A stretch of 64,000 nucleotides of DNA from contig CAVSLC010000015.1 of NCBI GenBank assembly GCA_963728565.1, forward strand, positions 8,546 through 72,545, in the 5' to 3' direction. The notes below the pieces were generated by a model. That model saw only the letters and a program-made list of their open reading frames with translations. It did no database searches and was not told the origin of the DNA. The DNA comes from an uncultured delta proteobacterium (GTDB lineage: Bacteria; Desulfobacterota; Binatia; UBA9968). The position numbers were made by a program, and so were the translations under genes. Shown here one piece after another: positions 1-64,000 of the stretch. Positions within the stretch are counted from its first letter, which is position 1; each line of letters starts with the position of its first letter.

Positions 1-1
1 G

Positions 2-118
2 CCGATCGTCGAGTTCATGGGCAAGAGGCCGATACCGGTCGAGACCGTCGCTGATAATGGCATCCTCAACCGCCTGGAACGAGAGGGCTTCATCGACAAG
101 CTGTACGGCAAACGATAG
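2..118 (+). CDS. 3' end of an NMT1/SsuA-type substrate-binding protein (partial)
   Basis: Reads ...VADNGILNRLEREGFIDKLYGKR*, like the C-termini of other binding proteins in the window (e.g. ELDDSGYIDSLYK). Confidence 0.7.
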   Translation, partial: PIVEFMGKRPIPVETVADNGILNRLEREGFIDKLYGKR

Positions 119-207
119 CCCTGCTTAGATAAACACTTCGGTTGCTGACAACTGTTGGCGATCACATCCGGTACGGATCGCCTCGAACATCGTAGAAGGA
201 GACCCAG

Positions 208-591
208 ATGCCCAACAAAGAAATTATTCAGGTGAATCTTGCTGCGGCCAATCCGAATCTCTCACCCGCTACACGTTTCGGCGATCTCGTATTCGTCGCC
301 GGCCAAACCGGCCGGCATCCGATCAGCGGAGAGGTCGGCAGAGACGTTCGCGAACAGACCCGCTATGCCATCGAACGCATCAAGATGATTTTGGAAACCG
401 CGGGGACCTCTCTCGACAATGTCCTGACCGTGTTGACGCATCTGACCAAACGCGAGGACCTTGCGCCGTATAACGATGAGTATGCGAAATTTTTCCCGGC
501 CAACAAACCAGCCAGGACCACGGTGGAGGCGATGTTGAACTTCCCCGAGCTGCTTGTGGAGATAACCGTCACGGCTTGCATTCCCGACTAG
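208..591 (+). CDS. RidA/YjgF family enamine/imine deaminase
   Basis: LVFVAGQ, PARTTVE and LVEI motifs; 127 aa; AGGAGA RBS. Confidence 0.9.
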   Translation: MPNKEIIQVNLAAANPNLSPATRFGDLVFVAGQTGRHPISGEVGRDVREQTRYAIERIKMILETAGTSLDNVLTVLTHLTKREDLAPYNDEYAKFFPANKPARTTVEAMLNFPELLVEITVTACIPD

Positions 592-871
592 CAGCTCCAA
601 TGATTCAAGATCGATCGCGCTCTCTTAGTGTCTGCGAATAATCATTCACTTCTTTTTCATAGACCATCAGGTTCCGGTGCCCGGGCGTAAACTTCATGTT
701 GATCGTTCGAAAACTCACGTCGGATGGTGGGGTGACGCACTTGCGAGTGTTGAAAACTTTTATCGATACGCTGTGCAGTTTCCTATTGACGGCCATCCCT
801 GAGCGCGCCTAATGTGCCATCTCAGACCCGCTTGTTCCCGCGCGTCCGGGGCTTCGAAGGGAGGTTCGTCC

Positions 872-1909
872 ATGTATATCGACTGCGACTCGCATTACTT
901 TCCGGTTAAATTTCTCGAGCCGGTGAGCGCCAAGTATCGTCACTCACCCCGGGTGGTTCGCCAAGGCGACGATGTCAGATCGGTTCTGCCCGACGGAACT
1001 TTGATTAAAAACCAGGCGCCGAAAGGCCGCTGGCATCTCGATACTCGCGACCAGCATGTCGACTGGGAAGGCTTCGACGTTCACGTTCTCATTCCCGAAA
1101 ACCGCGAGCTGCTCTACACCTGGGATCGCGATCTCGGTTGCGAGCTCGCCCGCGCCTATAACGACGCCGTGGCACAAGACCTCAAGGAGTGCGCGCATCC
1201 GGAAAAATACATCGGTGTCGCCTGGGTGTTTCTGCCGGATGTCGAGGAATCCTGCCGCGAGGTCGAAAGAGCGGTAAAAACCCTCGGACTGAAAGCAGTC
1301 AAGTTCATGGGCGGATTTGAAGGGGCCAACCTGGGCGCGGAGAAGCTCTGGCCCTTCTACGATAAAATCTGCCAGCTCGATATTCCGATTCTCGTCCACG
1401 ATACCGCTTCGGACCGCGATGGCCATCCCAATCCCGCGCTCGTGGGCATAGAGCAGTTATTCCTGGAAGCGGACAATAATGCTCTGGCTTTTTTGCTCGC
1501 CTTCCCGTTCCGCTACATGGTCGATATCGGCAGCCTGATTCTGCGCGGAGCGTTGAAGGAATTTCCAAAGCTCAAGATCTGCTTCGTCGAAGGATCGGCT
1601 GCGTTTGTTCCCTGGCTGATGGAGAGGCTCGATATGGATGTCAAAGCGAAGGAACGGCTCGGCAAGCTGCCGAGCGAATTCTTCAATCAAATCTGGGTTT
1701 CGGCATTCGCCGCTGAGACCTCGCTAAAATATGCCTGCGATTTCTGGAAGGAGCATAACCTGACTGTGGGCAGCGATTATCCGCACGGCGATCCATCCGC
1801 GACTTGGAACATAGGCACCGTCAAGATGATAAAAGAGATGGACGGAATGGCCGCGAGCGACAAAGAAAAAATCCTCGGTGGCAACGCCATGCGCTTATTC
1901 GGCATGTAG
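872..1909 (+). CDS. Amidohydrolase_2 family (ACMSD/LigW-like metal-dependent decarboxylase or hydrolase)
   Basis: IDCDSH, ILVH, GSDYPHGD, KILGGNA motifs; GGAGG RBS before ATG 872. Confidence 0.9.
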   Translation: MYIDCDSHYFPVKFLEPVSAKYRHSPRVVRQGDDVRSVLPDGTLIKNQAPKGRWHLDTRDQHVDWEGFDVHVLIPENRELLYTWDRDLGCELARAYNDAVAQDLKECAHPEKYIGVAWVFLPDVEESCREVERAVKTLGLKAVKFMGGFEGANLGAEKLWPFYDKICQLDIPILVHDTASDRDGHPNPALVGIEQLFLEADNNALAFLLAFPFRYMVDIGSLILRGALKEFPKLKICFVEGSAAFVPWLMERLDMDVKAKERLGKLPSEFFNQIWVSAFAAETSLKYACDFWKEHNLTVGSDYPHGDPSATWNIGTVKMIKEMDGMAASDKEKILGGNAMRLFGM

Positions 1910-1994
1910 CGGCGGCATGCCGAGTACTGTTTAGACACTCTGCGGCCGGCGGCGCGCTGTCCGCCACTCGACGGAGTTCTCAAGGAGGCGAGCT

Positions 1995-3032
1995 ATGGCC
2001 GGCTATAGAATCGGTATTGTGGCGAGCGCGCTGTTTGCCGGGCTGGGTGCGTTTCATCAGTATGGCATCGCAGTATACGCTGCCGCGGCACCCCCCAAGG
2101 TTGTCATCTCGTTTGCCGGAGTGAATCCCCGACAGACTCCGCTCTGGATCGCGCAGGAACAGAAATTTTTCGCCAAGCATGGCGTTGACGCGGATGTTGT
2201 ATTTATTCGCACGGGGCCGATTCAAGTAGCTGCCGTAAGCTCCGGCGCCACCCAACTCGCCTACTCCGGCCCGGCATCGGTCCTCGGCGCAGCCGCCGGT
2301 GGAACCGATCTCCGGCTGATTGCTTCTTTCACCAACAAGCTGACTTACACAATGATCGCCAGGCCGGAAATCAAAAGGGCCGAAGACCTGCGCGGTAAAC
2401 GCTTCGGCGTCCAAGCCATCGGCGGATCTGTTTGGATGGGAGCGGTATTGGGGCTGGAACACCTGGGGCTCGAGCAGCGGCGCGATAATATCAACATCAT
2501 CAACGTCGGCGATCAGACGGTGCTGGCGCAGGCGATGGAGAGCGGAACGATCGATGTTACCGTGCTCGACGGCGTTTTCAGCCGCAGATTGAAGCAGAAA
2601 GGCTTCTCCGTCCTGGTCGAGCTTGCCGAGACGACCATTCCGTATGTCAGCAATACGATCGTTGGAACCCGGACATTTTTTCAACAGCAGCCCGAATTGA
2701 CCGAGAACATCATGAAAGGGCTGATCGAAAGTGTGGCGTTCATCATGGCGCCACGAAACAAAGCAATCGTGGTGAATACCATCATGAAGCGCCTGAAAAT
2801 CAGCGATCAAGCCGTGGCCGAGGAGGGATACCAGGACCTGGTTCAGATCTCCGACCCAAAACCGTACGTCTCCTTGGAAGGCCTGCGCAATATACAGCGG
2901 CTGATCAAAATCCAAAATCCGCCCATCGGCAACGTCAAGCTGGAGGAACTGATCGATAACCGGCCACTGAAGAAACTCGAAGACAGCGGTTTTCTTCAAA
3001 AGACTTATGCCGCCTACGGCGTCGTACGATAG
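1995..3032 (+). CDS. NMT1/SsuA-type ABC substrate-binding protein
   Basis: Signal peptide; LWIAQEQKFFAKHG, DLRGKRFGV. Confidence 0.85.
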   Translation: MAGYRIGIVASALFAGLGAFHQYGIAVYAAAAPPKVVISFAGVNPRQTPLWIAQEQKFFAKHGVDADVVFIRTGPIQVAAVSSGATQLAYSGPASVLGAAAGGTDLRLIASFTNKLTYTMIARPEIKRAEDLRGKRFGVQAIGGSVWMGAVLGLEHLGLEQRRDNINIINVGDQTVLAQAMESGTIDVTVLDGVFSRRLKQKGFSVLVELAETTIPYVSNTIVGTRTFFQQQPELTENIMKGLIESVAFIMAPRNKAIVVNTIMKRLKISDQAVAEEGYQDLVQISDPKPYVSLEGLRNIQRLIKIQNPPIGNVKLEELIDNRPLKKLEDSGFLQKTYAAYGVVR

Positions 3033-3683
3033 CTAGAGAGGGAAGAATCAGCAAGGTGATTGACGGCATGATGCATCGAGAAACATTCAGTGTTTCACTG
3101 CACAGCAGCGAGAGGACGGGTTATGTCAGCCGGTGGCTCTGCATCTGCTGCTGAACGCGGTTGCCGTTTCATTCTGAGTATCGCGTCAGCGCGGTTGTTC
3201 GCAAGCACAACCAATTTCACCTCCCAGGACAAAGATACCGACGAACTGCGATCAGCGACTAAACTGTTCTGATAATCCCATCTCCCGGCGACGTCTCTTG
3301 CACTTGGCACAGGATCCGTCGGGCGCCTTTCGGCTCAGCGCCGCGTCAATGTCCGCAGCACATTGCCAGGTTGTTTTTCTGCCTCGTGGTATTCGGCCAC
3401 GCTCATGCCGCGTTCGGGGTACTCGCGCTTGAACGGCTGCTTTCCAAGAAGCGCCGTAGCGGAATCGCTCCAGCAATCTTTGCCCGACGGGGCGCTGTTT
3501 ATTCACATTTTTTGCCCGCCTGAATCCATCATTTTCGTACGCTGTCGTACGGACCCACCCCATTTTGCCTGCGTTTTTGTCAGCTAATATGCCCTATCGC
3601 GGGCTTTTGCGCCTCCTCGCCGCCGGTGTCGATGCATGATTTAGGGGCATGGTCATTGCGGAGGTAGCCTTGTGCGGTGAGCC

Positions 3684-4355
3684 ATGCACTGTTCGTTTAC
3701 AAGATCGTCAATTTCGCCGGCCCATGTGTTCTGTTTTGAGTTGCGGATTAGCGCATGGATGATAACGGCGGCGCTGTTGTCGGCCGCTCCAGGCTGCAGC
3801 ACCATTTCAGATGCACCTCATCGATCGATAGCGACGAGCGCAGTGTTGCCGGCTGAGAGCCTGAGCGACAATCCTCCGGTGGACGAGCCACCGACCGACA
3901 TTCCCACGCTTGAGAGTTCATCTGCAGCGATTGTTCCGCGCTCTCCCGAGACGCAGGAAGCTCCGCCACCGCCAACTCTCCCCACGCCTGCGCCAGCGGC
4001 GATTATAGGAACCGGGCTCGCCTCTTGGTATGGAGCAAAACATCACGGCAAGCGGACCGCGAGCGGAGAAATCTTTGACCAGAATAAATTCACCGCCGCG
4101 CATCGAACTCTTCCGTGGGGCAGCATTGTAAGGGTGACTAATCTCGAGAATGGAAAAGCGGTGGAAGTGCGGATAAACGATCGCGGGCCGTTTACCAAAG
4201 GCCGGCTCATCGATCTCTCGCGCGCCGCGGCAAGAGCTGTGGGCATGTTGGAATCGGGAGTAACCCCGGTGCGAATGGAATTGCTTTCGCCTCGCGAAAA
4301 CTCAAGTGATCTGGTGCGGCAAAATAGCCAATCGTCTTCAACAGAGAGTCATTAG
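3684..4355 (+). CDS. rlpA: Septal ring lytic transglycosylase RlpA family (start uncertain)
   Basis: GLASWYG, TASGE, TAAHRTLP, VRINDRGPF, IDLS; Pro-rich linker. Confidence 0.9.
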   Translation: MHCSFTRSSISPAHVFCFELRISAWMITAALLSAAPGCSTISDAPHRSIATSAVLPAESLSDNPPVDEPPTDIPTLESSSAAIVPRSPETQEAPPPPTLPTPAPAAIIGTGLASWYGAKHHGKRTASGEIFDQNKFTAAHRTLPWGSIVRVTNLENGKAVEVRINDRGPFTKGRLIDLSRAAARAVGMLESGVTPVRMELLSPRENSSDLVRQNSQSSSTESH

Positions 4356-4636
4356 ATCCCGCATCTCTACACATCCTCATTCAGGCATCGCCAGGTTAGC
4401 TACGGGGGTGTTCGCAGTAATGGTTTTCCCCTACGTTTACTGCTTCTCCGCCACAGAATAGCCGCTTGAATCGGAAACGGATCGGGCGTGGGATGGTCTT
4501 GGAACAGTAACAAAAGATCGGATCGAGGAATTCTCGGCACCCAGGGATTCTGGAATACGAGCCGTCTGCCTTTTATGTTTAATAGCTTGTCCCTCTTCTT
4601 CTCCCGTTTGCTGTGTCGGCTCGTTTCGCGGCCCGG

Positions 4637-5269
4637 TCAGTAAAGCTCGGTCTTCAGGCGCTCGGCATATTTCTCGTTATAACTTCTGGCGTAGGCAGCA
4701 TCCTTGCCGTCGCGGGCGGCGGCGAAGTCGCCGTGAGTCGGCGCACCGCTCGGCCGCTCCTTCGCATCCCACAGCTTGGCCCGCACCAGAGCTTTGGGGC
4801 AGTGATTGAAGGCTTCCTCGACAGCGACGATCACGACCACGCGCGGCGGCTTGCCGCCCACCTCGAATCGCTTCAGCAACTCCGGGTCCGTGCTGATCGT
4901 CGCACTGCCAGTCACGCGGTAGGTTTCGTTCGATCCGGGGGTCATAAAAATGATACCGACCTTCGGATTGACAAGCAGGTTCTTCATCCCGTCGATGCGG
5001 TTGTTGCCCGGCCGGTCGGGAATCAGCAGTGTACGGTCGTCGAGCAGCTGCACAAATCCGGGCGCATCGCCTTTGGGCGAACAATCGATGCTGGTCCCGT
5101 TCGAGGTCCCGATCACCAGGAACGGCGATGCCGCGATGAAGGCGCGCCCGACCTCGGTGATGTGGTCGGTTTCCTTGGTGGCGACGTGGGGCAACGGCTT
5201 GGCATATATCTTCGCGAGATCGTCGAGTGAAGTAACGGTATAGGCATCGTTCCGGTCTATCGCGTCCAT
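4637..5269 (-). CDS. Pyridoxamine 5'-phosphate oxidase-like FMN-binding protein (MSMEG_1061 type)
   Basis: DCSPKGDAPGFV, PDRPGNNRID, HCPKAL. Confidence 0.88.
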   Translation of the reverse strand: MDAIDRNDAYTVTSLDDLAKIYAKPLPHVATKETDHITEVGRAFIAASPFLVIGTSNGTSIDCSPKGDAPGFVQLLDDRTLLIPDRPGNNRIDGMKNLLVNPKVGIIFMTPGSNETYRVTGSATISTDPELLKRFEVGGKPPRVVVIVAVEEAFNHCPKALVRAKLWDAKERPSGAPTHGDFAAARDGKDAAYARSYNEKYAERLKTELY

Positions 5270-5512
5270 GTCATATTCCTCCCCGCTCGGTGACGGTAGC
5301 AGTAGTCTTCGTTGAATTCTGCAATATCGATTGCTAACTGAGTCTTGTCAACATTGCAATTTGCCGCCCAGGCCGAACGGGGCAGCGAATCATATCCCCA
5401 AGGAACGGCCGCTTATTTCGACGTAATGAGTTTACTTCGGCGAAACGTAGCTGAACTCTTTTCTTCGCACTTATTTAGTCCCTCGCAACGCGCTGCACGC
5501 TACTCGACCGTG

Positions 5513-6001
5513 TTAATCAATGCTGACTCTTCGCCCAAAGAAAGTATCAGAAGCGACGGCCGGAGTATTCGAATCAAGGGGATCGTCATTGGGATTGAAA
5601 GCGCGCAACTCGAAGCTTCCTTCCATTTCGTCACACCTTTCAGCGAACCTCATGACAATATCGAGTCTGGCGATCTGCGACGGTGGAACACCACCGTTCA
5701 CGGGAGTCTCTTTGAAATTGAAGTCCAGGCCCCTCGCCCTGGCGTCCCGAGCGCCGCTTTTCTTCCACACACCTTGTATGTGGCTGAAGCCAAACGCCCT
5801 TTCGGCGGAGCTCGTAATCTGAAACCCACCGTCTTGTGACAGCGTCCAGAGACTTTGCGTGCCACTGCCTTCAACAACAAGATAAGTGCCGGGGAAACAG
5901 CCGCCCTGTGATCCAGTATCGCGCGAGCTAGCGCTGGTCGAACTCGATAAAAAAGCCGCGCTCGACAATATAAATGCCAGGATTACAAGTCGGTATTTCA
6001 T
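5513..6001 (-). CDS. Hypothetical secreted beta-rich protein
   Basis: MKYRLVILAFIL signal peptide, AAGGAG RBS, two Cys. Confidence 0.6.
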   Translation of the reverse strand: MKYRLVILAFILSSAAFLSSSTSASSRDTGSQGGCFPGTYLVVEGSGTQSLWTLSQDGGFQITSSAERAFGFSHIQGVWKKSGARDARARGLDFNFKETPVNGGVPPSQIARLDIVMRFAERCDEMEGSFELRAFNPNDDPLDSNTPAVASDTFFGRRVSID

Positions 6002-6252
6002 GGCGCGCTCCTTGTTGCGGTTATCGTGCAGACTTCTCGGAACACCGGCTTCTAGCATAGGATGCGCCGTCAAACAAATCCGTAACGTCGGTTGAGTCAA
6101 ATACCGCTGGATTCATCCATGAAGCTCTACGCGAGATCGGCGGCCAGTAACAATGCTTCTTTAACTGAAGACTATTCCCACCAGGGCGACCCGAGACGGT
6201 GAACTCGTTGTAGTCGTGGATTGAGTATGGTCGAGAGCGGTTTGTTTTTCTG

Positions 6253-6492
6253 TTAGTTCTTCTGCGCTAATCGAAGGTCCGCGATGATGGGCAGTTCGAA
6301 CAGATCGCTACGAAGGAGACGAGTTGAAAAAAACAGTACTTCGAGATTTTCGATTTCTCCCGTTTTCGGATTGAGCCTGGCGATAACCTCGTCCCCGAGT
6401 TCTTCGGACTCCTGTTCGGCATAGGGCGGCATCTTGTTGATGTAGAGAATGTCTCCTTGGCGGTCGTATTTAAACGTTAACTTCGCTTCCAT
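6253..6492 (-). CDS. DUF2283 family protein (putative antitoxin)
   Basis: KYDRQGDILYI...EIENLEVL pattern; overlaps the stop of the upstream toxin-like gene. Confidence 0.8.
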   Translation of the reverse strand: MEAKLTFKYDRQGDILYINKMPPYAEQESEELGDEVIARLNPKTGEIENLEVLFFSTRLLRSDLFELPIIADLRLAQKN

Positions 6493-6801
6493 TCCCCGTC
6501 TCCTTCTGGAATTCTCCTGGTAACATAAGCCGTGACAACCCAATCTCGACTCTTAGGGAGAGCCTCGCTAACGACAACAACGACCAAATGCTTCCCTTTC
6601 ACGAGATCATCATATCACTTTGAAAACAGACGCGCATTCGCAAAACGCCGGCTTCGCCGGACCTGATCTGGATCATGCAAAGTATCGCCGATCTGATCCT
6701 CATGCTCCGGGAGTAGCTCAGGGTGCGTTTCAGCGATGTGGCTCTCCCGTTCGTCTGAGAGCTCGACTTCACCGCCGAGATAGGGACACGGAAATGTTCA
6801 T
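6477..6801 (-). pseudogene. Toxin-like partner of DUF2283, inactivated
   Basis: Reads FPCPYLGGEVELSDERESHIAETHPEL...RLFSK*YDDLVKGKHLVVVVV...WVVTAY...EWKRS*; in-frame TGA and out-of-frame ATG. Confidence 0.65.
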
Positions 6802-6807
6802 CGGCTT

Positions 6808-6892
6808 ACAAAACTAACAAACCGCGAACCATCGAAGGCACATTAGCAATCGCGGTGAAGTAATGCAGTTCTGTGATATCCGCACGTTTCAT
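6808..6892 (-). pseudogene. N-terminal stub resembling DarT (DUF4433)
   Basis: MKRADITELHYFTAIANVPSM..., recalled similarity to DUF4433 N-termini; only about 28 codons. Confidence 0.4.
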
Positions 6893-6896
6893 TCGT

Positions 6897-7012
6897 CACT
6901 CAGCTTCCGCTTCTCGCACCGTACGGTATGTGATGTCTTAATTAATGATGGAGTCCAACTCCTCGTCCGTACGCTCGTATTGCCCGGCCAAGAGGCCCGT
7001 CGATTCATCTAC
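6897..7012 (-). pseudogene. C-terminal stub resembling Eco57I-like/type IIG restriction-modification protein
   Basis: LAGQYERTDEELDSIIN*DITYR resembles the recalled C-terminal motif HYGFTDEELDFIINYDIKYRMG. Confidence 0.45.
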
Positions 7013-7150
7013 TATAGCTTTGCGTCGTTTGGAATCGACTGAATCAATCAGCAGCCCGATCTTTCGCGATGACTCGTGTAGGACGAAAACATCTCGTCAA
7101 CTTCACTGATAATGCTTTTCAGTTTGCCTTTGTTTCGCTCTGAGGAGATG

Positions 7151-7530
7151 TAACGGGGACAGACTACTTTTTTATCTACTTCCTCATTTCGCTTAGAGCG
7201 GGTCGGCCCCGTAGAGCCATCGTACTCTCTGATTGCATGAATCGGCTCAGAGACTAATGTGCGAAGCTTCAATCACAAAGTGAAAGTGATTCGGCATTAG
7301 AGAAAGCAAGCATCTTAACTGGGTGCCGCGTTTTTGCTAGCGCGAGCATGGAAAGAAAGGCTTGGTAATCTTGAGCGTGATGGAAGATAGTTGCGCGACC
7401 GTTCCCTCGGTTAATTACATGATAAACAAAACCAGCCTGTTGCGCATGCGGGATTGTCGGCATGGCAGGCCTTTATTATATAGGCGAACGTGATCACAAC
7501 GATGAAAATAGCCTGTCACCTTTAATCCCC
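7151..7530 (-). mobile_element. RAYT family A, internally deleted element with terminal inverted repeats
   Basis: YHVINRGNGR N-terminus joined to the 3' end; ends taacggggacagactacttt / aaatagcctgtcacctttaa. Confidence 0.85.
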
Positions 7531-7710
7531 GTCACTCTCGGTTTTAGTGCCATGGTGCCGCGCGATCTCATTCACCAGCTATAATGGAATATGAAAGACC
7601 GCTTGACTCCCTCCTTCTTCAGCAAGCGACACGGAAGGTTCTCGCCAGTCGTACTCTGAGCAATTTCAACTGCTCCCAGATAACCTAAGCTCTAGATATC
7701 TGCCCGGCGA

Positions 7711-8763
7711 TTAATCGCCAAGCAGAATCGCCTTCATTTTGGCCACCAGAGCCGGCTCCAGATGGAAAAGGCTGTCGATGGCTCTTCCCGCATCCTCACC
7801 GGTGGTAGGATCTATCTCGAGATTGGATTTTTTTGCCTCAGCCAAAAAGTCTGCGTCTTTCATGGTCTCCATGAAAGATCTTTGCAGTACTCTTACCCGA
7901 TCTTTCGGCGTGCCTGGCGGGAGTGCATACAAGCGCGTTATCGGCGCTGTTGTCTGAACGCTGGCTGTGATTAATTTGCGTGCTTCGTCACTTTGAACCA
8001 GGTTGAGCGCGAGAGGAACTTTTGGCAGATCAGGAAGAGGCTCGTTAGTCAGTTGAACGACGATGTTCACGGTGCCTGCCTGTAAGCCGGCCCGCCAGGT
8101 AGGCTTGATCGACTCCCACTGCCAGCAACCGCCGGCCAATTCTCCACTCTCGGCGGCAAGCCGGATGGGTGCGGTGCCCGAATATCCCGAAACCAGTTGA
8201 ATAGGCAGGCCAACAACGTGCTTAAGAACCAACGCGGTATTGTCGGTTATGATCAATCTTCCAGTGCCGCCTAATTTAACCGGAGTCTTGGAGGCTTTCC
8301 ACGCTTCTATCGTAGTGATTCCACTTGCCTTGGTCAGCGCACAAACGATGTTGTCCTTGACCGGAACACCGAGCCACTCGAATTTCTGAAAGTCAAAGTC
8401 AACGCCAGGCTGGTTCAACAACCGTCCTAAGGCGATGTCGGCGATGAAGGTCCCAATCGTCAGCCCATCCGGCTTGGCTTGAAAAACATTCTTGGCCGCC
8501 ACCAGAGTCGCGGCGCCGGGCTGGTTTTCAATGATGATTTGCGGGTTGCCGGGAATATATTTGCCCCAGTGACGCGCGATTGCCCGCGCGTATACATCAA
8601 AACCGCCGCCGGGTGCAGTTCCTACGACTACTCTTACAATCTTGCCTTGATAGAAAGGACTCTGTTCCGCTGCCAGTCCAAGTTCAGGTAACGCCAAGCC
8701 GCTAACAGCTGCGACAAGGAAAATAAACAGCATCGTATAACGGACGTGACATTCAAGAGTCAT
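7711..8763 (-). CDS. Bug/TctC tripartite tricarboxylate transporter binding protein
   Basis: APGGGFDVYAR, ENQPGA, KPDGLTIG, AAESGEL. Confidence 0.88.
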   Translation of the reverse strand: MTLECHVRYTMLFIFLVAAVSGLALPELGLAAEQSPFYQGKIVRVVVGTAPGGGFDVYARAIARHWGKYIPGNPQIIIENQPGAATLVAAKNVFQAKPDGLTIGTFIADIALGRLLNQPGVDFDFQKFEWLGVPVKDNIVCALTKASGITTIEAWKASKTPVKLGGTGRLIITDNTALVLKHVVGLPIQLVSGYSGTAPIRLAAESGELAGGCWQWESIKPTWRAGLQAGTVNIVVQLTNEPLPDLPKVPLALNLVQSDEARKLITASVQTTAPITRLYALPPGTPKDRVRVLQRSFMETMKDADFLAEAKKSNLEIDPTTGEDAGRAIDSLFHLEPALVAKMKAILLGD

Positions 8764-8945
8764 CAGCTGACCTCCGCGGCAGTGCCCCATCAAACGGATT
8801 GTAAAAACTCTCCGGGCAGTGTGGGAAGAGATCTCAAAGGGAACCACGGGAATCGCTCCCTGAGAGCTTCGGCCCAGACGCAAACGGTTGATCCTGTCTC
8901 TTGATTCTGAACTGTTGGCGCGCTTAATACGTCGCAGCGAGTCGT

Positions 8946-9284
8946 TCAGACAGGCCATCCATGTTCAGAGATATCCACCCGATTGCCTTCGGGGTCCTGT
9001 ATCCAGCTCTCCGCAATGGCCCCGTAGACGTTTGAGTTCGCGGTGGTACCGACAAACTCTTCGACGGCTTTGACGCTGGTCACTACAAAACCAAAGTGAT
9101 GGATGCCCCAGGGAAGGTTCGGCGCATTGATCAGGGCAACGTCAACGAAGCCATCGGATAGATAAATCGTGCCATTCGGACCACGTTCCTTTTCTTCCAG
9201 CTTGAACACATCCTTGTAGTACTCGGCAGCTTTTTCGCGATCTTCAACGTTGATAGCGATATGGCGAATTCGTGGTCTATCCAT
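8946..9284 (-). CDS. VOC/glyoxalase family protein
   Basis: RHIAINV, HHFGFVV, DPEGNRVDI. Confidence 0.88.
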   Translation of the reverse strand: MDRPRIRHIAINVEDREKAAEYYKDVFKLEEKERGPNGTIYLSDGFVDVALINAPNLPWGIHHFGFVVTSVKAVEEFVGTTANSNVYGAIAESWIQDPEGNRVDISEHGWPV

Positions 9285-9401
9285 AATCAATCTCCTTCGA
9301 CAGCTTGCAACAAATAAGCGCAGACTGACATGTCTTTGGTGTTTCCTTCATCGAAGCGATTTGAACGGCCTGAACTTTTTGAACGAAAGTATTTTCCGCC
9401 C

Positions 9402-10091
9402 TTACCTCAAGCTATAACCCATCTCGTAATGGATGTAGATGCCGTCAAAAAAGAACCATCGCATCCGTGCGCTTTCGCGCGCGTAAGTGACCGCCATCTC
9501 CTGCAACTCGGGTGTAATCGCGTACTCGTCCAGTATGTCGAAACCTTTTCCACCGTGCTCTGTATCGGCTACCGCATGCAGCCAAAAGTGTTCTATGTCC
9601 TCCTCCTTCATCCGATAGATCTCGCGCAAGGCGGGAAGCACTTTGCTATAAAGAGGCGGCGATTGGGATTCGGTGCCAACGTTGGTCGCCGCTACGCTGG
9701 CAATGAAGGACTCCTCTTTGCACACGCGGTTGAAAAACGTCACCCATGCTTCCGTGGTCGGAAGGCCTCGGCTTCGCTTGACCTGCTCGACGTCGGCTCC
9801 ATTAGCGGCCGCAAATCTCAGAATGATATCGAGATGAGGACGCGCCGGATCGCTTTCCTCAAGATAATTTTCCAACAACAACCGTTGCACAGCCAACGGT
9901 GTATTCGCGGCTTTGAAGAGCTCGCCGCGGTAAATGTTGCTGATCCAGTGATATTGCTCGATGCCCCATCCCATTAATGCGTTGCGGCTGAGCTTTCCCG
10001 CAGCCCACTTTTCAGTCAACGGATGATTAACGCAATGGCGCTCCATCACGGCTGCCTCGAGTCGTTCGCGCAGAGCACTTTTGGTTGTCAT
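9402..10091 (-). CDS. Heme-oxygenase-like diiron oxidase (TenA/PqqC/CADD superfamily)
   Basis: EE-x6-H, E(SQ), H-x3-D-x2-H ligand set. Confidence 0.85.
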   Translation of the reverse strand: MTTKSALRERLEAAVMERHCVNHPLTEKWAAGKLSRNALMGWGIEQYHWISNIYRGELFKAANTPLAVQRLLLENYLEESDPARPHLDIILRFAAANGADVEQVKRSRGLPTTEAWVTFFNRVCKEESFIASVAATNVGTESQSPPLYSKVLPALREIYRMKEEDIEHFWLHAVADTEHGGKGFDILDEYAITPELQEMAVTYARESARMRWFFFDGIYIHYEMGYSLR

Positions 10092-10139
10092 GTTTAAGTC
10101 TCCATGTTTTAGATTTGCGACTAATTCAAAGTCGGATGA

Positions 10140-11165
10140 TCACTTGAGAACGTCTTTAAGCTTGGCCACGAGAGCCGGCTCCAGCTTAAAGATTCCGTCG
10201 ACTAATTTCTCCAGCTCCTCTCCCGATACTGGATCGATTTCCAAGGTCGATTTTTTTGCTTCCGCGATAAAACTCGGGTCATTCAGGGTTTCGAGAAACG
10301 CCTTACGCAAAAGCTGGACTCGTTCTTTGGGAGTTGCCGGCGGCAAAAGGTAGGGGCGTGTCATGGCGGCAGGATCATGGAGTCCCGCGCGAATCAGCTG
10401 GCGCGCCTCCTCGCTCTTGGCTTCGTCTATGGCGTTTGGAACCTGAGCCAGCTCCGGATGGCGTTTGGGATTCGTTTGGATGACTATCACCACCTCGCCT
10501 GCATCGAGGCCTTTGCGCCACGTAGTCTTGATCGATTCCCACTGAAAGCAAGCGCCCGCCAGCTCTCCGCTTTCCGCGGCAAGTCGCATATCGGCGGTGC
10601 CTTTGTAGCCCATTACGAGTTGAATGGGCAGGCTCAAAGCTTCCTTCAAAATTTTGGCATTGGTCGTGGTGGTATCTCCCGGGCCGCCCCCGCCCAATTT
10701 GACCGGTGTCTTGGAGGCCCTCCACTGCTCGAGACTGGTAATGCCACTCGCTTTGGTCAACGCACAGGCGCCGTTGTCCTTAACCGGAACTCCAATCCAT
10801 TCGAAGCGACGGGCGTCAAACTCGATACCGGGACTGCCAAGAACCTGATTAAGAATTTGGTTGCCGTGAATGTTCCCGATTGTGAGCCCGTCGGGTTTGG
10901 CAACTTTGAAGAGATGATTGGCGGCAACCAGGCTTGCCGCTCCCGTCATGTTCTCAACGACGACGCTCGGATTACCCGGGATGTGTTTACTCAGGTGACG
11001 CGCAATCGCGCGCGAATAGATATCGAAACCACCTCCCGCGGCAAAGCCGACGATTAATCGGACAGTTTTGTTCTTAAAGAAGTCGTCGCTTGCCGAGATC
11101 ACAGTACCCGGCATCAGAGTAAGGCTAAAAAGGAACGAACAAAGAACGGCAAAATTTCTCTTCAC
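10140..11165 (-). CDS. Bug/TctC binding protein
   Basis: AAGGGFDIYSR, ENMTGA, KPDGLTIG; close paralog of 7711-8763. Confidence 0.88.
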   Translation of the reverse strand: MKRNFAVLCSFLFSLTLMPGTVISASDDFFKNKTVRLIVGFAAGGGFDIYSRAIARHLSKHIPGNPSVVVENMTGAASLVAANHLFKVAKPDGLTIGNIHGNQILNQVLGSPGIEFDARRFEWIGVPVKDNGACALTKASGITSLEQWRASKTPVKLGGGGPGDTTTTNAKILKEALSLPIQLVMGYKGTADMRLAAESGELAGACFQWESIKTTWRKGLDAGEVVIVIQTNPKRHPELAQVPNAIDEAKSEEARQLIRAGLHDPAAMTRPYLLPPATPKERVQLLRKAFLETLNDPSFIAEAKKSTLEIDPVSGEELEKLVDGIFKLEPALVAKLKDVLK

Positions 11166-11496
11166 CGCGATTTCGCTTTCTTGAGCAGAGGCATTCGCAG
11201 TTGTACGTCCACTCGGTTGCGATAGGACTCCACTTGATGACAACACTTCGTCCGACACAAGCTAATCAAGACGCCTTTCGCTGTCAATCAAAAATTGTCA
11301 GCTGTGTTGTAGCAAAGCGATTATGTCAGATGACCGGCTAACAATCTGAGATCAAGAAAAAACCGCTAACGATAATCGAGAGAGTCTATCCAAGAGAGAC
11401 TCTGCTGCGCCATTGAACGTGGCGGGGTTTGTTCTCTAAGATATTTTCGAGTGAACCGTTAGGGCAACCTCTTGGGGTCTACCATTGGAATTGCGA

Positions 11497-11630
11497 GCCG
11501 CGGCAAGGGCTCTGGCATGGTGGAATCGGGAGTAAGCCTGATGCGAATGGAAATTGCTTCGCCTCACGAAATGTCAGATGAGCTGGTCTTACGAAACAGC
11601 CAATCCTGCTCGGGCCACAGACAGCATTAG
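11497..11630 (+). pseudogene. Degenerate copy of the rlpA 3' end
   Basis: Aligns with ~4224-4355 (gccgcggcaag...ggaatcgggagtaa...gcgaatggaa...cattag). Confidence 0.7.
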
Positions 11631-12058
11631 AACCCCCCCACACACACACATTTTCAGCCCTTGCGGTCGTTCAGACGTCGCTAAGCCCAAGTTACTGTAG
11701 AGGCTTCATAACCGCGTAGGTTTTTGTCTCTCAGTAACTAATGCCTATTTTGAAATTTTTTATGAGGAATCGAGATGTTAGACAGTCTGAGGCACATGAC
11801 GGCCCGGGAGTTTACCACGTCAGCTATGGACTCAGCGAAGACCTGTCGCTATCAGTTCCTTGTGGGTTTTTCATCTTGAAAATGCGTCGTTTTTACAAAA
11901 GTTGCCCACCAGCGAAAAGACTCTCCGTCTTCTATCCATGTGCCAACGAGAAGGGCTTCTTGATTGGAGATCATAATTTTACAGTTGGCCGTCCCTTGTA
12001 TGTGCGTATTGCCGTTAATGGCTGTGAACCCACCGCGGAACTCATTCCCTGCGGGATG

Positions 12059-12800
12059 TAAAGGGGACACGCTACTTCTTATCTACTTCCTCATTTTGCT
12101 GAAACCGGGTCGGCCCCATGAACGCATCGTACTCTCAGGTCCAATAGACCTGCAATCGACGTCTGCCAGTCTGGTTCTCCAAAAGGTCTTTAACGATTCA
12201 CTGACTAACGAATTGCAGCCAATTGCCGCGCTGATAGCGGTTCGTCCAAATGCGCCAGCCGGTCTGTCTCGACTTCGAAAGGACAGGGATCGGCCAGCTC
12301 GTTCCGACAGCAACTTGACTTACGGCCGATCATCTATCGACGCTGCCAAGCCTGATCTGACTGGATTCTGTAACACGTAGCGCACGACCATTAGCAAATG
12401 CTCATCGCGCTGCACTGGAAAACTTTTAAACCGGCCCTGCCAAACATGCCCGCTGCCGCCGTAATGCTTGTGATAACGCCGTACGTGACTGGTCAAGATC
12501 CCTTGCATGAATCGGCTCAGAGACTGGTGATGCGAAGCTCAATCAGAAAGTGAAAGTGATTCGGAATCAGAGAGAAAGCAAACAACTTAACTGGGTGCCG
12601 CGCTTTTGCTAGCGCGAGGATGCAAAGAAAGACTTGGTGATCTTGAGCTTGATGAAAGATAGTTACGCGACCGTTCCCTCGGTTGATCACATGATAAATA
12701 TAACCAGCCTGTTGCGCACGCGAGCTTCTTGGCATGGCAGGGCTTTATCATTTATGCGAACGTGATCACAAACGATGAAAGTCGCTTGTCCCTTAATCCC
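12059..12800 (-). mobile_element. RAYT family A element, near full length, transposase pseudogene (12083-12735)
   Basis: YHVINRGNGR, PNHFHF (HUH), GHVWQGRFKSFPV, RYVLQNPVR; frameshifts and stops; inverted repeats at both ends. Confidence 0.9.
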
Positions 12801-12835
12801 GTCAATCTCCCGATCTCCCTCGGCTGTCCTTAGAC

Positions 12836-13016
12836 GCTTTGAACGAGGCGCAGCGATCCAACGGCTTGAACGAAATCGTTTATTCCTCTGGCGCGCGGCA
12901 TCACTTGTTCATAGAACAAACATTCAATAAACGCTGCGTTCTCCACGTTGTGTTCCTGAGTTTCCTAAATTATTTGAACCAAGCGAAGCGGGTGAACGTT
13001 TGGAACGACTGGAACA
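12836..13016. repeat. Intergenic TTGAAC/TGGAAC short-unit repeat family
   Basis: ttgaacg..., gtgaacgtttggaacgactggaac; related units at 9352-9385, 31965-32112 (inverted) and ~53025-53055. Confidence 0.55.
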
Positions 13017-13049
13017 AGCCCGGGGTTATGGTCCGATGACACCCTGTTC

Positions 13050-14111
13050 TTATCGCATTGGCAGCGGCGTCGCTCCGGAAAAGGTCTTGAACAGGTCGAT
13101 CAATTCAGGGTCGCGAGGGGTATCTTGAATGGCCTTGGTCAAATCCTCCGGCATCAACGGACTTGCCTCTTCGCCAACCACCTTGCGGTATTCGCGATGA
13201 AAATCCGGATCTGTAAAAGTCTTGCGCATCGCCTCCTGAAGATCAGCAACACGATCTTTGGGTGTCCCGGGCGACAGAACGTAAGGTGAGCCGGTGAGCC
13301 TGAATGTTCGCGAGAGAGCGAGCAGCCTGCGTTCTCGTTCGGACTTAGCGAAGGTTTCGATCTCAGGAAGGTGGCCAAAGCGGGGGTGCTTGAGATCTTT
13401 GGGAATTGCATAGATCGCATGGAAATCCATTAGACCTTTTTCCACCCAATCAGGATTGCGATGCCAAACTGAGGTTGCGGTGTTCGCCCTGGCGTCGATC
13501 TCCCCACTCAGCAGTGCGACGTCCAAGTCCGGCGCCCCGTACCCCGGGATAAACTTCGGGTCCTTCAAAGCGAGAAAGTACGCAAAGAATCGTGCCGCTA
13601 TGTAGGCGCTATGTCCGACGGGCCGGGTTCCCACTCTGACTCCGGGAGTCGCTCTGAGTTTTTCCAAACTGTTCAAGCCCACGTCTTTTCGGGTATAGAA
13701 CACTAGATGGCTGGAGCTTTCCGGCGAGCCGAGATAGAGGAATTTATCAACATCGTACATCACTCCGGTCTCACGTAAGAGACTTAGTCCAATGACGCTG
13801 CTGCTGAACGCGCCGATCGTGAGCCCGTCAGGGCGGGCGTTGCGAAATAGGTGATTGCCCACTTGTCGACCACCGCCGCCGTCCATGTACTCGATGAGGA
13901 TTGTGGGATTTCCTGCAATGTATTTGCGCAGAAAAGGAACCGTAGCCTTGACCCGGTTGTCGCCAATTCCTCCGGGGGCGGTCGCGGCAATGATCTTTAT
14001 GGTCTTGCCTTGGTAATAGGGCGCTTGCGCAAAGGCGTACTCGGGTGAAAGACCGGTTAGCACCACCAGCACGCCAAAGACTGCTAGTCCAACGAGGGCC
14101 TTGGTAATCAT
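13050..14111 (-). CDS. Bug/TctC binding protein (divergent)
   Basis: Signal peptide, APGG, RPDGLTIG, LSPGTPKDRV. Confidence 0.82.
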   Translation of the reverse strand: MITKALVGLAVFGVLVVLTGLSPEYAFAQAPYYQGKTIKIIAATAPGGIGDNRVKATVPFLRKYIAGNPTILIEYMDGGGGRQVGNHLFRNARPDGLTIGAFSSSVIGLSLLRETGVMYDVDKFLYLGSPESSSHLVFYTRKDVGLNSLEKLRATPGVRVGTRPVGHSAYIAARFFAYFLALKDPKFIPGYGAPDLDVALLSGEIDARANTATSVWHRNPDWVEKGLMDFHAIYAIPKDLKHPRFGHLPEIETFAKSERERRLLALSRTFRLTGSPYVLSPGTPKDRVADLQEAMRKTFTDPDFHREYRKVVGEEASPLMPEDLTKAIQDTPRDPELIDLFKTFSGATPLPMR

Positions 14112-14540
14112 AGGAGACCACCCAATTTCTTTTTTTCAGTCGGCCGAAAGTTTAACAGAAATCTTTTGCCACACCGGATCTGTGCAAAGCCAACAGATTT
14201 GAAAACCTTCCTAACTGATCTGGCGGCTTATGTCCATGCATATGCGGCTGCCTACCGGGCGAATCTGAAACCAGTCATGAGCAACTGTAAGAGAAAAGAA
14301 CCGAAGGATGGAGTGGGACTTATTTAATAGGGCGGCGACAAGAAACTATCAAGTGAGTAGGCGTGACAAAACCAGGCAACGGCTGACCGCTCTGGATAGA
14401 GTACTCAGGAACAACCCCCCGCGCGTTGCGGCGGTTAAACAGATGCTAGATCGATCGGAAAATTTTAATCGTAGGGCGTCGCGCCATTAACGCTTCGCAG
14501 GAGCGACGTTGCAGCATAAGACCTGACACCAGGTTCTTGG

Positions 14541-14680
14541 GCCGCGCCCGTTCTCCCGGTTGATCGAATGATAAAACAAAACCTGCCTCTTGCGCGCGCG
14601 GGATTCTCGGCATGGCAGGGCTTTATCATATAGGCGAACGGGATCACAACGATGAAAGTAGCCTGTCCCCTTTAATCCCC
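14541..14680 (-). mobile_element. RAYT family A 5'-end fragment
   Basis: Shares cggcatggcagggctttatcatataggcgaacg...aagtagcctgtcccctttaatcccc with the other copies. Confidence 0.8.
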
Positions 14681-14937
14681 TTCGAAAGTAAATGATCATG
14701 GCTCAACGACGCGGTGCCGTTCTCCGGCTCATTCGAAGTTAAACTCATTTTCAGAACACGCAGTCGATTAAAGCATCTAGGTACTGTGGCTCAACTAGCT
14801 AACTCCATACTTGACTTAAATGAAAAGCAGATGTTGCGAGCTGCACCTCGCAAATTGGGCGGTGACGGTCTCTAATGGACCAACATATTAACAGGCTGAC
14901 TCTGTGAGGAGTCGCCTAAGCCTAAAGGAGGTGCAGC

Positions 14938-16022
14938 ATGAAAGAGTATATAGGAGTGGACCTGGGGAAGCACAAGGCCGTGGTGGTAAAGAAAGATCGA
15001 CAGGGAAAGACAACCAGCAAGGTTACTGTACCTGTGACTCAAGCAGCATTGGAAAGTTATTTTTCGAAGCAGGACCGTCGAAGCCAGGTGGTGGTGGAGG
15101 CCACGGGGAACTGGATGTATCTCTACGAGACCATCGAGCGCTACACACCGGAGGTCGTCTTGGCACACCCACTTAAGACCCGGGCGATTGCCGAGGCACG
15201 GATTAAGACCGACACCATTGATGCGACGACCTTAGCGGAACTGCTACGTCTAGATGGCATCCCGAAAGCGTATATACCACCTCGTGAGGTTCGTGACATT
15301 CGAGAGTTGTTGCGTTACCGGGCCTCGCTGGTATCGATACGAGTCGGTATCAAGAACAAGATTCATGCGGTGCTGACCAAGAACGGCATCGATTGCACGT
15401 TCAGTGATATTTTGGGGAAATCCTCCCGGCAGTGGCTGAAGAGTCTAGCCGTGCGTGCTTGCTATCGGCTAGAGATTGATGGGTATCTACGGATCGCGGA
15501 GGCGTTGGCGATTTCGATTGGAGAGATCACAAAAACGATAAAGGCCGAGGTAGCTGAAAACCCACAGGCTCAACTATTGATGGGTATTCCGGGTATCAGC
15601 TACTACTCGGCTCTGTTAATCCTCAGTGAGATTGGTGAGGTAGACCGTTTTCCCAATGCCAAGCGATTGTGTTCGTATGCCGGCTTGGTTCCCAGTATCT
15701 ATAGCTCGGGAAGCAAGAGCTACAGCGGATCACCAAACAGGGTTCACGGTGGCTGCGATGGATTTTGGTAGAGATCAGCATCCATGCCGCCAACGGGGAT
15801 TCGAACTTTCAGAAAGTGTACCGCAGAGTGAGTCGACGACGCGGTCCTAGCACGGCGAGAGTGGCGGTAGCGCGAAAGATCCTCACTGTCATTTACGCCA
15901 TGCTAAAGCGAAGTGAGTCGTTTAACCGTCACAGACCTCGGCAACGACTTATGGCTGTACCTGGGCGAAAAAAAGTGACCGACGTCTCTGGTCATCCTCC
16001 TGGGGTCATGGTCCCGGCCTAA
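14938..16022 (+). pseudogene. IS110 transposase/recombinase with a frameshift near 15728
   Basis: DEDD motifs GVDLG, VEATG, KTDTIDA; SSG; ITKQGSRWLRWILVE restored in the next frame. Confidence 0.88.
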
Positions 16023-16200
16023 ACCGGAGATCCGAAGATTTGATTAGGAGACCAGAGTCGAATTCAATAATGTGCCGAAGAGCACGGATGAGTGACTGAC
16101 CGATTGGTCGACCGAGACCGAACAGAACTCTGGTCGCAAACAACGGCAGTGTGGGTGATTAGACTAACCCCACGCCTCCCGTGAAGAGGTGCATCTAAAC
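15984..16200 (+). ncRNA. Putative bridge/seek RNA of IS110 element 1
   Basis: Stem ctctggt/accagag plus ctcct/aggag enclosing ggggtca (reverse complement of target tgacccc); atgagtgact (16088) equals the donor junction. Confidence 0.65.
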
Positions 16201-16449
16201 GAGACCTTGACAAGTTTCTTTTCATGAGTGACCCCTTGATCCACCTCTCAGTTTTGTACAGACGCACAGCCACCAACAGGCAGTTCGTGGTGCCCTTTTC
16301 ACTGTTGACCTGCGCATCGTTGATCGGGTAATACGATTTCGGGACTACGTCCTTTACGAGTGGCTGCGAGCCTGGTCCCACGTAACAACGTGTACACAGT
16401 TTTCAAAGCCCGGCTCTGACCGAGAAAGCTTTAGGGTAAGGGAGACAAG

Positions 16450-17415
16450 GTGAAAGCATTCATCAGCATATTGATCCCAACTCAAGGTCGAATCGATCAA
16501 CTGAGGCGGCTGTTGCGTAGCTTGTCGCGGCTGGACGGTCGAGAAAATGTTGAACACGAAATCATCGTCTGCAACAACGCGCCGGACGATGTGAAAGCCC
16601 GCTCCGTAGAAGGTATCGTCAAGTATTACGTTGCAAAAGAGCCGAAACGATGGCACCTGGCGCGAGAACCCTTGCCTGGTAAAAGCCGCGCCTTAAATAA
16701 GATTATTCCGCTTTCAAGAGGGCAGATCCTGGGATTCTTAGACGATGACGTGGAGGTAAATTCCTCATGGCTGCAAGCTACTTGCAATTTCTTTTCTCAT
16801 CATTCCTTTGACGTAATGCAAGGATCTATTCTCGTACCGCCGGAGATGGCTGGTGATGAAAAGTTTCTTAAGCTGCTGAATCGTTATCGAACGATCTGTT
16901 ACTACCAGAAGCCTGGATTGGAAGTCAGGGAGATCCGCACTCTCAATGCAGCCAATATCGCGTTCAGACGCGAACTTCTTGAGAAGACAGATCTTTTCGA
17001 CGAGCGCATCGGTCCAGGTCAGTCGGGAACCTCAATGGATGTGGAGTTTGGCGAAAGAGTCCTGAGGAACGGAGGACGGATTGGCTACGATCCCAGTTCT
17101 ATTGTATACCACGAGGTCGACTGGAATCGCCTCACTGAGGATTATTTTCGTTTGCGTCATGAGAGGCAAGGAAGAAGCCGCCTCCTTTATAAATCCAGTT
17201 CACTACCAACTATTATGGGAGATTTGATCCGGGCTACGTGCGGTCTGGGTCTCTATTCGCTATTGAACGACGAACGTAAAAAGTATCGCGCCAAAGGCCG
17301 GTATTTTCATTATCGGGCCATGCTTGGCGAGAAAATTCGCCGCTCAGCTTGGCGCATGCGGCAGGTGCAGGGCGAACTATCACGTGAGCCAAGTGGCCGG
17401 CCGCCGTCGCTGTGA
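16450..17415 (+). CDS. Glycosyltransferase family 2
   Basis: ISILIPT, GKSRALN, FLDDD, FDERIG, DVEF. Confidence 0.9.
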   Translation: MKAFISILIPTQGRIDQLRRLLRSLSRLDGRENVEHEIIVCNNAPDDVKARSVEGIVKYYVAKEPKRWHLAREPLPGKSRALNKIIPLSRGQILGFLDDDVEVNSSWLQATCNFFSHHSFDVMQGSILVPPEMAGDEKFLKLLNRYRTICYYQKPGLEVREIRTLNAANIAFRRELLEKTDLFDERIGPGQSGTSMDVEFGERVLRNGGRIGYDPSSIVYHEVDWNRLTEDYFRLRHERQGRSRLLYKSSSLPTIMGDLIRATCGLGLYSLLNDERKKYRAKGRYFHYRAMLGEKIRRSAWRMRQVQGELSREPSGRPPSL

Positions 17416-17481
17416 TTGTCGACTGCGAATTGTTTGTATCGGTCACTGTCGGACTCAATCACTGCCGAGGTTAGTTTTCGT

Positions 17482-18591
17482 ATGAGATCGCCTTCATCAC
17501 GTTATTCGAATCGCGAGAGCCGGTTTCGCGTGATGTACATAGTTAAAAATTATCCACAGATGTCCGAGACTTATATCAAAACCGAGATCGAAGCCGTTGC
17601 TGAGCGCTGCGACGTTAGCGTCTTAGCAACAAGAAAAGCTAACTTGCCGGCAAAAGAGCATATGCCATTCAAGTTGGTTGAGGATACTTCAGCAATTGGT
17701 GAAGCCATAGAGGCGTTCCAGCCGGATGTTCTTCACAGTCACTGGTTAAATTCGGTGAAGATACTCGGCAAATTCGCGCGAAAGCTGAATATTCCGTTCA
17801 CAGTGAGGGCGCATTCTTTCGACTCGATTTGGCAGGAGAATAAGACGGCCTTTGACTTTCTGCCCTTTGTTCGTTCGTTCCGTCTACCATCTCGAATCCG
17901 CCGGGCCGTATCCCTTATCAACGACGACCTCTGTCTTGGTATTCTCGCGTTTCCCTTCGCCCGTGCCCGCTTGGAGAGGGCGGGCATTCGCGGTGACAAG
18001 ATCGTTGATTGCTATCCGGTGGTGAATTACCGTCGGTTTCATGACGAATCGCCAAACGGCGAAGCCATCATGAACGTTGGCGCGGCTATTCGGAAAAAAA
18101 AGATGGAGGACTTCATTGAGCTAAGCACCCTGGCTCCCAAGTTACAGTTCAATCTCTACGCTTTAGGATATAATGTGGAGCAGTTGCGGCAACTCAGCAT
18201 CGACAAAGCAAGCCCAGTCAATTTTATTTCACCCATCGAATTGGAGGATATGCCTGCCGAGTATAAGAAACACCGCTGGTTGGTTTATACAGCCGCAAAA
18301 GACGGAAGAGTCGGCTGGCCCATGTCTGTCGCAGAAGCTCAGGCGGCCGGGGTCGGTGTCTGCATGGCAAATATCCGGCCGGATTTGCGTGAGTATGTGG
18401 GTCCGGCCGGCTTTTTGTACGATTCACTCAGTCAAGTGCTGGAGATCATCTCCAAACCGTTTCCGGCGGAATTGCGAGAGATGGGCTTTGAGCACGCAAA
18501 GAAATCCGACATTTTTTCGCACCGCGCCTCGCTGTTCAAGCTTTGGCAAAAGGCGAACTCAGCTCACTCAGTTCAAGGTTCCCTATCATAG
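17482..18591 (+). CDS. GT-B fold (GT4-like) glycosyltransferase
   Basis: YPQMSETYI, HSHW, VGWPMSVAEAQAAG. Confidence 0.75.
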   Translation: MRSPSSRYSNRESRFRVMYIVKNYPQMSETYIKTEIEAVAERCDVSVLATRKANLPAKEHMPFKLVEDTSAIGEAIEAFQPDVLHSHWLNSVKILGKFARKLNIPFTVRAHSFDSIWQENKTAFDFLPFVRSFRLPSRIRRAVSLINDDLCLGILAFPFARARLERAGIRGDKIVDCYPVVNYRRFHDESPNGEAIMNVGAAIRKKKMEDFIELSTLAPKLQFNLYALGYNVEQLRQLSIDKASPVNFISPIELEDMPAEYKKHRWLVYTAAKDGRVGWPMSVAEAQAAGVGVCMANIRPDLREYVGPAGFLYDSLSQVLEIISKPFPAELREMGFEHAKKSDIFSHRASLFKLWQKANSAHSVQGSLS

Positions 18592-18616
18592 CCGAGCATT
18601 CTCGGTCATCACACGC

Positions 18617-19188
18617 CTGGGTCAGGCATGAGTTATTGACTTGTTGAGCCAACGCTGCAACTCCGATTCTGATCGCTTGTCCCGTTTCTCCACATACGCC
18701 GCGTGCAGCCGGCTAATCATCGATGCGTCGCGATGGAGGTGTTCTGCCGAACTCTCCATTTGATCCCGCATCACTCCCGCGCCGCATAGACCAACAACGA
18801 TCGCGGCTCTGCCCAGCTTCGCTTGCGTTCCGTGCGCAGCAGTCGCCCTGCTTCAATGCTATACAGCGACGCCACCCGCTCCACCAAGCGGGTAAATTTA
18901 ACCTTAACCTTTGCCGGCTCCGTTTCCTTTGTCTTCTTCTCAACTTCGTTGACAAACCGCTCGTCGCCTAAAAATCGTTGCTCTACCGTCTGATAGAGAC
19001 GATCCAGGTGCCCCTGACCCAGTCCCTCTTTGATAAAACCATGATACCCTCTTCGGGCAACGCTCGGATTGGACCCGAACTGCTTCAGCACGGAGCTGCT
19101 CTGAATCGTGACCGGAGTGTGTTCTCCGGCATAGGCCCGATGGCTGCTCCAGCGTGGCGCAACTAGCTAACTCCATACTTGACCCCTT
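18617..19188 (-). mobile_element. RAYT family B, internally deleted element (C-terminal half with helical tail)
   Basis: WSSHRAY, FLGDERFV, DASMISR; ends gggtcaggc ... cttgacccc. Confidence 0.7.
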
Positions 19189-19406
19189 AACCCCCTCCGC
19201 CGTGGAAAAGCAGCCGCCTGTTTCGTAGCCGTCGAACCGCGGAAACAACTTGAGCGGCATTGATTCAGAGAGCTAGAGAGGCTAAATCTTTGGTTAGCAT
19301 AATCAGTTCTCCTACAGAATGCTGTGCCCAGATAGGCGACTAAGCGTCAACCAAGACTAATTTCTATTTGCTATCAGCGATTTCATAGACAGAAAGAAGA
19401 AGCAAA

Positions 19407-19664
19407 ATGGATTTCGAAAAAGCAAAGCTGAATCCCGCAGCCGTTTTTAAGAGCCCTCAAGAAGTGGTTTCAAGTCAAGAATTGTCGCGCCAGCAAAAAA
19501 TTGAAATCCTTCAGCGATGGGAACAGGACGCGACGTTGATGGAAGTCGCGGAGGAAGAAGGCATGCCCGGCCCGCAACCCAAACTGCTACAGCCGATCCG
19601 CGACGCTCTGCACGCCCTCGATTATTGGCCGGATACTGAGAACTCGGGCCCCAGCAAAGTCTGA
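19407..19664 (+). CDS. Small hypothetical protein
   Basis: 85 aa; PAAVFKSPQEV...KIEILQRW...EEGM; looks coding. Confidence 0.65.
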   Translation: MDFEKAKLNPAAVFKSPQEVVSSQELSRQQKIEILQRWEQDATLMEVAEEEGMPGPQPKLLQPIRDALHALDYWPDTENSGPSKV

Positions 19665-19785
19665 GAAGCGGACCGCAAGAAAGTCGCGATGCGCAAAGCA
19701 ACTCCGTTCAACCTGACCCCTCAATGCCTTATCCAGGCTCGTCCGTTAAGTCGAGGTTAGGCCAACTCCGCAGGTTTACCTCCGC

Positions 19786-19814
19786 TTGACACAGTGCCCC
19801 GCCGTGCTTACCTT
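19786..19814 (+). promoter_or_regulatory. Sigma70-like promoter of the Hsp20 gene
   Basis: TTGACA-N17-TACCTT with an extended TG. Confidence 0.5.
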
Positions 19815-19855
19815 CTCATCAGCTTAAAGAAAAGGTTTAAAAAGGAGCGCTAATT

Positions 19856-20302
19856 ATGGAACTAGTAAGATGGGAACAGGTTGAAGGTGTAAACAGAATT
19901 CAGTCCCGGATCAACGAGCTATTCGAAGACGCGTTGGGTCGTACACGGGCGCAACAGAGTGCTGCTGCTGGAGTTTGGTATCCTCCCGTGGACATTCTTG
20001 AAAGTAAGGATTCGTATCTCATTCGCGCCGAGCTGCCCGGGATGAGAAACGAGGATCTCAAAACGGAAGTAAACGAGGGCATATTGACACTCAGTGGCGA
20101 GAGAAGGCTTGAAGAGCCGGCCAGTGGGGTCGAGTACCACCGGGTCGAGCGGGTTACAGGTAAATTTTCTCGATCCTTCCACGTGCCGCAAACCGTGAAC
20201 CCCGATGGCATCAAAGCGACCTATAGGGATGGCATACTTGAAGTACAAGTTCCCAAAGCCGATGAGGCCAAGCCGAGACAAATCGCTATAAGCTTGAATT
20301 GA
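19856..20302 (+). CDS. Hsp20/alpha-crystallin small heat-shock protein
   Basis: PPVDILE, AELPG, HRVER..GKFSRSF, YRDGILEV. Confidence 0.95.
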   Translation: MELVRWEQVEGVNRIQSRINELFEDALGRTRAQQSAAAGVWYPPVDILESKDSYLIRAELPGMRNEDLKTEVNEGILTLSGERRLEEPASGVEYHRVERVTGKFSRSFHVPQTVNPDGIKATYRDGILEVQVPKADEAKPRQIAISLN

Positions 20303-20330
20303 TTCATCGCAGAACCGTCAAACAGATACT

Positions 20331-20366
20331 CAGGGGGGAAAGCCAAGCGCTTCCTCCCTGTTTTCT
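20331..20366 (+). terminator. Intrinsic terminator after Hsp20
   Basis: caggggggaa...ttcctccctg stem followed by ttttct. Confidence 0.65.
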
Positions 20367-20399
20367 GGTAACCCCGCCAAAAAGCACTTAGCTTAGTAT

Positions 20400-20500
20400 C
20401 GAACACGTAATGCTCGCTCTTATGAAACACCGCGGCACGACCGTTGCCGCGGTTTATTATGGCGCAGAGCAGTTTGTCGACCACGCGTATTCCCTGCATA
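20400..20500 (-). mobile_element. Diverged RAYT A-like 5' fragment
   Basis: IINRGNGRAAVFHK. Confidence 0.55.
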
Positions 20501-20875
20501 AGCGGCTTCTAACATAGCCGGCGAGTTCGTCGCGATATTTGATTCTCATCCTCAATCAATCTCCGATCTGAGTTTGAGCGCGCCGGCATGGGGAATCTTC
20601 GCGGTCGACGGTGCTATGCCTTAGCCATTTCAACAGCTTTGTCCCAAGGAATCGTGTTTTCTGGCCTTAGCGCATCATTTGACCGGCAAATTCGCTGTCC
20701 TAAAAGTTTCTGAAATTAGCGCCGCTATGCAACCGATAGCACTGGATCAATAACTTTCTCTGCTTCGACTCGCCGGTAACCAAGTCCTGATACCATCATG
20801 AACGAGTTTGGAGCTATTGTCCCGATCACAAGAATTGGACAAGATAAGGAAGCCCCCGAAAAGGAGGATCCTGCG

Positions 20876-21157
20876 ATGCACTTGTTCCTGATCGTCGCAT
20901 TAGGGTTAGCGATTCTAACGGTCATCTTTGCACTGCAGAATCCTATTCCCGTTGGTGTGACTTTTTTTATTTGGAAATTTGAAGGCTCGTTGGCTCTAGT
21001 GCTGATATTAACATTTGCCCTGGGAGTTTTAGTGACTTTGTTGATATCGATCCCCGCTATAGTAAAAAGAAGATCGTCGACTTCACGTCAGACGAAGAAA
21101 ATAGAGGAGCTGGAGACTCGATCCCGCGAAAGGACCCCACCGCCCCCGTCACTATGA
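20876..21157 (+). CDS. LapA/DUF1049 family membrane protein
   Basis: FALQN..PV.V.F, two hydrophobic segments, basic tail; AGGAGG RBS. Confidence 0.8.
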   Translation: MHLFLIVALGLAILTVIFALQNPIPVGVTFFIWKFEGSLALVLILTFALGVLVTLLISIPAIVKRRSSTSRQTKKIEELETRSRERTPPPPSL

Positions 21158-21180
21158 CAGTTACGCTGCGGCAATAATAC

Positions 21181-21413
21181 ATCAGAGAGAAAGCAAACAT
21201 CTTAACTGGGTACCGCGCTTTGCTAGCGCACGGATGGAAAGAAAGGCTTGGTAATCTTGAGCTTCAAAAGGTCGTTCTGCGACCGTTCCTCGGTTGATCA
21301 CATGATAAACAAAACCAGCCTGTTGCGCATGCGGGATTCTCGGCAGGGCAGGGCTTTATCAAATAGACGCACGTGATCACAAACGAGAAAAGTAGCCTGT
21401 CCCCTTTAATCCC
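21181..21413 (-). mobile_element. RAYT family A 5'-end fragment
   Basis: Closely matches the other copies; ends aaaagtagcctgtcccctttaatccc. Confidence 0.85.
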
Positions 21414-21483
21414 GGTGGAAGTGATGGAGCCGGACGCGCGGCTTTGTTTTCCTTTGGACGGGCCATCGTTCATCTTAACGGGC

Positions 21484-22494
21484 TTATTCCCGTTTCTCCC
21501 ACCGTGCGATCAAGCCCAGCAAATCGCAGACGCGATTGGAGTATCCCCATTCATTGTCGTACCAACTGAGACACTTTAGATATCTACCGCCCGTAACGCT
21601 GGTAAATGCCGGGTCGAAAATAGAGGAGTGCGAATTCCCTATGACGTCGGATGATACGACGGGTGTTTCCATGAGTTGCAAAATGCCTTTCATCCGTTTC
21701 GAGTCCGCCGCGGATTTTATCGCGCCATGAACGTCCTCGGCACTAATACGTTTCTGGAGCTCGACGAACAAGTCGACCACGGAGCCATCGGGTACCGGTA
21801 CCCGCGCGGCGATTCCGTCCAGCCGTCCTTTCAATTCAGGCAAGACCTCGCCCACCGCCTTGGCCGCTCCGGTGGATGTCGGTATGATATTTTCCGCCGC
21901 GGCGCGGCTCCGCCGCCAATCCGAGTGCGGCACGTCGGCGAGGCGCTGATCGTTGGTGTAGGCGTGCACGGTATTGATGATTCCTTCCACGATACCGAAA
22001 GAATCGTGGAGCACCTTGGCCAGCGGCGCAAGACAATTCGTGGTGCAGCTCGCGTTAGAAATCATCCTGTGCTCGGGCTTGAGCCCGTCATCGTTGACGC
22101 CGATTACGACGGTATAATCGATCTCATCCTTCGCCGGAACGGTCAGCACCACTCGCTTGGCTCCCGCATCCAGATGCTTGGCAAGTTGTTCCCTGCTAGT
22201 GAATATTCCCGTCGATTCGATGACGACATCGATGTCGATCTCGCGCCAGGGCAGTTTGAGCGGGTCCTTTTCACGAAGCATGCGCGTCCGACCGTGCGAT
22301 GTCACCAGTTCATTGCCTTCGAGTCGCAGGGCGCCCTCAAAACGACCCATTACGGTGTCATAGTTGAGCAAGTATCGCAGCGCGTCATGGTCGAAGAGGT
22401 CATTGATCGCAACCAGTTCGGCGTCCGCCCGCTTATCGAGAATGCGGAACACAGAACGGCCGATTCGACCGAATCCATTAATGGCAACTCTCAT
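21484..22494 (-). CDS. gap: Type I glyceraldehyde-3-phosphate dehydrogenase
   Basis: INGFGRIGR, SNASCTTNCLAP, WYDNEWGYSNR. Confidence 0.95.
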   Translation of the reverse strand: MRVAINGFGRIGRSVFRILDKRADAELVAINDLFDHDALRYLLNYDTVMGRFEGALRLEGNELVTSHGRTRMLREKDPLKLPWREIDIDVVIESTGIFTSREQLAKHLDAGAKRVVLTVPAKDEIDYTVVIGVNDDGLKPEHRMISNASCTTNCLAPLAKVLHDSFGIVEGIINTVHAYTNDQRLADVPHSDWRRSRAAAENIIPTSTGAAKAVGEVLPELKGRLDGIAARVPVPDGSVVDLFVELQKRISAEDVHGAIKSAADSKRMKGILQLMETPVVSSDVIGNSHSSIFDPAFTSVTGGRYLKCLSWYDNEWGYSNRVCDLLGLIARWEKRE

Positions 22495-23510
22495 CGCCCA
22501 CCTCCGATCGTATCGAGGGTGCTGTAGTGCCGGACCACTTCGAGCACGCGGCACGCATGCCCCAGGCTCTCATACCAGGCCAGCACTTTGATTATTCTTT
22601 TTCCTGCTTTAATGGTGGCGAGCGAATCGAAGAGCAAGGATTGCCGGCAACCGATGACATCCGAAGAAACAATCGGATCATCGGTCACGCCGATCAACGT
22701 CGGATGATCGGCAGCGGCGGCGCGCATAGCTCCGCTCACTTGCTCGGCCGTGACGGTGCCAGCCTGCATGACGCAGTTAACATCGAGCAATGATCCGCGT
22801 TGGACCGGCACGTTAAGGGCGTAACCGCTCAACTTTCCCTCAAACTTGGGCAGAACAAGCTCCACCCATCGCGCGGACTCATTGTTGTTGGGGATGATAT
22901 TCTCCGCCGCGGACCGGCTGCGCCGGAAATCTTTGTGTGCATAATTCTGCAGCGACTGATCGCTACTATAGGCGTGGACCGTCGTCATCGATGCGCAGTC
23001 GACTCCTAAGGCCTGATCCAGAGATTGCAATAAAAGCGCAAATGCATTGGTGGTCGCGGAACCGGCCGAAATCATTTTGTCCGCGGCGGCGGCGCTCCCT
23101 TCATTGATTCCCGGTACTACGATACGGTCGATTGATTCCGCCGGCAGCGACGCCAGAATGACCCGCGGGGCACCGGCGCGCAGATGGGCCTCCATGTCCC
23201 GACGACTCTTATATCTGCCTGTGGCATCGACGACGCAGTGGACATCCAGAACATCCCATGGAACCTCCTCCGGCCGGACAAGCTGGAGCATTCTTGTGCG
23301 GAACTTCTCGTTGATCAGGTAATTGTCCTGGAGCTCGCAGGGCGCCTCGTCCACGCCGTCGCTATTGAGCAGATACTGAATGATTTCAGGTTTGCCGATA
23401 TCGGCCACCGCGACGATTTCGATATCATCTATTTCCCGCGCAAGGTGATACAGATGCCGCCCAATTTGGCCCAATCCCATAATGCCGATTCGGATTTTAC
23501 CATTACGCAT
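22491..23510 (-). CDS. GAPDH-like protein lacking the catalytic Cys
   Basis: GLGQIGR; SAGSATTNA in place of SNASCTTNC; VHAY; WYE. Confidence 0.88.
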   Translation of the reverse strand: MRNGKIRIGIMGLGQIGRHLYHLAREIDDIEIVAVADIGKPEIIQYLLNSDGVDEAPCELQDNYLINEKFRTRMLQLVRPEEVPWDVLDVHCVVDATGRYKSRRDMEAHLRAGAPRVILASLPAESIDRIVVPGINEGSAAAADKMISAGSATTNAFALLLQSLDQALGVDCASMTTVHAYSSDQSLQNYAHKDFRRSRSAAENIIPNNNESARWVELVLPKFEGKLSGYALNVPVQRGSLLDVNCVMQAGTVTAEQVSGAMRAAAADHPTLIGVTDDPIVSSDVIGCRQSLLFDSLATIKAGKRIIKVLAWYESLGHACRVLEVVRHYSTLDTIGGGR

Positions 23511-23632
23511 TTGGCCGCCTCCGTTTCCGCAAAATTAAGCGCTCGAAGTTGGCGTTATCCATAGCCGAGAACTCTAACAACCGATCAACCAAAAGAAAAT
23601 GCTTTTCTGAGGAAATCGTCAAACTGGAGGTG

Positions 23633-23950
23633 TAAAGGGGAGAGGCTACTTTTTATCTACTTCCTCATTTCGCTGAGACTGGTGATGCGAAGCTTCAATC
23701 AGAAAGTGCAAGTGATTCGGCATCAGAGCGAAAGCAAACATCTTAACTGGGTGCCGCGCTTTGCTAGCGCGAGGATGGAAAGAAAGACTTGGTAATCTTG
23801 AGCTTTATCAGAGATAGTTGCACGACCGTTACCTCGATTGATCACATGATAAATGAAACCAGCCTGTTGCGCACGTCGGCATGGCAGGGCTTTCATACAG
23901 GCGAACGTGATCACAGACGATGAAAGTAGCCTATCCCCTTTAATCCCCCC
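23633..23950 (-). mobile_element. RAYT family A miniature element (both ends, internal deletion)
   Basis: taaaggggagaggctactttt ... aagtagcctatcccctttaa. Confidence 0.85.
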
Positions 23951-24170
23951 GATTTGAACATGGTTCGCGCCCGAGTGGTTACGCATCCCTGTGATTGGAC
24001 ACACAGCGGCGCATCGCGAAGTCATTGAAAGTGGCGGTACATATGAGCTCCGGGAGCAGACTCAAAGTTATGGGTCCAATTTCGGCGGTTAAATGAGGTG
24101 CTAAGCTTGGATATACTAGCTTCTGGAACGAAGATTTAAACCTAGTGCAACTTAGGCTTGGTCCGACCCC
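23951..24170 (+). mobile_element. RAYT family C deleted fragment with an intact cttggtccgacccc end
   Basis: Matches 26399-26451 joined to ~26687-26850. Confidence 0.75.
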
Positions 24171-24289
24171 GGACTTCTAGTTTCACCCGGTAGGGTCGCA
24201 GGCTACTGCAGTAGAGCCGGCGGAGTATATGGGCGCGGCAAAATCCTTTTGAGCTGCCAAGAGCCCCGTACGGCAAACTTCAGGGTGAA

Positions 24290-25759
24290 TTACCGTATGA
24301 ACCCTAACAGTCTCCAATAAGGAACACTGACGCCTAACGCTAAAAAGTTCGCAGCGCATCGTACCACCATGAGTTTCCGAGCTTGCGCATGTGAAAACGC
24401 ATTGCCGTCTGTACTGTAAAAGGCGATTTGATAAGCATCGTTCTGAGATAGAAGAAACCAGCTCTCATTTGCCATAAGGATGGTGATTAGAAGAATTCCG
24501 GGATGCACCCCCAGCTCCTGCCCCCAAGAACTTAGCCCGAGAGTGGATAAGAGAATAACGGTTGGTGTTTTACCGAGAAAGAAACGAATGAAGTACACGG
24601 CTACTGAAACAACCGTCAGAAAAGCCAAAGGACCCAACGCCACATAAGAAAAGTATGGACCGATAGATGCCATGAGCCACTGATCGATTTTTAGATGACG
24701 CATGATGCCGTCGAAACTCGAAATCACACCTAAGAAAAAGAGGAAACCCCAATCTATTCTGGCTTTGAAATCGTCTTTTTCGAGTACTCTGGTTAGAAGG
24801 AAAACTGAGAGCGCGCCCAACGCAACCCATGTCTCGCTCAATCCATGCATTGGCTTTGATAACCACCCGACAAGCGCGAACATCAGTATTCCGAGACTAA
24901 GCCGTTCATTACGGGTTAATGATTTCGGCCTATCGAGAGGATGATCTGGTTGTTTCACTTGGCTAGACCGTGAAATGACTTCGGTCGGGAACAGGTAGTG
25001 TACTCCGAGGAGTAGGCATCCCAGTGTAACGACTCCCGCCGGAAGCGCGGCCACAGCCCAAGTCGTCCAGCCAAAATCCAATTTGGCTGCTTGCGGAAGT
25101 AAGTTCCATCCGATCAAGCAGGAGGTCGCTCCTGTAAGGAACATAAATGCACATTGGGTAAAACCGACATACGCTGAGAGGCCTATTCCCGCCGAGCCGT
25201 TCGAGCGCCTTTCAAATCCCATTGTTTCCGAGATCGTTCTACTGAGAGGTGCTGCTATCGCCATACGAGCCTTACTCGTTGGCATCACCGGGGTAACTAT
25301 GAGACCAGATATGGTGAGTAACCAGGTGTACATCCGGTAATTAGGCGAGATCCGGCGCAGAGTTTCTAAAGCTATACTATGAAACAGCCCAGATTTGTTG
25401 ACGGCAACAGCGATCCCAAGAACTGCAACAACAAAGCACCATGACGTCTTGGAGAACCCGGCCAGCGCTACTTCTGAGGGCACGGCATCCGAAACTACCC
25501 AAAAAAGCAACATCAATATGCCGACAAGATACTCGTCGTATACGTTGAACATGAGAAGCAGCGTTCCGGCGGTAAGACTACCGAGAAAATAGAGTCCGCT
25601 CGCATCCAGGAGGGCGGGGGTCGGAAGCTGCATGACTAGCCAACCCATCGTCAAAGCGATCATCAGGCCAATAAGTTTTCCATCAAATATCTGCGCCGCG
25701 TTCCGTGCTGACCACAACGAGTCCGTTATCGGCTGGAGAGTCTGGCTGCGATTCATCAA
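24290..25759 (-). CDS. SLC13/DASS family anion transporter
   Basis: Many hydrophobic segments; LAGFS, PTSKAR, FLTG, IDWGFL, PYWRLLGFI. Confidence 0.85.
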   Translation of the reverse strand: MMNRSQTLQPITDSLWSARNAAQIFDGKLIGLMIALTMGWLVMQLPTPALLDASGLYFLGSLTAGTLLLMFNVYDEYLVGILMLLFWVVSDAVPSEVALAGFSKTSWCFVVAVLGIAVAVNKSGLFHSIALETLRRISPNYRMYTWLLTISGLIVTPVMPTSKARMAIAAPLSRTISETMGFERRSNGSAGIGLSAYVGFTQCAFMFLTGATSCLIGWNLLPQAAKLDFGWTTWAVAALPAGVVTLGCLLLGVHYLFPTEVISRSSQVKQPDHPLDRPKSLTRNERLSLGILMFALVGWLSKPMHGLSETWVALGALSVFLLTRVLEKDDFKARIDWGFLFFLGVISSFDGIMRHLKIDQWLMASIGPYFSYVALGPLAFLTVVSVAVYFIRFFLGKTPTVILLSTLGLSSWGQELGVHPGILLITILMANESWFLLSQNDAYQIAFYSTDGNAFSHAQARKLMVVRCAANFLALGVSVPYWRLLGFIR

Positions 25760-26314
25760 CGAACCACGTCAAATGCTAGGCCGCACTGCGAAGGTGTTTC
25801 TTCGGCATTTGACAACTGTTCAAAGAGAATTTTAGTCATCGCTTCAATAACAATTTGTCCGCCCATTATATCTTTCCGGCTTTCTAAGCTTGAGTAGCCA
25901 TTCATGTTAACATCTCTTCAGTGACAAAACCCTTTCCTTCACAACGAGCTACGTCTTCCGGTTCCCCCGGATGACACCCGCGCTACGTAGAAACGTTCTC
26001 CTATAGCTGCATCTTGTTTCGGATCAGGCGGGAACTGCCAACCAAAACAGATAAGGCAAAGCCGATGCCGTTTACTGATCGGAGTTTTAACCGTTTGTCG
26101 GTAAACCGTGGCACTGCTGGGGTGACGATAAATGCCAAAAGTGACTGTCGCTGCACAAAAGCGTCGTCTGATTTTCTACTCGGCACGTTGGGAAGCTGAG
26201 AAACCGCACTGACTCAAGAGTAACATCGATGGAGGGAGGTGGGCCGGTTAGCGCTTATGGCGGATATTTCCAACATAAATACCAAACTGCATCAACCCAG
26301 CAATCCTGAGATGT

Positions 26315-26850
26315 TTCGTCACGGCGCATTTTGGAGACCGCTATCATGCCACGGCCATCGAGATTAACGAGCAACTTCAACATTGTCTCGTTTACATCGA
26401 TTTGAATATAGTTCGCGCCGGAGTCGTTACGCATCCCTGTAATTGGACACACGCGGGTTATCGAGAGATGCAGAAACCCCCCGAAGCGCTACGGGATTAT
26501 CGATCTACCGGAGTTAAGTTCGCTATGTGGATTCGGCGACGTTGCAACATTTCAGCAAGCACATCGTCGGTGGGTAGATGATTCACTCGCGCGCGAGGCG
26601 ATGGCAAGAGAAGGTGCGTGGTCAGAAGCGATTGCGGTCGGCAATTTGAATTTTGTTGATAAGGTGCAGAACGAACTCGGATACAAAGCGGCACACCGCG
26701 AAGTCATTGAAAGTGGCGGTACATATGAGCTCCGGGAGCAGACTGAAAGTTATGGGTCCAATTTTAGCGGTCAAAATGAGGTGCTAAGCTCGGAGAACAC
26801 TAGATTTTGGAACGAAAGTTCCGAAGTTACTGCAACTTAGCTTGGTCCGA
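26315..26850 (+). pseudogene. RAYT family C transposase, 3' half
   Basis: AFW..RYHATAIE, CLVYIDLNIVRAGVVTHP..W, WSEAIAVG. Confidence 0.8.
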
Positions 26851-26928
26851 TAATCATCTAGCAGGCTCCTTCGATAGGCCGTAACGTGCGGGGACATCAA
26901 CCCACACCCGCTCAAAGGAGGAAGCGAG

Positions 26929-27945
26929 ATGAAATTGTACGGAGCTATTGATTTGCATTCCAACAACAACGTGACGGTGGTGATCAACGAGCAAGATCAA
27001 GTGTTGTATCAGAAGCGCTTGCCCAACGATCTTTCGTTGATCGCGCAGCAACTCTCGAGCTATCGCAGATCGCTACAGGGAATCGTGGTGGAGTCTACCT
27101 ATAACTGGTACTGGCTGGTCGATGGACTGATGGAGAAGGGCCATCAAGTTCATCTGGCCAACACCGCGGCGATCCAGCAATACAATGGGCTGAAGTACAC
27201 CGATGACCACAGCGACGCGCGGTGGCTGGCCCATCTGCTGCGGCTAGGGGTCTTACCCGAGGGCTACATTTATCCCAAGGAAGAGCGAGCGGTGCGTGAT
27301 TTGTTGCGCAAGCGCGGCCAGCTCGTGCATCAGAGGACGGCTAATCTTCTCAGTATCCAGAGTCTAATCAGCCGGACCACGGGAAACTCGATCGGCACCC
27401 AGTACATCAAAGCGCTCAATATCGAACATCTGGATGGAGTCTTACCTAACCCGGATCACATCCTTGCACTCAAAGCCAATCTGGCAGTCATGAAAAGCGC
27501 TGATGCCCAGATCGAGATCTTGGAAAAAGCCGTCCAGGACCGAGTCAAGCTACGACCTCAGTTCGGATTTCTAAAGACGGTACCCGGAATCGGGCCGATC
27601 CTGGCGCTGACGATCATGCTCGAGACCGGAGAGATCGAGAGATTTGCCTGTGTCGGCAATTACGCTTCGTACTGTCGCTGTGTGGGGAGCCAGAAGATCA
27701 GCAACGGCAAACGTAAAGGAATCGGCAATACCAAAAACGGCAACAAGTATTTGGCCTGGGCGTTTGTAGAGGCTGCCAATTTTGCGATCCGGTTTAATTC
27801 GAAGATCAAAGGCTTCTATCAGAAAAAGAAATCTAAGAGCAATGGGATTGTGGCAATCAAAGCGGTGGCCCACAAGCTCTGCCGGGCTTGCTACTACATT
27901 ATCAAAGATCAGGTGGCTTTTGATCTCACCAAAGCGTTTGCTTAG
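26929..27945 (+). CDS. IS110 transposase/recombinase, intact
   Basis: AIDLH, VVEST, TDDHSDA, VPGIG, SNG, NKYLAWAFVEAA. Confidence 0.93.
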   Translation: MKLYGAIDLHSNNNVTVVINEQDQVLYQKRLPNDLSLIAQQLSSYRRSLQGIVVESTYNWYWLVDGLMEKGHQVHLANTAAIQQYNGLKYTDDHSDARWLAHLLRLGVLPEGYIYPKEERAVRDLLRKRGQLVHQRTANLLSIQSLISRTTGNSIGTQYIKALNIEHLDGVLPNPDHILALKANLAVMKSADAQIEILEKAVQDRVKLRPQFGFLKTVPGIGPILALTIMLETGEIERFACVGNYASYCRCVGSQKISNGKRKGIGNTKNGNKYLAWAFVEAANFAIRFNSKIKGFYQKKKSKSNGIVAIKAVAHKLCRACYYIIKDQVAFDLTKAFA

Positions 27946-27959
27946 CAGATCGATTTAAC

Positions 27960-28320
27960 GGTTGGGATGGGATAGTGAGCCTTGGCTGGGGTTGGCTTAG
28001 AACCACATGGTCCGATTTGGCGGCTCTCCCGTCCCTGATCATATGGACAACTCGGCGGTGCTGTGATTCGATGGACGCCCACGCCGTGAGCCACAATAGG
28101 GTTGGCCCCCAACAGGGAGAGCCACAGGATCTGTGATCCTATAACCTTGGACGCGGCGTGGTACCGATAGTTTTCTGGGGCAATTAAGATTGCCAGGGGC
28201 GCGAGATCGCTGCCCGAGAGGACAGCTCTCAAAGCCTTGAACCTGATGGGTGACTGGTGCGTACCTACGGTCCGACACCAACTGATTGAAAACAGGGGCG
28301 CGTCAATCAGGGATCACATA
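27960..28320 (+). ncRNA. Putative bridge/seek RNA of IS110 element 2
   Basis: Stem gggatggga/tcccgtccc plus gagcc/ggctc enclosing ggggttgg and tggtccga, both matching the target; further hairpins downstream. Confidence 0.65.
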
Positions 28321-28582
28321 GTCGGCGAGGGTTCAAAAAGGGAATAAGAAAAATTCTCACAGGAACGTCTGTGCCTCTTGACCTGCCTGCTAATGGGCGA
28401 CCCAACGCTTTGTACGCAAAACTGACTTTCACCATGGGCTGCTAAACGTGGAGAGCCTCGAACAAACGCTTGGGGGAGACTCAGAGAGAAGCCGCCCATT
28501 GAAAAGTAGGCCGTTTGGCTTTCCCCATCAGAGTGGCGTGGGATCTGATGGGGAAAGCCGCGACCAGAACACTCGACAATCG

Positions 28583-29914
28583 CTAAAACCGAGCATTGGC
28601 CCAGTTGGCGACATAGTTCCACGTATTGAGCAGCACGTTAACATAAGGGCCCGTACCGTGGTAAGCAGCGCATTCATTGCAGTTCCCGCCGCCGTGGGTC
28701 GCCCCCTCCACGACGATAAACTCCTTATTGATGGCGGCCGCATTCTCGAAGATCTCCTCGCCATCACGAATGAAATAGTGGCCTTGGTGCGCCAAAACCA
28801 GGGTGGGCACCGAGATCACCCGAACCGCGCAGACCGTAGAGTTATTGGTCGAGCACCAATCCAGGTCATCAAGCGCATGGTGAGAGCGGATTGCATTGGC
28901 ACTTAAGAATGATGTGATTGTGAATTCCTCGGGGCTGTTTTCATCGTCGTCCTTGATATCTGGAGTAGGAACTCTGACGGTACGAATGATCTGCGGGGCC
29001 GAGAGCTCCCCGGTCGCGTCCTGTAGAAGTTTCGTTGGATTCAGCGTGCAGCAGTGAACCTGGGTGGTAAGTTGCACCAAACGCGCGTTGACGCGGTTAA
29101 GAACAAATGCGTCATCAGCCGGGTCATGCAACCCAAGCTCCATTTTGCGCCTGATTGTTAGAGCATCCCTAATCAGATTGTTCATACGTCTTGACTGCGC
29201 AAGAGAGTATTTGTCGACAAAATGATCCGAGTAGGTTGAATCGCCATCCGGTTCGTGGTCTGGCGGGAGGCCGTTGTAGCCGTTTGCCGGGTCGAAAGGG
29301 TCGAGCGTTTTATTGATCGCAGGACCGAATGGTTGGTTTTCATTGACGACAGATGCGTTAACCGAACGCAGCCCATTGACCCCGACTCCCGGATGCGCGT
29401 CAGTAAAAACGATTCCGTTAGCTCTATCCGCAGCGTTGAAATCTGTGTCTGTAAAAGGGCACTCAGTAATTTTCTTAGGCCCCTGGCAGTAAGATGGGCC
29501 ATTTTCCGCTAACGCCTGGTAGTAGGACGTGCTCGGACCACCCCCACTGCGCCCAACTAGAATGACGCTTGTGTGTCCTTTGCTTCTTAGGAATCGCACT
29601 CCATTCCGTATATCGAGAGCGATTAGCTCGAAGTTGACGGCGGCTTCGCTATTGCCGAACCTAGTTCTGATACCAAGAGTGCCAAAGCCTCGATTTGCCA
29701 ACTCCACAGATGACTGATGGTTTCGATAGTCATTGGTGCGATGGATAGAAAGGAACGCGATGCGAGGCACTGGCCCCACCGCTGGAACCCGATAACGGCC
29801 AAGCGCGCCGTCACCCAAATTAACTTCTTCGATAGTTACCTGGGCAGAAGCGTTGGTCATTCCGAGAACTATGCCCAAACCAACGATGAATGACAAAATC
29901 TTTAATCTTACCAT
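28583..29914 (-). CDS. Secreted alpha/beta hydrolase fold protein
   Basis: Signal peptide; GRSGGG nucleophile elbow; EGATH. Confidence 0.75.
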   Translation of the reverse strand: MVRLKILSFIVGLGIVLGMTNASAQVTIEEVNLGDGALGRYRVPAVGPVPRIAFLSIHRTNDYRNHQSSVELANRGFGTLGIRTRFGNSEAAVNFELIALDIRNGVRFLRSKGHTSVILVGRSGGGPSTSYYQALAENGPSYCQGPKKITECPFTDTDFNAADRANGIVFTDAHPGVGVNGLRSVNASVVNENQPFGPAINKTLDPFDPANGYNGLPPDHEPDGDSTYSDHFVDKYSLAQSRRMNNLIRDALTIRRKMELGLHDPADDAFVLNRVNARLVQLTTQVHCCTLNPTKLLQDATGELSAPQIIRTVRVPTPDIKDDDENSPEEFTITSFLSANAIRSHHALDDLDWCSTNNSTVCAVRVISVPTLVLAHQGHYFIRDGEEIFENAAAINKEFIVVEGATHGGGNCNECAAYHGTGPYVNVLLNTWNYVANWANARF

Positions 29915-30184
29915 AGAAACCTCCCTTGACTCTGTATGCCACTCTTAATACGCCACCACCGTTACCGTCAAATTCTTTTTATGAAAGCAGCCATTTGATT
30001 TTTTAATGCCTGCACGGGGGAATCAAAAGCCTGAGATTTCCGCAAATCGAACCAACATCAATGGCGAGGAAAAGCACTCTTAAGCCGCAGTTTGTTCAAC
30101 ACCAAACCATTACGCTAGAGATTTCAACATGAACTTTTCGCAACCTTAAAACTGGTCGCCGACACTTACACGGCTCAAGAGCCA

Positions 30185-30457
30185 TTGCATGAATCGGCTC
30201 AGAGACTGGTGATGCGAAGCTTCAATTACAAAGTGAAAGTGATTCGGCATCAGAGCGAAGCAAACCTTAACTGGGTGCCGCGCTTTGCTAGCGCGAGGAT
30301 GGAAAGAAAGGCTTGGTAATCTTGAGCTTTATGAAAGATAGTTGCGCCGACCGACCGTGATTGATCACATGATAAACAAAACCAGCCTGTTGCGCGCGCG
30401 GATTCTCGGCATGACAGGGGCTTTATCATATAGGCGAACGGGATCACAAACGATGAA
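30185..30457 (-). mobile_element. RAYT family A 5' fragment
   Basis: ATIFHKAQDYQAFLSILALAK; closely matches the other copies. Confidence 0.85.
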
Positions 30458-31255
30458 GGACGAGTGCGGGAGTAATGAACTTCGTGCGGATGTCCGCTTC
30501 GGTGAGTTCCTTTTTATTCATGCCAAGTAGCAGCTCGAAGGACCGGCAGGGTTAAAGTATCGCTCATACCGGGATGGGAGCTCGGGAAATACTAATCGAA
30601 GTGGCTGGAATTGCGCAAGACTTCTCAGAAGGCAGGGTCATCAGGTTGCCGCGTGAGTTATTGATTTGTTTGCCTGCAACTACCCACTTTGGAGATCGCA
30701 GCCGTTCAAAGGTTCAACGAAAGACAAGTCAGATGCGAACTCCACGTTTCGAGAATTCCCGAAATGTCGAAATGGCAATTCTAATACCGACCTGGAAATT
30801 GGAAAACTTCTCGTCGCCAGCTAACGGGTTCCCATCTTTGTATTTTGACGTTTTCGTTTTCTGTTGGGTCTCACCACGTGGTCAACGTGAGAGCACCGTC
30901 CTTTGTTTCAGTTTGGACGAATTCTTCGGGATAACCCAACAAACCCGGCAGAAGGCCTGATGAGTACCGGAGATCGATCGTGTTAAGTCTATCTAAAAGC
31001 ACTATTTCTAGCCCGCGCACCGCCATCCACCCGGCGATCAGTGCCGCAGTCACCGGGGCAAACTGAACCGTGCCCATCGGCACCCGGCACCGTCCGCGCA
31101 GCGCGGGAAGACCATGGGCTTAGGCATGAGTCGGGATTATCATTATATTGACCACGCGGGAGGTGGATGCTAGCGTTTGGGCCTGGTAGAGGATCACTAT
31201 CGAGCGGCTGCTGTTGTGCTGTGAACGGGGCTATCAAGCCCGGGAAGGAGCTCTT

Positions 31256-31780
31256 ATGGCACTTCAATCTCACACCACGAACACACCCACCGTCGTTTCT
31301 GAATCTACAGAGATTTCTGGCGTGTACGTCGAAGGTCTCGTTGCCGGCCTGATCGGCGCGGCGACGATTGCCGTATGGTTCTTCATCATCGATCTTTATA
31401 ACGGTAGACCCTTTTACACGCCGAGCGTTTTGGGCGCCGCGCTGTCTCTTTCCGGAGCCGTCCGTGAATCTGCAACGGTTCCGATCTCGATGGAGTTCAT
31501 CATATTCTATTCCTGGATTCACGGTTTAGTGTTTTGTGTGATTGGCGGATTGGCCGCCAAACTACTCTCACTCGCAGAACGCGACCTTAACTACGGATTT
31601 GGTATCTTGCTGCTATTCATCATCTTTGAATTTGGATTTGTTGCCGTCACCATGGTTTTTGCCGAACCCATACTGCGAACTCTGACATGGCCGGCGGTCC
31701 TGCTCGGCAATCTACTCGCGGCGGTTGCGATGGCGGTCTATTTTTGGCGCCATCATCCGACGCTGCGGATCTTACCGTAA
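31256..31780 (+). CDS. Hypothetical integral membrane protein
   Basis: About 4 hydrophobic segments; EGLVAGLIGA, PFYTPSVLG; AGGAG RBS. Confidence 0.75.
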   Translation: MALQSHTTNTPTVVSESTEISGVYVEGLVAGLIGAATIAVWFFIIDLYNGRPFYTPSVLGAALSLSGAVRESATVPISMEFIIFYSWIHGLVFCVIGGLAAKLLSLAERDLNYGFGILLLFIIFEFGFVAVTMVFAEPILRTLTWPAVLLGNLLAAVAMAVYFWRHHPTLRILP

Positions 31781-32315
31781 GTGAGCAGGGCGCCCCGCAG
31801 TGGAATCGAGTCTGTCATCTGGATAAGGAAATCCATGGCAGTGCAACATCAATTTTGATGTATATGCCGGCCTATAAGCCGACTTTGAGAGCGATTAAGC
31901 TATCGCTCAGGCAGTTTCTGGACCTCAATGTTTTACTTTGTTGTGCGGCTCAGTCCGGATAAAGCCGTTCAACAGTTCAACGAAAGATGAGTGGGAATGA
32001 GACCGTTCCAGATGTTTCGATGGCTCAGCCAATATTCGATATAGAACGCGTTCGACCCGTTCAACCACTTCGCTCCATCCAACATGGCGGCGCCCGTTTC
32101 CAACGGTTCCAAGGCCGTGTTCGTGGGTGAAAGGCAAGGATAATTATGAAAGATGAAAGTTTAAACAGAGCAAAAGATTCTCCGAATGGCTGCTAAGCCT
32201 TCATAAACCGCTCATAGTGAGCTGGTCGACCATGGAACGCCTGCCATATGTAACGACTTGAGTGATTTTAAAGCGCCGGCAGAATTCGCAGCGAATAGAT
32301 AAACGCCAGTCTCAT

Positions 32316-32474
32316 TCACGGCTTTTCGGCGACGACTTTCCCGTTCTCCCAGATATAGATCGGCGTGCCATGCATGCGTGCGGTCTTGCGGGCGACCTTG
32401 GCGGCGCGGCGAAGGGCGCGGCCGACGGCGGCAGAGAATTCCTTACTTGTTTGTAGTTTGGCTTTTGGCTTCAT
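32316..32474 (-). CDS. Small basic partner of the zeta-like ATPase (52 aa, not in the ORF track)
   Basis: MKPKAK...RRAAKVARKTARMHGTPIYIWENGKVVAEKP; ATGA overlap with the ATPase. Confidence 0.7.
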   Translation of the reverse strand: MKPKAKLQTSKEFSAAVGRALRRAAKVARKTARMHGTPIYIWENGKVVAEKP

Positions 32475-33001
32475 GGCGACCTTTCCAACAATACTGGATT
32501 CCGACCGGAGTTATCATACACACTCCACCTATCCGCTAAAAGCCGGTAGTGATGCTCGAAATTATCGCGGCTGCGCGTGAAGCGGCGCAGAACATCCCTT
32601 CGCGGGACGTTGTGACCACCTTGTTTGACCCGGGCCGCAATACGACGCAGCGCGAGCTGCGGCGACGAGATGCGCAAATAGACGATTTCAATTCGCCGGC
32701 CGGCAGCTTTCCAACGCTTTAATCTACTTAGATAATTGAGGCCACTCAACGTGCTCTCGAAGGCAAAATCACTTCCCGCGTCGGCAAGCCGATCGAGTTC
32801 TTGGAGAAACAAGCGTCCGGCGGCAAACGCGGCCAATTCCGGTCGCAATGGGGAGAGCCCAGTGGCGATTAAATCCGGATTGACGAAATGGATTACAGCC
32901 GCCTCCTTGGCCAAGAACTCACGCGCAAAGGTGGTCTTTCCTGCTCCGTTGGGTCCCGCAATGATGATGCATCTTGGAGATAAAAGCCCCTGTTTATTCA
33001 T
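32471..33001 (-). CDS. Zeta-toxin-like P-loop ATPase/kinase
   Basis: AGPNGAGKTT, FVNPD, FESTLSG, RVKQGGH, YDNS. Confidence 0.88.
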   Translation of the reverse strand: MNKQGLLSPRCIIIAGPNGAGKTTFAREFLAKEAAVIHFVNPDLIATGLSPLRPELAAFAAGRLFLQELDRLADAGSDFAFESTLSGLNYLSRLKRWKAAGRRIEIVYLRISSPQLALRRIAARVKQGGHNVPRRDVLRRFTRSRDNFEHHYRLLADRWSVYDNSGRNPVLLERSP

Positions 33002-33133
33002 GGGCGCGATTCTAAGTACGGCAGCCTACATTACACAACTTCTCGCTCCGACCATTCAACCGATTCGACAGGCGTCACATCCATGTTTTATGACGCGACT
33101 CGTTTCGCCTGCTCCGGACCGCAACCTTTGCCC

Positions 33134-33556
33134 TCAGCTGCCGCTCGTGCGGTTCTGCGGCCCGACTTTTTCAATCGTGAGACGGATGGCAATACGCCCT
33201 TCAGCGAGAGTCTTCTTGCGGATCTCGTCCCAGCTTGCGGGCTCGCCGCGAATTTGACGGTGCCAGTCGAGCACGATGTCCATCGCCTGCGGCTGCGCAA
33301 TCACCTCCGCCTTGCCGTCAATCTGTATATAGTTCGAGCCATTGAACTTTTCCCCATATACCAACAAGGATACTTGAGGATTACGCCTGATGTTTTTGAC
33401 TTTGTAGGTGCTCTCGCGCGCCGTAATTGTGACCCTGCCGTCGCCGCCGATCACCGGCGAGACCAGCGTCATCTGCAACGAGCCGTCGCGCTTGCGCGCC
33501 ACCAGCACGCCATGATGATTGTGCCTTAGAAACTCTTGAGCGTCCGCAATGTCCAT
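33134..33556 (-). CDS. PPOX-class (putatively F420-dependent) split-barrel oxidoreductase
   Basis: KRDGS.Q, KVKNIRRNPQVSL. Confidence 0.85.
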   Translation of the reverse strand: MDIADAQEFLRHNHHGVLVARKRDGSLQMTLVSPVIGGDGRVTITARESTYKVKNIRRNPQVSLLVYGEKFNGSNYIQIDGKAEVIAQPQAMDIVLDWHRQIRGEPASWDEIRKKTLAEGRIAIRLTIEKVGPQNRTSGS

Positions 33557-33645
33557 AGAACCTCCGTTTCAGTTGTGATGCCGCTCGCTGAGTAAGGATG
33601 ATTCGAGATTAGACTGTGGCTTGTAAATTCGATGGAGCCGGCGGG

Positions 33646-34602
33646 TTACTTCTTCTTCAACACTTCGTCGACCAGCGACGGGTCCGCCACTTGCTCCCAC
33701 GAGACGTTTGCGGCGCCTTCCGATTGCAAAACGGCTTTAACAGCGGCGCCGGAGACACGAACATCCTCGACGATCAGCGGGACATATATATTATACGATT
33801 CGACCGCAGTCGCTTCATCGGTGGAAAAAAACTCGCGCAAGAACCGGATCGCGTCGGCCTTTTGGCTCTTGATCCAATGCATCGCATCGATTTGCCCTCG
33901 GATCATCCGTTTCACTTGCTCCCGGTTGCGCTCGATCTTGGCGGCCGTGGTTGAGATTCCGGTAAAAGGAATATTGAGAACATCTCCGGCCGAGCCGAGA
34001 AAACGAAAGCCTTGTTGCTTGGCGATCACCGAGTGCGGTAAAGAAAGCGTCGCCGCATCCATTTGCCCGGCGAGCAAAGCTTGATAGCGCGTCTCCGACC
34101 CGCCCATCGAGATCACGGCGGCGTCTCTTTTCGGATCCAGGCCGGCTTTTTGAAGCAGAGCACGAGCCACCAAGTCGTCGGTGGCGCCGATATTCGAGAT
34201 CGCGATCTTCTTGCCGCGTAGCTCGTTGATCGACTGCAAATTCGGCCGCGCCACTAAAGTGTGAAAAGATGACTTGAGGCCGATCGTAACCAGCTTGAGC
34301 GGAATACCCTTGGAAGCCGCCCGGATGACCGTGCCGGTCATCCAACTGTAGTCGATCTCACCGGCGTGCAGAGCGACCGCCGAAAGGTTGGGCCGAATCG
34401 TGATGACTTCCGATTCGATACCGTGTTTGCGAAAAAACCCCTTTTCATGCGCGACCCAGGGATCGAAGAAGCCGATGGACTTGGATGAAACACCGATCAG
34501 CACCCGTTCGCGGCCGGATTCAGCCGCCGGCGCCGTTCCATTACCGATGGCGCATAAAACTAAAACAGCTATTGCCGCACTTTGGAGAAATAACATCAAC
34601 AC
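33646..34602 (-). CDS. NMT1/SsuA-type binding protein
   Basis: Signal peptide; EKGFFRKHG, LRGKKIAI. Confidence 0.85.
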   Translation of the reverse strand: MLMLFLQSAAIAVLVLCAIGNGTAPAAESGRERVLIGVSSKSIGFFDPWVAHEKGFFRKHGIESEVITIRPNLSAVALHAGEIDYSWMTGTVIRAASKGIPLKLVTIGLKSSFHTLVARPNLQSINELRGKKIAISNIGATDDLVARALLQKAGLDPKRDAAVISMGGSETRYQALLAGQMDAATLSLPHSVIAKQQGFRFLGSAGDVLNIPFTGISTTAAKIERNREQVKRMIRGQIDAMHWIKSQKADAIRFLREFFSTDEATAVESYNIYVPLIVEDVRVSGAAVKAVLQSEGAANVSWEQVADPSLVDEVLKKK

Positions 34603-35057
34603 CTACTTCGAGGTTTCGGGAAGTTTCACCGCAGAGACGCGGAGTACGCCGAGTTTCGAGAGAATGTTATTGTCAACGCCTGTGTATCTCCGGACTAAGC
34701 CCGGACTCCGCAGTCAAACCACGAATGCTGGACGCGAGGTGGAATCCTGGAGCAGCGAAGGCGCCCGACGTGAAGTTTCAAAGTGGTTTTGCGCTCTCGC
34801 ACGTCGTTGCTATGAGGCTTAAACATCCCATTCGAAGCACCGCTGAGCGATGTCTGCTCAGAGGCAGAAACCCATCGACTTCGCTGCGGAAGGATTGTGC
34901 CTCGCGCTTTCTGTCAAATCGCAACTGCGGAATCCGGGCTGAGTGCTACTTCGGAATTGCCGCCTACAATTCCATCGGAGTTTTATCGCAGGAGGCGCGG
35001 CGTGGCGCCGAGTTGAAAAAATCTTTTCCGCGGCAAAATATCTTTGCACTATGGTTA

Positions 35058-36083
35058 TTACCTCTTCGGCAGAAGAACTTCTTTCAATTTCGCAACAGTG
35101 TCTGGCTGGAGATCAAAAAGAGTGCCGAACTTCTTGGCAATGGTTGGTCCGTCAATGACTTCGATATCGAGCTTGGATTTGTTAGCTTCAGCCAAAAACT
35201 CGGTATCTTTCAGAGTGTCAACGAAAGCCTTCTGTAAGAGGTCGAGGCGGTCCTTGGCCATGCCCGGCGGAACGGTGTAGGGGAACTGCGCGCCGTGGGC
35301 GCTGTCGGCGACGGTGACTAGCTGCTTGGCCAAATCTGTCTTGGCGTAGTTGATCGCCAGCGGCACTTTCTTGTACCTCGGATGCGACTGGAGCGATGCT
35401 TGCAGGACGGCATGAATCTTTCCGCTCTCATAGGCGTTGCGCCAAACCGTTTCGACGGTCTGCCAGGAACCGCAATAGCCGTCGACCTCGCCCGATTCGA
35501 CGGCTAGCCGCGCATCGGCGCCGCCCTTATAGCCTTCGAGTACGTCGAGCGGCAGGTTCAACGCAGCTTTGAGGAGTCTGGGAATATCCGAAGTGCTCGT
35601 CCCCGGGCCTATGGAGGAAATCTTCATGGGACGCTTTGCCTTGAACCAATCGTCTATCGTCGCGATGCCGCTCTTGTCGTTGAACGTGCAAACCGTGTCG
35701 TAAGGGCTTGGCACGCCGAGATAGCCGAATTTTCGCGCATCGAACTTGACCGCCTCATTGCCCATGATCTGCTGCAGCACCAGGGGCGCGGCCCAGGCGC
35801 CGATAGTGAGACCATCAGGCTTGGCGATATTGTAAAGATGATTCGCCGCAATGATGCCGCTGGCGCCGGTCATGTTCTCTACCAGAGTGGTGGGATTACC
35901 GGGAACATGCTTTGAGAAATGGCGCGCAATCACCCGGGTGTAGAGATCAAAGGAACCGCCCGCCGAATAGCCGACGATAAAGCGGATGGTCTTGTCCTTA
36001 TGGAATTCCTGCGCCCCAGCCGGTTTCCCGGGAAGCGCTGCTAAAAATATCAAAGCGATCCATGTTGAAACAATCCGTCGCAT
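35058..36083 (-). CDS. Bug/TctC binding protein
   Basis: SAGGSFDLY, ENMTGA, KPDGLTIG. Confidence 0.88.
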   Translation of the reverse strand: MRRIVSTWIALIFLAALPGKPAGAQEFHKDKTIRFIVGYSAGGSFDLYTRVIARHFSKHVPGNPTTLVENMTGASGIIAANHLYNIAKPDGLTIGAWAAPLVLQQIMGNEAVKFDARKFGYLGVPSPYDTVCTFNDKSGIATIDDWFKAKRPMKISSIGPGTSTSDIPRLLKAALNLPLDVLEGYKGGADARLAVESGEVDGYCGSWQTVETVWRNAYESGKIHAVLQASLQSHPRYKKVPLAINYAKTDLAKQLVTVADSAHGAQFPYTVPPGMAKDRLDLLQKAFVDTLKDTEFLAEANKSKLDIEVIDGPTIAKKFGTLFDLQPDTVAKLKEVLLPKR

Positions 36084-36100
36084 AGTCCTCCTCCAAGTTG

Positions 36101-36703
36101 CTAGCCCCTGCCGATGAAAGGAATAGTTTTCTTTTCCGTGCGCTCGAGATAGCGCACAAAGGTGTATTTATTCTCGGCAAGATCGGTGTTCGGTCTCGGG
36201 ATCTCGCGATGCAGCAAGCTTTCTTCGACTTTACAAACAAAGAATGCCAGCTCATTGCCGGCTAAAGCATCGATGCCATGCTTTTTGAAGTCTTCAATAT
36301 CGCGTATCGTGCGCGCGCTCTTGATGCCCGCGCCTTTAGCCATCGCTTCCAGATCCGTGTTTCCGGAAGTTGCCGTGGCATAGCTGATGCGGCTGCCGCT
36401 GTAGACGCCGTTGTCAAAGACATAAACGATAAGGTTCTTAGGCTGCAGATTGCCCAGAGTGGCGAGATTGAACAACGACAACAGCACGCTGCCGTCGGAG
36501 TCGAGCACGATCACCTTGCGGTGCGGCAGAGCTAGCGCCAAGCCCATGCCGACGCCGATGGCACATCCCATCATGCCCACCAACAAATTGCCTTGGTGTT
36601 TCGACAAGTGCGACCACTCGATACGCTGGCCGCTCTGGGAGGTCACCAGTAATTGATCGGTTATGTTCGCGGCCAGCAGTTCCAGGCATTGGTAGCGAAT
36701 CAT
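36101..36703 (-). CDS. ThDP-dependent decarboxylase beta subunit (ComE-like)
   Basis: GMMG, DSDGS...VFDN ThDP/Mg motif. Confidence 0.85.
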   Translation of the reverse strand: MIRYQCLELLAANITDQLLVTSQSGQRIEWSHLSKHQGNLLVGMMGCAIGVGMGLALALPHRKVIVLDSDGSVLLSLFNLATLGNLQPKNLIVYVFDNGVYSGSRISYATATSGNTDLEAMAKGAGIKSARTIRDIEDFKKHGIDALAGNELAFFVCKVEESLLHREIPRPNTDLAENKYTFVRYLERTEKKTIPFIGRG

Positions 36704-37206
36704 AGCGAAAACTCCCCGGCAAACAGCAGCGCAAAGGGCGCTCGCAAAGCATTCATGCCGCGCACTGCGTCTTTGATTTTGATCTCCAGCCGGTCGCCGT
36801 CTTCGAGCAGCATGTGCTCGATGCCCAATCCCTGCAGAACCGGAATCGTATGATTGCCGATGGTGGCGTATAGAAAACTATTGCGCTGATCGGCGACCCC
36901 GCCCAAGAATCCCACAACCAGCAGTATCGGCACACCCAATTGCTTGCCCACCGCGAGCAGGCTGTAGCTGGACACATAGATGCCGGTATTTTCCATATAC
37001 ACGGCGGCCTGCTTGCCGCCGAGAGTGGCGCCGCCGGCAATCGTCACCGCTTCCTGCTCGCTTGCCGCTGCAATCAACTCCATCTCGGGGTCGTCTCGAA
37101 TCAGGGGAACGATCTGGCTAAGCCGGGTTTCCGGCAGGTAAGTAACGAAGTTGACCCCAGCGTCTTTGAGACCCCGAACGATCCGTTTGGCTAGTTCGTC
37201 TGTCAT
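36700..37206 (-). CDS. ThDP-dependent decarboxylase alpha subunit (ComD-like)
   Basis: SEQEAV catalytic Glu region, MENTG; ATGA coupling to beta. Confidence 0.85.
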   Translation of the reverse strand: MTDELAKRIVRGLKDAGVNFVTYLPETRLSQIVPLIRDDPEMELIAAASEQEAVTIAGGATLGGKQAAVYMENTGIYVSSYSLLAVGKQLGVPILLVVGFLGGVADQRNSFLYATIGNHTIPVLQGLGIEHMLLEDGDRLEIKIKDAVRGMNALRAPFALLFAGEFSL

Positions 37207-37290
37207 AGATGGTGTGATGAATTACCAAATGAACAACCCCGTGGCAAACTGTCGAGGTATGAAGCGGCCCTCAGATTTTCCCCCCGGGTT

Positions 37291-37366
37291 GTCATCCTCC
37301 TGACTGTTTTAATCGGGGATCCAGTCCTACTCGCCTGGATTTCCGCTGTAAGCATGCGGGAATGAC
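37291..37366. repeat. REP-like palindrome (GTCAT...ATCCAG/CTGGAT...GGAATGAC)
   Basis: Nested inverted repeats in intergenic DNA. Confidence 0.6.
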
Positions 37367-37470
37367 GGACTCTAGCAGAGCCTCCAACTGCCGTTGCGCA
37401 TCAACGTGCGTGGAATTGAGATGAAAGTTACTTCCTCACAGCGGCCGACTAAAGTTTCACCTTTCCGCTT

Positions 37471-39732
37471 TCAGCTTTCATCCTTGTTTTTCTTCGCCTG
37501 TAAGGCGAGTAAAACCTTCTCGGCCGTGATCGGCAAATCATAGATGCGCACGCCGACCGCGTCATGCACGGCGTTGGCGATGGCCGCCGCGGTTGGGATA
37601 ACCGGCGGCTCGCCGATGCTCATGGCGCCGTACGGTCCATTGCCTACCGGATTCTCCTGGATAATCGTCTGCAGCGGCGGGATATCCATGATCGATGGAA
37701 TCTTATTGTCGCCGAAGTTGGTGGTCATCACCCTACCGCCATCGATCATCACCTCTTCCATGAGCGCGTAACCGATGCCCATGACGACGCCGCCGTCGAT
37801 CTGGCCTTGATGCATGAGCGGGTTGAGTACGGTTCCGGTGCTGTGCGCGCTGGTAAACCGCTTGACGGTTACCTGGCCGGTTTCACGATCGACCTCTACT
37901 TCGGCGATCTGAGCGCAAAGCGCAGCCTCGGGACCGGATTCGAAATTCTTGTAGAAGCCGTGGCCGCGAATTCCCTCGCCGCTGGCTTGAGCGATCTCGC
38001 CATAGCGGATGCTCTTGCCCGCCGGGGTCCGCGCCGTTCCGTCTCCAGCCAGAAACAGCTCTTCCTTGGCAACACTCAATTTGTAGCTGGCAAGCTGAAG
38101 CAATTGTTCTTTGGCTTGCGCCGCAGCGAGCCGGGTTGCGTGTCCGAAAATGCGCGTGCCCCGACTTGCGCCGATTCCGGTATCCGGGCCGACCTCGCTG
38201 GTATCCAACGTCGCCACCCGGATCTTCTCCAGCGGCAGCTTGAGTTCTTCGGCCGCCACCAGCCGCATTGCGGTGTGGGTTCCCGCCCCTTGATCGAGCA
38301 TCGCGGTAGCAACGGTAGCCGTCCCCTGGCCATCGATCGTGACCAGCGCGTGGCACTCACCACCCAGCGGCAGCCACTGGGCCAAGCCGATTCCACGGCC
38401 GGTATTTTTTCGCTTGGGCCGGCGATAGCCCGACTTTTCCACGATGCTTTCGACGAGCTCGGCGCTTTTGATATGCGGAATGACGTGGCCGATCGGCGAA
38501 AGCTCACCGTCGTGGAGCAAATTCTTTTGCCTGAAAGCCACCGGATCCATGCCGAGCTGCCTGGCGATAAGATCCATCTGCGATTCGTTGGCGAAAAAGC
38601 CCTGGGGATCTCCCGGCGCGCGCATATGCCCGCAGGGAATTTTGTTGGTGTAAACGATTTGCTCGCGGATAAAAACGTTGGGAATGCGGTAAGGTCCGGC
38701 GGCCTCTTTGGGGCCGACCAGATAACCCTGCGGCTTGAAAGCGCCGTAGGCGCCGCTGTCGAATACATAGTCCATGCGATGAGCGATCAGCCGGCCGTCT
38801 TTGTTGATTCCGGTTTTTACCCGGACGATTGCAGCGTGACGCGGATTTCCGGCGACGAATTCTTCCGAATAATCCATCACCATCTTCACCGGGCGACCGC
38901 TCTTAAGCGACAGCAGATAGCAGACCGGCACATCCATGAAATCGCCTTTGCCGCCGAAGCAACCGCCGATATAACAAGGATGCACCGTGAAATGCTCAAA
39001 ACCTTTGCCGAACGCTGTTGCCAACTGTTCGCGCAGCGCGAAGGGCACTTTCGAGCAGGCCCAGATGTCGGCATTATTTTCAGCTTGTGCTTGGACGACG
39101 CAAGCGTGCGGCTCTATATAAGCCTGATGGACCGGTCTGGTGGTAAAAACATTTTCGACGACGATGTCGGATTCGCGGAACCCCGCTTCGACATCGCCCT
39201 TCTTCCAGTTCATGTCGACAAAAACGTTGCTCGGCGTTTGAATTGGATGAAGCAGGCCGCGATAATCGGTTACGTTCGGATGAAGCAGCGCCGCGTCCGG
39301 TTTGATCGCATCGAGCGGATCGAGCAGCGCTTCCAGCTCTTCGTACTCGACGTTGATCAATTCCACCGCCTGTTCGGCAATCGCCTCGCTGTCGGCCGCC
39401 ACCGCCGCCACTTTCTCGCCGATGAACCTGACAACGCCGTCGGCGAGGATCGGCATATCGTAGATTTTCCGGCCGATCAAAAGACCTTTGACATCTTCGC
39501 CGGTGGCAACCGCGCGCACGCCGGGCAAAGCCAACGCGCGGCTGGTATCGATCTTGGTGATGCGGCCGTAGGAAATCGGGCTGCGCAAAACTTTACACCA
39601 GAGCATTTCCGGCAACACTACGTCAGTGGCATAAAGCGCGCGGCCCGATACTTTTTCCGGACCTTCCAGACGCTGTGTCGGCGTGCCGATGATATTGCGG
39701 AATTTATGATTTAGAGGATCGACCGCTTTCAC
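37471..39732 (-). CDS. Xanthine dehydrogenase/CoxL family molybdopterin-binding subunit
   Basis: HQAYIEPH, IGGCFGGK, MRAPG, GQIDGG, IGEPP; GTG start overlaps the upstream stop. Confidence 0.92.
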   Translation of the reverse strand: MKAVDPLNHKFRNIIGTPTQRLEGPEKVSGRALYATDVVLPEMLWCKVLRSPISYGRITKIDTSRALALPGVRAVATGEDVKGLLIGRKIYDMPILADGVVRFIGEKVAAVAADSEAIAEQAVELINVEYEELEALLDPLDAIKPDAALLHPNVTDYRGLLHPIQTPSNVFVDMNWKKGDVEAGFRESDIVVENVFTTRPVHQAYIEPHACVVQAQAENNADIWACSKVPFALREQLATAFGKGFEHFTVHPCYIGGCFGGKGDFMDVPVCYLLSLKSGRPVKMVMDYSEEFVAGNPRHAAIVRVKTGINKDGRLIAHRMDYVFDSGAYGAFKPQGYLVGPKEAAGPYRIPNVFIREQIVYTNKIPCGHMRAPGDPQGFFANESQMDLIARQLGMDPVAFRQKNLLHDGELSPIGHVIPHIKSAELVESIVEKSGYRRPKRKNTGRGIGLAQWLPLGGECHALVTIDGQGTATVATAMLDQGAGTHTAMRLVAAEELKLPLEKIRVATLDTSEVGPDTGIGASRGTRIFGHATRLAAAQAKEQLLQLASYKLSVAKEELFLAGDGTARTPAGKSIRYGEIAQASGEGIRGHGFYKNFESGPEAALCAQIAEVEVDRETGQVTVKRFTSAHSTGTVLNPLMHQGQIDGGVVMGIGYALMEEVMIDGGRVMTTNFGDNKIPSIMDIPPLQTIIQENPVGNGPYGAMSIGEPPVIPTAAAIANAVHDAVGVRIYDLPITAEKVLLALQAKKNKDES

Positions 39733-40490
39733 TGTGATCCCCTGCCGGCTGAGTCCAGAGCGGCTTGCAGGCATACGCCGTGCAGATCCACGGCCGTCAG
39801 CCCGCAATATTCCAGACTATAGCCGGGCCGCGCGGTGGCCATCCCGTCCTCAAAGAGCCGCTGCAAAACCAGCCGTCTGAAACTGCCGTGACCCATCACG
39901 CCATCGTGCTCCTCGAGGTCGGCCTCTTCATGAGTCGAAAAATAGACCGCCTGCTCGCGGCTCAGCCCGTAATGTCCGGTCAGCGCTTTAAAAAATTCCG
40001 CCGACCAGTAGCCGGTCTGCTCTTCGGTCGCCCCCGCGGCATAGAACTCGGCGACGGTTCCCTCCCAGAGGATCGATCGTTTGAAATCGAGCTTGGCGCG
40101 AAACTCGGCCAGCATCGGCGCGAGAAAAATCTCATCTTCTGTAATGCCCAGCGCCTTGGCGGTTTCCACTACGACATGGACATGACCCGGAGGCTTGGGG
40201 TGAATCAACTCATCGGCCAGCTTTGCCGCCATCGGACCCATGAGATCGCGATGCTTGCGGAAAAAAGAAATGTGCTTGTGGTAAGACGCAGCCTCCAGCG
40301 TGTTGATCTCGATGGTATACGAACCCCAGTTCTTAAAAAAAATCCTCAAGGCATTCTCGGAAAGCTTTCCGGCCCGCAACTGCTTCATGAACGATCCGTC
40401 GGTCACTCTCTCCTGCCAGCGCTTGGCGACTTTGCGGTAATGCTCATCGACTAGGTTTTTGGCCTGCTGGCTTTCCATCGAGGTTGTCAT
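39729..40490 (-). CDS. Heme-oxygenase-like diiron enzyme (TenA/PqqC-like)
   Basis: DE-x8-H, TEEQ, H-EEA-D-LEE-H. Confidence 0.75.
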   Translation of the reverse strand: MTTSMESQQAKNLVDEHYRKVAKRWQERVTDGSFMKQLRAGKLSENALRIFFKNWGSYTIEINTLEAASYHKHISFFRKHRDLMGPMAAKLADELIHPKPPGHVHVVVETAKALGITEDEIFLAPMLAEFRAKLDFKRSILWEGTVAEFYAAGATEEQTGYWSAEFFKALTGHYGLSREQAVYFSTHEEADLEEHDGVMGHGSFRRLVLQRLFEDGMATARPGYSLEYCGLTAVDLHGVCLQAALDSAGRGSQ

Positions 40491-40716
40491 TGATTATCCT
40501 TTATTAATCCTAATCCGACGTTATTCTAAGCCCGCGACGCCAGCGAGCCCTACAGCCGTGGGCAATGGGACAGTGCCTTCAAGGCCGGCCCCGCATTCCC
40601 CACGGGTGATGTTTTGTGCGTCGAGGCCTTATAGTCAACTGCGCGTTCGGTGCCCACGGCTTCCGGTCTCGCCGTCCTCGCTCACTGCTGACGATGTCGA
40701 CCATTGTGGGATAGGG

Positions 40717-41317
40717 TTAACCGTGACTGCGGACGATCCTTTTTCCTTCGGTTCGTTCAAGATACCGAACGAATACATACTTGTTCTCCAGCGGGTCCAT
40801 ATCCGTCCGCGGGATGTTGCGATGCTCTTTGCTTTCTTCCACCTTGCATACGACAAATTTCAACCGGTTTTCATTCATCGCCGCCGTCATCTCCTGTTTG
40901 AACGATTCAAGGTCGCGCACAGTCACAGCATTTTCAATACCGGCGGCTTGCGCCATCCTGGCGAGATCGGTTTTTCCCGCAGTGGCCGTCGGTTCGCTGA
41001 TCCGGGTGCCGCTGTAGGCAGCGTTGTCGAAAACCAAAACTATCAAGTTGTTCAGATCGAGATTGGCTAGGGTCGGCAGATTGAACAAAGATAAAAGAAC
41101 GCTGCCGTCCGATTCCAAGACGATAACTTTTCGCTGCGGCAGAGCCACAGCCAAGCCCATAGCCGACGCCAAGCGCGGTTCCCATAGTCCCGACCAGAAG
41201 ATTGCCTTCGTGCTTGGATAAGTGCGCCCACTCGATTTTCTGACCGCTTAACGAAGTCACGACAATCTGGTCGGTAATCAGCGGCGCGAGGAGCTCGAGA
41301 CAATGGAAGCGGATCAT
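40717..41317 (-). pseudogene. ComE-like beta subunit with a frameshift near 41164
   Basis: Two ORFs (MIRFHCLELL... and ...AMGLAVALP...ESDGS...VFDN) join into a paralog of 36101-36703. Confidence 0.85.
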
Positions 41318-41820
41318 CGGGTAAAATCTCCGCTAAACAGAAGAGCCACCGGCAGCTTGAGCGCCTGGGTGTAGCGCGCCGCGTCTTTGATGCAAACTTC
41401 CAGATTATTACCGGTTTCCACCAGCCGGTATTGAATCTCCAGGGCGTCGAGCACCGGCGTGACATACGCTCCCGAAAGCGCGTAGACGGAATTGTTGCGC
41501 TGATCGGCAAAACTGCCCAGATGGGCGATCAGCAGCAGAAGCGGCACTCCGAAACGTTTGGCAATCGATAAAATGCCGTAGCAGGAGACGTAGAGCCCGG
41601 TGCATTCCATGTAAACTGCAACTTGCTTGCCGCCCAAAGCCGCGCCGGCGCCGATCGTGATCGCCTCGGCTTCGCTGGACACCGCAATGAGCTTGAACGA
41701 ATCGTCGCTTCTAATCAGCGGCAGGATCTGGCTCAGCCTGGTTTCAGGAAGATAGGTGATCACGTCGATGCCGGCCTCACGTAAGCCGGTGACCAGTTTT
41801 TGCGCCAGTTCTTGTTCCAT
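41314..41820 (-). CDS. ComD-like alpha subunit
   Basis: YLPETRLSQI, SEAEAI. Confidence 0.85.
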   Translation of the reverse strand: MEQELAQKLVTGLREAGIDVITYLPETRLSQILPLIRSDDSFKLIAVSSEAEAITIGAGAALGGKQVAVYMECTGLYVSCYGILSIAKRFGVPLLLLIAHLGSFADQRNNSVYALSGAYVTPVLDALEIQYRLVETGNNLEVCIKDAARYTQALKLPVALLFSGDFTR

Positions 41821-42118
41821 ACGGTCACTGCTTTCTTCAGCGACGGAATTGCGCTCTCATCCCGGAGCGCTCACCCGATGATTCATGACACCAAGCCGCT
41901 GTAACAGCGACGGAGCGAGGCTGGAAAGGCGAAGTCGGGCGACCGCAGAAGTCCGACGATTTGGCTGGCGCTCGGCCAGCGGTTCTAAGCACTCTGCAGG
42001 GTCGCTTGTCCACGGTCCCCGAGGCACACTCCAAGGCACAAACCTTTCGCCTGGCCTTCGAAGCCTTGCCCCGCCAGCAGCATCACAGGGAGATTTAGCC
42101 GGCGCGGGGGAGTATTCG

Positions 42119-43115
42119 TCACTTCACCCCCAGTTCCTGATTAACCTCGCGCTGCAGTGAAAAATCGAAAATCTTCGACGCGTGAAACCGGCTCCTTCAG
42201 TTTGAGAAGCTCGGCTTCGGACTTGAGAAACTCCTCGATCTCTTTATCAGAAGGGATACCGTTCAAAGTGAACGCCGGTTTTGCCAGGCGGTAGGATTCC
42301 ACCGCCACGGGCAGCTCAACGTTCTGATATTTTGCCAGGACTTCGCTGGTGCCGCGCTCATTTTCCATGAAGTAACGGTTCGCCCGCATGCGCGCGCGCA
42401 AGACCCGCTTCAGCACATCTCTTTTTTCGCGCAGAAATTTTTCCGTCACTGCTGTGCCATTCTGAAGGTTGGCCAGATCTTCCATTGCCGAACCGAGAAC
42501 GTTCATGTTGTACTTGTCCCGCGCCAGGATAACGGTCGGCGGCGAAAGCGCCGCGGCATCGATGGTTCTACCGACCAGGCTTTGCAGCTGAGCCGGGACG
42601 TCGCCGCCGACGACCACGGTAATATCCTTTTCGTCGACCCCGCCTTTGCGTATCAGACGCATAGCCGCCGAGTGCTGCGAGCCGCCCAACGTGGTGGTGC
42701 CCAAGGTTTTACCTTTGAGCTGAGCAATCGAGGTGATTTCCGGCCTGGATACCAGCCAGAAGAGGTTGCGTTTGAGACTGACAGTCAAGATCTTCATGGG
42801 GAGCTCGCTGCGCTCCAGAGCTCGGATGACCGTGCCGACGCCGTTGGTAGCTTGAACCTGCCCGCTCAAGGCCGCGGCGATGGCAACGTTGCCGCGAATC
42901 TGAACGATGTCGACATCGAGCCCTTCGTCGCGGAAGAACCCGCGATCTCTGGCGATATAAAGATCGATGGCGGCAATGCTGCGGCTCGGAATCGAGAAGA
43001 TCAGCTTCTCGGCGGCTTGGGCCGGCGCCGACTCGATCGAAAATAAAACCGCGAGCAGGCACAGAACCGCAGGGAAACCGGCGGCATGGAATTTTTGGCT
43101 AAGGGTAATCAGCAT
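42119..43115 (-). CDS. NMT1/SsuA-type binding protein, frameshift near 42182
   Basis: DRGFFRDEGL; family-like end SKIFDFSLQREVNQELGVK* lies in the adjacent frame. Confidence 0.8.
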
Positions 43116-43172
43116 GAAAGCCTCGGTCGTATGATGTTGTCGCCCGATGATCGCGCTCAGTGGCAGCCGCAG

Positions 43173-44147
43173 CTACTTAGGGGCCTCGCCCATTTCCTTC
43201 AAAATCTCGCGCACGATAGTAAAATCAAATACGTCGTCCACCGCGACGTTCCTCTTGGTTTCAACATTCCAGCGCGTGCTCTCGATCACATTTTCAAGCG
43301 TCGGCCGCGACACCAGCAGATTACGGCTATAGTTCTTGTAGTTGTGCTGATAGGCCTCCTCGGCGACTTCCAGTTTCGATCTGCCCCAAGCGGCAAGAAT
43401 CTTGATCGCCCCCTTGGGGTTATCCAAAATAAACCGGTTGGCCCGCAGCAGAGCGCGGGTTATTTTTTTTACCTCGTCTCGTTCGTTCCTGAGCTTCTGC
43501 TCGTGCAGCCCGATGCCGTTCACCGGAAAAGCAAACAGATCGCGGACATTCAGTAATGTTTTGAAGCCGGCGGCTTCGGCCCGCAGATTTCCCGGCGGCG
43601 TTAGAAAAGCCGCCTGAACAACGCCGGTTTGCAATTGCGTCAGTCGCGCCGAGCTGCTGCCGGCGGCAACATACTGGACATCGCTTTTCGGGTCGAGTTT
43701 GAAGTGAGCCGATGTCAGCCGGGCGAGGATATCGACCAGAGAGCCGAACGAGCTAATCGCGATCTTCTTGCCTTTAAGATCAGCAAACTTCTGGATGCTC
43801 GGGTGAACCACCACAGCATGGTTAGGCCGCTCGATCAATATGCCGGTAACTTTGAGCGGCAGCCCGCGAAGATTCGCGGTGACGACGGATTGCAAGATAA
43901 GATTGTAATCGATATTGCCGGCCGCCAGAGCCGCAACCGACACATTGGCGTTCATCTGCAGCACGTCGACGTCCAGCCCCTCGTCTTTGAAGTAGCCTTG
44001 AAAATGAGCGACACCGCCGCTCAGAAACGACATGTCGGGATTGGACACACCGATATAAATCGTTTTGGCTTCGATGCGCTGCGCTCCAAAAGCGAACAGA
44101 ACCAACACAATCAAAAAGCCTTTTATCGCACACACTCCACGTTTCAT
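43173..44147 (-). CDS. NMT1/SsuA-type binding protein
   Basis: GYFKDEGLDV, DLKGKKIAI. Confidence 0.85.
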   Translation of the reverse strand: MKRGVCAIKGFLIVLVLFAFGAQRIEAKTIYIGVSNPDMSFLSGGVAHFQGYFKDEGLDVDVLQMNANVSVAALAAGNIDYNLILQSVVTANLRGLPLKVTGILIERPNHAVVVHPSIQKFADLKGKKIAISSFGSLVDILARLTSAHFKLDPKSDVQYVAAGSSSARLTQLQTGVVQAAFLTPPGNLRAEAAGFKTLLNVRDLFAFPVNGIGLHEQKLRNERDEVKKITRALLRANRFILDNPKGAIKILAAWGRSKLEVAEEAYQHNYKNYSRNLLVSRPTLENVIESTRWNVETKRNVAVDDVFDFTIVREILKEMGEAPK

Positions 44148-44197
44148 CTTTCATTCTCTCCGTTTGAGCAAGTTGATTGTAACTAGTAAAGTCCCTG

Positions 44198-44320
44198 CAG
44201 GCTGCTCAAAAGATCTCATAGGCGAGGCGCGCGATGACCGACGAGCCGAAGCGTACGTTGTGAGTACGTTGAGCGAGTCGGGCGAGTGCAACGAAGCCTA
44301 TGAGGCTTTTCAGCAGCCTG
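44198..44320. repeat. Dispersed ~125-bp palindromic repeat
   Basis: caggctgc...gcagcctg ends; core gcgaggcgcgcga...gtacg...gtacg...gcaacgaagc shared with 57956-58079; looser inverted relative at 51863-52004. Confidence 0.7.
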
Positions 44321-44327
44321 TAGCCTG

Positions 44328-44834
44328 CTAATCGGTAAATTCGCCGGTGAACAATAGGGCCACCGGCAACTTCAAAGCATTCATCATGCGCACGGCGCCG
44401 TCGATTCGCGCCTCGAGATGATCCCCTGATTCGACCAGCACGTGTTCGATGCCGATGGTCTTTAGCAGGCTCATCGTTTTGATGCCATAGTGAGAAAACA
44501 AAAAAGAGTTTCGCTGATCATCGAAGCTGCCGACGAAGGCTACTATCAGAAGCATCGGCACGCCATAGCGCTCGCCGACGGTAAGAAGGTTGTAAGCGGA
44601 GACAAACAGGCCGGTGCCTTCCATGTAGACTGCCGCGCGTTTGCCGCCTAAAGCGGCCCCCGCGGCAATGCCGACTGCCTCCGCTTCACTGGATACCGGC
44701 GCGAGGGTAAAAGCCTCGTCCGCTTTCATCACCGGAAGGATCTCGCTCAATCTGGTTTCGGGAATGTAACTGACGAAATCGATTCCGGCGCGTTTAAGTG
44801 CGGCAACCGTTTTCTGAGCCAATTCCGGTTTCAT
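44328..44834 (-). CDS. ComD-like alpha subunit
   Basis: YIPETRLSEI, SEAEAV. Confidence 0.85.
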   Translation of the reverse strand: MKPELAQKTVAALKRAGIDFVSYIPETRLSEILPVMKADEAFTLAPVSSEAEAVGIAAGAALGGKRAAVYMEGTGLFVSAYNLLTVGERYGVPMLLIVAFVGSFDDQRNSFLFSHYGIKTMSLLKTIGIEHVLVESGDHLEARIDGAVRMMNALKLPVALLFTGEFTD

Positions 44835-44842
44835 AATCCCGG

Positions 44843-45442
44843 CTACCCACGCCCATGAAAAATCGTTTTGCCTTCGGTGCGTTCGAGATAACGCACGAAA
44901 CGATACTTTGTTTCCAACAGATCGACGTTGCTTCTGGTAATTTGTCGATGGCCGACGCTCTCTTCGATCTTACAGACAACGAAACGTAAGCCGTTTTGAT
45001 CAAGGGCTCCTGTCGCCTCGGCTTTGAAATCCTCCAACTCCGAGACCGTCACCGAATGCTCGATGCCCGATCCTCGAGCCACGGCGGCCAGATCCGTCTT
45101 GCCTGCGGTAGCGCTCGGGTAACTGATTCGCGTGCCGCTGTAAGCCTGATTGTCGAAAACGAATACCGCCAGATTCGCCGGGTTCAGATTGGCCAAAGTC
45201 GGCAGGTTGAAGAGCGAAAGCAGCACGCTGCCATCGGACTCGAAGACGAACACTTTTCGGTGTGGCAGCGCCAGCGCCAGACCGATGCCGACCGCAAGGG
45301 CATTGCCCATGGAGCCGAGATTGAGGTCGGCCTCTCGCTTCGACAGATGCCCCCATTCGACTCTCTGGCCGCTCAGCGACGTGACCACCAGCTGATCGGT
45401 CATGAGCGGCGCCAGCCATTCGAAACAATCGTACCGAATCAT
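44843..45442 (-). CDS. ComE-like beta subunit
   Basis: GSMG, ESDGS...VFDN. Confidence 0.85.
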   Translation of the reverse strand: MIRYDCFEWLAPLMTDQLVVTSLSGQRVEWGHLSKREADLNLGSMGNALAVGIGLALALPHRKVFVFESDGSVLLSLFNLPTLANLNPANLAVFVFDNQAYSGTRISYPSATAGKTDLAAVARGSGIEHSVTVSELEDFKAEATGALDQNGLRFVVCKIEESVGHRQITRSNVDLLETKYRFVRYLERTEGKTIFHGRG

Positions 45443-45945
45443 AAGGTAAAGTCCTCTGTGAACAACAAGGCGACCGGCTGTTTGAGCGCGTTCATCATGC
45501 GCACGGCGTTTTTAACTTTGCGCTCGAGCCCTGCGCCGCCGCGGATCACATGATACTGCACATCGAGTGCTTCCAATTGCGGGATCAGCTTGATGCCGCG
45601 CTGGACATATAGAAAGCTGTTTCGGTGGTCTTCCAGACTGCCGACGTAGCTTACCAACAGCAACATCGGCACGCCGTAGCGAACCCCGACCGTCAGAATG
45701 TTGTAGCAAGCGACGTACACCCCGGTTCCTTCCATGTAGCTGGCAACGACTTTGCCACCGAGAGCGGCGCCGGCCGCGATCGACACCCCTTCGGCTTCGC
45801 TGCCCACCGGCGCCAGTTGGAAATGGCTATCGTTTTGTAGCAACGGTATGATCTGGCTGAGCCGGGTCTCAGGCAGATACGTGATAAAATCGATTCCCGC
45901 CGCCCGCAACGAATGCACCAGGCTCTGCGCCAGGGTTTCCTGCAT
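45439..45945 (-). CDS. ComD-like alpha subunit
   Basis: YLPETRLSQI, SEAEGV. Confidence 0.85.
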   Translation of the reverse strand: MQETLAQSLVHSLRAAGIDFITYLPETRLSQIIPLLQNDSHFQLAPVGSEAEGVSIAAGAALGGKVVASYMEGTGVYVACYNILTVGVRYGVPMLLLVSYVGSLEDHRNSFLYVQRGIKLIPQLEALDVQYHVIRGGAGLERKVKNAVRMMNALKQPVALLFTEDFTL

Positions 45946-45947
45946 CC

Positions 45948-46952
45948 CTATTTCGCCTTGCCTTTATAGAGGCTGTCGATGTAACCGCTGTCATCGAGTT
46001 CTTTGATGAAACGGGTATCGACGAATTGCTCGGGACGCGCCGACTTGGCCTTGGGATTTTCATCGGCGATGGCGTCTAGAACCGTCTGAATTCCCGGCAA
46101 TGCCGGATATTGCTTACGCGAATATTTATCGTCCGTGGACGAGAGCTCGTAACTTCTTTCGAGAATTTCTTTATTGGCGGTCTGCCGCAGATACTTGCCG
46201 AGCACGGCGACGCTGGTTTTGCGATCGGTCTTCATCAGGTGGACTGCTTCAACTTGGGCCTTGACGTAGCGCCTTGCCGTTTCTGGATTATCCCGGACAA
46301 AGCGGCGCGATGCCGCAATGCCATTATGCAAAAACGGCAATCCCAGAGCGCCGACATCGGCAAGCACGTTGAATCCTTCTCGCTCCGCGACGATGCTGGT
46401 GGGCGGACTGAGAAGCGTGGCTTGCAGGCGCTTGTTGCGCATCGAGATCAGCCGCTCCGGCGTGCCGCCGATAACGATGAATTTGACGTCCTTCGTATTC
46501 AAGCCAAGTTTTTGCAGTGCGAATTCTGTGGCTACCAATGATGCGCCGCGAATCGAAGCAAGTCCGACGACTCCGCCCTTGAGCATTTCGGCTGTTTTAA
46601 TTTCCGGCTGGCTCATAAAAATAAAATCCAGGGTGGCCATACCGCCGGCGATGTAAACCAGGTCCGAGCCCCTGAGAGCGCTCTCGAGAACGACCGGACC
46701 CGAAGCCTGGATGAAATCCAGCTCGCCGGAAAGAAGCGCCATGACCCCGATGGTGGTGCGAACGCGGACGAGGTCAGCGTCCAAGCCATTTTTGGCAAAA
46801 ATCCCGGCTTCACGAGCCAGCCACGTGACCAGCGATCCCGGCGCATCGGAACTGTAGCCCACCTTGATCTTCTTGGCCTGGGACCAGGCCCCGGTAGGAT
46901 TGCAGATAGATGCAACTGTGACCGCGCAGATCAGTGCTTTTATAAGGTTCAT
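45948..46952 (-). CDS. NMT1/SsuA-type binding protein
   Basis: EAGIFAKNGL; ELDDSGYIDSLY. Confidence 0.85.
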   Translation of the reverse strand: MNLIKALICAVTVASICNPTGAWSQAKKIKVGYSSDAPGSLVTWLAREAGIFAKNGLDADLVRVRTTIGVMALLSGELDFIQASGPVVLESALRGSDLVYIAGGMATLDFIFMSQPEIKTAEMLKGGVVGLASIRGASLVATEFALQKLGLNTKDVKFIVIGGTPERLISMRNKRLQATLLSPPTSIVAEREGFNVLADVGALGLPFLHNGIAASRRFVRDNPETARRYVKAQVEAVHLMKTDRKTSVAVLGKYLRQTANKEILERSYELSSTDDKYSRKQYPALPGIQTVLDAIADENPKAKSARPEQFVDTRFIKELDDSGYIDSLYKGKAK

Positions 46953-47048
46953 TAAACGTAACTCCGAGCCGGAATTATCATGTTGTGTTTGTCAGCCGGG
47001 CGCTTTTCGTATCGAAACGCGCCGGCAGATTAGCAAGTCCGCATATTG

Positions 47049-48704
47049 CTACTTCTTTTCACCGGCTTGTTTCTTAAACTTTTCAATTTCTTCGGCCATG
47101 TACTTTTTCTTGAGATCCATAAACTTCGTGCCTTTGGGCACTTTGATACCCTGCTTCGAACTGAACTCGGCATTCACGCTGTGATTGCCGGCGACTGCGT
47201 TGCCGGCCTGGATTGCCGCTTCCTCCGGCCATAAACCGAGTGAATATCCGGACCAGGGCGGGCGCGGATTCAATTTCGGCAAGCCCAACTCCACCCAGAT
47301 CTCGCGGGCGCGCTCCATGAACGGCCGCTGCGGCAGCGCCACCGGCGGAAATGCCGCCTTCAAAGTCGCGTCGACCAGCAACGTCGAATCGGTCACATCA
47401 TAATGCTCTCCATCTGCGACATATCGAATAGGGTTCCAAGGCAGAGGGCGGTTCGGCACGATCCGCATGTCGCGGTGCGGCTGGCAGCGATTTGCTATCG
47501 CCCATAGCAGAGATTGGGCATCGTGCGGATCGATGTCTTCATCGACGCAAACGATCAGCTTGTGAATCACCCGCGACGGCAGCAGTCCTTCGAGCGCGCG
47601 CCAGGTATCATCGGGCTTTTCCTTTTTGATCTGAATCACCGCCACCTGGCGGTTGAGCAGATCTTCGTAGAGCGCGACACGGGTTGCTTTCACGCCGAGG
47701 TCTTTATTGAGATGCTTTAACGCCAGAGTCTCATAGGCGGATTGCTTGATTTTGCTCGACTCGCTCGGCGTTAGCTGGCTGATCATCGAGACGTAAATGG
47801 GATTCTTGCGGTGCGTGATGCAGGTGACTTCGAATACCCCGTTCAGATCTCCCGGGTCGAGATAACCGTGCGCCTCGCCAAACGGCCCGTCGGGTTCGAG
47901 ATAATCCCACGGAATCTTCCCCTCGATAACGATATCGGCATGCGCCGGAACTTCGAGATCGACTGTCTTGCAGCGAACCATCTCCAACGGGCTGCGCGCC
48001 AACCCGCCTGCCAGCGCCACTTCGTCGACCCCGTAGGGAACCGGCTGCACCGCTGCGTAAGTAATACACGGCGGGCCGCCGAGGACGATTGCGGCATCGA
48101 GCGGAATTCCCCTCTCGTTGCATTTCTCCCAGTGGATCGCGGTATGCTTGAGGCTTCCCCACATGATGCCGGTCTTGAGAGGACCTTTGATTTGCCCCCG
48201 GTACACACCCATATTTCTGACGCCGGTTTCCGGATCCTTGGTGATCCAGCATCCCGCCGTTAGATAAGGCGCATTGTCAAAGCCCGGCGTGGAAATCGGA
48301 ATCGGTAGTTGGTAAAGGCCGCCCTTGCGAATCAGCTCTTCTCCGTGCCAGACGACTTCTTGTACCGGGCCTTCCTTTACCAGAACCGGGTCGATGGGCT
48401 TCTCCAATGCTTGCGACCAGATCTCTTCGACTTCCGATTCTTTGCACATCAACCCCAAAGCATAAATCCTCTGCGAAGCCGCAAGCCCGCCGATAAGAAC
48501 AGGAATGTCGTACTGTTTGCCTTTGGCGTCATAGATATTCTCAAACAGGAAAGCCTTTCTTTGCTCCTCCTCGAGGCCGCGGAACTGCCAACGAACCAGC
48601 GGGTGCATCTCGGTATCTTTATTGATGGCTTTGTCGATCCGGATCAGCAGGCCTTCTCGCTCGAGAACCTGCACATATTCAGAAAGGCTTTTGTAGTACG
48701 GCAT
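47049..48704 (-). CDS. UbiD family (prFMN-dependent) decarboxylase, long type
   Basis: NMGVYR, DGPFGE, VDEDIDP. Confidence 0.9.
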   Translation of the reverse strand: MPYYKSLSEYVQVLEREGLLIRIDKAINKDTEMHPLVRWQFRGLEEEQRKAFLFENIYDAKGKQYDIPVLIGGLAASQRIYALGLMCKESEVEEIWSQALEKPIDPVLVKEGPVQEVVWHGEELIRKGGLYQLPIPISTPGFDNAPYLTAGCWITKDPETGVRNMGVYRGQIKGPLKTGIMWGSLKHTAIHWEKCNERGIPLDAAIVLGGPPCITYAAVQPVPYGVDEVALAGGLARSPLEMVRCKTVDLEVPAHADIVIEGKIPWDYLEPDGPFGEAHGYLDPGDLNGVFEVTCITHRKNPIYVSMISQLTPSESSKIKQSAYETLALKHLNKDLGVKATRVALYEDLLNRQVAVIQIKKEKPDDTWRALEGLLPSRVIHKLIVCVDEDIDPHDAQSLLWAIANRCQPHRDMRIVPNRPLPWNPIRYVADGEHYDVTDSTLLVDATLKAAFPPVALPQRPFMERAREIWVELGLPKLNPRPPWSGYSLGLWPEEAAIQAGNAVAGNHSVNAEFSSKQGIKVPKGTKFMDLKKKYMAEEIEKFKKQAGEKK

Positions 48705-48767
48705 GGCGAATCCTTTGGGCGAATACTCTTGAGTAAATTAGCAAATTGATGGCGCCGATGATGCGGA

Positions 48768-49619
48768 TTAGATAGTTAAGAAGTTTTCCCAGCCATAGCG
48801 CGCTTTGAAGCCGAGCATTTTTTCGGCTTTTGCCGAATTGACGCCGCTCCAGTTGCCGGCGCGAGCGTTTCTCACCGGGATGCCATGGCCGAGATATTTC
48901 TCGATTAATTCCACAGTCGGCTCCCGCATGCTGCTCGTCGGCGCGGCGACGATCATGACCTCATGTCCGGCAAAATCCGCCTCGATCGCCAAGCGACAAG
49001 CGGTTGCCGCGTCGCGGCCGTCGATGTATGCCCATGACGTGTTGGCGCGGGCGCCGGGATCTTTCCAACGGTCGCGCACCGACTCGTAGGAGACATCGAA
49101 CACCACGCCCGGAAAGCGCAAACTGCTGATCGTCACATCGCCGTGCAGCAGCGCTACGGAATCGGCGATCTGCTCGCCGACGACTTTAGACAATCCGTAC
49201 GGGTCCTGCGGCCTGGACGGATGTTGCTCGTCCAACGGCAAGTATTCAGGAATCATGCGCTGCAAAGCGTAAATAAACCCGAAAGCCGCCGTGCTCGAGG
49301 CCATCACCACTTTCTTGACGCCGAGATCGGCAGCGGCTTTGAGCACGTTGTAACTTGCCGTCACATTGTTGCTGAATACTTCCGCATCCGGCGCCAGCCC
49401 GGGCGCTTGATACGCGCCCAGGTGCACGACGCCGTAAGCCCCCGTGAGAGCCTGATACAGATCACCCGAACAGCGCAAGTCGGCGATCCAGCTCGGACAC
49501 GCGTTCATTGCCGGCCGCACCCGATCCAAGGAAAGAACCTGGTACTCGTGAGATAGAAGTTCCTGGATGACGAGCTGTCCCAGCCGGCCGCTGCCACCGG
49601 TTACCACGATTCTTTGCAC
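48768..49619 (-). CDS. NAD-dependent epimerase/dehydratase (extended SDR)
   Basis: TGGSGRLG, YGLSK. Confidence 0.9.
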   Translation of the reverse strand: MQRIVVTGGSGRLGQLVIQELLSHEYQVLSLDRVRPAMNACPSWIADLRCSGDLYQALTGAYGVVHLGAYQAPGLAPDAEVFSNNVTASYNVLKAAADLGVKKVVMASSTAAFGFIYALQRMIPEYLPLDEQHPSRPQDPYGLSKVVGEQIADSVALLHGDVTISSLRFPGVVFDVSYESVRDRWKDPGARANTSWAYIDGRDAATACRLAIEADFAGHEVMIVAAPTSSMREPTVELIEKYLGHGIPVRNARAGNWSGVNSAKAEKMLGFKARYGWENFLTI

Positions 49620-49704
49620 GAGGCTCCTAGTTACCTTCGCTCCATGAGCTGAGTCAACGATTTTCCCTCAAGATTTTTTAAACTGTGTATCAAATACTTT
49701 TAAA

Positions 49705-49734
49705 TTGACACTGCGTTAAACGCCGCCCTATGAT
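49705..49734 (+). promoter_or_regulatory. Sigma70-like promoter of the cupin operon
   Basis: TTGACA-N18-TATGAT. Confidence 0.55.
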
Positions 49735-49771
49735 CACCACCCAATCACGGATGAAATGCAGGAGGTTCATC

Positions 49772-50857
49772 ATGCAGAGCCAACCCGCTTATACTCAACG
49801 AGCCTACGGAGAAAAAACTTCTTTCGATCAATTCCTCGATTCTGAAGAAATTCCCGTTGTCAGAAACTTCGTCGTAGGTGATATCAGAAAGCTAGAAGTT
49901 ACTCCATGGCGCAGGCGCGGCGGCCTGGGCTGCTACATCATCTTGGGCCATCCCAAGGAGGCCCCGAACTCGGCGGCTTACGTGTGCGAGATTCCACCGC
50001 GAGAAAGCCTGCAACCGCAAAAGCAAATGTTTGAAGAAATGATCTTTGTTTTGAAAGGACGCGGCGCAACTAGCGTTTGGCTCGATAACGGCAAAAAGCA
50101 GACCTTCGAGTGGCAGGAGCGCTCACTATTTTCCATTCCTCTCAACGCTTGGCATCAACATTTCAACGGGCAGGGAGATGAATCGATCCGATTTATCGGC
50201 TATACCAACGCGCCGTCGGTATTCAACTTATATCACAACTGGGACTTCGTATTTAATAACAGCTATCAATTCACCGATCGGTTTCGCGGCGAAGACAATT
50301 ACTTCAGCGGCAAGGGAGTCGCAATTCCCGAAAAGCGGGTGTGGGATACCAGCTTCATCGCCGACATCGAAAAGCTCCAATTTCATGACTGGACCAAAAA
50401 AGGCCCCGGAGCGACCAATGTCGAGCTGGAATTCTGCGACAACATCATCTCGGCGCACATCACCCGCTCTCCCGTGGGCGCTTACAAGAAAGCGCACCGG
50501 CATGGGCTTGGCGCCGACATTCTCGTTCTCGAAGGCAAAGGGTACTCGCTCATGTGGCTTGAGGGAACGAAAATGGAACGATACGACTGGGGGCCGTTTA
50601 GCATGTTCTCGCCCCCCCACATGTGGTTTCACCAGCACTTCAATACGGCAAAAGAACCGCTGAAGATGCTGGCATTCAAGCCGTTCGGTCAGAAGTTCCG
50701 GATCTTCGATTACGAAAAATTGTTCGTGAGCACCAGCGGAGGAGGTCACTTGATCGAACTGGAAGATGAAGACCCCAAGATCCGGAGCATGTTTCAGGAA
50801 GAACTCGAGAGCGAAGGAATTCCGTTCAACATGCCGCCCGTCACTTACCGACGCTGA
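49772..50857 (+). CDS. Bicupin protein (gentisate 1,2-dioxygenase-like fold)
   Basis: WHQHFN, YKKAHRHG, WFHQHFN; GGAGG RBS. Confidence 0.8.
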   Translation: MQSQPAYTQRAYGEKTSFDQFLDSEEIPVVRNFVVGDIRKLEVTPWRRRGGLGCYIILGHPKEAPNSAAYVCEIPPRESLQPQKQMFEEMIFVLKGRGATSVWLDNGKKQTFEWQERSLFSIPLNAWHQHFNGQGDESIRFIGYTNAPSVFNLYHNWDFVFNNSYQFTDRFRGEDNYFSGKGVAIPEKRVWDTSFIADIEKLQFHDWTKKGPGATNVELEFCDNIISAHITRSPVGAYKKAHRHGLGADILVLEGKGYSLMWLEGTKMERYDWGPFSMFSPPHMWFHQHFNTAKEPLKMLAFKPFGQKFRIFDYEKLFVSTSGGGHLIELEDEDPKIRSMFQEELESEGIPFNMPPVTYRR

Positions 50858-50868
50858 GGAAATCATCT

Positions 50869-51843
50869 ATGAGCATTCGCAACATTCTTCTTGGGCTTGT
50901 AGCGTTATCATTCTTGCCCACGGTTGCAGTCCACTCGATGGAAAAAGCTGTCCTCGGCTATAGCGGGGTCGGCTCCGGCGAGGAAGTCAATCATTTTGCC
51001 AAGGAAAGCGGTGTCTTCAAAAAACATGGGTTGGACGTTGAGATCGTCTATATCCCCGGTGGCTCCACGGTGGTTCAAGCCATGATTTCCGGCGGTGTCC
51101 AGTTTGGACGCGGCTCCGCTACCGAAGTCGTGAGCTCGCATTTGGCGGGTTATCCATTGAAAATCTTGGCAGCCCTCATCAACAAATTCGTTTATAGCTT
51201 CGTCACCTCCCTAGAAATTTCCCAGCCTCAGGATCTCAAGGGCAAGGCGGTTGCAGTTAGCCGGTTTGGTTCCGGCTCCGATTTTATCACCCGCATGGCT
51301 TTGAAATCGTGGGGGTTGGAGCCGGTTAGGGACGTCACAATCTTGCAGATAGGCAATTCTCCGGAACGGCTGGCGGCGATCTCATCTGGAAAAGTTCACG
51401 GCTCCATTCTATCGCTGTCACAAACTCCCCGTGCCAAGAAACTTGGTCTGCGCGTTTTGGCAGACTTATCACAGATCGATGCGGAATACCCTCAAGGCGT
51501 TCTTTATGCGCCGTTATCTTTGATCGAAAAGAGACCCGACCTCGTCAGGACATTTGTGAAGGCTTACGTTGAGGCGATTCACCAGTTCAAAACAAACAGA
51601 CAATTATCTTATCGAATTATCTCCAGGAGCAGTGGTCTGACAGATCAGGCCGACATCGAAGAATACTTCAATCTATTGACCGGCCGATTCCTCCTCGATT
51701 ACCCGATGCCAACCGTGGCGGGAATGAAAACTGTGTTGGACGATTTAGGAGCAAGAAATCCCAAGATTCGAGACGTGAAACCTGAAGATCTTCTCGATAC
51801 CAGGTTCTTGCGCGAACTCAAGACAAGCGGCGCAGTCAAGTAG
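50869..51843 (+). CDS. NMT1/SsuA-type binding protein
   Basis: FKKHGLDVE, DLKGKAVAVSRFGS. Confidence 0.85.
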   Translation: MSIRNILLGLVALSFLPTVAVHSMEKAVLGYSGVGSGEEVNHFAKESGVFKKHGLDVEIVYIPGGSTVVQAMISGGVQFGRGSATEVVSSHLAGYPLKILAALINKFVYSFVTSLEISQPQDLKGKAVAVSRFGSGSDFITRMALKSWGLEPVRDVTILQIGNSPERLAAISSGKVHGSILSLSQTPRAKKLGLRVLADLSQIDAEYPQGVLYAPLSLIEKRPDLVRTFVKAYVEAIHQFKTNRQLSYRIISRSSGLTDQADIEEYFNLLTGRFLLDYPMPTVAGMKTVLDDLGARNPKIRDVKPEDLLDTRFLRELKTSGAVK

Positions 51844-52009
51844 GCAATTGTCACTGCATCAGCAGGCTGCTGAAAAATCCATGTGTTTAGTTGCGCTCAA
51901 TCATCTCGCGTCGGCGAACCACCCGATGTACGACTCCCCGTCGATCTCGCGCGCATCACATCTGGATCTCTTTGAGCAGCTGAAAGAGTTTTTTTCAGCG
52001 ACCTAGGGC

Positions 52010-52957
52010 TCAAGTACCGTAAAGCTCGTCGATAAAACCGCTGTCATCGATCTCCCTCAGGTAATGAAGATCCCACGGTTCAAGCGGCGCCACGCGAGCC
52101 ATGGCGGGATCTTTCGCCACGTCCAGTTCATATACATTTTGTATAGCGGCCGGGAGCGGGTAAGGTTTGATCAAAAGCAGCTTTGCCCATTCCTTCTGCA
52201 GGTGCTGATAGTACTGTTCCTCGGTTAAACCATAATAGGCGGTCAGGTTTTTTTGCAGAATAGCAGTCACCTTCGTCGGGTTTGTCTTGAAAAAATGAAT
52301 CGTCTCAATCAACGCCTTTAGAAAGTCTATGACGTTCTCTCTGTTGTCTCGGATATAATCGGTCGTGCTCAAAATGGTCGTGTTGTGAATCACCGGACGG
52401 TCAGGTAGCTCAATGATCTTTAATCCTGAGTTTTTGCCATAGAGATCAAAGGGCATGTCCACCAATGTCGCGCTGGCGTCACCCGCCACAACCCGGTCCA
52501 CATAGCGGCGCCGGTCTGCTGCCATGCTCTCGATGGGTTCGATACGGATCTCATCATCGCGAAATCCGAACTGTTTAAGGATCGCCGTGAAGTTGCCGAG
52601 AACGCAGGGCGCCTTGGAATGACACACGATTTTGCGGCCACGGAGATCCTGGACTCCGTTGATTTCCGAGGCGGCGACGAGGCGGTCATCCCATCGGTTC
52701 TGAGTCTGCGCCAAATACACGAGCCGCTTGTCGCCTCTGCTTCGGGCCCGATAAGTCTCATGATGCAATCCGCTGACGAAATCGATTTCGCCCGCAAAGA
52801 TCAGGCTCGTGCGGTGCCCCATCGTTGGGGCTTTCGCCCCGCCGACAACGTCGAGCTCAATTTCGAAATCATATTTTTGGGTGACGCCGCATTCCCTAAA
52901 TACAGTGAGAAGCGGCAGGTGCGAGGAATCGCTGGCGAGCAGGGCAACTTGACGCAT
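52010..52957 (-). CDS. NMT1-like binding-fold protein without an obvious signal peptide
   Basis: DLRGRKI, EIDDSGFIDELY; no hydrophobic N-terminal leader. Confidence 0.75.
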   Translation of the reverse strand: MRQVALLASDSSHLPLLTVFRECGVTQKYDFEIELDVVGGAKAPTMGHRTSLIFAGEIDFVSGLHHETYRARSRGDKRLVYLAQTQNRWDDRLVAASEINGVQDLRGRKIVCHSKAPCVLGNFTAILKQFGFRDDEIRIEPIESMAADRRRYVDRVVAGDASATLVDMPFDLYGKNSGLKIIELPDRPVIHNTTILSTTDYIRDNRENVIDFLKALIETIHFFKTNPTKVTAILQKNLTAYYGLTEEQYYQHLQKEWAKLLLIKPYPLPAAIQNVYELDVAKDPAMARVAPLEPWDLHYLREIDDSGFIDELYGT

Positions 52958-53119
52958 ATAGATACCTCAGGTTCTAACGATCATCAGACTGCTGGAAAAA
53001 TTCTACACTACGCTTGCTCTTGGGAATTGTTCCAGCCGTTGCAAACGTGCAAGTCGTGACAGACAGACTCGGCATCCGAGAACTGGTTGCAGCCGTACTA
53101 CAGAGTTTCAACCAAACCG

Positions 53120-54547
53120 CTATGACAGGATCTGCTTGCCCCATTTCTCTCTGACTTGCCGCGCCAAGTCTTGGGGCACGATCACCGAAGCGGGAAAATC
53201 TTTGAGCCATTCATAGGGCCGGCAGGCATCGATGACAGCGCGGGAATTGAAGCCCTTTTTGCCTCTTTGAATAATCGGGTCCAGGGGGCCGCTCAAACAG
53301 CGACGTAGAATTTCAATGTCTTCGGCGGGATCGCAGCGGGTCGTCATCGCCCACCATACATCTTTCATGTCGGTGGGATCGATGTCTTCGTCGACGACAA
53401 CGGTGAAGCGGCCCAAGTAGGCGGCGGCGTGACACTGCGAAGCGATCAATCCGGCCTGACGCGCGTGACCGGGGTAGCGCTGGCGAATGGCGACGACGGT
53501 AAGTAGTCGGGTATTGCCCTCGGGCGGACAGTAGACGCCGACGACGTCCGGCACACCGGCGCGCTCCAGTTCTTCCCAAACCATCGCCGAACGCCAAAAG
53601 CTCTTGTAAAAAGTCGCTTCCGTCGGCGGGCGGCTCGGCGGCGCGCCGGCCATAATCGGGTCATTGCGAAAATACACACGGCGGATTCGGATGACGGGTT
53701 CCTCGCGGACGTGACTCGCATAGTATCCGGTCCACTCGCCAAAAGGCCCTTCGGTCTTTACGTCTCCGGGCGAACACTCTCCCTCGATAACGACTTCCGC
53801 GCTGGCCGGCACCTGAAGTCCGGTTTGCGCTAATTTGACGACGTCGATCGGCTCGCCTTTCAAGCCACCGGCAAAGTCATACTCCGACAGGCCATACGGA
53901 ACTTCGAAAGCGGAGGCCATAAAAAGAAGCGGGTCGTGTCCCAAGGAAAGCGCCACCGGCATGGCACGTTTCTGAGCGAAATATTTTTCCATCTGAATGC
54001 GCGCGTGCCGTCCCGGCGAAATGTAAAGCCCCAACGACTTGCTGTCATGAACCACGACTCGATAAGTGCCAATGTTGAGCCAACCCTCTTCCGGATCTCT
54101 GGTAATCGTCAGATGGCCGGTACCGATGTAGCGACCGCCGTCGCCGATGTTGTAGCGCGGCGTCGGAAAGCGCAGAACGTCCACATCTTTTTCTTCCCAG
54201 ACATTCTCCATGAACGGTCCTTCTTTAACCTCGCGCGGCACAATCGGCTTCAGGTCCTTGATTTTCTTCCGCATGCTACGGACCAGATCCATGGTCGCCA
54301 TGTCCGTCGGCATACCGCAGGTGAGCGCAACCCGTTTGATCGAGTTGAGCTGGCCGGCCACGATCCGCAACCCCTTGGCAAAGCCTTTGATGGAATCAAA
54401 AAGCAGGCATGGCGCCACCTGAGACTCCTTGCGCGCCATCTCGATGATCGCGCCGATCTCCAAATCCCAATCCGCGCCTTCCACGGTTTTGAGCTCGCCC
54501 AACTGATTGACTTGATCCAGCCACTCCCGCAAATCTCGGTACGCCAT
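53120..54547 (-). CDS. UbiD family decarboxylase
   Basis: DGGRY, NIGTYR, EGPFGEWTGYY, VDEDIDP. Confidence 0.93.
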   Translation of the reverse strand: MAYRDLREWLDQVNQLGELKTVEGADWDLEIGAIIEMARKESQVAPCLLFDSIKGFAKGLRIVAGQLNSIKRVALTCGMPTDMATMDLVRSMRKKIKDLKPIVPREVKEGPFMENVWEEKDVDVLRFPTPRYNIGDGGRYIGTGHLTITRDPEEGWLNIGTYRVVVHDSKSLGLYISPGRHARIQMEKYFAQKRAMPVALSLGHDPLLFMASAFEVPYGLSEYDFAGGLKGEPIDVVKLAQTGLQVPASAEVVIEGECSPGDVKTEGPFGEWTGYYASHVREEPVIRIRRVYFRNDPIMAGAPPSRPPTEATFYKSFWRSAMVWEELERAGVPDVVGVYCPPEGNTRLLTVVAIRQRYPGHARQAGLIASQCHAAAYLGRFTVVVDEDIDPTDMKDVWWAMTTRCDPAEDIEILRRCLSGPLDPIIQRGKKGFNSRAVIDACRPYEWLKDFPASVIVPQDLARQVREKWGKQILS

Positions 54548-54556
54548 TACTGCCCC

Positions 54557-55630
54557 CTATCGGTACAACGTTTGAAACAATCCCTGCTGCTCGAGCTCCG
54601 CCACCAAACTATTATCGACGAAATCACTCGCCTTGACTCCCGTCGCCGTTTTTACCTCGGAGCGCAACACTTCTTCGACGGCATCGAGCCTCACCCTTGG
54701 AATAGGCTCGAGGTACTTGACGCCGTAGATTCGATAAAGCTCGGCGAGGATCTCCGGGTCATCGACTTTTGTATATCTTGAAAGCACCTTCATCGTTCCT
54801 TCTTTATCCGTCCTGACCCGATGAATGCCCTCGGAATAGGCGCGCAACACGCGCAACGCTGTGCTCCGATTCTTGTCGAGGAACTGTTGCGACGTTGCCA
54901 GGGGCGAATTGGGGTAAACGATGCCAATTTCGCCAAAATCGACCAGCTCCCTGAGGCCAAGCTTCGCGGCAGTCAAGTTGGTCGGCGGCGACACCACGCC
55001 GGCATCGACAATGCCAGCAGTGATTGCCCCGAGCAGTTGCGGCATGCCGCCCGTCTGGATGACCGCAACCTCGGAACCGCGGCGCATTCCCCATTGTTTG
55101 AGCGCGAGATCCAGAGCGAAATCCGTCGAGCCGCCGAGACGGGTCACGCCGATTTTTTTCCCCTTCAAATCCCTGGCCGTTTGATTTTCCGGGCGCGCCA
55201 TAAGCGAGAACACCAGCGTATTGATGGTATTGCCAATCATCTTAAGGCTCGCTCCTCTGAGCGAAGCCTGGACAACGGAATTGGCGCCGAGGCGAACGAA
55301 CTGCACATCGCCACCGATCAGCGCCTGAGTCACCACCGACCCGCCGCCGATATAGAGAAGCTGTACATCCAATCCCTGGCGGCGAAAGTAGCCGTAATCA
55401 TGCGCCACCCACAACGGCGCCATCGCGCCGCTGATCGCGCTGTAAGCTAATCGAACCGGCTCCGCTTGGACAATTGAGAAAAAACAGGCCTGCGCCAGTG
55501 TCGCAAAGAAAACTAGACAAAAAAGGGTTCGAACCTTGGTTAGGACGGCTTTGATGGCAGGATTGGTTAGGCTCAAACGACTAACGTTCGAGCCGCATTT
55601 CGCTCTAGCGGGAATAACGGCTTCGTTCAT
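54557..55630 (-). CDS. NMT1/SsuA-type binding protein (start may be later)
   Basis: YSAISGAMAPLW, DLKGKKIGVTRLG. Confidence 0.85.
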   Translation of the reverse strand: MNEAVIPARAKCGSNVSRLSLTNPAIKAVLTKVRTLFCLVFFATLAQACFFSIVQAEPVRLAYSAISGAMAPLWVAHDYGYFRRQGLDVQLLYIGGGSVVTQALIGGDVQFVRLGANSVVQASLRGASLKMIGNTINTLVFSLMARPENQTARDLKGKKIGVTRLGGSTDFALDLALKQWGMRRGSEVAVIQTGGMPQLLGAITAGIVDAGVVSPPTNLTAAKLGLRELVDFGEIGIVYPNSPLATSQQFLDKNRSTALRVLRAYSEGIHRVRTDKEGTMKVLSRYTKVDDPEILAELYRIYGVKYLEPIPRVRLDAVEEVLRSEVKTATGVKASDFVDNSLVAELEQQGLFQTLYR

Positions 55631-55672
55631 AGGCGTAACGGATGTCGATCGGCAAGAGTTTAAGAATCGCGT

Positions 55673-56563
55673 TCACTGCCCAAGAATGCCGGCCTCCCTC
55701 AAATCGCGCTCCAGCTTCATGACCTCATCCTTGGGCATCTGCTCGGTTTCCCACTTCGGGAAGCGTTTTACCGCGAAGCCGCGCATACGAAAAACTTCCT
55801 GCAACGGAACACGGCCATACTTGCGCAAGCGCGCGGCGACGATTCGCGTCGCGGTATCGACCCGCTTCTGCGCTTCCACGGCGCGCGGGTAGTCTTGGCT
55901 GTCGAGAGCCTTGAACAAATCGACGCAGAGCTCGGGCACGAAGCTCGTCGGCGGATTGATCATACCGGCAACACCGAAGGGAACCAGCCCAAATAAATCT
56001 GCGTTTCCGGTAAAAACCGATATATCGGGCAGTAGTCTCACGTATTCGAGCAATGCGCCCTGACCGTAGGCGACTTTGATGCCTTTGAGCGCCGGCACCT
56101 GCTCTTTCATGCGCACGGCCAAGCCCGGCGGAATAGAGATACCGGAGTACTTGGGATTTTCATAAATGAAGATCGGCAGCGGCACAGCTTTGTGTACGGC
56201 TTTGTAGTGCGCGATGATCTCATATTCGGTGTGATCGGAATAGTAATAGGGCGGCACGATAGCCACCGCGTCGGCCTTGTGCGCGGCGGCATGCTCGGCC
56301 AACTCCACCGCGCTGCCCGCATCGGCGGTGCCGACGTGAATGATCACCGGCACTCGGGACTTCGCCTGATCGAGCGCGACGGCGGCGGTCTGCTTGCGCT
56401 CTTCGACGGTCATGGCGGGGCCCTGGCCGGTGGAGCCAAGCACGAACAATCCCTGCACGCCGGCTTTGATGTGAAAATCGACCAACTGCCGCATCATCTG
56501 TTCATCGAGCCGAATTTTTTCGTCGAACGGCGTGATAACGGGCAACAAAACTCCACGAATCAT
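55673..56563 (-). CDS. DapA/NAL family aldolase or lyase
   Basis: ITPF, LGSTGQ, IYEN, GIK Schiff-base Lys. Confidence 0.9.
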   Translation of the reverse strand: MIRGVLLPVITPFDEKIRLDEQMMRQLVDFHIKAGVQGLFVLGSTGQGPAMTVEERKQTAAVALDQAKSRVPVIIHVGTADAGSAVELAEHAAAHKADAVAIVPPYYYSDHTEYEIIAHYKAVHKAVPLPIFIYENPKYSGISIPPGLAVRMKEQVPALKGIKVAYGQGALLEYVRLLPDISVFTGNADLFGLVPFGVAGMINPPTSFVPELCVDLFKALDSQDYPRAVEAQKRVDTATRIVAARLRKYGRVPLQEVFRMRGFAVKRFPKWETEQMPKDEVMKLERDLREAGILGQ

Positions 56564-56686
56564 TCATTTCTCCTTACTAAAATCAGTTCCTAACTTCGGA
56601 ATGACGAGTCCCAGCGAATGTCTCCGAGGAGCGCAGCAACGAAGCATCTGCTTTCTTGAACCTCACAAAAAGTCTGCGTCCGTAAC

Positions 56687-57922
56687 CTAGCGGGATCTCT
56701 TGGTCCGCAGTCCCACCTGAGTATCCAACCGATACACCTCAGTCGCTTGTTTTTTATCGACGATGCCCTTGGGCGTGCCGCCGTTTAGCGCTGTCTCGAT
56801 CGCATCCACCACGATCTTGCGAAATTTGATCACACCGCGATCGGACACGCCGAGCTGTTCGCTGCGCTCGCCGAGCAAACCCTGCGTCCCCTGCGTAACC
56901 AGATCCTCCTTGCGAATGTTCCCCTTATAGGGCATGAACTGGCGCTTGTCGTACGGCTTTACTTCCTGCGCGGGCATCTCCTTTGCGCGAAGCGTTTTGA
57001 GTTTTTCGAAGAAATTCTCCTCCGGACCGCGGTAATTGTCGGCGGTGAAAAGCATGAAGTGGTCGTCGTCATTAGGGGTGACAAACATCCAGTGCTCGCA
57101 CTGCGAACCTTCCTTGACCAGTGCCGCGGCATCGATTTTAGCATGCACGAATTCGGTATCGCCGACCTGGACGATACTCGGCAAAGCCAGGCTCATTTCA
57201 TCGACGAATTCGGTGCCCGGCTCCGGGCCGGGCTTGGTCATGACGACTTTCATGCCGTAGTCCATTTCGACAAATTCGAAGTGCGGCATGTCCGTATAAC
57301 TGAAAAACTGATTGCCCCAGGATTGTTGGCCATAGCCGGCAGTCCGGTGAAGGATACAGACGTGGGCAGGGTCCGCGGAGTTTTCGAAAAAGTTGAACCA
57401 ATTGTAGTCGGCGTGACGCACTGGCTCGATCTGCCACTGGCTGCCGCGGTCCACAAGCGGCGAATATTTTGGCAGCGGCGGCGGATCATTTTGATTATCC
57501 CCCATGTAGGCGAAGATCAAGCCGCCCTGCTCACGCACCGGATAGGACAAGTGCTTCACCTTCTGCGGAAACTTGCTGTCCTTGGGTTCCGCCGGCATTT
57601 CCAAACATTGTCCAGCGACGTTAAACAACCAGCCATGATATGGGCAGCGAATCCCGCCATCTTCGATGTCGCCGTATTCTAAGGACGTTCCACGATGGGG
57701 GCAGTGCAATCCCAGCAGGCCGAGCTTACCGAACTCGTCGCGAAACAGCACCAACTCTTCTCCTAGAACTTTTACCGCCTGGGGAATGTCGTGCAGGTCT
57801 TGAGTCGTCCCAACTACCAGCCAGTATTTACGAAACCACTCACCGGCCGGAGTCCCCGGCCCAACCCGCGGGATATCCGCCAACGAAACCTTCTTAGTTT
57901 TTCTCTTGGTAACTACTTTCAT
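56687..57922 (-). CDS. Rieske non-heme iron oxygenase (phthalate 4,5-dioxygenase/LigXa-like)
   Basis: CPHRG...CPYHG; ENSADPAH.xxLH; ED. Confidence 0.92.
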   Translation of the reverse strand: MKVVTKRKTKKVSLADIPRVGPGTPAGEWFRKYWLVVGTTQDLHDIPQAVKVLGEELVLFRDEFGKLGLLGLHCPHRGTSLEYGDIEDGGIRCPYHGWLFNVAGQCLEMPAEPKDSKFPQKVKHLSYPVREQGGLIFAYMGDNQNDPPPLPKYSPLVDRGSQWQIEPVRHADYNWFNFFENSADPAHVCILHRTAGYGQQSWGNQFFSYTDMPHFEFVEMDYGMKVVMTKPGPEPGTEFVDEMSLALPSIVQVGDTEFVHAKIDAAALVKEGSQCEHWMFVTPNDDDHFMLFTADNYRGPEENFFEKLKTLRAKEMPAQEVKPYDKRQFMPYKGNIRKEDLVTQGTQGLLGERSEQLGVSDRGVIKFRKIVVDAIETALNGGTPKGIVDKKQATEVYRLDTQVGLRTKRSR

Positions 57923-57955
57923 CCGACCCGCTCCTAACCCCAATTCGTCTTTTTC

Positions 57956-58079
57956 CGAGCCGTCAGAAAGATCTCAGATGCGAGGCGCGCGATGATCGGC
58001 GAGCGCAGGCGTACGTGCCTAGTACGTCGGAGCGAGGCGATCGAGCGCAACGAAGCAGGTGAGGCTTTATGACGGCTCG
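57956..58079. repeat. Dispersed ~125-bp palindromic repeat
   Basis: cgagccgtca...tgacggctcg ends; same core as 44198-44320. Confidence 0.7.
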
Positions 58080-59456
58080 CTATTTGAATCCGTATTCCTT
58101 CCATCTTTTCAACACACTCTCCCGCATGGCCGCGGTCGGCTCCGCCACTTCGCCGCGGAAATTTTTCTTGATGGTCAGATCGAGCATCAATTTCGAAGTC
58201 AATCCATCGACCGTCGCCGATGGCTCGAGCGAGCTGGTGATGCCGCGCGGGATGATGAACATATCGGTAGCGGGCTGGAAACGGGTGGTCAAGGCCCACA
58301 GCACTTCGTTGGGATCTTCAAGGACGACATCTTCGTCGAGAACAAACACATGTTTCCACTTGCCGCTTCGCGTGTACAGCGAAGCGGCAAGAATGTTATC
58401 GACGATGCCCGGTCTCATCAGCCGCTTTTCAAGCTGCAACAGCAAAACAATCGAAACACCCCAGGGCGGCGCGTAGGCTTTCTTCAACGCCGGATAAGCC
58501 GGCTTCAACTCTTGATAAGCCGCGACCGCATAGGTCAGCGCGTCGACATAGAGATGCTCGTGCGGCGGCTTGCCAAGCCAGATGTTGTGGTAGACGGGAT
58601 TTTTGCGATGCGTCACGGCTTTGACAGTCATGATGCGCTCGTTCGGCACTTGCGCCGTCGTGTAGCCGCAAAACTCGCCGAACGGCCCCTCATCGCCGGT
58701 TTTCGCCGGAATCGTCAGTTCTCCTTCGAGAACGATCTCCGCAAGCGCCGGCACTTCGAGATCGATAGTCCGGCACTTCACCACCTCGACGGGCTCACCG
58801 ACAAACCCGCCGGCAATGTCTAATTCATAGACGCCGATGCGCGGTTCGAACTGAGATGCCACATAAACCGCTGGCGGCACGCCGATGCAAACCGCGACTT
58901 CAAATTTCTTCTGGCCGCGCTTCTCGGCGTTTTTCATGAAATCATAACCGTCATGACCCGGTGTAAAACGAAGTGTGACTTCGTTCTTTGACACCAGCAT
59001 CATCCGGTAAATCGAAAGATTCATGCCATATTCGGGGTCTTTGATAATTACATGACCGGCGGTGATATAGGGCCCGCCATCGCGCGGATTATTGGTGCAA
59101 AGCGGTAATGTGGTGAGATCGACGTCGGCGCCTTCAAGTACTACGTCCTGGGAGGCGCCTTTGGAAACCAACTTCGGCGCAATCGGATTGCTCGCCCTTT
59201 GCACGCTCTCGTTAAACACATTTTCTTGGGATAGCCCAAGCGCCAGGGCCACGCGCCGGTCACTCGCCAGCAATTGGCCGACCACCGGAATGGTATGACC
59301 TTTAACGTTTTCAAAGAGCAGCGCCGGACTGTTCGGCCGCTCATTGTGAATCTTACAAATCGCTCCGAGCTCGTGCTTCGGATCGACTTCAACTTTGATT
59401 TTTTGCAGCTCGTGCTCTTCTTCCAAAACCTTTAAAAACTCTCTCAAATCCATCAT
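58080..59456 (-). CDS. UbiD family decarboxylase
   Basis: DGGPYIT, NLSIYR, EGPFGEFCGY, LDEDV. Confidence 0.93.
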   Translation of the reverse strand: MMDLREFLKVLEEEHELQKIKVEVDPKHELGAICKIHNERPNSPALLFENVKGHTIPVVGQLLASDRRVALALGLSQENVFNESVQRASNPIAPKLVSKGASQDVVLEGADVDLTTLPLCTNNPRDGGPYITAGHVIIKDPEYGMNLSIYRMMLVSKNEVTLRFTPGHDGYDFMKNAEKRGQKKFEVAVCIGVPPAVYVASQFEPRIGVYELDIAGGFVGEPVEVVKCRTIDLEVPALAEIVLEGELTIPAKTGDEGPFGEFCGYTTAQVPNERIMTVKAVTHRKNPVYHNIWLGKPPHEHLYVDALTYAVAAYQELKPAYPALKKAYAPPWGVSIVLLLQLEKRLMRPGIVDNILAASLYTRSGKWKHVFVLDEDVVLEDPNEVLWALTTRFQPATDMFIIPRGITSSLEPSATVDGLTSKLMLDLTIKKNFRGEVAEPTAAMRESVLKRWKEYGFK

Positions 59457-59494
59457 GTCAAAATGGCTCCCTCACATCACTGGAATATAAATGC

Positions 59495-60379
59495 TCAGTC
59501 GACCAAAGAACAACGCGGCTCAAAACGCAACAACCTCTTCGCCTTGTCGATACTGTATGCGCTGCTGCGATCATCCAGTCCGCTGCGCAGATCTGTTACC
59601 CGAGGCAAGTAGCGTGCGACTAACTCGCGCGTGGGTGTGTCCATGATGGTCGAAGACGCGCAGACGTTAAAAGTTTGATGGCCGCCGACCTCGGCTTCGA
59701 GGGCCAGCCGGCAGGCGCGCGCCGCGTCGCGGGCGTCGATATAGCTCCACAGCGCGCCCGTCCCTCGTGCGAGAGGATTCTTCTTGCGGTCGAGCAACAT
59801 CGAGCGATGCGCCTCGGTATAGATTCCGGCAAATCTAAGACTTGAGACCTGCGCGCCGGTCTTCTGGCTGAAAACATCACAGAGTTTTTCGCCTATGAGC
59901 TTGGTCATGCCGTAAGCATCTTGCGGCCGCAACGGATGATCTTCATCGACCGGGAGATAAGCCGGCTGCAGCTCGGTGCAAGAATAGTAAAAGCCATACA
60001 CGGCCAGGCTCGAGCCGCAGACGACTTTCTTGACCGCGCACGCTTGCGCCGCAGCCAGGACATTGTTCGTCATCGCGATATTGCGATTGAAACGTTCGGC
60101 ATCCCCTGCGATGTCGGCGAACTCCCACTTGTGCTCGGCCACGTTGTAGCCATTCTCCGTATAAGGGAAACGCACCCGGGCAAGATGCACCAGCGCATCG
60201 GCGTTGTTCAAATGTTCGACGAAAGAGTCGATCTTCATCAGATCGACGGTGTAGGTCGGGCATAAACACTCACGCGGTTTTATCGCGTCCAGGGCGGCCA
60301 CCGCATGGTTATGGGTAAACAGTTCCCGAGCAACGTACTGCCCCAACCGCCCGGAACCTCCTGTGATCACGACCCGCAT
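59495..60379 (-). CDS. NAD-dependent epimerase/dehydratase (extended SDR)
   Basis: TGGSGRLG, YGMTK; paralog of 48768-49619. Confidence 0.9.
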   Translation of the reverse strand: MRVVITGGSGRLGQYVARELFTHNHAVAALDAIKPRECLCPTYTVDLMKIDSFVEHLNNADALVHLARVRFPYTENGYNVAEHKWEFADIAGDAERFNRNIAMTNNVLAAAQACAVKKVVCGSSLAVYGFYYSCTELQPAYLPVDEDHPLRPQDAYGMTKLIGEKLCDVFSQKTGAQVSSLRFAGIYTEAHRSMLLDRKKNPLARGTGALWSYIDARDAARACRLALEAEVGGHQTFNVCASSTIMDTPTRELVARYLPRVTDLRSGLDDRSSAYSIDKAKRLLRFEPRCSLVD

Positions 60380-60382
60380 GAA

Positions 60383-61379
60383 CTAACGATCCAACGTTTT
60401 GAACCAGCCGCTCTGTTCGAGATCTTTCAACAGACTATTGTCGACGAAATTGCCGGCTTTGGCTTCACGCGCTTCTTTTCCCGGCGTGCGTTTGAGAATC
60501 TCATCCACGCCTTCCGTGCGCACGTAAGGGATGCGATCGCCGCTATAGCGCACGCCGTAAGTCTGATGGAGTTGGGCCAAGGTTTCGCTGTCGGTGACTT
60601 TGGTATACTTGGATAGAACTTTCATACTGAACTCTTTATCATTGCGCAGGCGATTGAGACCTTGGCTGAAACCTCGCATAAATCGCAATGCGGTATCCCG
60701 AGTTCCTTTGATGAACGATTGTGTCGTCGAGAGTGGCGTGTTGGGGAAAACGATTTTCAATTGGCCGACATCGACCAGTTCGTGCATGCCGGCTTTCGCC
60801 GCTCTGAAATTGCTGGGCGGCGAGAGTACCACAGCATCCAAGCCGCCTGCCATCAAACCAGCCAGCCCTTCAGGCATGCCCCCGGTTTGAATCACAGTAA
60901 TCTCGCGCCGCTCAAGCCCCCACTGCTTCAATGCCGCGTCGAGCGCCCAATCGGTGGAGCCGCCAAGGCGCGTCACACCGACTTTTTTGCCTTTGAGATT
61001 TGCCGGCTGTTTGATTTCCGGGCGGGACATGATCGAGAACACCAAAGAATTACCGGTGTTGCCGACTAGAACGAGATCGGCGCCGCGAAGGGAAGCATTG
61101 ATCACCGGCACTGACGGTCCATATGCAAACGGCACATCGCCGCTGATCATCGATTGGATCAACAGCGAGCCGCCGCCGATATAAAGCAACTCGACATCCA
61201 GCCCCTCGCGCTTGAAGTAGTCCCGCTTCTTGCGCTACCCAGAGTGACGACATGGCGCCGCTGATGGCGCTGTAGGCGACGCGCAGCGGCGCGGCTTCGA
61301 CCGCGCTGGCAAGCGAAAGCATCCCGAGAAACAGTGACATCAGAAAAGGCAAGAGTGTTGGCGAAAATTTAAAAATCAA
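60383..61379 (-). pseudogene. NMT1-type binding protein with a frameshift near 61220
   Basis: N-terminus (YSAISGAMSSLWVAQEAG) and remainder (YFKREGLDVELLYIGGGS) are in different frames; paralog of 54557-55630. Confidence 0.82.
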
Positions 61380-62608
61380 AAGACTCCTTTGGCTCTAATA
61401 CCGGTGAACGAGTCGATATCGATCACCTTGGCAGATTCTTCGCGCAGAGGAACCCCGTTCGGAACTCCTCCTTTTTGCATCGTCTCAATCGCGCCGAGAA
61501 TGATTTTTCGCAGCAGGATGACGCCCTTGTCCGAAGTTCCAAGCTGCTCTTTACGCTCGGCGATGGTTCCCTGCGTTGACTGGCTCATAATGTCTTCGCT
61601 GCGGACGCTGCCGCGAAAAGGCGAGTACCGGCGCTGGTCGTAATCTTTCTTTTGCAGTTTCGGCGCAATGCGACGGCTCGGCTCAAGCTTCTGAAAAAAA
61701 TCCGGATCGGGACCGGTGTAATGGTTGACGGTGAACAGCGTGAAATGATCATCGTCGCTGGGCGTCACAAACATAAAATGCGCGTTGTGCGAGCCTGCGG
61801 TCAGCGCCTCTTTGGATTTTTCAAAATGGGTAAATTCGGTATCGCCGATTTGCAAGATACTCGGCAGAGCAAAGCTCTTCTCATCGACGTACTCAGTATC
61901 GGCTGTCGGTCCTGGTTTGCGCGATATTACTTTCATGCCGTAGGAAGTTTCCACCGCGTCAAAAGGCGGAATGTCTTTGAAATTAAAAAACCAGCTGCGC
62001 CAGGTGCCGTCGTTGGGATCCGCGCGATGGAGGATCGAAAAGTGCGCCGGGTCGGCGCCATTCTCGATGAAATTAAACCAATTATAATCATACTGGCGGG
62101 TCGCTTCTAAAGATCTCTGCCCATTTGGGTCGACCAAAGCTCTATACTGCGGCAATGGCGGCGGCCTTTCTTGCTCGGGACCCATATAGGCGAAAATCAA
62201 TCCGCCGAGTTCCGCAACGGGATAGGAGAGATGCTTTACTTTGCGGCAAAAAATACTTCCCTCAGGTTCCGCCGGTTGCTCCAAGCATTGACCGGAGACA
62301 TCGAACAACCACCCGTGATACGGGCAGCGAATCCCGCCGTTCTCGATATCGCCATACTCCAGAGAGCTGCCGCGGTGCGGGCAGTGAAGGCCAAGTAACC
62401 CAATACTGCGGCGATCGTCGCGAAACAAAACCAATTCCTCACCCAGCACTCTAACGGCTCGAGGGATGTCCCGCAGCTCACCGGCGACGCCAACGGCCAG
62501 CCAATAGCGGCGAAACCAATCTCCCGCGGGAGTGCCACGACCGACGCGGCACAGGTCGCTTAGAGAAGCTTTGCCTGATTTCTCCATTGTGTCCCGTGGA
62601 CTCCTCAT
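61376..62608 (-). CDS. Rieske non-heme iron oxygenase, paralog of 56687-57922
   Basis: CPHRG...CPYHG; ENGADPAHFSILH; SEDIM. Confidence 0.92.
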   Translation of the reverse strand: MRSPRDTMEKSGKASLSDLCRVGRGTPAGDWFRRYWLAVGVAGELRDIPRAVRVLGEELVLFRDDRRSIGLLGLHCPHRGSSLEYGDIENGGIRCPYHGWLFDVSGQCLEQPAEPEGSIFCRKVKHLSYPVAELGGLIFAYMGPEQERPPPLPQYRALVDPNGQRSLEATRQYDYNWFNFIENGADPAHFSILHRADPNDGTWRSWFFNFKDIPPFDAVETSYGMKVISRKPGPTADTEYVDEKSFALPSILQIGDTEFTHFEKSKEALTAGSHNAHFMFVTPSDDDHFTLFTVNHYTGPDPDFFQKLEPSRRIAPKLQKKDYDQRRYSPFRGSVRSEDIMSQSTQGTIAERKEQLGTSDKGVILLRKIILGAIETMQKGGVPNGVPLREESAKVIDIDSFTGIRAKGVF

Positions 62609-62649
62609 CTACCGCCGATCCTATCGAGGCAGTTGAACTGGTGTCAATC

Positions 62650-62683
62650 TTAATTTACTTAATGATCAGTTTAATTTTTCTAA
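62650..62683. promoter_or_regulatory. Putative LysR binding sites in the divergent promoter
   Basis: T-N11-A boxes ttaatttacttaa (62650) and ttaatttttctaa (62671). Confidence 0.5.
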
Positions 62684-62693
62684 AGTATTTTTT

Positions 62694-63709
62694 ATGGAGA
62701 TCAGGCAGCTAAATAGTTTTTGTTGGATCGTAAAAAGCGGCTCCTTAAAGGATGCCGCCAAGCGTTGTTTTCTCACTCCTTCCGCTTTATCCCTGCAGAT
62801 CAAGGCACTAGAACAGGAGCTCGCCTTGAAGCTTTTCGATCATAAGGGACGCAAGCTGGAGCTCACGCCGCAAGGTGAAATCTTCTATGTTGAAGCCAGA
62901 AAGGTACTCAACTCGGTCGAGGAGGCAAAAGAAAAACTAAAAATCATGCCGCCGATTTTAGCGGGAAAATCTCTCTGGCGGCTCCGGCATGCCTGCGTTA
63001 TTTCTATCTGCCGAGCTTTGCCCGTTTCCGCGCCGCGTACCCTGCCATCAAATTAAGCATTCTTGCCAGGAGCCACGCCAATGCAATCTCGATGGCGCGG
63101 TCGGGTGACGCCGATCTGGCGATGGGTCTGTTCCCGCATTCTTCTGTCGATCTCGAAGAGATTCCGCTGATTACGCCCAAATTAACCTTGATTATTCCGC
63201 GCCGAGGCGTGCGCTTTACCTTCAGACAAATCGGCTTGAAAGAGCTGTCGCAGCAACCGATGGTCTTGCTGCAGCCTGTCACTACCACAAGAGCAGTGAT
63301 CGACGGGGCATTCCGGAAAAACAATCTCAAGATGCGCGCTGAAATGGAAGCGAGCACTTGCGTCGAAATCAAGCGCTATGTCGCCAGTGCGATCGGCATC
63401 GGCATTATTCATGACATCTGCCTCGAACCGGAGGACAACAGCCGATTTCGCAGCGTAAATCTCGAAAATATTTTTCCTCATCCTGGAGCAAGGCTGATCT
63501 ACAACCCATCGAAAAGCCTGAGCGACTCACATCAGAAGCTCATCGAGCTTCGTTCGCTTTGTCTCGGGCTGATGCGCGCCTTCGGTGCCTTGCAATTATT
63601 ATGTTGCTCTCGCTGCTCGTCGCCGCCGTACGTGATCTTGACGGGGCTACTTCCTCTTCGGACTCCAGTATTTGGTAGGAAAGTAGTCGCAGAACCCTCG
63701 AGATGGTAG
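62694..63709 (+). pseudogene. LysR-type regulator with a frameshift in the A-run near 62940 (3' end uncertain)
   Basis: HTH AAKRCFLTPSALSLQIKALE; substrate-binding domain continues in another frame. Confidence 0.85.
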
Positions 63710-64000
63710 CACGGCTACGGGTGTGGTCTTCAAAGAGCCAATATCTTTTCGGACATGGCGAAACAAGGCTTCATAAACCGACTTATCTTTGCTAAATGTC
63801 TTCGGTCGGTCAACGGCAAGGTTTTACAAGCTTCTTTCAAACTCTGAGACGCTTGGGCTTCTCTCGTTAGAGTAGATCGCGCTGCGGTTTTATTGAGAAG
63901 TCGTTCTAGACTAAAGTTGGGCGAACATAATCTCCAAGGCGGCCGCAGATGGATATGTCGATGCACCTGGAGAGCGTGTGATTAAAAGTATTGTAATTGT

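Follow-up and report, generated by a model that had tools for sequence, protein, structure and literature searches.

TIRtrons are the closest described counterparts of the repeat element that punctuates this locus. Their TIRYT genes were described by Di Nocera et al. 2013 (PMC3733652) and, as subclass 2.1, by Quentin et al. 2018 (PMC6006769), and they equate to RAYT Group 1 of Bertels. The accessible portions of these reports depict a Y1/HUH gene of ~220 to 240 aa with NH[YF]H, WQ, and Y..xNP motifs and a C-terminal extension past the catalytic core, flanked by terminal inverted repeats (TIRs) that stand in place of REP hairpins and contain the motif GGGGWSAS. The same portions give one to three genes per genome, with a mean of 1.9, and moderately sized TIR families, and report no mechanism of TIRYT transposition. 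The window analyzed here, a 64-kb stretch of a Binatia genome, shares this architecture, with GGGGACAG in the TIR, but differs from the TIRtrons depicted there in holding at least six to seven gene-bearing copies in 23 kb, which are co-oriented, dead, and unaccompanied by solo TIRs.

Identity of the element

On sequence criteria, the element matches the TIRYT/TIRtron class (subclass 2.1, RAYT Group 1), i.e., a Y1/HUH transposase gene between 20-nt TIRs. Copy B still shows a readable HuH motif (NHFH) and Y motif (YVLQNP), and its two halves score 24.5 and 21.1 bits against Pfam Y1_Tnp and 31.2 and 38.2 bits against NCBIfam REP_Tyr_transpos (cutoff 80). An intact 217-aa relative (P0004) reaches 83 bits against the latter profile and matches the structure of Escherichia coli TnpA-REP (4ER8; E = 1e-6); its cluster has 122 members and yielded two different NCBI accessions, and intact 217-aa genes are present in related Binatia contigs. 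As a difference from TIRtron/TIRYT proteins, the C-terminal part of P0004 gave no Pfam HTH match at E ≤ 1.

The TIR consists of a 20-nt core, TAAAGGGGACAGGCTACTTT, and an imperfect ~11-nt extension lying outside the repeat delimited by the earlier, sequence-only reading of this DNA (in copy E, 32 nt with 81% complementarity). Its GGGGACAG stretch agrees with the published motif of TIRYT ends. The 21-mer proposed in that reading has seven matches at ≤3 mismatches (0.00 expected from 100 shuffles), all of them copy ends. Three of the seven copies (A, B, and E) retain both ends, as had been claimed; the left end of B is degenerate, with a 2-nt gap, and was missed at three mismatches. The 64 kb contain no solo TIRs (all four core-motif matches lie at copies), six end folds revealed no hairpins (z-scores of −0.14 to +1.27), and neither a target motif nor a target duplication was found at the copies.

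The description of the copies as RAYT-type holds in that they are what remains of a RAYT-type Y1/HUH gene, but they are TIR flanked rather than REP associated. REPtrons (RAYTs such as TnpA-REP) have a homologous catalytic core and short inverted repeat copies flanking the gene. A REP-flanked RAYT was nonetheless rejected, since the window repeat is nonpalindromic, forms no hairpin, and is not dispersed, with 0 solo copies in 64 kb; the gene is, moreover, multicopy. IS200/IS605 elements resemble this one in Y1/HUH chemistry, multicopy state, IS-like decay, and the orientation bias that the accessible text of PMC6006769 expects from single-strand transposition. As far as its accessible descriptions go, IS200 has subterminal hairpins without TIRs, a ~150-aa protein, and a Y...Q signature, whereas the window element has TIRs, 217 aa, and Y...NP; together with only 20.5 bits against NCBIfam transpos_IS200 (cutoff 55), these features led us to reject that family as well.

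Copies and their decay

A full element spans ~760 to 790 bp (~0.8 kb). The same six clear copies were recovered by blastn with copy B, the longest (83 to 88% identity to the others), and by a DNA profile built from five full-length copies and run over the window, which added the marginal remnant G (Table 1); the latter also gives an 18-aa tblastn match, IINRGNGRAAVFHKSEHY, at 20407–20460. The blastn matches span 7147–7539 (A), 12040–12810 (B), 14543–14679 (C), 21181–21414 (D), 23631–23947 (E), and 30175–30457 (F). All seven lie on the minus strand within 7.1 to 30.5 kb (~23 kb), the set that the sequence-only reading had reported, and a repeat search of the window placed the direct-repeat families where that reading had them. 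Past 30459, the profile yielded nothing but noise (42372–42394, E = 6.5), thus confirming the absence of copies from the catabolic half; the remaining 41 kb of the window hold none.

Table 1. Element copies, second-family remnants, and cargo modules in the window
Feature	Start	End	Strand	Description
Copy A	7138	7539	-	internally deleted, both ends kept; right TIR 7151–7170, left TIR 7505–7524
Module 1	7711	11258	-	Bug-like SBP, VOC, Haem_oxygenas_2-family gene, Bug-like SBP (Pfam)
Copy B	12040	12810	-	full-length pseudogene; right TIR 12059–12078, left TIR degenerate (~12787–12804)
Module 2	13050	14111	-	distant Bug-like SBP, 30–32% identical to other Bug-like proteins
Copy C	14543	14685	-	5' 137-bp remnant; left TIR 14655–14674
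Module 3	14938	21157	+	IS110-family transposase (14938–15771), GT2, GT4, Hsp20, LapA (Pfam)
Copy G	20420	20515	-	marginal, highly decayed remnant (nhmmer E = 0.029)
Copy D	21180	21414	-	5' 234-bp remnant; left TIR 21389–21408
Module 4	21484	23510	-	two divergent GAPDH genes (Pfam)
Copy E	23626	23950	-	internally deleted, both ends kept; right TIR 23633–23652, left TIR 23923–23942
Module 5a	23950	26850	+	DASS transporter (24290–25759, minus) between two second-Y1-family remnants
Second Y1 family remnant	23950	24166	+	5'-truncated, direct repeat flanking DASS
Second Y1 family remnant	26320	26850	+	5'-truncated, direct repeat flanking DASS
Module 5b	26929	29914	.	IS110-family transposase (26929–27945, +); 443-aa ORF (28583–29914, -)
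Copy F	30170	30459	-	5' coding remnant without TIR

Every copy in the window is either a pseudogene or a deletion remnant. The search for an intact RAYT proposed in the sequence-only reading found none in the 64-kb window, where tblastn matches of P0004 are all frameshifted, stopped, or truncated. Copy B starts its ORF at 12735, shifts frame near codon 66, and carries an in-frame stop after ...DDRP, and the N-terminal 78 aa of copy A are frameshifted. The end-keeping mini copies do have different internal deletions: copy A retains 307 bp of the 5' part and 82 bp of the 3' part by blastn (297 and 86 bp by the element profile), and copy E retains 281 and 52 bp (blastn). With distinct in situ deletions, the two do not form an amplified mini family. 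The deletion junction of E recurs with its flank in a related contig (L005), which makes this mini copy old and inherited, and in copy D an internal point of the element is fused to the 3' flank of lapA.

A majority consensus built from 14 copy sequences reads as an unbroken ORF of 217 codons, from which A, B, D, E, and F differ by 5.4 to 7.8% (C by 28.6%, partly through misalignment). The 132 substitutions in those five copies are distributed as 54/38/40 over codon positions 1/2/3, with no third-position bias, and 34 (26%) are synonymous versus a random expectation of 23%. The window copies are dead and have decayed neutrally, and they now stand 10 to 15% apart in a star-like pattern.

Cargo modules and related genomes

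Pfam upheld most of the cargo labels previously assigned from the sequence (TctC-like, VOC, Haem_oxygenas_2, GT2/GT4, Hsp20, LapA, two GAPDH, and DASS). The "Bug" label of module 2 has no Pfam match but is backed by identity to other Bug-like proteins, and the "hydrolase" label of the 443-aa ORF in module 5b lacks Pfam or NCBIfam support. The modules are multigene and of mixed gene orientation, and Bug-like genes occur outside the array as well (Pfam). Two IS110-family transposase genes, the second Y1 family remnants, a DUF2283 gene, and a zeta-toxin gene were absent from that reading. GC content is 0.50 to 0.53 across 4 to 34 kb versus 0.55 to 0.57 on either side.

A related metagenome-assembled genome (MAG), compared over one long contig, carries a partly orthologous array in which five of five copies are co-oriented within 15 kb; the scan pattern has only three matches in this MAG, all inside the array. 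Instead of scattered copies in random orientation with unlinked module boundaries, the comparison thus revealed clustered, co-oriented copies with block ends often at them, and the earlier claim withstood it. Only the VOC gene of module 1 is conserved in the MAG (93% nucleotide and 95% amino acid identity), its SBPs being 53 to 59% paralogues, and the Hsp20 block of module 3 (92.5% identical) ends at 20366, near copy G. The second Y1 family has a single remnant in the MAG stretch compared (matching positions 93 to 146 of REP_Tyr_transpos) versus two around the window DASS gene. The GAPDH pair shows 98.0 to 98.1% nucleotide identity to three other genomes and is bracketed by copies in three of four, contig L005 having a copy on one side only; its outer neighbors differ between window and MAG.

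Of the eight homology-block ends in the array, four (20366, 21180, 23678, and 23950) fall inside a copy or no more than 60 bp away from one. Another block stops at the left TIR tip of M4, a MAG copy, window positions 28254–28403 being homologous to the DNA that abuts this tip. Copy D is the positional orthologue of the full-length MAG copy M1, with an identical GAPDH-side junction. The proposal that the copy ends act as recombination points is therefore borne out in part: block ends often fall in or beside copies, but several breakpoints, those at D and E, fall inside copies, and no solo ends occur. Ordinary homologous recombination between dispersed repeats fits these points at least as well.

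Origin of the array

The history that we favor, with a probability of roughly 0.55, begins with an old burst of strand-specific insertion into an accessory island of low GC content and continues with decay and homologous recombination between copies. This Binatia lineage would have had an ancestor with an active, autonomous TIRtron copy, which would have inserted several times, in a single orientation, into the island; the active enzyme would then have been lost in the window's lineage, leaving its copies to neutral drift, internal deletions, and one-sided truncations. As portable homology, co-oriented copies may have allowed recombination or deletion at or within them to remove, duplicate, and reorder gene groups, so that related genomes would differ by blocks breaking at copies. 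Co-orientation may stem from strand-specific single-strand insertion, by analogy with IS608 and ISDra2, which target the lagging-strand template according to the accessible text of PMC6006769. Most of the window has a negative GC skew, and the copies therefore read with the G-rich strand; the direction of replication is deduced from this weak skew alone, which also tracks gene orientation. Local or tolerated insertion might explain the clustering, and RecA-type recombination the module differences. Several observations count against this reading. Clustering is very tight for independent insertions that show neither target motif nor duplication, and the block boundary at the TIR tip of M4 is the outcome that end-specific recombination would give. 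MAG copies M1, M3, and M4 are 98 to 99% alike and 1.2 to 2.2% from the consensus; yet M1 occupies the same junction as D (6.0%), a gap that calls for unequal rates, gene conversion, or reinsertion.

A possible but distinctly less probable origin resembles that of IS26 arrays, whose pseudo-compound transposons and translocatable units provide the best formal analogue for array growth, with a precedent in the accessible portion of PMC4196232. Co-oriented copies would recombine into a circle of one copy plus cargo, which reintegrates at any copy already present, whether in that cell or in a different one, by homologous recombination or through TIRYT itself; the array would grow locally and keep its single orientation, since every integration yields direct repeats. 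Co-orientation and clustering are thereby explained together. The copy-bracketed GAPDH pair with its differing outer neighbors fits this model, as does the DASS gene between direct repeats of a 5'-truncated remnant that, having lost one end, is probably transposition incompetent. Contig L003, which comprises a single element and the GAPDH pair and nothing else, its termini overlapping by 99 nt within the element, would suit a circle too, but a short-read assembler yields such an overlap for any unit between near-identical direct repeats, and it is therefore no evidence for one. The divergence of the window copies and its star-like pattern rather fit one burst with little recent homology, and none of the modules turned up in a context that was truly unrelated. 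IS26 itself relies on an unrelated DDE enzyme, whereas the window copies derive from a Y1/HUH gene, are old and dead, and show no sign of targeted conservative integration.

Unlikely, in our estimation, is the mechanism put forward in the sequence-only reading, in which an intact TIRYT encoded elsewhere acts in trans on the TIRs as recombination sites, making the locus an integron-like platform for cassette capture, excision, and reordering. The intact P0004-type genes of related contigs could supply such an enzyme, a single-strand Y1 reaction would require co-orientation, and the M4 boundary falls exactly at a TIR tip. A Pseudomonas aeruginosa record (NZ_CP116719.1) also has 21 TIR-core motifs, against an expectation of 0.5, that separate toxin/immunity modules, many of them a short distance upstream of the ORF that follows. 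Integrons and CALINs share with the window a one-directional array, unrelated cargo, and a recurring separator. However, no integrase, IntI type included, was detected among the 89 ORFs scanned; no attC-like short hairpin repeat was found; and the separators are 140- to 770-bp gene remnants between multigene modules of varying orientation. The window has neither an intact enzyme gene nor solo TIRs, both ends are kept in just three of seven copies, the mini copies are in situ deletions, the D and E breakpoints are internal, and no TIR-precise cassette exchange emerged; the integron-like claim is thus not supported. Neutral decay to ~6% divergence means that selection has not maintained the sites, and the 5'-truncated second family likewise gives direct repeats around one cargo gene.

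Tandem duplication of an element plus a Bug-type operon, with later divergence of the cargo, could account for the paralogous Bug-like SBPs and VOC genes in several modules of both genomes, but it is very improbable: cargo paralogues (27 to 59% protein identity) and element copies (85 to 90% DNA identity) cannot be equally old, there is no mutual relation among the GAPDH, glycosyltransferase, and DASS modules, and Bug-like genes also lie elsewhere. Least credible is a misjoin of repeat-containing contigs, to which the ending of two related contigs inside the element, typical of repeat-induced breaks, might point; copies 10 to 15% apart with unique deletions are not collapsed or chimeric repeats, and four independent assemblies share the GAPDH-copy junctions.

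Under the favored old burst, the copies look like fossils of transposition that now mark recombination breakpoints rather than a working gene-capture machine. The P. aeruginosa record parallels the window in its co-oriented TIRtron genes, its many TIRtron end remnants between cargo modules, and its TIR, which has the same 12-nt core, although host and cargo differ, the protein is only 34% identical, and the retained ends are mostly right there and left here. The accessible text of PMC4927057 covers orphan toxin/immunity arrays that lie downstream of cdi loci and have transposase genes interspersed, the transposases being mentioned only generically. Since a distant TIRtron with the same core punctuates a Pseudomonas cargo array, a point against the favored reading, such arrays may belong to the TIRtron class as a whole and not to the chance history of a single island.

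Copies, anatomy and family of the element

Direct-repeat search, blastn with the longest copy and a DNA profile of five full-length copies concordantly delimit six copies, A to F, to which the profile adds a marginal remnant, G (see table). The sequence-only reading had described six similar copies and a diverged one, all on the minus strand and absent from the catabolic half of the window; both statements are borne out, the single profile match past 30459 being noise (E = 6.5). The other copies are 83-88% identical to copy B by blastn, and pairwise identity over the common 5' part is 85-90%, lower (72-78%) for the short remnant C. The inverted repeat that had been proposed is real, since the 21-mer matches seven times with up to three mismatches against 0.00 expected, in all seven cases at copy ends. 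As also proposed, three copies (A, B, and E) keep both ends, with the left end of B degenerate. No solo or doublet terminal inverted repeats (TIRs) occur in the 64 kb, all seven matches belonging to gene copies.

Coordinates of the element copies and associated features in the window, in stretch L001 of the related MAG, in the short contig L003 and in P. aeruginosa NZ_CP116719.1
Feature	Location	Strand	Basis or description
Copy A	window 7147-7539	-	direct repeats, blastn, DNA profile
Copy B	window 12040-12810	-	direct repeats, blastn, DNA profile
Copy C	window 14543-14679	-	direct repeats, blastn, DNA profile
Copy D	window 21181-21414	-	direct repeats, blastn, DNA profile
Copy E	window 23631-23947	-	direct repeats, blastn, DNA profile
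Copy F	window 30175-30457	-	direct repeats, blastn, DNA profile
Copy G	window 20420-20515	-	marginal remnant, DNA profile, E = 0.029
Family-B remnants	window 23950-24166, 26320-26850	+	second Y1 family
Family-B remnant	L001 3712-4302		second Y1 family
MAG copy M1	L001 9353-10112
MAG copy M3	L001 15639-16385
MAG copy M4	L001 19011-19755
VOC gene	window 8946-9295; L001 14982-15331		114 aa
RlpA-like gene	window 3684-4355		DPBB_1
RlpA-3'-like fragments	window 4136-4396, 11493-11729; L001 957-1222, 12757-12995
IS110 gene regions	window 14690-15771 (IS110a), 26848-28253 (IS110b)
DUF2283 ORF	window 6253-6543	-	Pfam
LysR-type regulator, HTH_1 ORF	window 62694-63056	+	apparently split gene, 62694-63709
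LysR-type regulator, LysR_substrate ORF	window 63092-63709	+	apparently split gene, 62694-63709
L003 terminal overlap	L003 1-99, 2965-3063		exact, 99 nt
TIRtron genes	NZ_CP116719.1 14239, 16538, 22170		co-oriented

The full-length copy B is a pseudogene whose ORF, opening at 12735 with the N-terminal reading MPRSSRAQQAGYIYHVINRGNG...NHFHFLIE, shifts frame near codon 66 and then runs through ...VWQGRFKSFPVQRDEHLLMVVRYVLQNPV; a stop follows DDRP, and the C-terminal end ...GRPGFSKMRK stands immediately before the right repeat. The copy has a Y1/HUH core in which NHFHFL is the HuH motif and RYVLQNPV the catalytic Tyr motif (Y..xNP type). Both ends of A, B, and E carry a 20-nt inverted core, TAAAGGGGACAGGCTACTTT, as do those of four MAG copies and of the copies in the short related contigs L003 and L005; the left core is situated ~50 nt 5' of the ATG and the right one immediately 3' of the stop. 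Beyond the core, ~11 nt are imperfectly conserved on both sides and look like an imperfect TIR extension. The consensus TIR contains GGGGACAG, in agreement with the GGGGWSAS motif, and the pattern AAAGGGGWSAS has four matches in the window against 0.16 expected, all four at copies. Six end segments fold no better than shuffled sequences (DNA folding, z-scores -0.14 to +1.27), and no target-site duplication or target motif was seen at copy borders.

Pfam Y1_Tnp and NCBIfam REP_Tyr_transpos both match both halves of copy B. When the longest ORF of a related copy served as protein query, 5028 homologues at E <= 1e-5 were found; among them are proteins of 217 aa that are intact, 93-97% identical and named 'transposase [Candidatus Binatia bacterium]'. 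One of these, P0004, scores 60.3 bits with Y1_Tnp and 83 bits with REP_Tyr_transpos, above the NCBIfam equivalog cutoff of 80, and matches the E. coli TnpA-REP structure 4ER8 (E = 1e-6); the ~75 residues past its core have no Pfam HTH match at E <= 1. In the available text of Quentin et al. 2018 (PMC6006769) and Di Nocera et al. 2013 (PMC3733652), TIRYTs are the enzymes of Y1 genes flanked by TIRs that share GGGGWSAS, and the elements are termed TIRtrons. Most TIRYTs belong there to subclass 2.1 (Bertels Group 1), whose motifs are NH[YF]H, W[EQ] and Y..xNP, whose median length is 238 aa and which has a C-terminal HTH-like domain (Bac_DnaA_C, HTH_23 or HTH_28); the same text reports no transposition mechanism for TIRYTs. 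The window element conforms to the motifs of this description in its GGGGACAG, NHFH, WQ, and YVLQNP.

The element had been called a RAYT. This holds for the gene, which is Y1/HUH and of RAYT type, but not for its surroundings, which are TIRs and not REPs. In contrast to REPtrons, the flanking repeats form no palindromic REP hairpins (six end folds), and whereas REPs are highly abundant and dispersed (REP/REPIN populations) and their gene is single-copy, the 64 kb hold six to seven gene copies and no dispersed repeats; the element is therefore not a REP-flanked RAYT. It is not an IS200/IS605 element either, because its score with the transpos_IS200 model is 20.5 bits, where the cutoff is 55. 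That family has subterminal hairpins, no TIRs and a TnpA of ~150 aa with a Y...Q motif, whereas here there are TIRs, no hairpins, 217 aa and Y...NP. The element is thus a TIRYT/TIRtron, a known kind, and what is new is a multi-copy, locally clustered representative.

Decay of the copies and their genomic island

In the window, tblastn with P0004 did not yield the intact RAYT sought as a trans-acting enzyme. Across four genomes, 14 copy sequences have as their majority consensus an open 217-codon frame, which makes the copies descendants of an active gene. The distance from this consensus is 5.4-7.8% for window copies A, B, D, E, and F and 28.6% for C, where misalignment past the initial 137 bp contributes. 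Codon positions 1/2/3 have 54/38/40 of the 132 substitutions counted in window copies, C included (chi-square p = 0.18), and 34 of the 132 (26%) are synonymous versus 23% expected for random changes; subtraction of C leaves 45/25/30, with a position-1 excess due to B. No third-position excess is seen with or without C, and the window copies are in neutral decay.

Copies A and E are deleted differently, in line with the varied internal deletions first described, and contig L005 has the E junction and its flank in identical form. The 'mini-elements' are thus inherited in-situ deletions rather than an amplified mini family. A 1-nt deletion common to D, E, and F was considered as proof that dead copies had been copied and was rejected, because the L005 orthologue of E does not have it.

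The array occupies a low-GC stretch (0.50-0.53, versus 0.55-0.57 on either side) that also has two IS110-family genes, a DUF2283 gene, and a zeta toxin. A tRNA scan, made in search of an island integration site, found no tRNA in the window, no Rfam families were found there, and a plasmid DNA search with copy B gave no match. GC skew, weak and also following gene direction, is negative across most of the window; the G-rich strand is thus the one along which the copies read. Insertion of IS608 and ISDra2 uses the lagging-strand template according to the available text of PMC6006769, and by analogy the copies would have the orientation expected if their insertion did the same. Integrons carry the tyrosine recombinase IntI, with attI and a promoter, next to the array, whereas the 89 (41 + 14 + 34) window ORFs scanned, those of <110 aa being partly covered, gave no integrase or Phage_integrase-type match. 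Integrons also have imperfect attC hairpins between single-gene cassettes. The separators here are transposase-gene remnants; of 45 inverted pairs at 5-33 kb, the 25 longest include no recurring attC-like short hairpin.

The two IS110 genes are 28% identical, and each adjoins the end of a Y1-element remnant: IS110b starts at the point where homology to a second Y1 family, family B, stops (26848), and IS110a and the left TIR of copy C are ~260 bp apart. Such placement may reflect end-targeted insertion by analogy with ISPpu9, for which insertion in REPs is described in the text available from PMC8450116. Beside copy A (6100-7100, minus strand) is a small gene pair, the DUF2283 ORF and an upstream ORF that by eye resembles a toxin-antitoxin partner. 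A LysR-type regulator appears split into HTH_1 and LysR_substrate ORFs and may be a frameshifted gene.

Orthologous loci and homology-block ends

A set of 185,579 species-representative genomes, not including the window's own, was scanned with a 24-nt pattern that matches five of the six window copies and would miss copies that differ from it at even one of 21 fixed positions. Matches fell in three genomes only: MAG MFD05567.bin.2.276 (three inside 10 kb of a 918-kb contig), L003 (a 3.1-kb contig of 3063 bp), and L005 (a 2.7-kb contig labelled Candidatus Binatia). A 29.7-kb MAG stretch, L001, holds five co-oriented copies, four of full length and one 3' part, every one with frameshifts or stops of its own. 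Clustering and common orientation, which the sequence-only reading had marked for checking, therefore hold in this relative, whose sole pattern matches fall in the array.

The window and MAG loci are partly orthologous. They share a 162/195-aa protein (93% aa identity), Hsp20 and VOC (95% each), the GAPDH pair (98% aa, 98.0% nt), and a family-B remnant; the remaining genes are paralogues or unrelated. The GAPDH pair lies between copies in the window, the MAG and L003, and in L005 an E-type mini flanks it at one border and lapA adjoins the other directly, without copy D. MAG copies M1, M3, and M4 are 98-99% alike and 1.2-2.2% from the consensus. M1 and window copy D (21180-21414) share the GAPDH-side junction, yet D is 6.0% from the consensus; this may stem from rates that were unequal, from gene conversion by an active master or from re-insertion.

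Several smaller features accompany these loci. The VOC gene is 93% identical in nucleotides between window and MAG, with homology stopping at the ORF borders and neighbours that are 53-59% identical paralogues or unrelated; it is a single-gene mosaic with no repeat at its edges in the window. A fragment like the 3' part of the RlpA-like gene recurs adjoining element copies in both genomes (copy B in the window, the partial M2 in the MAG), but its side relative to the adjacent Bug-like gene differs between the two. The exact terminal overlap of L003 lies inside the element, and the contig reads as a circle of one element and the GAPDH pair; the simplest explanation is that direct repeats on both flanks led the assembler to this form.

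The idea that repeats bound the modules, i.e., the accessory gene groups between copies, stands in part when the window is aligned with the MAG. Four of the eight homology-block ends in the window array (VOC, Hsp20, GAPDH, family-B remnant 1) lie in or <=60 bp from a family-A copy, at 20366, 21180, 23678, and 23950; however, at D and E the break falls within the element, and both ends of the VOC block lie away from any copy in the window. Another block (28254-28403 of the window) begins exactly at the left TIR tip of M4. This left flank alone is homologous, the other side being unrelated and adjoining an IS110 gene, and the window offers no empty site for M4. No precise empty site for D is readable in L005 either, since this contig without D is also without, or diverged in, ~70 bp of flank.

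The DASS gene lies between direct repeats of family B (YIDLN-type Tyr motif), 86-90% alike, which keep the C-terminal half only, the whole N-terminal half being gone; the MAG has one family-B remnant, adjoining a 1006-aa gene. Such a one-ended remnant could probably not transpose, so the DASS bracket probably stems from recombination.

Proposed assembly of the array and its meaning

The history that we favour, with a probability of roughly 0.55, begins with an old, strand-specific insertion burst of an autonomous TIRtron into a tolerant accessory island. The enzyme would then have gone from the window's lineage, the copies would have decayed neutrally with slippage-type deletions, and recombination and deletion at co-oriented copies would have re-ordered the modules. 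The main rival is an IS26-like translocatable unit, for which there is precedent in the available text of PMC4196232: a circle of one copy plus cargo enters a resident copy. Under this model a single step would yield both clustering and co-orientation, and the DASS bracket agrees with it, but its sole direct hint is the assembly-level overlap of L003, and an assembler gives such an overlap for any unit between direct repeats. We consider it unlikely.

Relatives of P0004 in plasmid records are distant (tblastn, <=37% identical). One, on an Iodobacter plasmid, is listed as a single gene in a 17.7-kb stretch, the record having two matching places, and that stretch has neither an AAAGGGGWSAS motif nor an array. 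P. aeruginosa NZ_CP116719.1 (24 kb, 1-24299) starts with a DUF637 (CdiA-type) gene, continues with toxin modules (deaminase, EndoU, glutamine-deamidase, endonuclease) and small partner genes, and carries three co-oriented TIRtron genes with TIRs of 32-38 nt that start ATAAAGGGGACAG. A 12-nt TIR core, TAAAGGGGACAG, is identical to that of the window element, whereas the proteins are 34% identical. The 24 kb contain 21 AAAGGGGACAG core motifs versus 0.5 expected, mostly right-end remnants or small two-ended minis, between modules. In the available text of Ruhe et al. 2016 (PMC4927057), orphan toxin/immunity arrays contain intervening transposase and integrase genes, and the TIRtron family is not mentioned by name; the literature searched contained no published link of RAYT/TIRYT to cdi orphan arrays or Binatia. 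Mainly on account of this P. aeruginosa parallel, we retain as improbable a role of TIRtrons as array builders, whose ends, or else bodies serving as portable homology, would recruit and shuffle accessory modules into arrays of one direction; the island in Binatia and the toxin/immunity array in P. aeruginosa would then be two products of one process. Also improbable is the integron-like capture by a Y1 enzyme in trans put forward in the sequence-only reading, which the window does not support, with no enzyme, no maintained sites, and internal breakpoints; that mechanism is unproven, and the simpler history fits.

TIRYT/TIRtron elements are common and barely studied. The locus adds to this scant knowledge in three ways: one family is represented by a neutral, dated 'fossil series', copies are still nearly intact in a related genome, and there is evidence that copies are breakpoint marks of an accessory island; its value also lies in the cross-genome array and the Pseudomonas parallel. 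Array building by TIRtrons, if true, would amount to a cassette system with a Y1/HUH enzyme as its driver or that enzyme's element as its nucleus, mechanistically distinct from both integrons and IS26. If the array-forming tendency is not general, the locus would be an ordinary IS graveyard in a plasticity zone; if it is general, it would represent a new route of accessory-gene assembly, including that of interbacterial toxin cassettes.

Follow-up and report, generated by a model that had tools for sequence, protein, structure and literature searches.

The two insertion elements

The window, a stretch of 64,000 nucleotides from an uncultured delta proteobacterium, carries two insertion elements on its plus strand, designated ISA and ISB, together with scattered fragments of RAYT-like genes. 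The features of ISA are listed below, with the evidence in brackets.

14812–16232, plus strand: ISA, IS1111-type, with TGA(C) cores at both junctions, 14812–14815 and 16229–16232 (G005 copy, junction comparison, empty site)
14938–16022, plus strand: transposase gene (Pfam, intact G005 ORF, pairwise alignment)
15986–16057, plus strand: predicted target-binding stem-loop (coordinates, fold, guide match to G005 flanks)
16000–16008, plus strand: predicted right-target (5') guide CTGGGGTCA, inside the last transposase codons
16014–16027, plus strand: inner hairpin between the guides
16035–16043, plus strand: predicted left-target (3') guide AAGATTTGA (AAGATT-TGA)
16088–16096, plus strand: candidate donor guide ATGAGTGAC, the same sequence as the right end (16224–16232)
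14781–14815, plus strand: left half of the occupied target module (...CAACTAGCTAACTCCATACT|TGA)
16233–16242, plus strand: right half of that module, CCCTTGATCC
19154–19195, plus strand: second, uninterrupted target module, abutting a RAYT-like fragment (blastn 29/30)

The boundaries and cores that an initial annotation gave for ISA and ISB hold, and empty or uninterrupted sites were found for both. A genome of the same genus, G005, has a full ISA copy, 96% identical and matching window positions 14811–16235, and it keeps the very same site that ISA occupies in the window empty (CTAGCTAACTCCATACTTGAC-CCCTTGATCC). The subterminal inverted repeats of ISA are ATGAAAAG and CTTTTCAT, 8 bp each, and the non-coding DNA before and after the transposase gene measures 122 and 206 nt. 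In the window copy the loss of 4 nt after 15726 breaks this gene, leaving 277 aa and 85 aa in place of the 362 aa intact in G005. The predicted loop folds with −33.3 kcal/mol (z = −3.84), and none of 200 shuffles was equally good. Its guides match the flanks of the G005 copy (AAAGATT|TGA...TGA|CCCCGG); the window copy sits in a near-cognate site, its left flank showing one true mismatch and one wobble against the left guide. The host site of ISA is a dispersed module of 35–40 nt resembling RAYT terminal repeats, and beside the second module RAYT HMM positions 137–269 match 19154–18777 on the minus strand.

The second element, ISB, looks intact. Its features and those of its target are as follows.

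26848–28400, plus strand: ISB, IS1111-type, with CGA cores at both junctions, 26848–26850 and 28398–28400 (junction comparison, soil contigs)
26859–26866 and 28385–28392: subterminal inverted repeats TAGCAGGC and GCCTGCTA, 8 bp each
26929–27945, plus strand: intact transposase gene, 338 aa (Pfam, NF033542, distant ISCro4/IS621 match)
27963–28035, plus strand: predicted target-binding stem-loop (alignment, flank covariation, consensus fold)
27987–27995, plus strand: predicted right-target guide TGGGGTTGG
28007–28015, plus strand: predicted left-target guide ATGGTCCGA
28245–28253, plus strand: candidate donor guide GATGGGTGA
26300–26838, plus strand: RAYT-like pseudogene, C-terminal two thirds, frameshifted (translation, RAYT HMM, G005/G006 homologues)
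24152–24172, plus strand: cognate ISB site without an insertion, GGCTTGGTC-CGA-CCCCGG, where a paralogous RAYT-like fragment (23950–24150) has its 3' end

A full copy in G005 also supports the boundaries of ISB, and contigs from soil runs cease matching the element at 28403 and then run into different sequences. Contigs from RNA libraries cover the 3' region, a coverage that does not amount to proof of transcription. Joints or circles, as expected of the circular intermediate of the IS1111 group, did not turn up among the contigs, a kind of data unable to reveal them. The transposase gene, whose product distantly matches those of ISCro4 and IS621 (E 5.7e-6 for IS621), is flanked by 78 nt of non-coding DNA upstream and 452 nt downstream. 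The consensus fold of the loop has an 18-bp outer stem with three compensatory pairs; its covariance model finds matches in 19 of 90 family genomes, and many solo ISB 3' fragments exist. The candidate donor guide matches the right end AATGGGCGA (28392–28400) with one U-G wobble.

The left flank of ISB is the 3' end of the RAYT-like pseudogene, which terminates with TAG at 26836–26838; RAYT HMM positions 98–147 match 26330–26479, and homologues of the 3' end are present in G005 and G006. ISB was said to lie at a RAYT end, as was ISA. Its site is in fact subterminal, 9 nt past the stop, with homology to the RAYT-like element continuing for about 12 nt more, and ISA, whose junction is 131 nt from a RAYT 5' fragment, is not at a demonstrable element end; what stands is that the targeted repeat flanks RAYT-like genes, as described below. 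The present right flank of ISB is not this RAYT-like tail and fits the guide only at CCC plus two of the next five bases. The guides fit the empty site at 24152–24172 better than this flank. Uninterrupted paralogues of the ISB site are found at window position 24160 and in G005 and G006.

Both transposase genes contain the N-terminal DEDD RuvC-like domain PF01548 and the C-terminal Transposase_20 domain PF02371, and NF033542 (cut-off 140) scores ISB at 184 bits and the intact ISA copy of G005 at 227.7 bits. Like IS1111-group elements, both have a longer non-coding region downstream of the transposase gene, and in their predicted RNA a segment complementary to the top strand of the target precedes one that matches its bottom strand. 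At 8 bp, their subterminal inverted repeats are close to the lower limit of what is described, 7–17 bp in PMC11208160 and usually 11–13 bp in PMC11187229. The ISB-loop covariance model did not detect the ISA loop at E ≤ 10, and Rfam returned no match at gathering scores. Taken together, the sequence comparisons support the assignment of ISA and ISB as putatively RNA-guided, IS1111-type members of the IS110 family. The view that the two elements are unrelated is not supported, as they share the family and the 3' non-coding architecture; their transposases align at 27% identity (E 3e-25), and convergence on one target is therefore unproven.

The target repeat and RAYT-like genes

Sequence comparisons support the target GRYY-YGA-CCCC as the probable terminal inverted repeat (GGGGTCA.../...YGACCCC) of RAYT-like Y1-transposase genes in this bacterial family. 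In a sample of 21 full-length RAYT-like genes, with the opposite strand and in-gene sequence as controls, GGGGTC was found within 130 nt upstream of 15 (controls 0 and 3, respectively) and YGAC[CA]CC at the stop of 14 (controls 1 and 0); ten genes have both. The right repeat often overlaps the RAYT stop codon. The sole intact RAYT-like gene of the window's genome, on contig C7, sits between the 22-bp repeats GGGGTCAAATCTTTTGTTGACA and TGTCAACAAAAGATTTGACCCC, the latter overlapping its stop codon. In three genomes the right repeat covers the last 5–6 RAYT codons plus the stop and is mirrored upstream at a spacing of about 1.0 kb. Such a position, inside the end of the ORF and mirrored upstream, indicates that the repeat is part of the RAYT element. 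Repeat variants specific to RAYT subfamilies exist.

Of 41 relatives, 19 carry AAGAYTTGACCCC, in 89 copies altogether, compared with 0 for the reversed control. Counted as exact copies of the commonest 13-mer, with other variants left out, the repeat is present 0–14 times per genome and twice in the window's genome, where YTGACCCC is under-represented (135 observed vs about 339 expected). RAYT ends had initially been regarded as a multicopy safe harbour. A RAYT-type repeat is indeed targeted; being low-copy, it makes a modest harbour.

The RAYT-like genes combine Y1_Tnp with a DnaA-C-like helix-turn-helix domain. Their PF01797 scores of 35–52 bits exceed the cut-off of 23, and their scores with the RAYT model of NCBIfam (NF047646), 50–73 bits, are below the cut-off of 80. 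In the published account of RAYT/REPIN systems (Nunvar 2010; Bertels and Rainey 2011, 2017; PMC5581495), a Y1 IS200-like gene lies between inverted short repeats that are also found elsewhere in the genome; the classical RAYT is typically present in one copy per genome, and its flanking 16-mers in tens to >100 copies. The genes described here share the inverted flanking repeats. They differ from that description in the DnaA-C-like domain, in the NCBIfam score (73 bits at best), in the rarity of the repeat (at most 14 exact 13-mers per genome) and in copy number, with 4–32 PF01797 matches per genome, short IS200-type ORFs included, in five relatives (G005 14, G015 18, G016 7, G025 4, G029 32). 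Inverted GGGGTC within 150 nt of the target, as in a REPIN doublet, was found at only 3 of 19 junctions; the background is 1.5% of windows.

The window's genome has, besides its one intact RAYT-like gene, about ten fragments, and its RAYT-family repeats of this type are all on the window's contig. The following lie in the window.

14543–14680, minus strand: RAYT-like 5' fragment of repeat family D1, ending ...GTCCCCTTTAATCCCC at 14680
14521–14530, plus strand: unoccupied RAYT-end-like motif AAGACC-TGA-CACC (ACCTGACACC)
12338–12735, minus strand: RAYT-like N-terminal fragment, HMM positions 1–132
7250–7442, 21200–21340, 23682–23875 and 30173–30262, all minus strand: further RAYT-like fragments (RAYT HMM)

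The motif at 14521, named as a further RAYT end in the initial annotation, is present and resembles the RAYT 3' ends of loci L064 and L079; the RAYT HMM search detected no RAYT coding sequence on its inner side.

Guides and insertion sites across genomes

Guides and flanking DNA were aligned in seven ISB-type elements, and a wider set comprised 20 elements parsed from 23 loci. Throughout the seven, the segment after AACCAC equals the left flank plus core, as in the pairs ATGGTCCGA with TTGGTC|CGA, AAAGTCTGA with AAAGTC|TGA and TAGATTTGA with AAGATT|TGA, and the segment preceding TTGG complements the right flank (CCGGG with CCCGG; AAATAGGG with CCCTATTT). For the wider set, guide and flank agree in 33 of 56 comparisons at left-flank positions −6 to −3, a value reached by 7 of 2000 shuffles, and in 34 of 90 at right-flank positions 4–8, reached by 3 of 2000; it is noted that these shuffle counts overstate independence because several elements of the covariation set are near-identical copies. 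Identity reaches at least 5/6 on the left flank in only 7 of 14 elements and at least 6/8 on the right flank in only 2 of 18. The covariation of guides with flanks among ISB relatives indicates that the cores, the GACCC targets and the GGGGT guide loops recognized initially are real; the guide segments are present, and the right flanks of ISA and ISB both begin with CCC(C).

RAYT coding sequence adjoins only 5 of 28 left junctions, namely those of the window ISB, an ISA copy on contig C28 of the same genome, and loci L020, L114 and L119. Most insertions sit in solo copies of the repeat, and 11 of the first 19 junctions have no similarity to the 21 sampled RAYT loci. The expectation that insertions concentrate in RAYT context thus fails if context means an adjacent RAYT. 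In the window's genome, none of the four ISA/ISB copies or fragments is farther than about 130 nt from a RAYT fragment, and the right flank of an ISB fragment on contig C10 is the RAYT tail CCCGGAGTTCT. The left flanks of L002 and L017 share 15–22 nt with the C7/L076 repeats, beyond the guided bases; at L020 and C28 the stretch in common with RAYT 3' ends is about 150 nt long. L114 and L119 lie in the left repeat, 38–60 nt from RAYT start codons.

In G025 and G029, a DDE-type IS (DUF772 + DDE_Tnp_1_6) lies directly beside AAAAGAYTTGACCCC at 6 of the 20 sites of the motif, meeting it on one end only, which can be either end. Loci L044 and L050 have a common right flank and different left flanks at the motif, and in two genomes RAYT fragments are interrupted at one codon, next to the ISA module.

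Proposed mechanism, alternatives and related systems

The best explanation, to which we assign a probability of roughly 0.8, is RNA-guided IS1111-type insertion at the RAYT-like terminal repeat GRYY-YGA-CCCC. In ISA and ISB alike, the stretch around the transposase stop codon and downstream of it would give rise to a seek/bridge RNA, and one stem-loop of this RNA would carry two guides. The 5' guide (GGGGTCA in ISA, GGGGTTGG in ISB) would pair with the top strand of the core and right flank; the 3' guide (AAGATT-TGA in ISA, GGTC-CGA in ISB), having the sequence of the left flank and core, would pair with the bottom strand. A second region of the RNA, matching the element's own right end, may act as donor guide, and the recombinase would insert the circularised element at GRYY-YGA-CCCC. 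Solo copies of this site exist too, and in its right repeat the YGA often serves as the RAYT stop codon. The sequences show the element anatomy and boundaries, the guide–flank covariation and the association of the repeat with RAYT-like genes; we infer that the RNA is made, that it binds the recombinase and guides its insertions, and that landing in the repeat costs little.

Shared inheritance could also account for the common target: either one IS1111-type ancestor was already aimed at the repeat, or guide modules were exchanged, and the common GACCC target would then say nothing on independent selection for RAYT ends. We give this an appreciable chance, though clearly below even odds. The layouts of ISA and ISB are alike (3' non-coding region, subterminal repeats, outer stem, 5' guide, hairpin, 3' guide), their transposases are homologous, and TGA-type ISB relatives share the left guide AGATTTGA with ISA, carrying AGATTTGA-TTAG, 11–12 letters of the ISA left guide region, which makes ancestry or guide exchange as likely as convergence. 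However, the stems of ISA and ISB have no common sequence outside the guides, and the ISB model misses ISA. The guides are also the fastest-changing part of the RNA, with at least six left-guide classes among ISB-type elements, so that identical guides in lineages this divergent are unlikely to have been simply retained.

The repeat might instead be a general landing pad or recombination site, of which RAYT-like genes are one user rather than the source. The abutting DDE-type IS, the combination of differing flanks at the motif and the RAYT fragments broken at one codon would fit this, but the right repeat inside the RAYT ORF end, its mirrored upstream copy and the subfamily-specific variants argue against it, and we consider it unlikely. 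Finally, it is very improbable that the elements recognise a short generic YGACCC and are close to RAYT fragments because mobile DNA is heaped on one contig: the RAYT-family repeats of this type in this genome do all lie there, 23 of 28 insertions have no adjoining RAYT coding sequence and YTGACCCC is not abundant, but the guides specify about 12–18 nt rather than 6, the flanks of L002, L017, L020 and C28 match RAYT ends beyond the guided bases, L114 and L119 lie in the left repeat, and the repeat flanks 14–15 of 21 RAYT-like genes vs 0–3 in controls.

RNA-guided insertion at the RAYT-like repeat may have a wider, more doubtful extension, in which an IS1111-type clade lives on RAYT-like elements as a hyperparasite, its guides diversifying in step with the subfamily terminal repeats, each variant ahead of YGA-CCCC, and its flanks being shuffled. 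If so, the core would fall on the RAYT stop codon and the reading frame of the host element would be spared; repeated insertion, inter-copy recombination and excision would have shuffled flanks into the mosaic of RAYT fragments on the contig; and a second, 27%-identical IS lineage and the DDE-type IS would exploit the same repeat.

That IS110/IS1111 elements live in REP-type repeats, as the initial annotation stated for IS621 and ISPa11, is established in the literature, and the finding is this known behaviour in a new lineage, a soil bacterium. For ISPa11 (IS1111 group, Pseudomonas aeruginosa), which has a seekRNA, REP sequences are described as the target (PMC11187229). ISA and ISB resemble ISPa11 as described there in the non-coding region downstream of the transposase gene, the subterminal inverted repeats, and a short RNA, here a predicted one, that complements the top strand in its first guide and matches the bottom strand in its second. 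Their transposases are only family-level relatives of that of ISPa11. Moreover, their subterminal repeats are 8 bp vs the usual 11–13, and the targeted repeat is low-copy and appears to be the terminal repeat of multi-copy RAYT-like genes. With IS621 (IS110 group, Escherichia coli), as portrayed in PMC11208160, they would have in common an RNA-guided DEDD/Ser recombinase, REP targets, and separate target and donor guide regions around a short core. IS621 encodes its bridge RNA ahead of the gene, in the left end, and has CT as its core. ISA and ISB have their predicted RNA at the 3' end and a core of three nucleotides, YGA; the loop of ISA begins within coding sequence. ISPpu9 and ISPpu10 of Pseudomonas putida are reported to be IS110-family elements occupying REP sequences and to have extra solo copies of a 3' small-RNA gene, comparable to the solo ISB 3' fragments; the host phylum and the repeat are different. 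One IS1111-type element is reported to target a second transposon at its terminal repeat, following the same 'parasite of a parasite' logic, and its host is said to be a DDE transposon of the Tn3 family rather than a Y1-transposase element.

The point added to this known behaviour is that, on sequence comparison, guide variants appear to match RAYT-subfamily repeat variants: for each of the guide classes AGATT, AGACT, AAGTC, AGGCC, AGGTC and GGTC-CGA, there is a RAYT gene with such an end.

Two divergent IS1111-type elements

Each of the two elements, ISA (14812-16232) and ISB (26848-28400), carries one transposase gene with the same pair of Pfam domains:

14938-15771, ISA transposase ORF, 277 aa, PF01548 and PF02371
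26929-27945, ISB transposase ORF, 338 aa, PF01548 and PF02371

The two transposases share 27% identity over ~250-260 residues (E 3e-25), and both score above the cut-off of the NCBIfam family "IS110 family RNA-guided transposase". The elements are thus divergent, not unrelated as the initial annotation had described them. The ISB protein also has a distant match to the solved transposases of ISCro4 and IS621. Downstream of the gene, ISA has 206 nt of non-coding sequence and ISB has 452 nt, and subterminal inverted repeats of 8 bp are found in both. A long downstream non-coding region with subterminal inverted repeats is the layout given for the IS1111 group in the available text of PMC11187229 and PMC11208160, and ISA and ISB share this layout. 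A third IS110-family gene, at G000:C1:7419-8447 in the window's own genome, is degraded (PF01548, 27 bits, in-frame stops).

The genes between the two elements are ordinary, namely two glycosyltransferase genes (16450-18591), an Hsp20 gene (19856-20302), two GAPDH genes and genes for a LapA-domain protein and a Na/sulfate-type symporter. The ORFs adjoining the elements, at 13050-14111 (minus strand, 353 aa) and 28583-29914 (minus strand, 443 aa), matched no Pfam family at E <= 0.01, and Rfam, searched with the entire window at gathering scores, gave no match.

A complete copy in G005, a genome of the same genus, defines the ends of ISA; it is 96% identical and matches window positions 14811-16235, and a deleted copy is present on contig C28 of the window's genome. 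The left junction reads ...CCATACT-TGA(C)-TTAAATG... and the right junction ...ATGAG-TGA-CCCCTTGATCC. An uninterrupted site in G005, CTAGCTAACTCCATACTTGAC-CCCTTGATCC, matches both flanks, and a second uninterrupted copy of the site lies within the window at 19154-19195. The core is TGA, and the window copy has one additional C at the left junction relative to the G005 and C28 copies. The window gene has a 4-nt deletion after position 15726 relative to the intact 362-aa gene of G005, so this copy is broken, or mis-assembled. A search for loci with the intact ISA transposase returned three, one being the G005 copy, and no further ISA insertions. The G005 region C13:675-696 kb was considered as the orthologue of the window and rejected; at the ISA site only a module of 35-40 nt matches, and the module was therefore treated as a dispersed repeat.

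For ISB, matches in relatives start at 26849 (a few at 26835-26844), and most of those reaching the right end stop at 28403, where soil metagenome contigs depart from the element into at least three different sequences. The left junction is ...GCTTGGTC-CGA-TAATCATC... and the right junction ...AATGGG-CGA-CCCAACGC; TGA replaces CGA in more distant ISB-type elements (~75% identity). Contigs from RNA libraries span 27845-28403 and parts of the ISB gene, which does not by itself demonstrate transcription. Contigs assembled from soil runs and matched to the window included neither joints nor empty-site contigs, the uncovered stretches being uninformative. The right flank CCCAACGC (CCCAACGCTTTG, 28401-28420) differs from the RAYT tail CCC[C/A]GGAGTTC found after uninterrupted copies of the site, whereas an old ISB fragment on contig C10 of the window's genome (204396) has this tail at its right end and a RAYT fragment at its left, which suggests a rearrangement adjoining the right end of ISB.

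The final 100-300 nt of ISB also occur as many solo copies dispersed in the genomes of the family (e.g. L021, L024, L038 and L039). These copies include the segment matching the donor end and have neither target loop nor gene, resembling the solo ssr9 copies described for ISPpu9 in the available account of that element. In G005, the ORF following the ISB copy (L014, G005:C15:9698-14273; locus positions 1203-1574, minus strand) has an N-terminal extension translated from the IS end; its product resembles what we take to be a SRAP/YedK-type protein without its N-terminus.

The RAYT-like terminal repeat

The sequence at which both elements are aimed corresponds to the terminal repeat of RAYT-like genes. 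The window's genome has one intact Y1_Tnp-domain gene, on contig C7, which is preceded by GGGGTCAAATCTTTTGTTGACA and closed by TGTCAACAAAAGATTTGACCCC; the TGA within this second repeat is its stop codon. Together with 20 homologues from five relatives it forms a set of 21 full-length genes, whose proteins combine Y1_Tnp with a DnaA-C-like helix-turn-helix and match the NCBIfam model for REP-associated tyrosine transposases below its cut-off. GGGGTC occurs within 130 nt upstream in 15 of the 21 genes (0/21 on the opposite strand and 3/21 in an in-gene window), and YGAC[CA]CC occurs at -6 to +30 of the stop in 14, with counts of 1 and 0 for these controls. By an eye count, the stop codon itself is the YGA of this motif in 9-10 genes. 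RAYT subfamilies vary in the residues before YGA (AGATT, AGACT, AAGTC, AGGCC, AGGTC, AAGCC), and GGGGTCGGACC, found upstream in one of them, is complementary to the ISB sequence GGTC-CGA-CCCC. The left-guide classes of ISB-type elements include AGATT, AAGTC, AGGCC, AGGTC and GGTC-CGA.

In 19 of 41 relatives, the 13-mer AAGAYTTGACCCC occurs 89 times, with none for the reversed control; 10 of these matches come from the unpublished genomes G012 and G018. Family f3, represented by 11 genomes, gave no match.

Seven RAYT-like fragments are detected in the window by a custom HMM of the 21 full-length proteins, which was adopted after tblastn with one protein had found only two of the fetched loci. 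One, at 26330-26479, is extended to the TAG (26836-26838) by a C-terminal part specific to its family and forms the left flank of ISB. Without an IS, the same 3' end occurs at window position 24160, as GGCTTGGTC-CGA-CCCCGG, and in slightly altered form in the genomes G005 and G006; homology at these IS-free ends extends ~12 nt beyond CGA, as CCC[C/A]GGAGTTC. On the ISA side, a RAYT 5' fragment (14543-14680) lies 131 nt from the ISA module, the twin of the module at 19154 adjoins a RAYT fragment (HMM positions 137-269), and a RAYT fragment that ends at HMM position 138 in the relative G002 (L093, contig C201) is followed by a variant of the module.

The fragments at 19154 and in L093 break at the same codon (...KYP and RWSSHRAY..., HMM 137/138), and both adjoin the ISA target module, from one side in one genome and from the other side in the second; an exchange of flanks at the module is one possibility that would explain the common breakpoint. 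A further RAYT-like composite is found at 23682-24150. Its N-terminal piece occupies 23682-23875 on the minus strand and its C-terminal piece 23950-24150 on the plus strand; the two meet at ~23949, where the 5' end ...TTTAATCCCC runs directly into the internal sequence CGATTTGAAC. By blastn, all copies of the RAYT-like repeat family in the window's genome (D1-D14, 7150-30470) are on the 72.5-kb contig G000:C15, of which the window spans 8546-72545 and which looks like a graveyard of RAYT-like fragments among housekeeping genes.

Guide loops of the two elements

Comparing each IS with its target and donor by k-mers, with G-U pairs tolerated, was too noisy alone, and an alignment of relatives was used instead. 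The region directly after the ISB stop codon, aligned in seven elements, has a conserved outer stem, a 5' loop strand ending in GGGTTGG, a small hairpin, and a 3' loop strand following AACCAC. The RNAalifold consensus gives an outer stem of 18 bp with three compensatory pairs. The 3' loop strand equals the left flank and core, and the 5' loop strand is complementary to the core and right flank, as in these examples (a slash marks the insertion junction):

3' strand, window ISB: ATGGTCCGA with TTGGTC/CGA
3' strand, L016: AAAGTCTGA with AAAGTC/TGA
3' strand, L017: TAGATTTGA with AAGATT/TGA
5' strand, L014 and L025: CCGGGTTGG with CGA-CCCGG
5' strand, L019: AAATAGGG with CCCTATTT
5' strand, L015: CATAGGGG with CCCCCTATG, one C slip allowed

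The site predicted from the ISB guides, TGGTC-CGA-CCCCRG, is exactly the empty site at 24160.

A covariance model of the ISB loop gave 24 matches in 19 of 90 family genomes; 23 loci were used (one from an unpublished genome was left out), and 20 could be parsed. The left guide is identical to the left flank at five or more of six positions in 7/14 elements (mean 4.07). Left-flank positions -6 to -3 have 33/56 identities, a count reached by 7 of 2000 shuffles among elements, and right-flank positions 4-8 have 34/90 Watson-Crick matches, reached by 3 of 2000; both shuffle counts overstate independence, since several elements are near-identical copies. The fit to the right flank is frequently poor, with at least six of eight positions in only 2/18.

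The loop model does not match the ISA loop at E <= 10. The design of the predicted ISA guides is the same:

15986-16000, ISA outer stem, paired with 16047-16057
16000-16008, ISA guide CTGGGGTCA, within the last codons of the gene
16014-16027, ISA hairpin
16035-16043, ISA guide AAGATTTGA
16088-16096, segment identical to the ISA right end
28245-28253, segment matching the ISB right end with one U-G wobble

The ISA loop folds with z = -3.84. Its guides fit the G005 copy perfectly (AAAGATT/TGA...TGA/CCCCGG) and the C28 copy with one wobble; a mismatch and a wobble separate them from the left side of the window copy. The loops of ISA and ISB being of one design, with guides matching the flanks, the GGGGT(C/T) noticed at the outset in both guide loops is borne out. 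The two segments matching the right ends are probably donor guides.

Insertions at RAYT ends and at solo repeats

To what extent the insertions sit at RAYT ends was evaluated on 19 left junctions (16 ISB-type, 3 ISA) and on nine added from covariance-model loci. Among the first 19, RAYT coding sequence lies within 1.4 kb of two by HMM and of one more by blastn; the latter, L020, has a 153-nt match that the HMM missed, so that HMM negatives on short C-terminal remnants are weak. Five junctions share only 15-25 nt with sampled RAYT gene ends, and 11 have no similarity to the 21 RAYT loci, which represent six genomes; the source genomes of several junctions are outside that set. Two of the nine further junctions, L114 and L119, are in the left repeat, 38-60 nt from the RAYT start codon. 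Overall, RAYT coding sequence adjoins 5/28 junctions. In the window's genome, all four ISA or ISB copies or fragments are beside RAYT fragments. Among 46 exact motif sites from five genomes, 8-9 are at most 500 nt from a PF01797 match, by cross-reading of two lists; of 20 sites taken from the relatives G025 and G029, 6 are bordered directly on the inner side by sequence coding for the N- or C-terminal part of a RAYT. A REPIN doublet as the general target was rejected, fitting only 3/19 junctions.

From these counts, the association of the targets with RAYT-like elements is far above chance, yet most IS targets are solo copies of the repeat. The initial observation is largely correct and well above chance. 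Its interpretation holds in a weak form, with the IS directed to the terminal repeat of RAYT type. The strong form, in which unrelated IS converge on RAYT ends as a multicopy harbour, does not hold.

Known IS110-family elements have comparable habits. According to the available parts of the reports, IS621 inserts into E. coli REP elements (PMC11208160), and ISPa11 targets the REPs of P. aeruginosa with a seekRNA that has first a complement of the top strand and then a match to the bottom strand (PMC11187229). Available accounts also place ISPpu9 and ISPpu10 in P. putida REPs, and IS4321 and IS5075 in the terminal repeats of the Tn21 family; natural retargeting is described for the close relatives ISEc11 and ISXne4 in the accessible text of PMC11187229. 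ISA and ISB belong to the same kind of system. They differ from the known REP-targeting cases in their host, a soil deltaproteobacterial-type lineage found in soil metagenomes, in a YGA core that falls on the RAYT stop codon, and in a "REP" of low copy number that forms the terminal repeat of RAYT-like genes; these genes are multi-copy and depart from classical RAYTs in two of the classical criteria. Titles and abstract openings in the literature on RAYT/REPIN with IS110 and on insertion-sequence targets contained no IS110-family guides matched to RAYT terminal repeats, and supplementary tables of the bridge-RNA and seekRNA papers may list comparable targets.

The picture of how IS110-family elements work is unchanged by this case. 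It adds a soil deltaproteobacterial-type lineage to those with the IS110-in-REP habit, and the "REP" in this lineage belongs to multi-copy Y1-transposase genes bearing a DnaA-type HTH, between classical RAYTs and insertion sequences. It also offers a set of naturally reprogrammed guides within a single IS1111-type clade, with targets legible from the flanks. Such a set is useful raw material for deriving the guide rules of seek/bridge RNAs encoded at the 3' end, among them the trinucleotide YGA core and a core that tolerates U-G wobble.

A DDE-type IS (487-aa transposase, DUF772 and DDE_Tnp_1_6; terminal repeat TTTGGGCAACAGACCG) adjoins AAAAGAYTTGACCCC and is therefore a third kind of element using the same repeat. 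It is present at 6/20 motif sites in G025 and G029 (L044, L045, L047, L055, L056 and L062), at one end only, which may be either end. Two of its loci are:

G025:C1:689500-697000, DDE-type IS locus L086
G025:C1:727500-734500, DDE-type IS locus L087

What the first reader, a model, noticed from the sequence alone, without database searches (positions are those of the whole stretch)
14786..16240. IS1111-type element 1: readable target and donor guides plus an empty target in the same window
Seen: removing 14816-16232 gives ...aactagctaactccatacttgacccctt, which matches 19161-19188, the end of RAYT family B. A hairpin (15986-16057) has an internal loop with ggggtca (exact reverse complement of target tgacccc) opposite atttgat (resembles target acttgac). 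Downstream, atgagtgact (16088-16097) equals the predicted circle junction (atgagtgac|t). Established: IS110/IS1111 recombinases use bridge/seek RNAs with target- and donor-binding loops. Inference: the guide programme can be read directly, and the first loop overlaps the transposase 3' end.
Basis: partly seen in the sequence, partly recalled or inferred. Interest (0 to 1): 0.75.

Follow-up and report, generated by a model that had tools for sequence, protein, structure and literature searches.

The report
Decayed IS1111 element, readable bridge RNA
This is a broken copy of a known kind of RNA-guided jumping gene whose guide RNA, insertion site and a still-empty target can all be read from the DNA; it is an ordinary, if unusually legible, member of its family.

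Summary
Window 14816-16232 is an IS110-family element of the IS1111 type. It has 8-bp subterminal inverted repeats, a DEDD transposase and a long 3' non-coding end. Removing it recreates a 45-nt site that stands empty at 19154-19198.

The 3' end encodes a two-loop bridge/seek RNA of about 150 nt (15986-16135). Its helices covary across 21 relatives (481 of 481 cells paired, 9 of 23 pairs compensatory). All four guides covary with DNA in up to 66 relatives:
- the target loop reads ...AYY-TG-ACCC(C/T)
- the donor loop reads the right-end tip (ATGAG-TG) and the left-end tip (TG-ATTAAAT).

- The crossover core is TG.
- The last letters of "atgagtgact" match the target's right side (handshake-type letters, 51 of 54 loci), not the circle junction.
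- A second donor guide (16061-70) was missed.
- The overlap with the transposase 3' end is read-through; 331-aa relatives stop just before the hairpin.

The target is the outer tip of the terminal repeat of RAYT-like (Y1 transposase) units. The window copy is dead: -4 nt frameshift, +3 nt in the junction-promoter spacer, +1 C at the left junction. It is a new member of a known kind. No direct RNA evidence beyond a weak metatranscriptome hint.

The parts
14771..14815 (+). Left half of the occupied target site. Left target CATACT is at 14806-14811, core TG at 14812-13, A at 14814. There is a copy-specific extra C at 14815.
   Evidence: Matches 19154-19183. The extra C is absent from the 13 other left junctions and from run X15's junction.
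14816..16232 (+). The true ends are ambiguous by the shared TG(A) core. The family consensus is TG|ATTAAATG...GAGTG|ACCC.
14820..14827 (+). Left subterminal inverted repeat, ATGAAAAG.
   Evidence: Read. Conserved in all relatives.
14938..16022 (+). Broken DEDD transposase gene. Frame 1 runs 14938-15771 and frame 2 runs 15765-16022. A 4-nt deletion behind 15726, relative to intact relatives, breaks the 362-aa frame.
   Evidence: Pfam PF01548 and PF02371. Alignment to L004. Intact 362-aa ORF in L004. Runs X15 and X1 carry the 4 nt. NCBIfam NF033542 scores 227.8 bits on L004.
15986..16135 (+). Predicted bridge/seek RNA of about 150 nt. It comprises the target-binding stem-loop, the donor-binding stem-loop and a third hairpin. 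The ends are not determined.
   Evidence: The run X17 contig spans 15956-16131 only.
16002..16008 (+). Right target guide GGGGUCA, on the 5' side of loop 1. It pairs with top-strand TG-ACCCC.
   Evidence: Right-flank positions 1-3 pair in 74 of 75 cells (24-25 of 25 per position). Position 4 pairs in 22 of 25, 8 of them by wobble.
16034..16045 (+). Left target guide GAAGAUU, then core UG, then AUU, on the 3' side of loop 1. [quoted passage not shown] AU(U) matches the IS left end (handshake-type).
   Evidence: Covariation with left flanks. The AU letters equal the left-end letters in 43 of 49 loci and never equal the target's right side, 0 of 44.
16061..16070 (+). Right donor guide AAUUCAAUAA, on the 5' side of loop 2. 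It pairs with top-strand TG-ATTAAAT of the left end. In this copy 7 of 10 positions pair.
   Evidence: 40 of 48 variable-spacer positions pair across 12 distinct guide/end pairs, against 31.2 +/- 2.4 in shuffles (0 of 20000 reach it).
16072..16085 (+). Apical hairpin of the donor loop, GUGCC-GAAGA-GCAC.
   Evidence: Helix 3 (5 pairs, all cells paired, 1 compensatory).
16088..16097 (+). Left donor guide AUGAG, then core UG, then AC (handshake-type, matches the target's right side), then U.
   Evidence: Identical to the right-end tip in 25 of 25 loci across 3 sequence types. Identical in 53 of 54 in the wider set. AC/TC/AA/AG equals the right flank in 51 of 54.
16106..16119 (+). Third hairpin, GGUC-GACCGA-GACC.
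   Evidence: Helix 4 (4 pairs, 2 compensatory).
16207..16212 (+). TTGACA, the -35 half of a junction promoter that is completed by the left end only in the circle. In this copy the spacer is 4 nt too long.
   Evidence: 52 of 54 loci have it 15-17 nt from the core with a TNNNAT hexamer at 16-18 nt. The window copy has it 18 nt from the core plus the extra C.
16218..16225 (+). Right subterminal inverted repeat, CTTTTCAT.
   Evidence: Read. Conserved.
16231..16247 (+). Right half of the occupied target site (ACCCCTTGATCCACCTC).
   Evidence: Aligns to 19182-19198.
19154..19198 (+). Empty paralogous target site. Core TG is at 19180-81 and ACCCC at 19182-86.
18771..19166 (-). N-terminally truncated RAYT-like gene fragment (Y1-transposase family with a DnaA_C-like HTH). 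Its end abuts the empty site.
   Evidence: It is 27% identical (E 2e-9) to residues 137-264 of the intact unit on contig C7.

Best explanation
Window 14816-16232 is a decayed copy of an IS110-family insertion sequence of the IS1111 type. In its functional relatives the element is inferred to work as follows.

1. The element excises as a circle.
2. Joining the right and left ends builds a promoter: the -35 TTGACA comes from the right end, and a TNNNAT -10 comes from the first letters of the left end.
3. The transcript carries tnp and, at its 3' end, a bridge (seek) RNA of about 150 nt with two stem-loops, each holding an internal loop.
4. Loop 1 binds the target. [quoted passage not shown] 5. 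Loop 2 binds the donor junction. [quoted passage not shown] 6. The DEDD/serine recombinase exchanges strands at the TG core. Two letters beyond the core on each 3'-side guide match the other partner: AU matches the left end, and AC matches the target's right side. This is the handshake design of IS621.
7. The product is ...AYY-TG-ATTAAATG...GAG-TG-ACCC... .

The preferred target is the outer tip of the terminal inverted repeat of RAYT-like (Y1 transposase) units and their solo repeats.

Shown here: the anatomy, the empty site, the RNA helices, and covariation of all four guides and of the donor-loop handshake letters with DNA. Inferred from the family: that the RNA is made and bound, the circle, and the chemistry.

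The window copy itself is inactive, although its guides are intact.
For: Family.
- Pfam PF01548 (E 4.5e-21) and PF02371 (E 6.8e-15) on the 277-aa piece.
- NCBIfam NF033542 'IS110 family RNA-guided transposase', 227.8 bits against a cut-off of 140, on the intact orthologue.
- 8-bp subterminal inverted repeats. The left end is 122 nt and the right end after the stop is 210 nt.

Target.
- Three copies sit at A(C/T)TTGA|CCCC in unrelated flanks: the window copy, the internally deleted copy on contig C28, and L004 in another MAG.
- There is an empty site in the window.

Structure.
- On 21 sequences with 52-100% transposase identity, 481 of 481 cells pair. 9 of 23 pairs have changes on both sides. 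Slid controls reach at most 43.7% paired.
- The apical stem of loop 1 has 5 compensatory pairs in the near group.

Guides.
- Left target guide against left flank: 142 of 208 positions pair across 26 distinct pairs, against 125.5 +/- 4.3 in shuffles (0 of 20000 reach it). Position -1 has three states and agrees in 24 of 26.
- Right target guide: flank positions 1-3 pair in 74 of 75 cells (24-25 of 25 per position).
- Left donor guide equals the right-end tip in 25 of 25 loci (types ATGAGTGA, ATAGGTGA, ATACGTGA).
- Right donor guide against the 4-nt left-end spacer (TTAA, TAGG, TAGC, TGTG): 40 of 48 pair, against 31.2 +/- 2.4 (0 of 20000 reach it).
- Handshake letters of the donor loop equal the right flank in 51 of 54 loci, in four states (AC, TC, AA, AG). 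They never equal the left end, 0 of 44.
- Handshake letters of the target loop equal the left end in 43 of 49 loci and never the right flank, 0 of 44.

Other support.
- Junction promoter geometry is present in 52 of 54 loci.
- The order of guides (top-strand match 5' of bottom-strand match) is the one reported for IS1111 seekRNAs (PMC11187229, sections 9 and 14, read).
- Weak expression hint: a 176-nt contig of metatranscriptome run X17 covers only 15956-16131.
Against: - There is no direct evidence that the RNA exists, where it starts and ends, or that it binds the protein. Contigs from RNA libraries cannot show transcription.
- No Rfam family matches at gathering score. At E up to 10 on 14780-16300 there are only four matches, taken as chance: bits 15-17 against gathering scores of 37-70, and none on the RNA region.
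- The shuffling controls ignore relatedness of the loci, so their counts overstate independence.
- Left-target position -4 pairs in only 15 of 26 cases. Positions -7 to -9 do not pair.
- In the window's group the right donor guide pairs at only 7 of 10 positions and mismatches the G of the core.
- The target-loop handshake partner (AT of the left end) never varies, so that half is not a covariation test.
- For ISEc11 an 82-nt short seekRNA without the second domain sufficed for transposition (PMC11187229, section 10). The donor loop may therefore not be essential.
- 95 of the 161 fetched loci did not match my pattern and were not examined.
- The window copy cannot act: -4 nt in tnp, +3 nt at about 16215, extra C at 14815. 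No intact gene of this type is found in the 80.55%-complete assembly.
Confidence: 0.88

Rival explanations
1. Only the first stem-loop (the short seekRNA-like hairpin 15986-16057) is a functional guide. The second domain would be a processing or precursor remnant. The IS ends would be recognised by the protein through the subterminal inverted repeats, so the 'donor guides' do not guide.
For: - For ISEc11 the 82-nt short seekRNA alone supported transposition, at 42% against about 15% with the long form (PMC11187229, section 10).
- The authors identified only target matches, and state that end recognition may differ from IS110.
- In the window's group the right donor guide pairs at only 7 of 10 positions.
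Against: - Both sides of loop 2 covary with the IS ends. The left donor guide agrees in 25 of 25 loci over three types. The right donor guide pairs at 40 of 48 positions, with 0 of 20000 shuffles reaching that.
- The two letters past the core follow the target's right side in four states, 51 of 54. This is hard to explain without a role in recombination.
- Helices of the second domain keep pairing through compensatory changes.
- Durrant et al. predicted donor loops in IS1111 elements (PMC11208160, passages).
Confidence: 0.08
2. The internal copies of end and target sequences act as DNA, not RNA. They would be subterminal protein-binding repeats or a decoy site in the right end, and the hairpin would be the transcription terminator or mRNA-stabilising structure of tnp.
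For: - The left guides have the same sense as the DNA they match, so identity alone cannot tell RNA from DNA.
- The hairpin sits at the very end of the gene.
- The fold z-scores are modest, -1.97 and -2.54.
Against: - The right guides are reverse complements, not copies.
- The four guides sit precisely on the two sides of two internal loops of helices that covary, with 100% of cells paired.
- No run of T follows the hairpin.
- The G/U-for-R/Y tolerance fits RNA-DNA wobble pairing, not protein reading.
- The arrangement equals that of experimentally proven relatives (PMC11187229, PMC11208160).
Confidence: 0.03
3. The matches in the window are chance, and the 45-nt 'empty site' is just a short dispersed repeat unrelated to IS targeting.
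For: - Single 7-mers are short.
- ATGAGTGAC twice in 64 kb was reached by 5 of 100 shuffles.
- The loose motif A[CT][CT]TGACCC[CT] is not enriched in the genome, 37 seen against 73.5 expected.
Against: - About 50 independent junctions from other assemblies obey the same rules.
- The covariation statistics do not fit chance.
- The joined flanks equal the empty site over 45 nt.
Confidence: 0.01

Closest known systems
IS1111-group elements with seekRNA (ISEc11, ISPa11, ISKpn4, ISPst6; Siddiquee et al. 2024, PMC11187229: sections 6, 8, 9, 10, 13, 14 read)
   Same: - DEDD transposase with the GL-P----SG motif.
- Subterminal inverted repeats.
- Long non-coding region downstream of tnp.
- Two short target matches that overlap in the target, with the top-strand match 5' of the bottom-strand match.
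- Sizes: the first hairpin is 72 nt and the whole RNA is about 150 nt, against the reported short (82-96 nt) and long (about 150-172 nt) forms.
- A promoter formed at the circle junction.
- Natural re-direction by changes in the guide letters.
   Different: - The transposase is only about 40% identical to the best plasmid-borne relatives. No named IS was matched.
- The 362-aa frame runs 12 codons into the first stem-loop, whereas 331-aa relatives stop just before it.
- In the sections I read, that paper reports target matches only. Here donor guides and handshake-type letters are also readable by covariation.
IS621 bridge RNA (IS110 group; Durrant et al. 2024, PMC11208160; Hiraizumi et al. 2024, PMC11208158: passages read)
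   Same: - The first internal loop binds the target and the second binds the donor.
- Each loop reads the left half on the bottom strand and the right half on the top strand, overlapping at a dinucleotide core.
- The 3'-side guides carry two letters that match the non-cognate partner (handshake guides).
- One recombinase with RuvC-like and Tnp domains.
   Different: - The RNA lies in the right end downstream of tnp, not in the left end upstream.
- Within each loop the order is mirrored: the 5' side reads the right half on the top strand.
- The core is TG, not CT.
- The subterminal repeats are long (8 bp, against 2-3 bp).
- If the DNA is viewed flipped, the two RNAs have the same topology. That is my inference.
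[quoted passage not shown]
   Same: An IS1111-type element whose fixed target is the tip of the terminal repeat of another mobile element, in one orientation.
   Different: - The host element here is a RAYT-like Y1-transposase unit with 28-nt inverted repeats and its solo repeats, not a Tn3-family transposon.
- No Tn3-type transposase was found in the 19 flank ORFs scanned.
REP-targeting IS110/IS1111 elements (ISPa11, ISPpu9/ISPpu10, IS621; Tobes and Pareja 2006 title seen in a reference list; ISPpu9 paper PMC12288879, passages read)
   Same: - Insertion at one position of a short repeated intergenic palindrome-associated sequence.
- An internally deleted, MITE-like derivative in the same genome (contig C28).
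   Different: - ISPpu9 minicircles do not form a hybrid promoter (PMC12288879 abstract). This lineage keeps one in 52 of 54 loci.
- That the repeats here are true REPs mobilised by the RAYT-like gene is not shown.

Membership tests
IS110 family (DEDD transposase) | N-terminal DEDD/RuvC-like domain plus C-terminal Transposase_20 domain | tested here: met
   PF01548 at residues 5-147 (E 4.5e-21) and PF02371 at residues 211-268 (E 6.8e-15) on the window's 277-aa piece. NF033542 scores 227.8 bits against a cut-off of 140 on the intact orthologue L004.
IS1111 group | Subterminal inverted repeats of 7-17 bp, with a few extra bases outside them | tested here: met
   ATGAAAAG at 14820-27 and CTTTTCAT at 16218-25, which is 8 bp. 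There are 4-5 nt outside on the left and 6-7 nt on the right. They are conserved in relatives. The range is quoted from PMC11208160.
IS1111 group | Longer non-coding region downstream of tnp | tested here: met
   The left end is 122 nt (14816-14937). The right end after the stop is 210 nt (16023-16232), and longer in 331-aa relatives.
IS1111 group | GL-P----S(T)G motif in the C-terminal domain | tested here: met
   AGLVPSIYSSG, read in the ORF. The motif is taken from PMC11187229, section 6.
IS1111 group | Transposase length 330-350 aa | tested here: not met
   The intact orthologue is 362 aa. The excess is a tail that reads into the RNA gene. Relatives with 53-55% identity are 331 aa and stop just 5' of the hairpin. 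I read this as a variant, not an exclusion.
IS1111 group | Transposase groups with IS1111 relatives in a tree | not tested
   No named IS1111 or IS110 reference proteins were fetched. The best plasmid hits are about 40% identical and annotated only as 'IS110 family transposase'.
Bridge/seek RNA | Structured RNA with two internal loops | tested here: met
   23 pairs in 4 helices, 481 of 481 cells paired, 9 pairs compensatory; the apical stem of loop 1 has 5 compensatory pairs.
Bridge/seek RNA | Loop letters complementary to both strands of the target, overlapping at the core, and covarying with targets | tested here: met
Bridge/seek RNA | Loop letters matching both IS ends (donor) and covarying with them | tested here: met
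Bridge/seek RNA | Handshake letters that match the non-cognate partner | tested here: met
   Donor loop: 51 of 54 equal the right flank in four states, and 0 of 44 equal the left end. Target loop: 43 of 49 equal the left end, and 0 of 44 equal the right flank, but that partner does not vary. The definition is from PMC11208158.
Bridge/seek RNA | The RNA is expressed and co-purifies with the transposase, and is required for transposition | tested here: inconclusive
   Only contigs of RNA libraries were available. The run X17 contig covers 15956-16131 alone, and run X15 contigs cover parts of tnp and the RNA. Binding and requirement are not testable with these tools.
Junction promoter (as for ISEc11) | A -35 box in the right end and a -10 box in the left end at 16-18 nt only when the ends are joined | tested here: met
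   52 of 54 loci. It is not met by the window copy itself, where the spacing is about 20 nt. Activity was not tested.

The most novel reading that the evidence does not exclude
This IS1111 lineage may show, by natural variation alone, a complete mirrored IS621-type programme, with three linked features.

1. [quoted passage not shown] This implies that the first strand exchange is on the strand that is 'bottom' relative to tnp.
2. The programmable left-end letters read by the right donor guide are at the same time the -10 box of the junction promoter (TNNNAT). Donor identity and expression would therefore be coupled.
3. The right target guide has stayed fixed on TG-ACCC across transposases down to about 50% identity, while only the left guide drifts. 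This would be a lineage specialised on the tips of RAYT/REP-type repeats.

I found no description of handshake letters for IS1111-type elements. This rests on the passages read and on the search listing, and is not proof that none is in print.
Probability: 0.45. Interest if true: 0.45.

Novelty: new member of a known kind. Interest (0 to 1): 0.33.

Why it matters
RNA-guided IS110/IS1111 recombinases are being developed as programmable DNA-insertion tools. Most mechanistic work is on IS621 (IS110 group).

This locus and its roughly 65 relatives give a naturally varied set for the IS1111 group. Target guides, donor guides, the core (TG) and handshake-type letters can all be read and checked against real insertion sites, including an empty site 2.9 kb away. 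The set suggests simple design rules for this group:
- about 6 + 2 + 4 nt of target are read
- G and U in the left guide tolerate purine and pyrimidine variants
- the donor spacer doubles as a -10 box.

It also points to intact orthologues, such as the 362-aa gene in L004, that could be tested.

Biologically it is one more case of an IS living on the ends of another mobile element (RAYT-like units). For the genome itself the copy is a dead remnant.

Tried and rejected
1. Core TGA or TGAC, as the duplicated letters in the window suggest. Rejected for TG. In the eight loci of the L044 group (seven with a right junction recovered) the left junction reads TG-A and the right junction TG-T.

2. Target is the inverted repeat of a Tn3-family transposon, because its reverse complement starts GGGGTC. 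Not supported. The 19 flank ORFs scanned from 11 relatives encode unrelated proteins or nothing recognisable: glycosyltransferase, Sel1, Uma2, PilZ, TatD, an IS5-like transposase, and one Y1_Tnp+HTH. None is a Tn3 transposase. The repeat belongs to a RAYT-like unit.

3. The right target guide is frozen because it codes for G-V-M of the transposase tail. Rejected. In 331-aa relatives the stop precedes the hairpin and GGGGUCA is still kept.

4. RNAalifold's pairing of AGUC (16055-58) with the GACU inside the donor guide. I prefer GUC (16057-59) with GAC (16098-16100), after the CU. In L041 and L042 the 5' strand reads CUC and the letters after CU read GAG (read by eye). MAFFT put a gap there, so the count (3 pairs, no compensatory change) does not test this.

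5. A third segment, ACUCUGGUC (16127-35), covaries 11 of 11 with GACCAGAG (16050-57) in the near group (read by eye from the A2 alignment). This suggests an alternative helix. No equivalent was seen in the distant group. It is left unexplained.

6. Rfam. Nothing at gathering score in the window. At E up to 10 on 14780-16300 there are only four matches, taken as chance: bits 15-17 against gathering scores of 37-70, and none on the RNA region.

8. Sequencing runs. All are contigs, so there are no starts, ends, strand or level, and no joint (circle junction) was seen in X1, X15, X16 or X17. The parts of the IS without cover in the RNA runs say nothing.

9. Enrichment of the loose target motif in the genome. 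It is not enriched, 37 seen against 73.5 expected.

10. The RAYT-B fragment has no second copy at E 1e-3 or better by tblastn in the assembly. In this genome 'family B' is therefore this fragment plus more distant units such as the one on C7.
Full report
**1. What is in the window**

The stretch 14816-16232 carries an open frame of 277 aa (14938-15771). It has the two domains of IS110-family transposases: PF01548 (E 4.5e-21) and PF02371 (E 6.8e-15). A second frame of 85 aa continues to a TAA at 16020-22.

A copy that is 98% identical at protein level in another MAG (L004) has one intact 362-aa frame. It scores 227.8 bits against a cut-off of 140 on NCBIfam NF033542, 'IS110 family RNA-guided transposase'.

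Relative to L004 the window copy differs in three ways:
- it lacks 4 nt behind 15726, which is the frameshift
- it has 3 extra nt near 16215
- it has an extra C at 14815.

Contigs of runs X15 and X1 also carry the 4 nt, and X1 lacks the 3 nt.

The element has 8-bp subterminal inverted repeats, ATGAAAAG (14820-27) and CTTTTCAT (16218-25). The left end is 122 nt and the right end after the stop is 210 nt. The motif AGLVPSIYSSG is present. These are the marks of the IS1111 group as given in PMC11187229 section 6 and PMC11208160.

The assembly is 80.55% complete. It holds only this copy and an internally deleted derivative on contig C28 (positions 1-252 plus 1072-1417). It holds no intact gene of this type.

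**2. The observation**

- The excised flanks equal 19161-19188, and the match runs over 45 nt, 19154-19198.
- The 45-nt repeat occurs only at these two places in the genome.
- ACTTGACCCC is uninterrupted only at the empty site.
- The hairpin and the three short matches are at the stated places.

**3. Independent insertions**

The three close copies sit in unrelated flanks:
- window: ...CATACTTGA(C)|TTAAATG...GAGTGA|CCCCTT
- C28: ...CAAGACTTGA|...|CCCCCG
- L004: ...AAAGATTTGA|...|CCCCGG.

A further junction...CAACTCCAGACTTGA|, appears as a loose end in run X15.

I then fetched relatives with a 30-protein alignment.
- From metagenome contigs, 524 of 601 candidate stretches encode a relative, and 80 loci were kept.
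- From species-representative genomes, 233 of 287 do, and 79 loci were kept.
- All 13 other left junctions of the near group (66-98% identity) read TGA|TTAAATG, without the window's extra C.

**4. The RNA structure**

I used 21 distinct sequences from transposases 52-100% identical. They were chosen from the 33 loci parsed. I left out duplicates and truncated loci, and L083 and L092 because my end anchor failed on them.

A structure of four helices was counted on this set:
- the basal stem of loop 1
- the closing stem of loop 2
- the apical hairpin of loop 2
- a third hairpin.

The result was 481 of 481 cells paired, 9 of 23 pairs changed on both sides, and at most 43.7% paired when the partners were slid. 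In the near group the apical stem of loop 1 adds 5 compensatory pairs.

The span 15986-16135 is 150 nt and the first hairpin is 72 nt. Compare the short (82-96 nt) and long (about 150-172 nt) seekRNAs tabulated in PMC13604230 from PMC11187229.

**5. Target guides**

The 5' side of loop 1, GGGGUCA, is the reverse complement of TGACCCC.
- Across 25 distinct guide/flank pairs, the first three right-flank letters (CCC) pair in 74 of 75 cells (24-25 of 25 per position).
- The fourth letter pairs in 22 of 25, 8 of them by G.T wobble.
- Later letters do not pair.

The 3' side has the same sense as the top strand and varies with the left flank:
- AUUUGA with A(C/T)TTGA
- AUACUUGA with ATACTTGA
- GCCUGA with (A/G)CCTGA
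- AAGAUGUGA with AAGATGTGA
- AAGCCUGA with AAGCCTGA.

Over 26 distinct pairs and 8 positions, 142 of 208 can pair. Shuffled assignments give 125.5 +/- 4.3, and 0 of 20000 reach the observed value.

By position, -1 to -3 and -5 pair almost always: 25, 25, 26 and 26 of 26, wobbles included. Position -4 pairs in only 15 of 26, and -7 to -9 do not pair. Where RNA and DNA differ they mostly do so as RNA G over top-strand A, or RNA U over top-strand C. These are wobble pairs to the bottom strand.

These tests ignore relatedness, so they overstate independence.

**6. Donor guides**

It is identical in 25 of 25 loci, and in 53 of 54 in the wider set.

The partner guide lies on the 5' side of loop 2, at window 16061-70 (AAUUCAAUAA). 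It is roughly the reverse complement of TG-A, the 4-nt spacer, and ATG of the left end. The spacer varies (TTAA, TAGG, TAGC, TGTG) and the guide follows. Across 12 distinct pairs, 40 of 48 spacer positions pair, against 31.2 +/- 2.4 in shuffles, and 0 of 20000 reach it. In the window's own group only 7 of 10 positions pair.

**7. Core and handshake letters**

A looser pattern found the same architecture in 66 of the 161 loci L004-L164. The other 95 did not match and were not examined.

Eight loci form the L044 group; seven of them have a right junction recovered. In this group the left junction reads TG-A and the right junction TG-T. The right target guide is GGGGACA and the donor guide reads ...GUG-UC. 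The shared core is therefore TG.

The two letters after the core on the 3'-side donor guide equal the first two letters of the right flank in 51 of 54 loci. This holds in four states: AC, TC, AA and AG. The misses are L049 and L052, plus one mis-parsed locus, L083. These letters never equal the first two letters of the left end, 0 of 44.

The matching letters on the 3'-side target guide (AU) equal the left end in 43 of 49 loci and never the right flank, 0 of 44. That partner never varies, so this half is not a covariation test.

This is the handshake design described for IS621. There, extensions of the 3'-side guides pair with the non-cognate DNA after the first strand exchange (PMC11208158, passages).

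It is not the circle junction. It looked like the junction only because this copy has the extra C.

[quoted passage not shown] Here the 5' side reads the right half on the top strand. This is the order reported for IS1111 seekRNAs. Viewed with the DNA flipped, the two RNAs have the same layout; that is my inference.

**8. Junction promoter**

In 52 of 54 loci with both ends, TTGAC(A/T/G) lies 15-17 nt from the core in the right end. Joining the ends then puts a TNNNAT hexamer, formed from left-end letters, at a 16-18-nt spacing. The hexamer has 4-5 of 6 matches to TATAAT.

The window copy has 18 nt plus the extra C, which puts it out of register. Together with the frameshift, this shows a dead copy whose guides are still intact.

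**9. Overlap with tnp**

In the 362-aa forms the last 12 codons (...GHPPGVMVPA) run through the basal stem and the right target guide, and the stop sits in the apical loop.

In 331-aa relatives the stop lies immediately 5' of the basal stem, yet GGGGUCA is kept. The overlap is therefore a read-through tail. The apparent conservation of the tail reflects the RNA.

**10. What the target is**

Left flanks of relatives encode unrelated genes. Many of them nevertheless share longer strings, such as TGTCAACAAAAGATTTGA in L004, in L089, and twice on the window genome's contig C7.

On C7 these two copies are the 28-nt inverted repeats (93% complementary, 963 nt apart) of a unit. The unit encodes a 319-aa protein with Y1_Tnp (E 2.7e-12) and a DnaA_C-like HTH. 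The gene's TGA stop lies in the repeat and holds the core.

The fragment next to the window's empty site (18771-19166, minus strand) matches residues 137-264 of that protein (27% identity, E 2e-9).

On C28 and in L102 the IS sits about 25 nt after the end of such a gene or its remnant.

The element thus targets the outer tip of RAYT-like terminal repeats and their solo copies. Whether these repeats are mobile REPs was not tested.

**11. Expression**

No Rfam family matches. All four laid runs are contigs.
- A 176-nt contig of RNA library X17 covers only 15956-16131.
- X15 covers parts of tnp and the RNA.
- No joint was seen.

This is a weak hint, not evidence of transcription.

**12. Verdict**

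This is a well-supported, decayed member of the IS1111 group with a complete, legible bridge/seek-RNA programme.

The kind has been known since 2024. In the passages I read I did not see two details set out for IS1111 elements: donor-loop and handshake covariation, and a donor spacer that doubles as the -10 box. The search found no paper treating handshake guides in IS1111 elements. That is not proof that none is in print, and supplements of the key papers were not consulted.

Noticed in passing
window 26929-27945 (+): A second IS110-family transposase gene of 338 aa, with PF01548 and PF02371. It is only 27% identical to the one studied. Repeats D6 and D13 (23950-24093 against 26398-26775) lie just upstream. 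Its ends and RNA were not examined.
   Followed up: partly
window 7150-7520, 12057-12792, 14555-14670, 21180-21403, 23631-23926, 30170-30470: Several families of dispersed direct repeats of 50-200 nt at 60-95% identity (D1-D5, D8, D14). By eye, some end with what look like the C-terminal codons of RAYT-like genes. Their ends (...CATCTTAACTGGG) do not match this IS's guides.
   Followed up: no
window 14771-16247 and 19154-19198: The occupied and the empty 45-nt sites are direct repeats. They bracket 2.9 kb holding two genes (16450-17415, glycosyltransferase-like; 17416-18591, no family hit) and the truncated RAYT-like fragment. Why a 45-nt site is duplicated in direct orientation is unexplained.
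   Followed up: partly
window 16127-16135 against 16050-16057 and 15986-15993: Three segments covary together in the near group (A/G with U/C, 11 of 11 Watson-Crick for 16050-57 with 16127-35). The 3' strand of the basal stem could therefore pair with either partner, suggesting an alternative helix or a closing helix of the long form. It was not seen in the more distant group.
   Followed up: partly
G000 contig C7:33787-34805 (locus L171 488-1506): An apparently intact RAYT-like unit. A 319-aa Y1_Tnp + DnaA_C-like gene is framed by 28-nt inverted repeats, and the gene's stop codon lies inside the right repeat. The same 22-nt repeat tip occurs in MAGs labelled delta proteobacterium (L004) and Methylomirabilia (L089).
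   Followed up: partly
L089 about 2706-2793 (right flank of that IS): The flank holds an unoccupied copy of the full target (…AAAGATTTGACCCCTTATT), followed by two further GACCCCTTATT-like repeats. This is a small tandem array of target tips.
   Followed up: no
G000 contig C28:59685-60278 (-): An internally deleted, MITE-like derivative of the IS (positions 1-252 joined to 1072-1417). It keeps both ends and the whole RNA region. Its right inverted repeat is altered (CTTTTAAT) and one hairpin strand is changed.
   Followed up: partly
L013 and L014: Two metagenome loci share the same IS and the same right flank but have different left flanks. This could be an assembly chimera or a rearrangement at the IS.
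   Followed up: no
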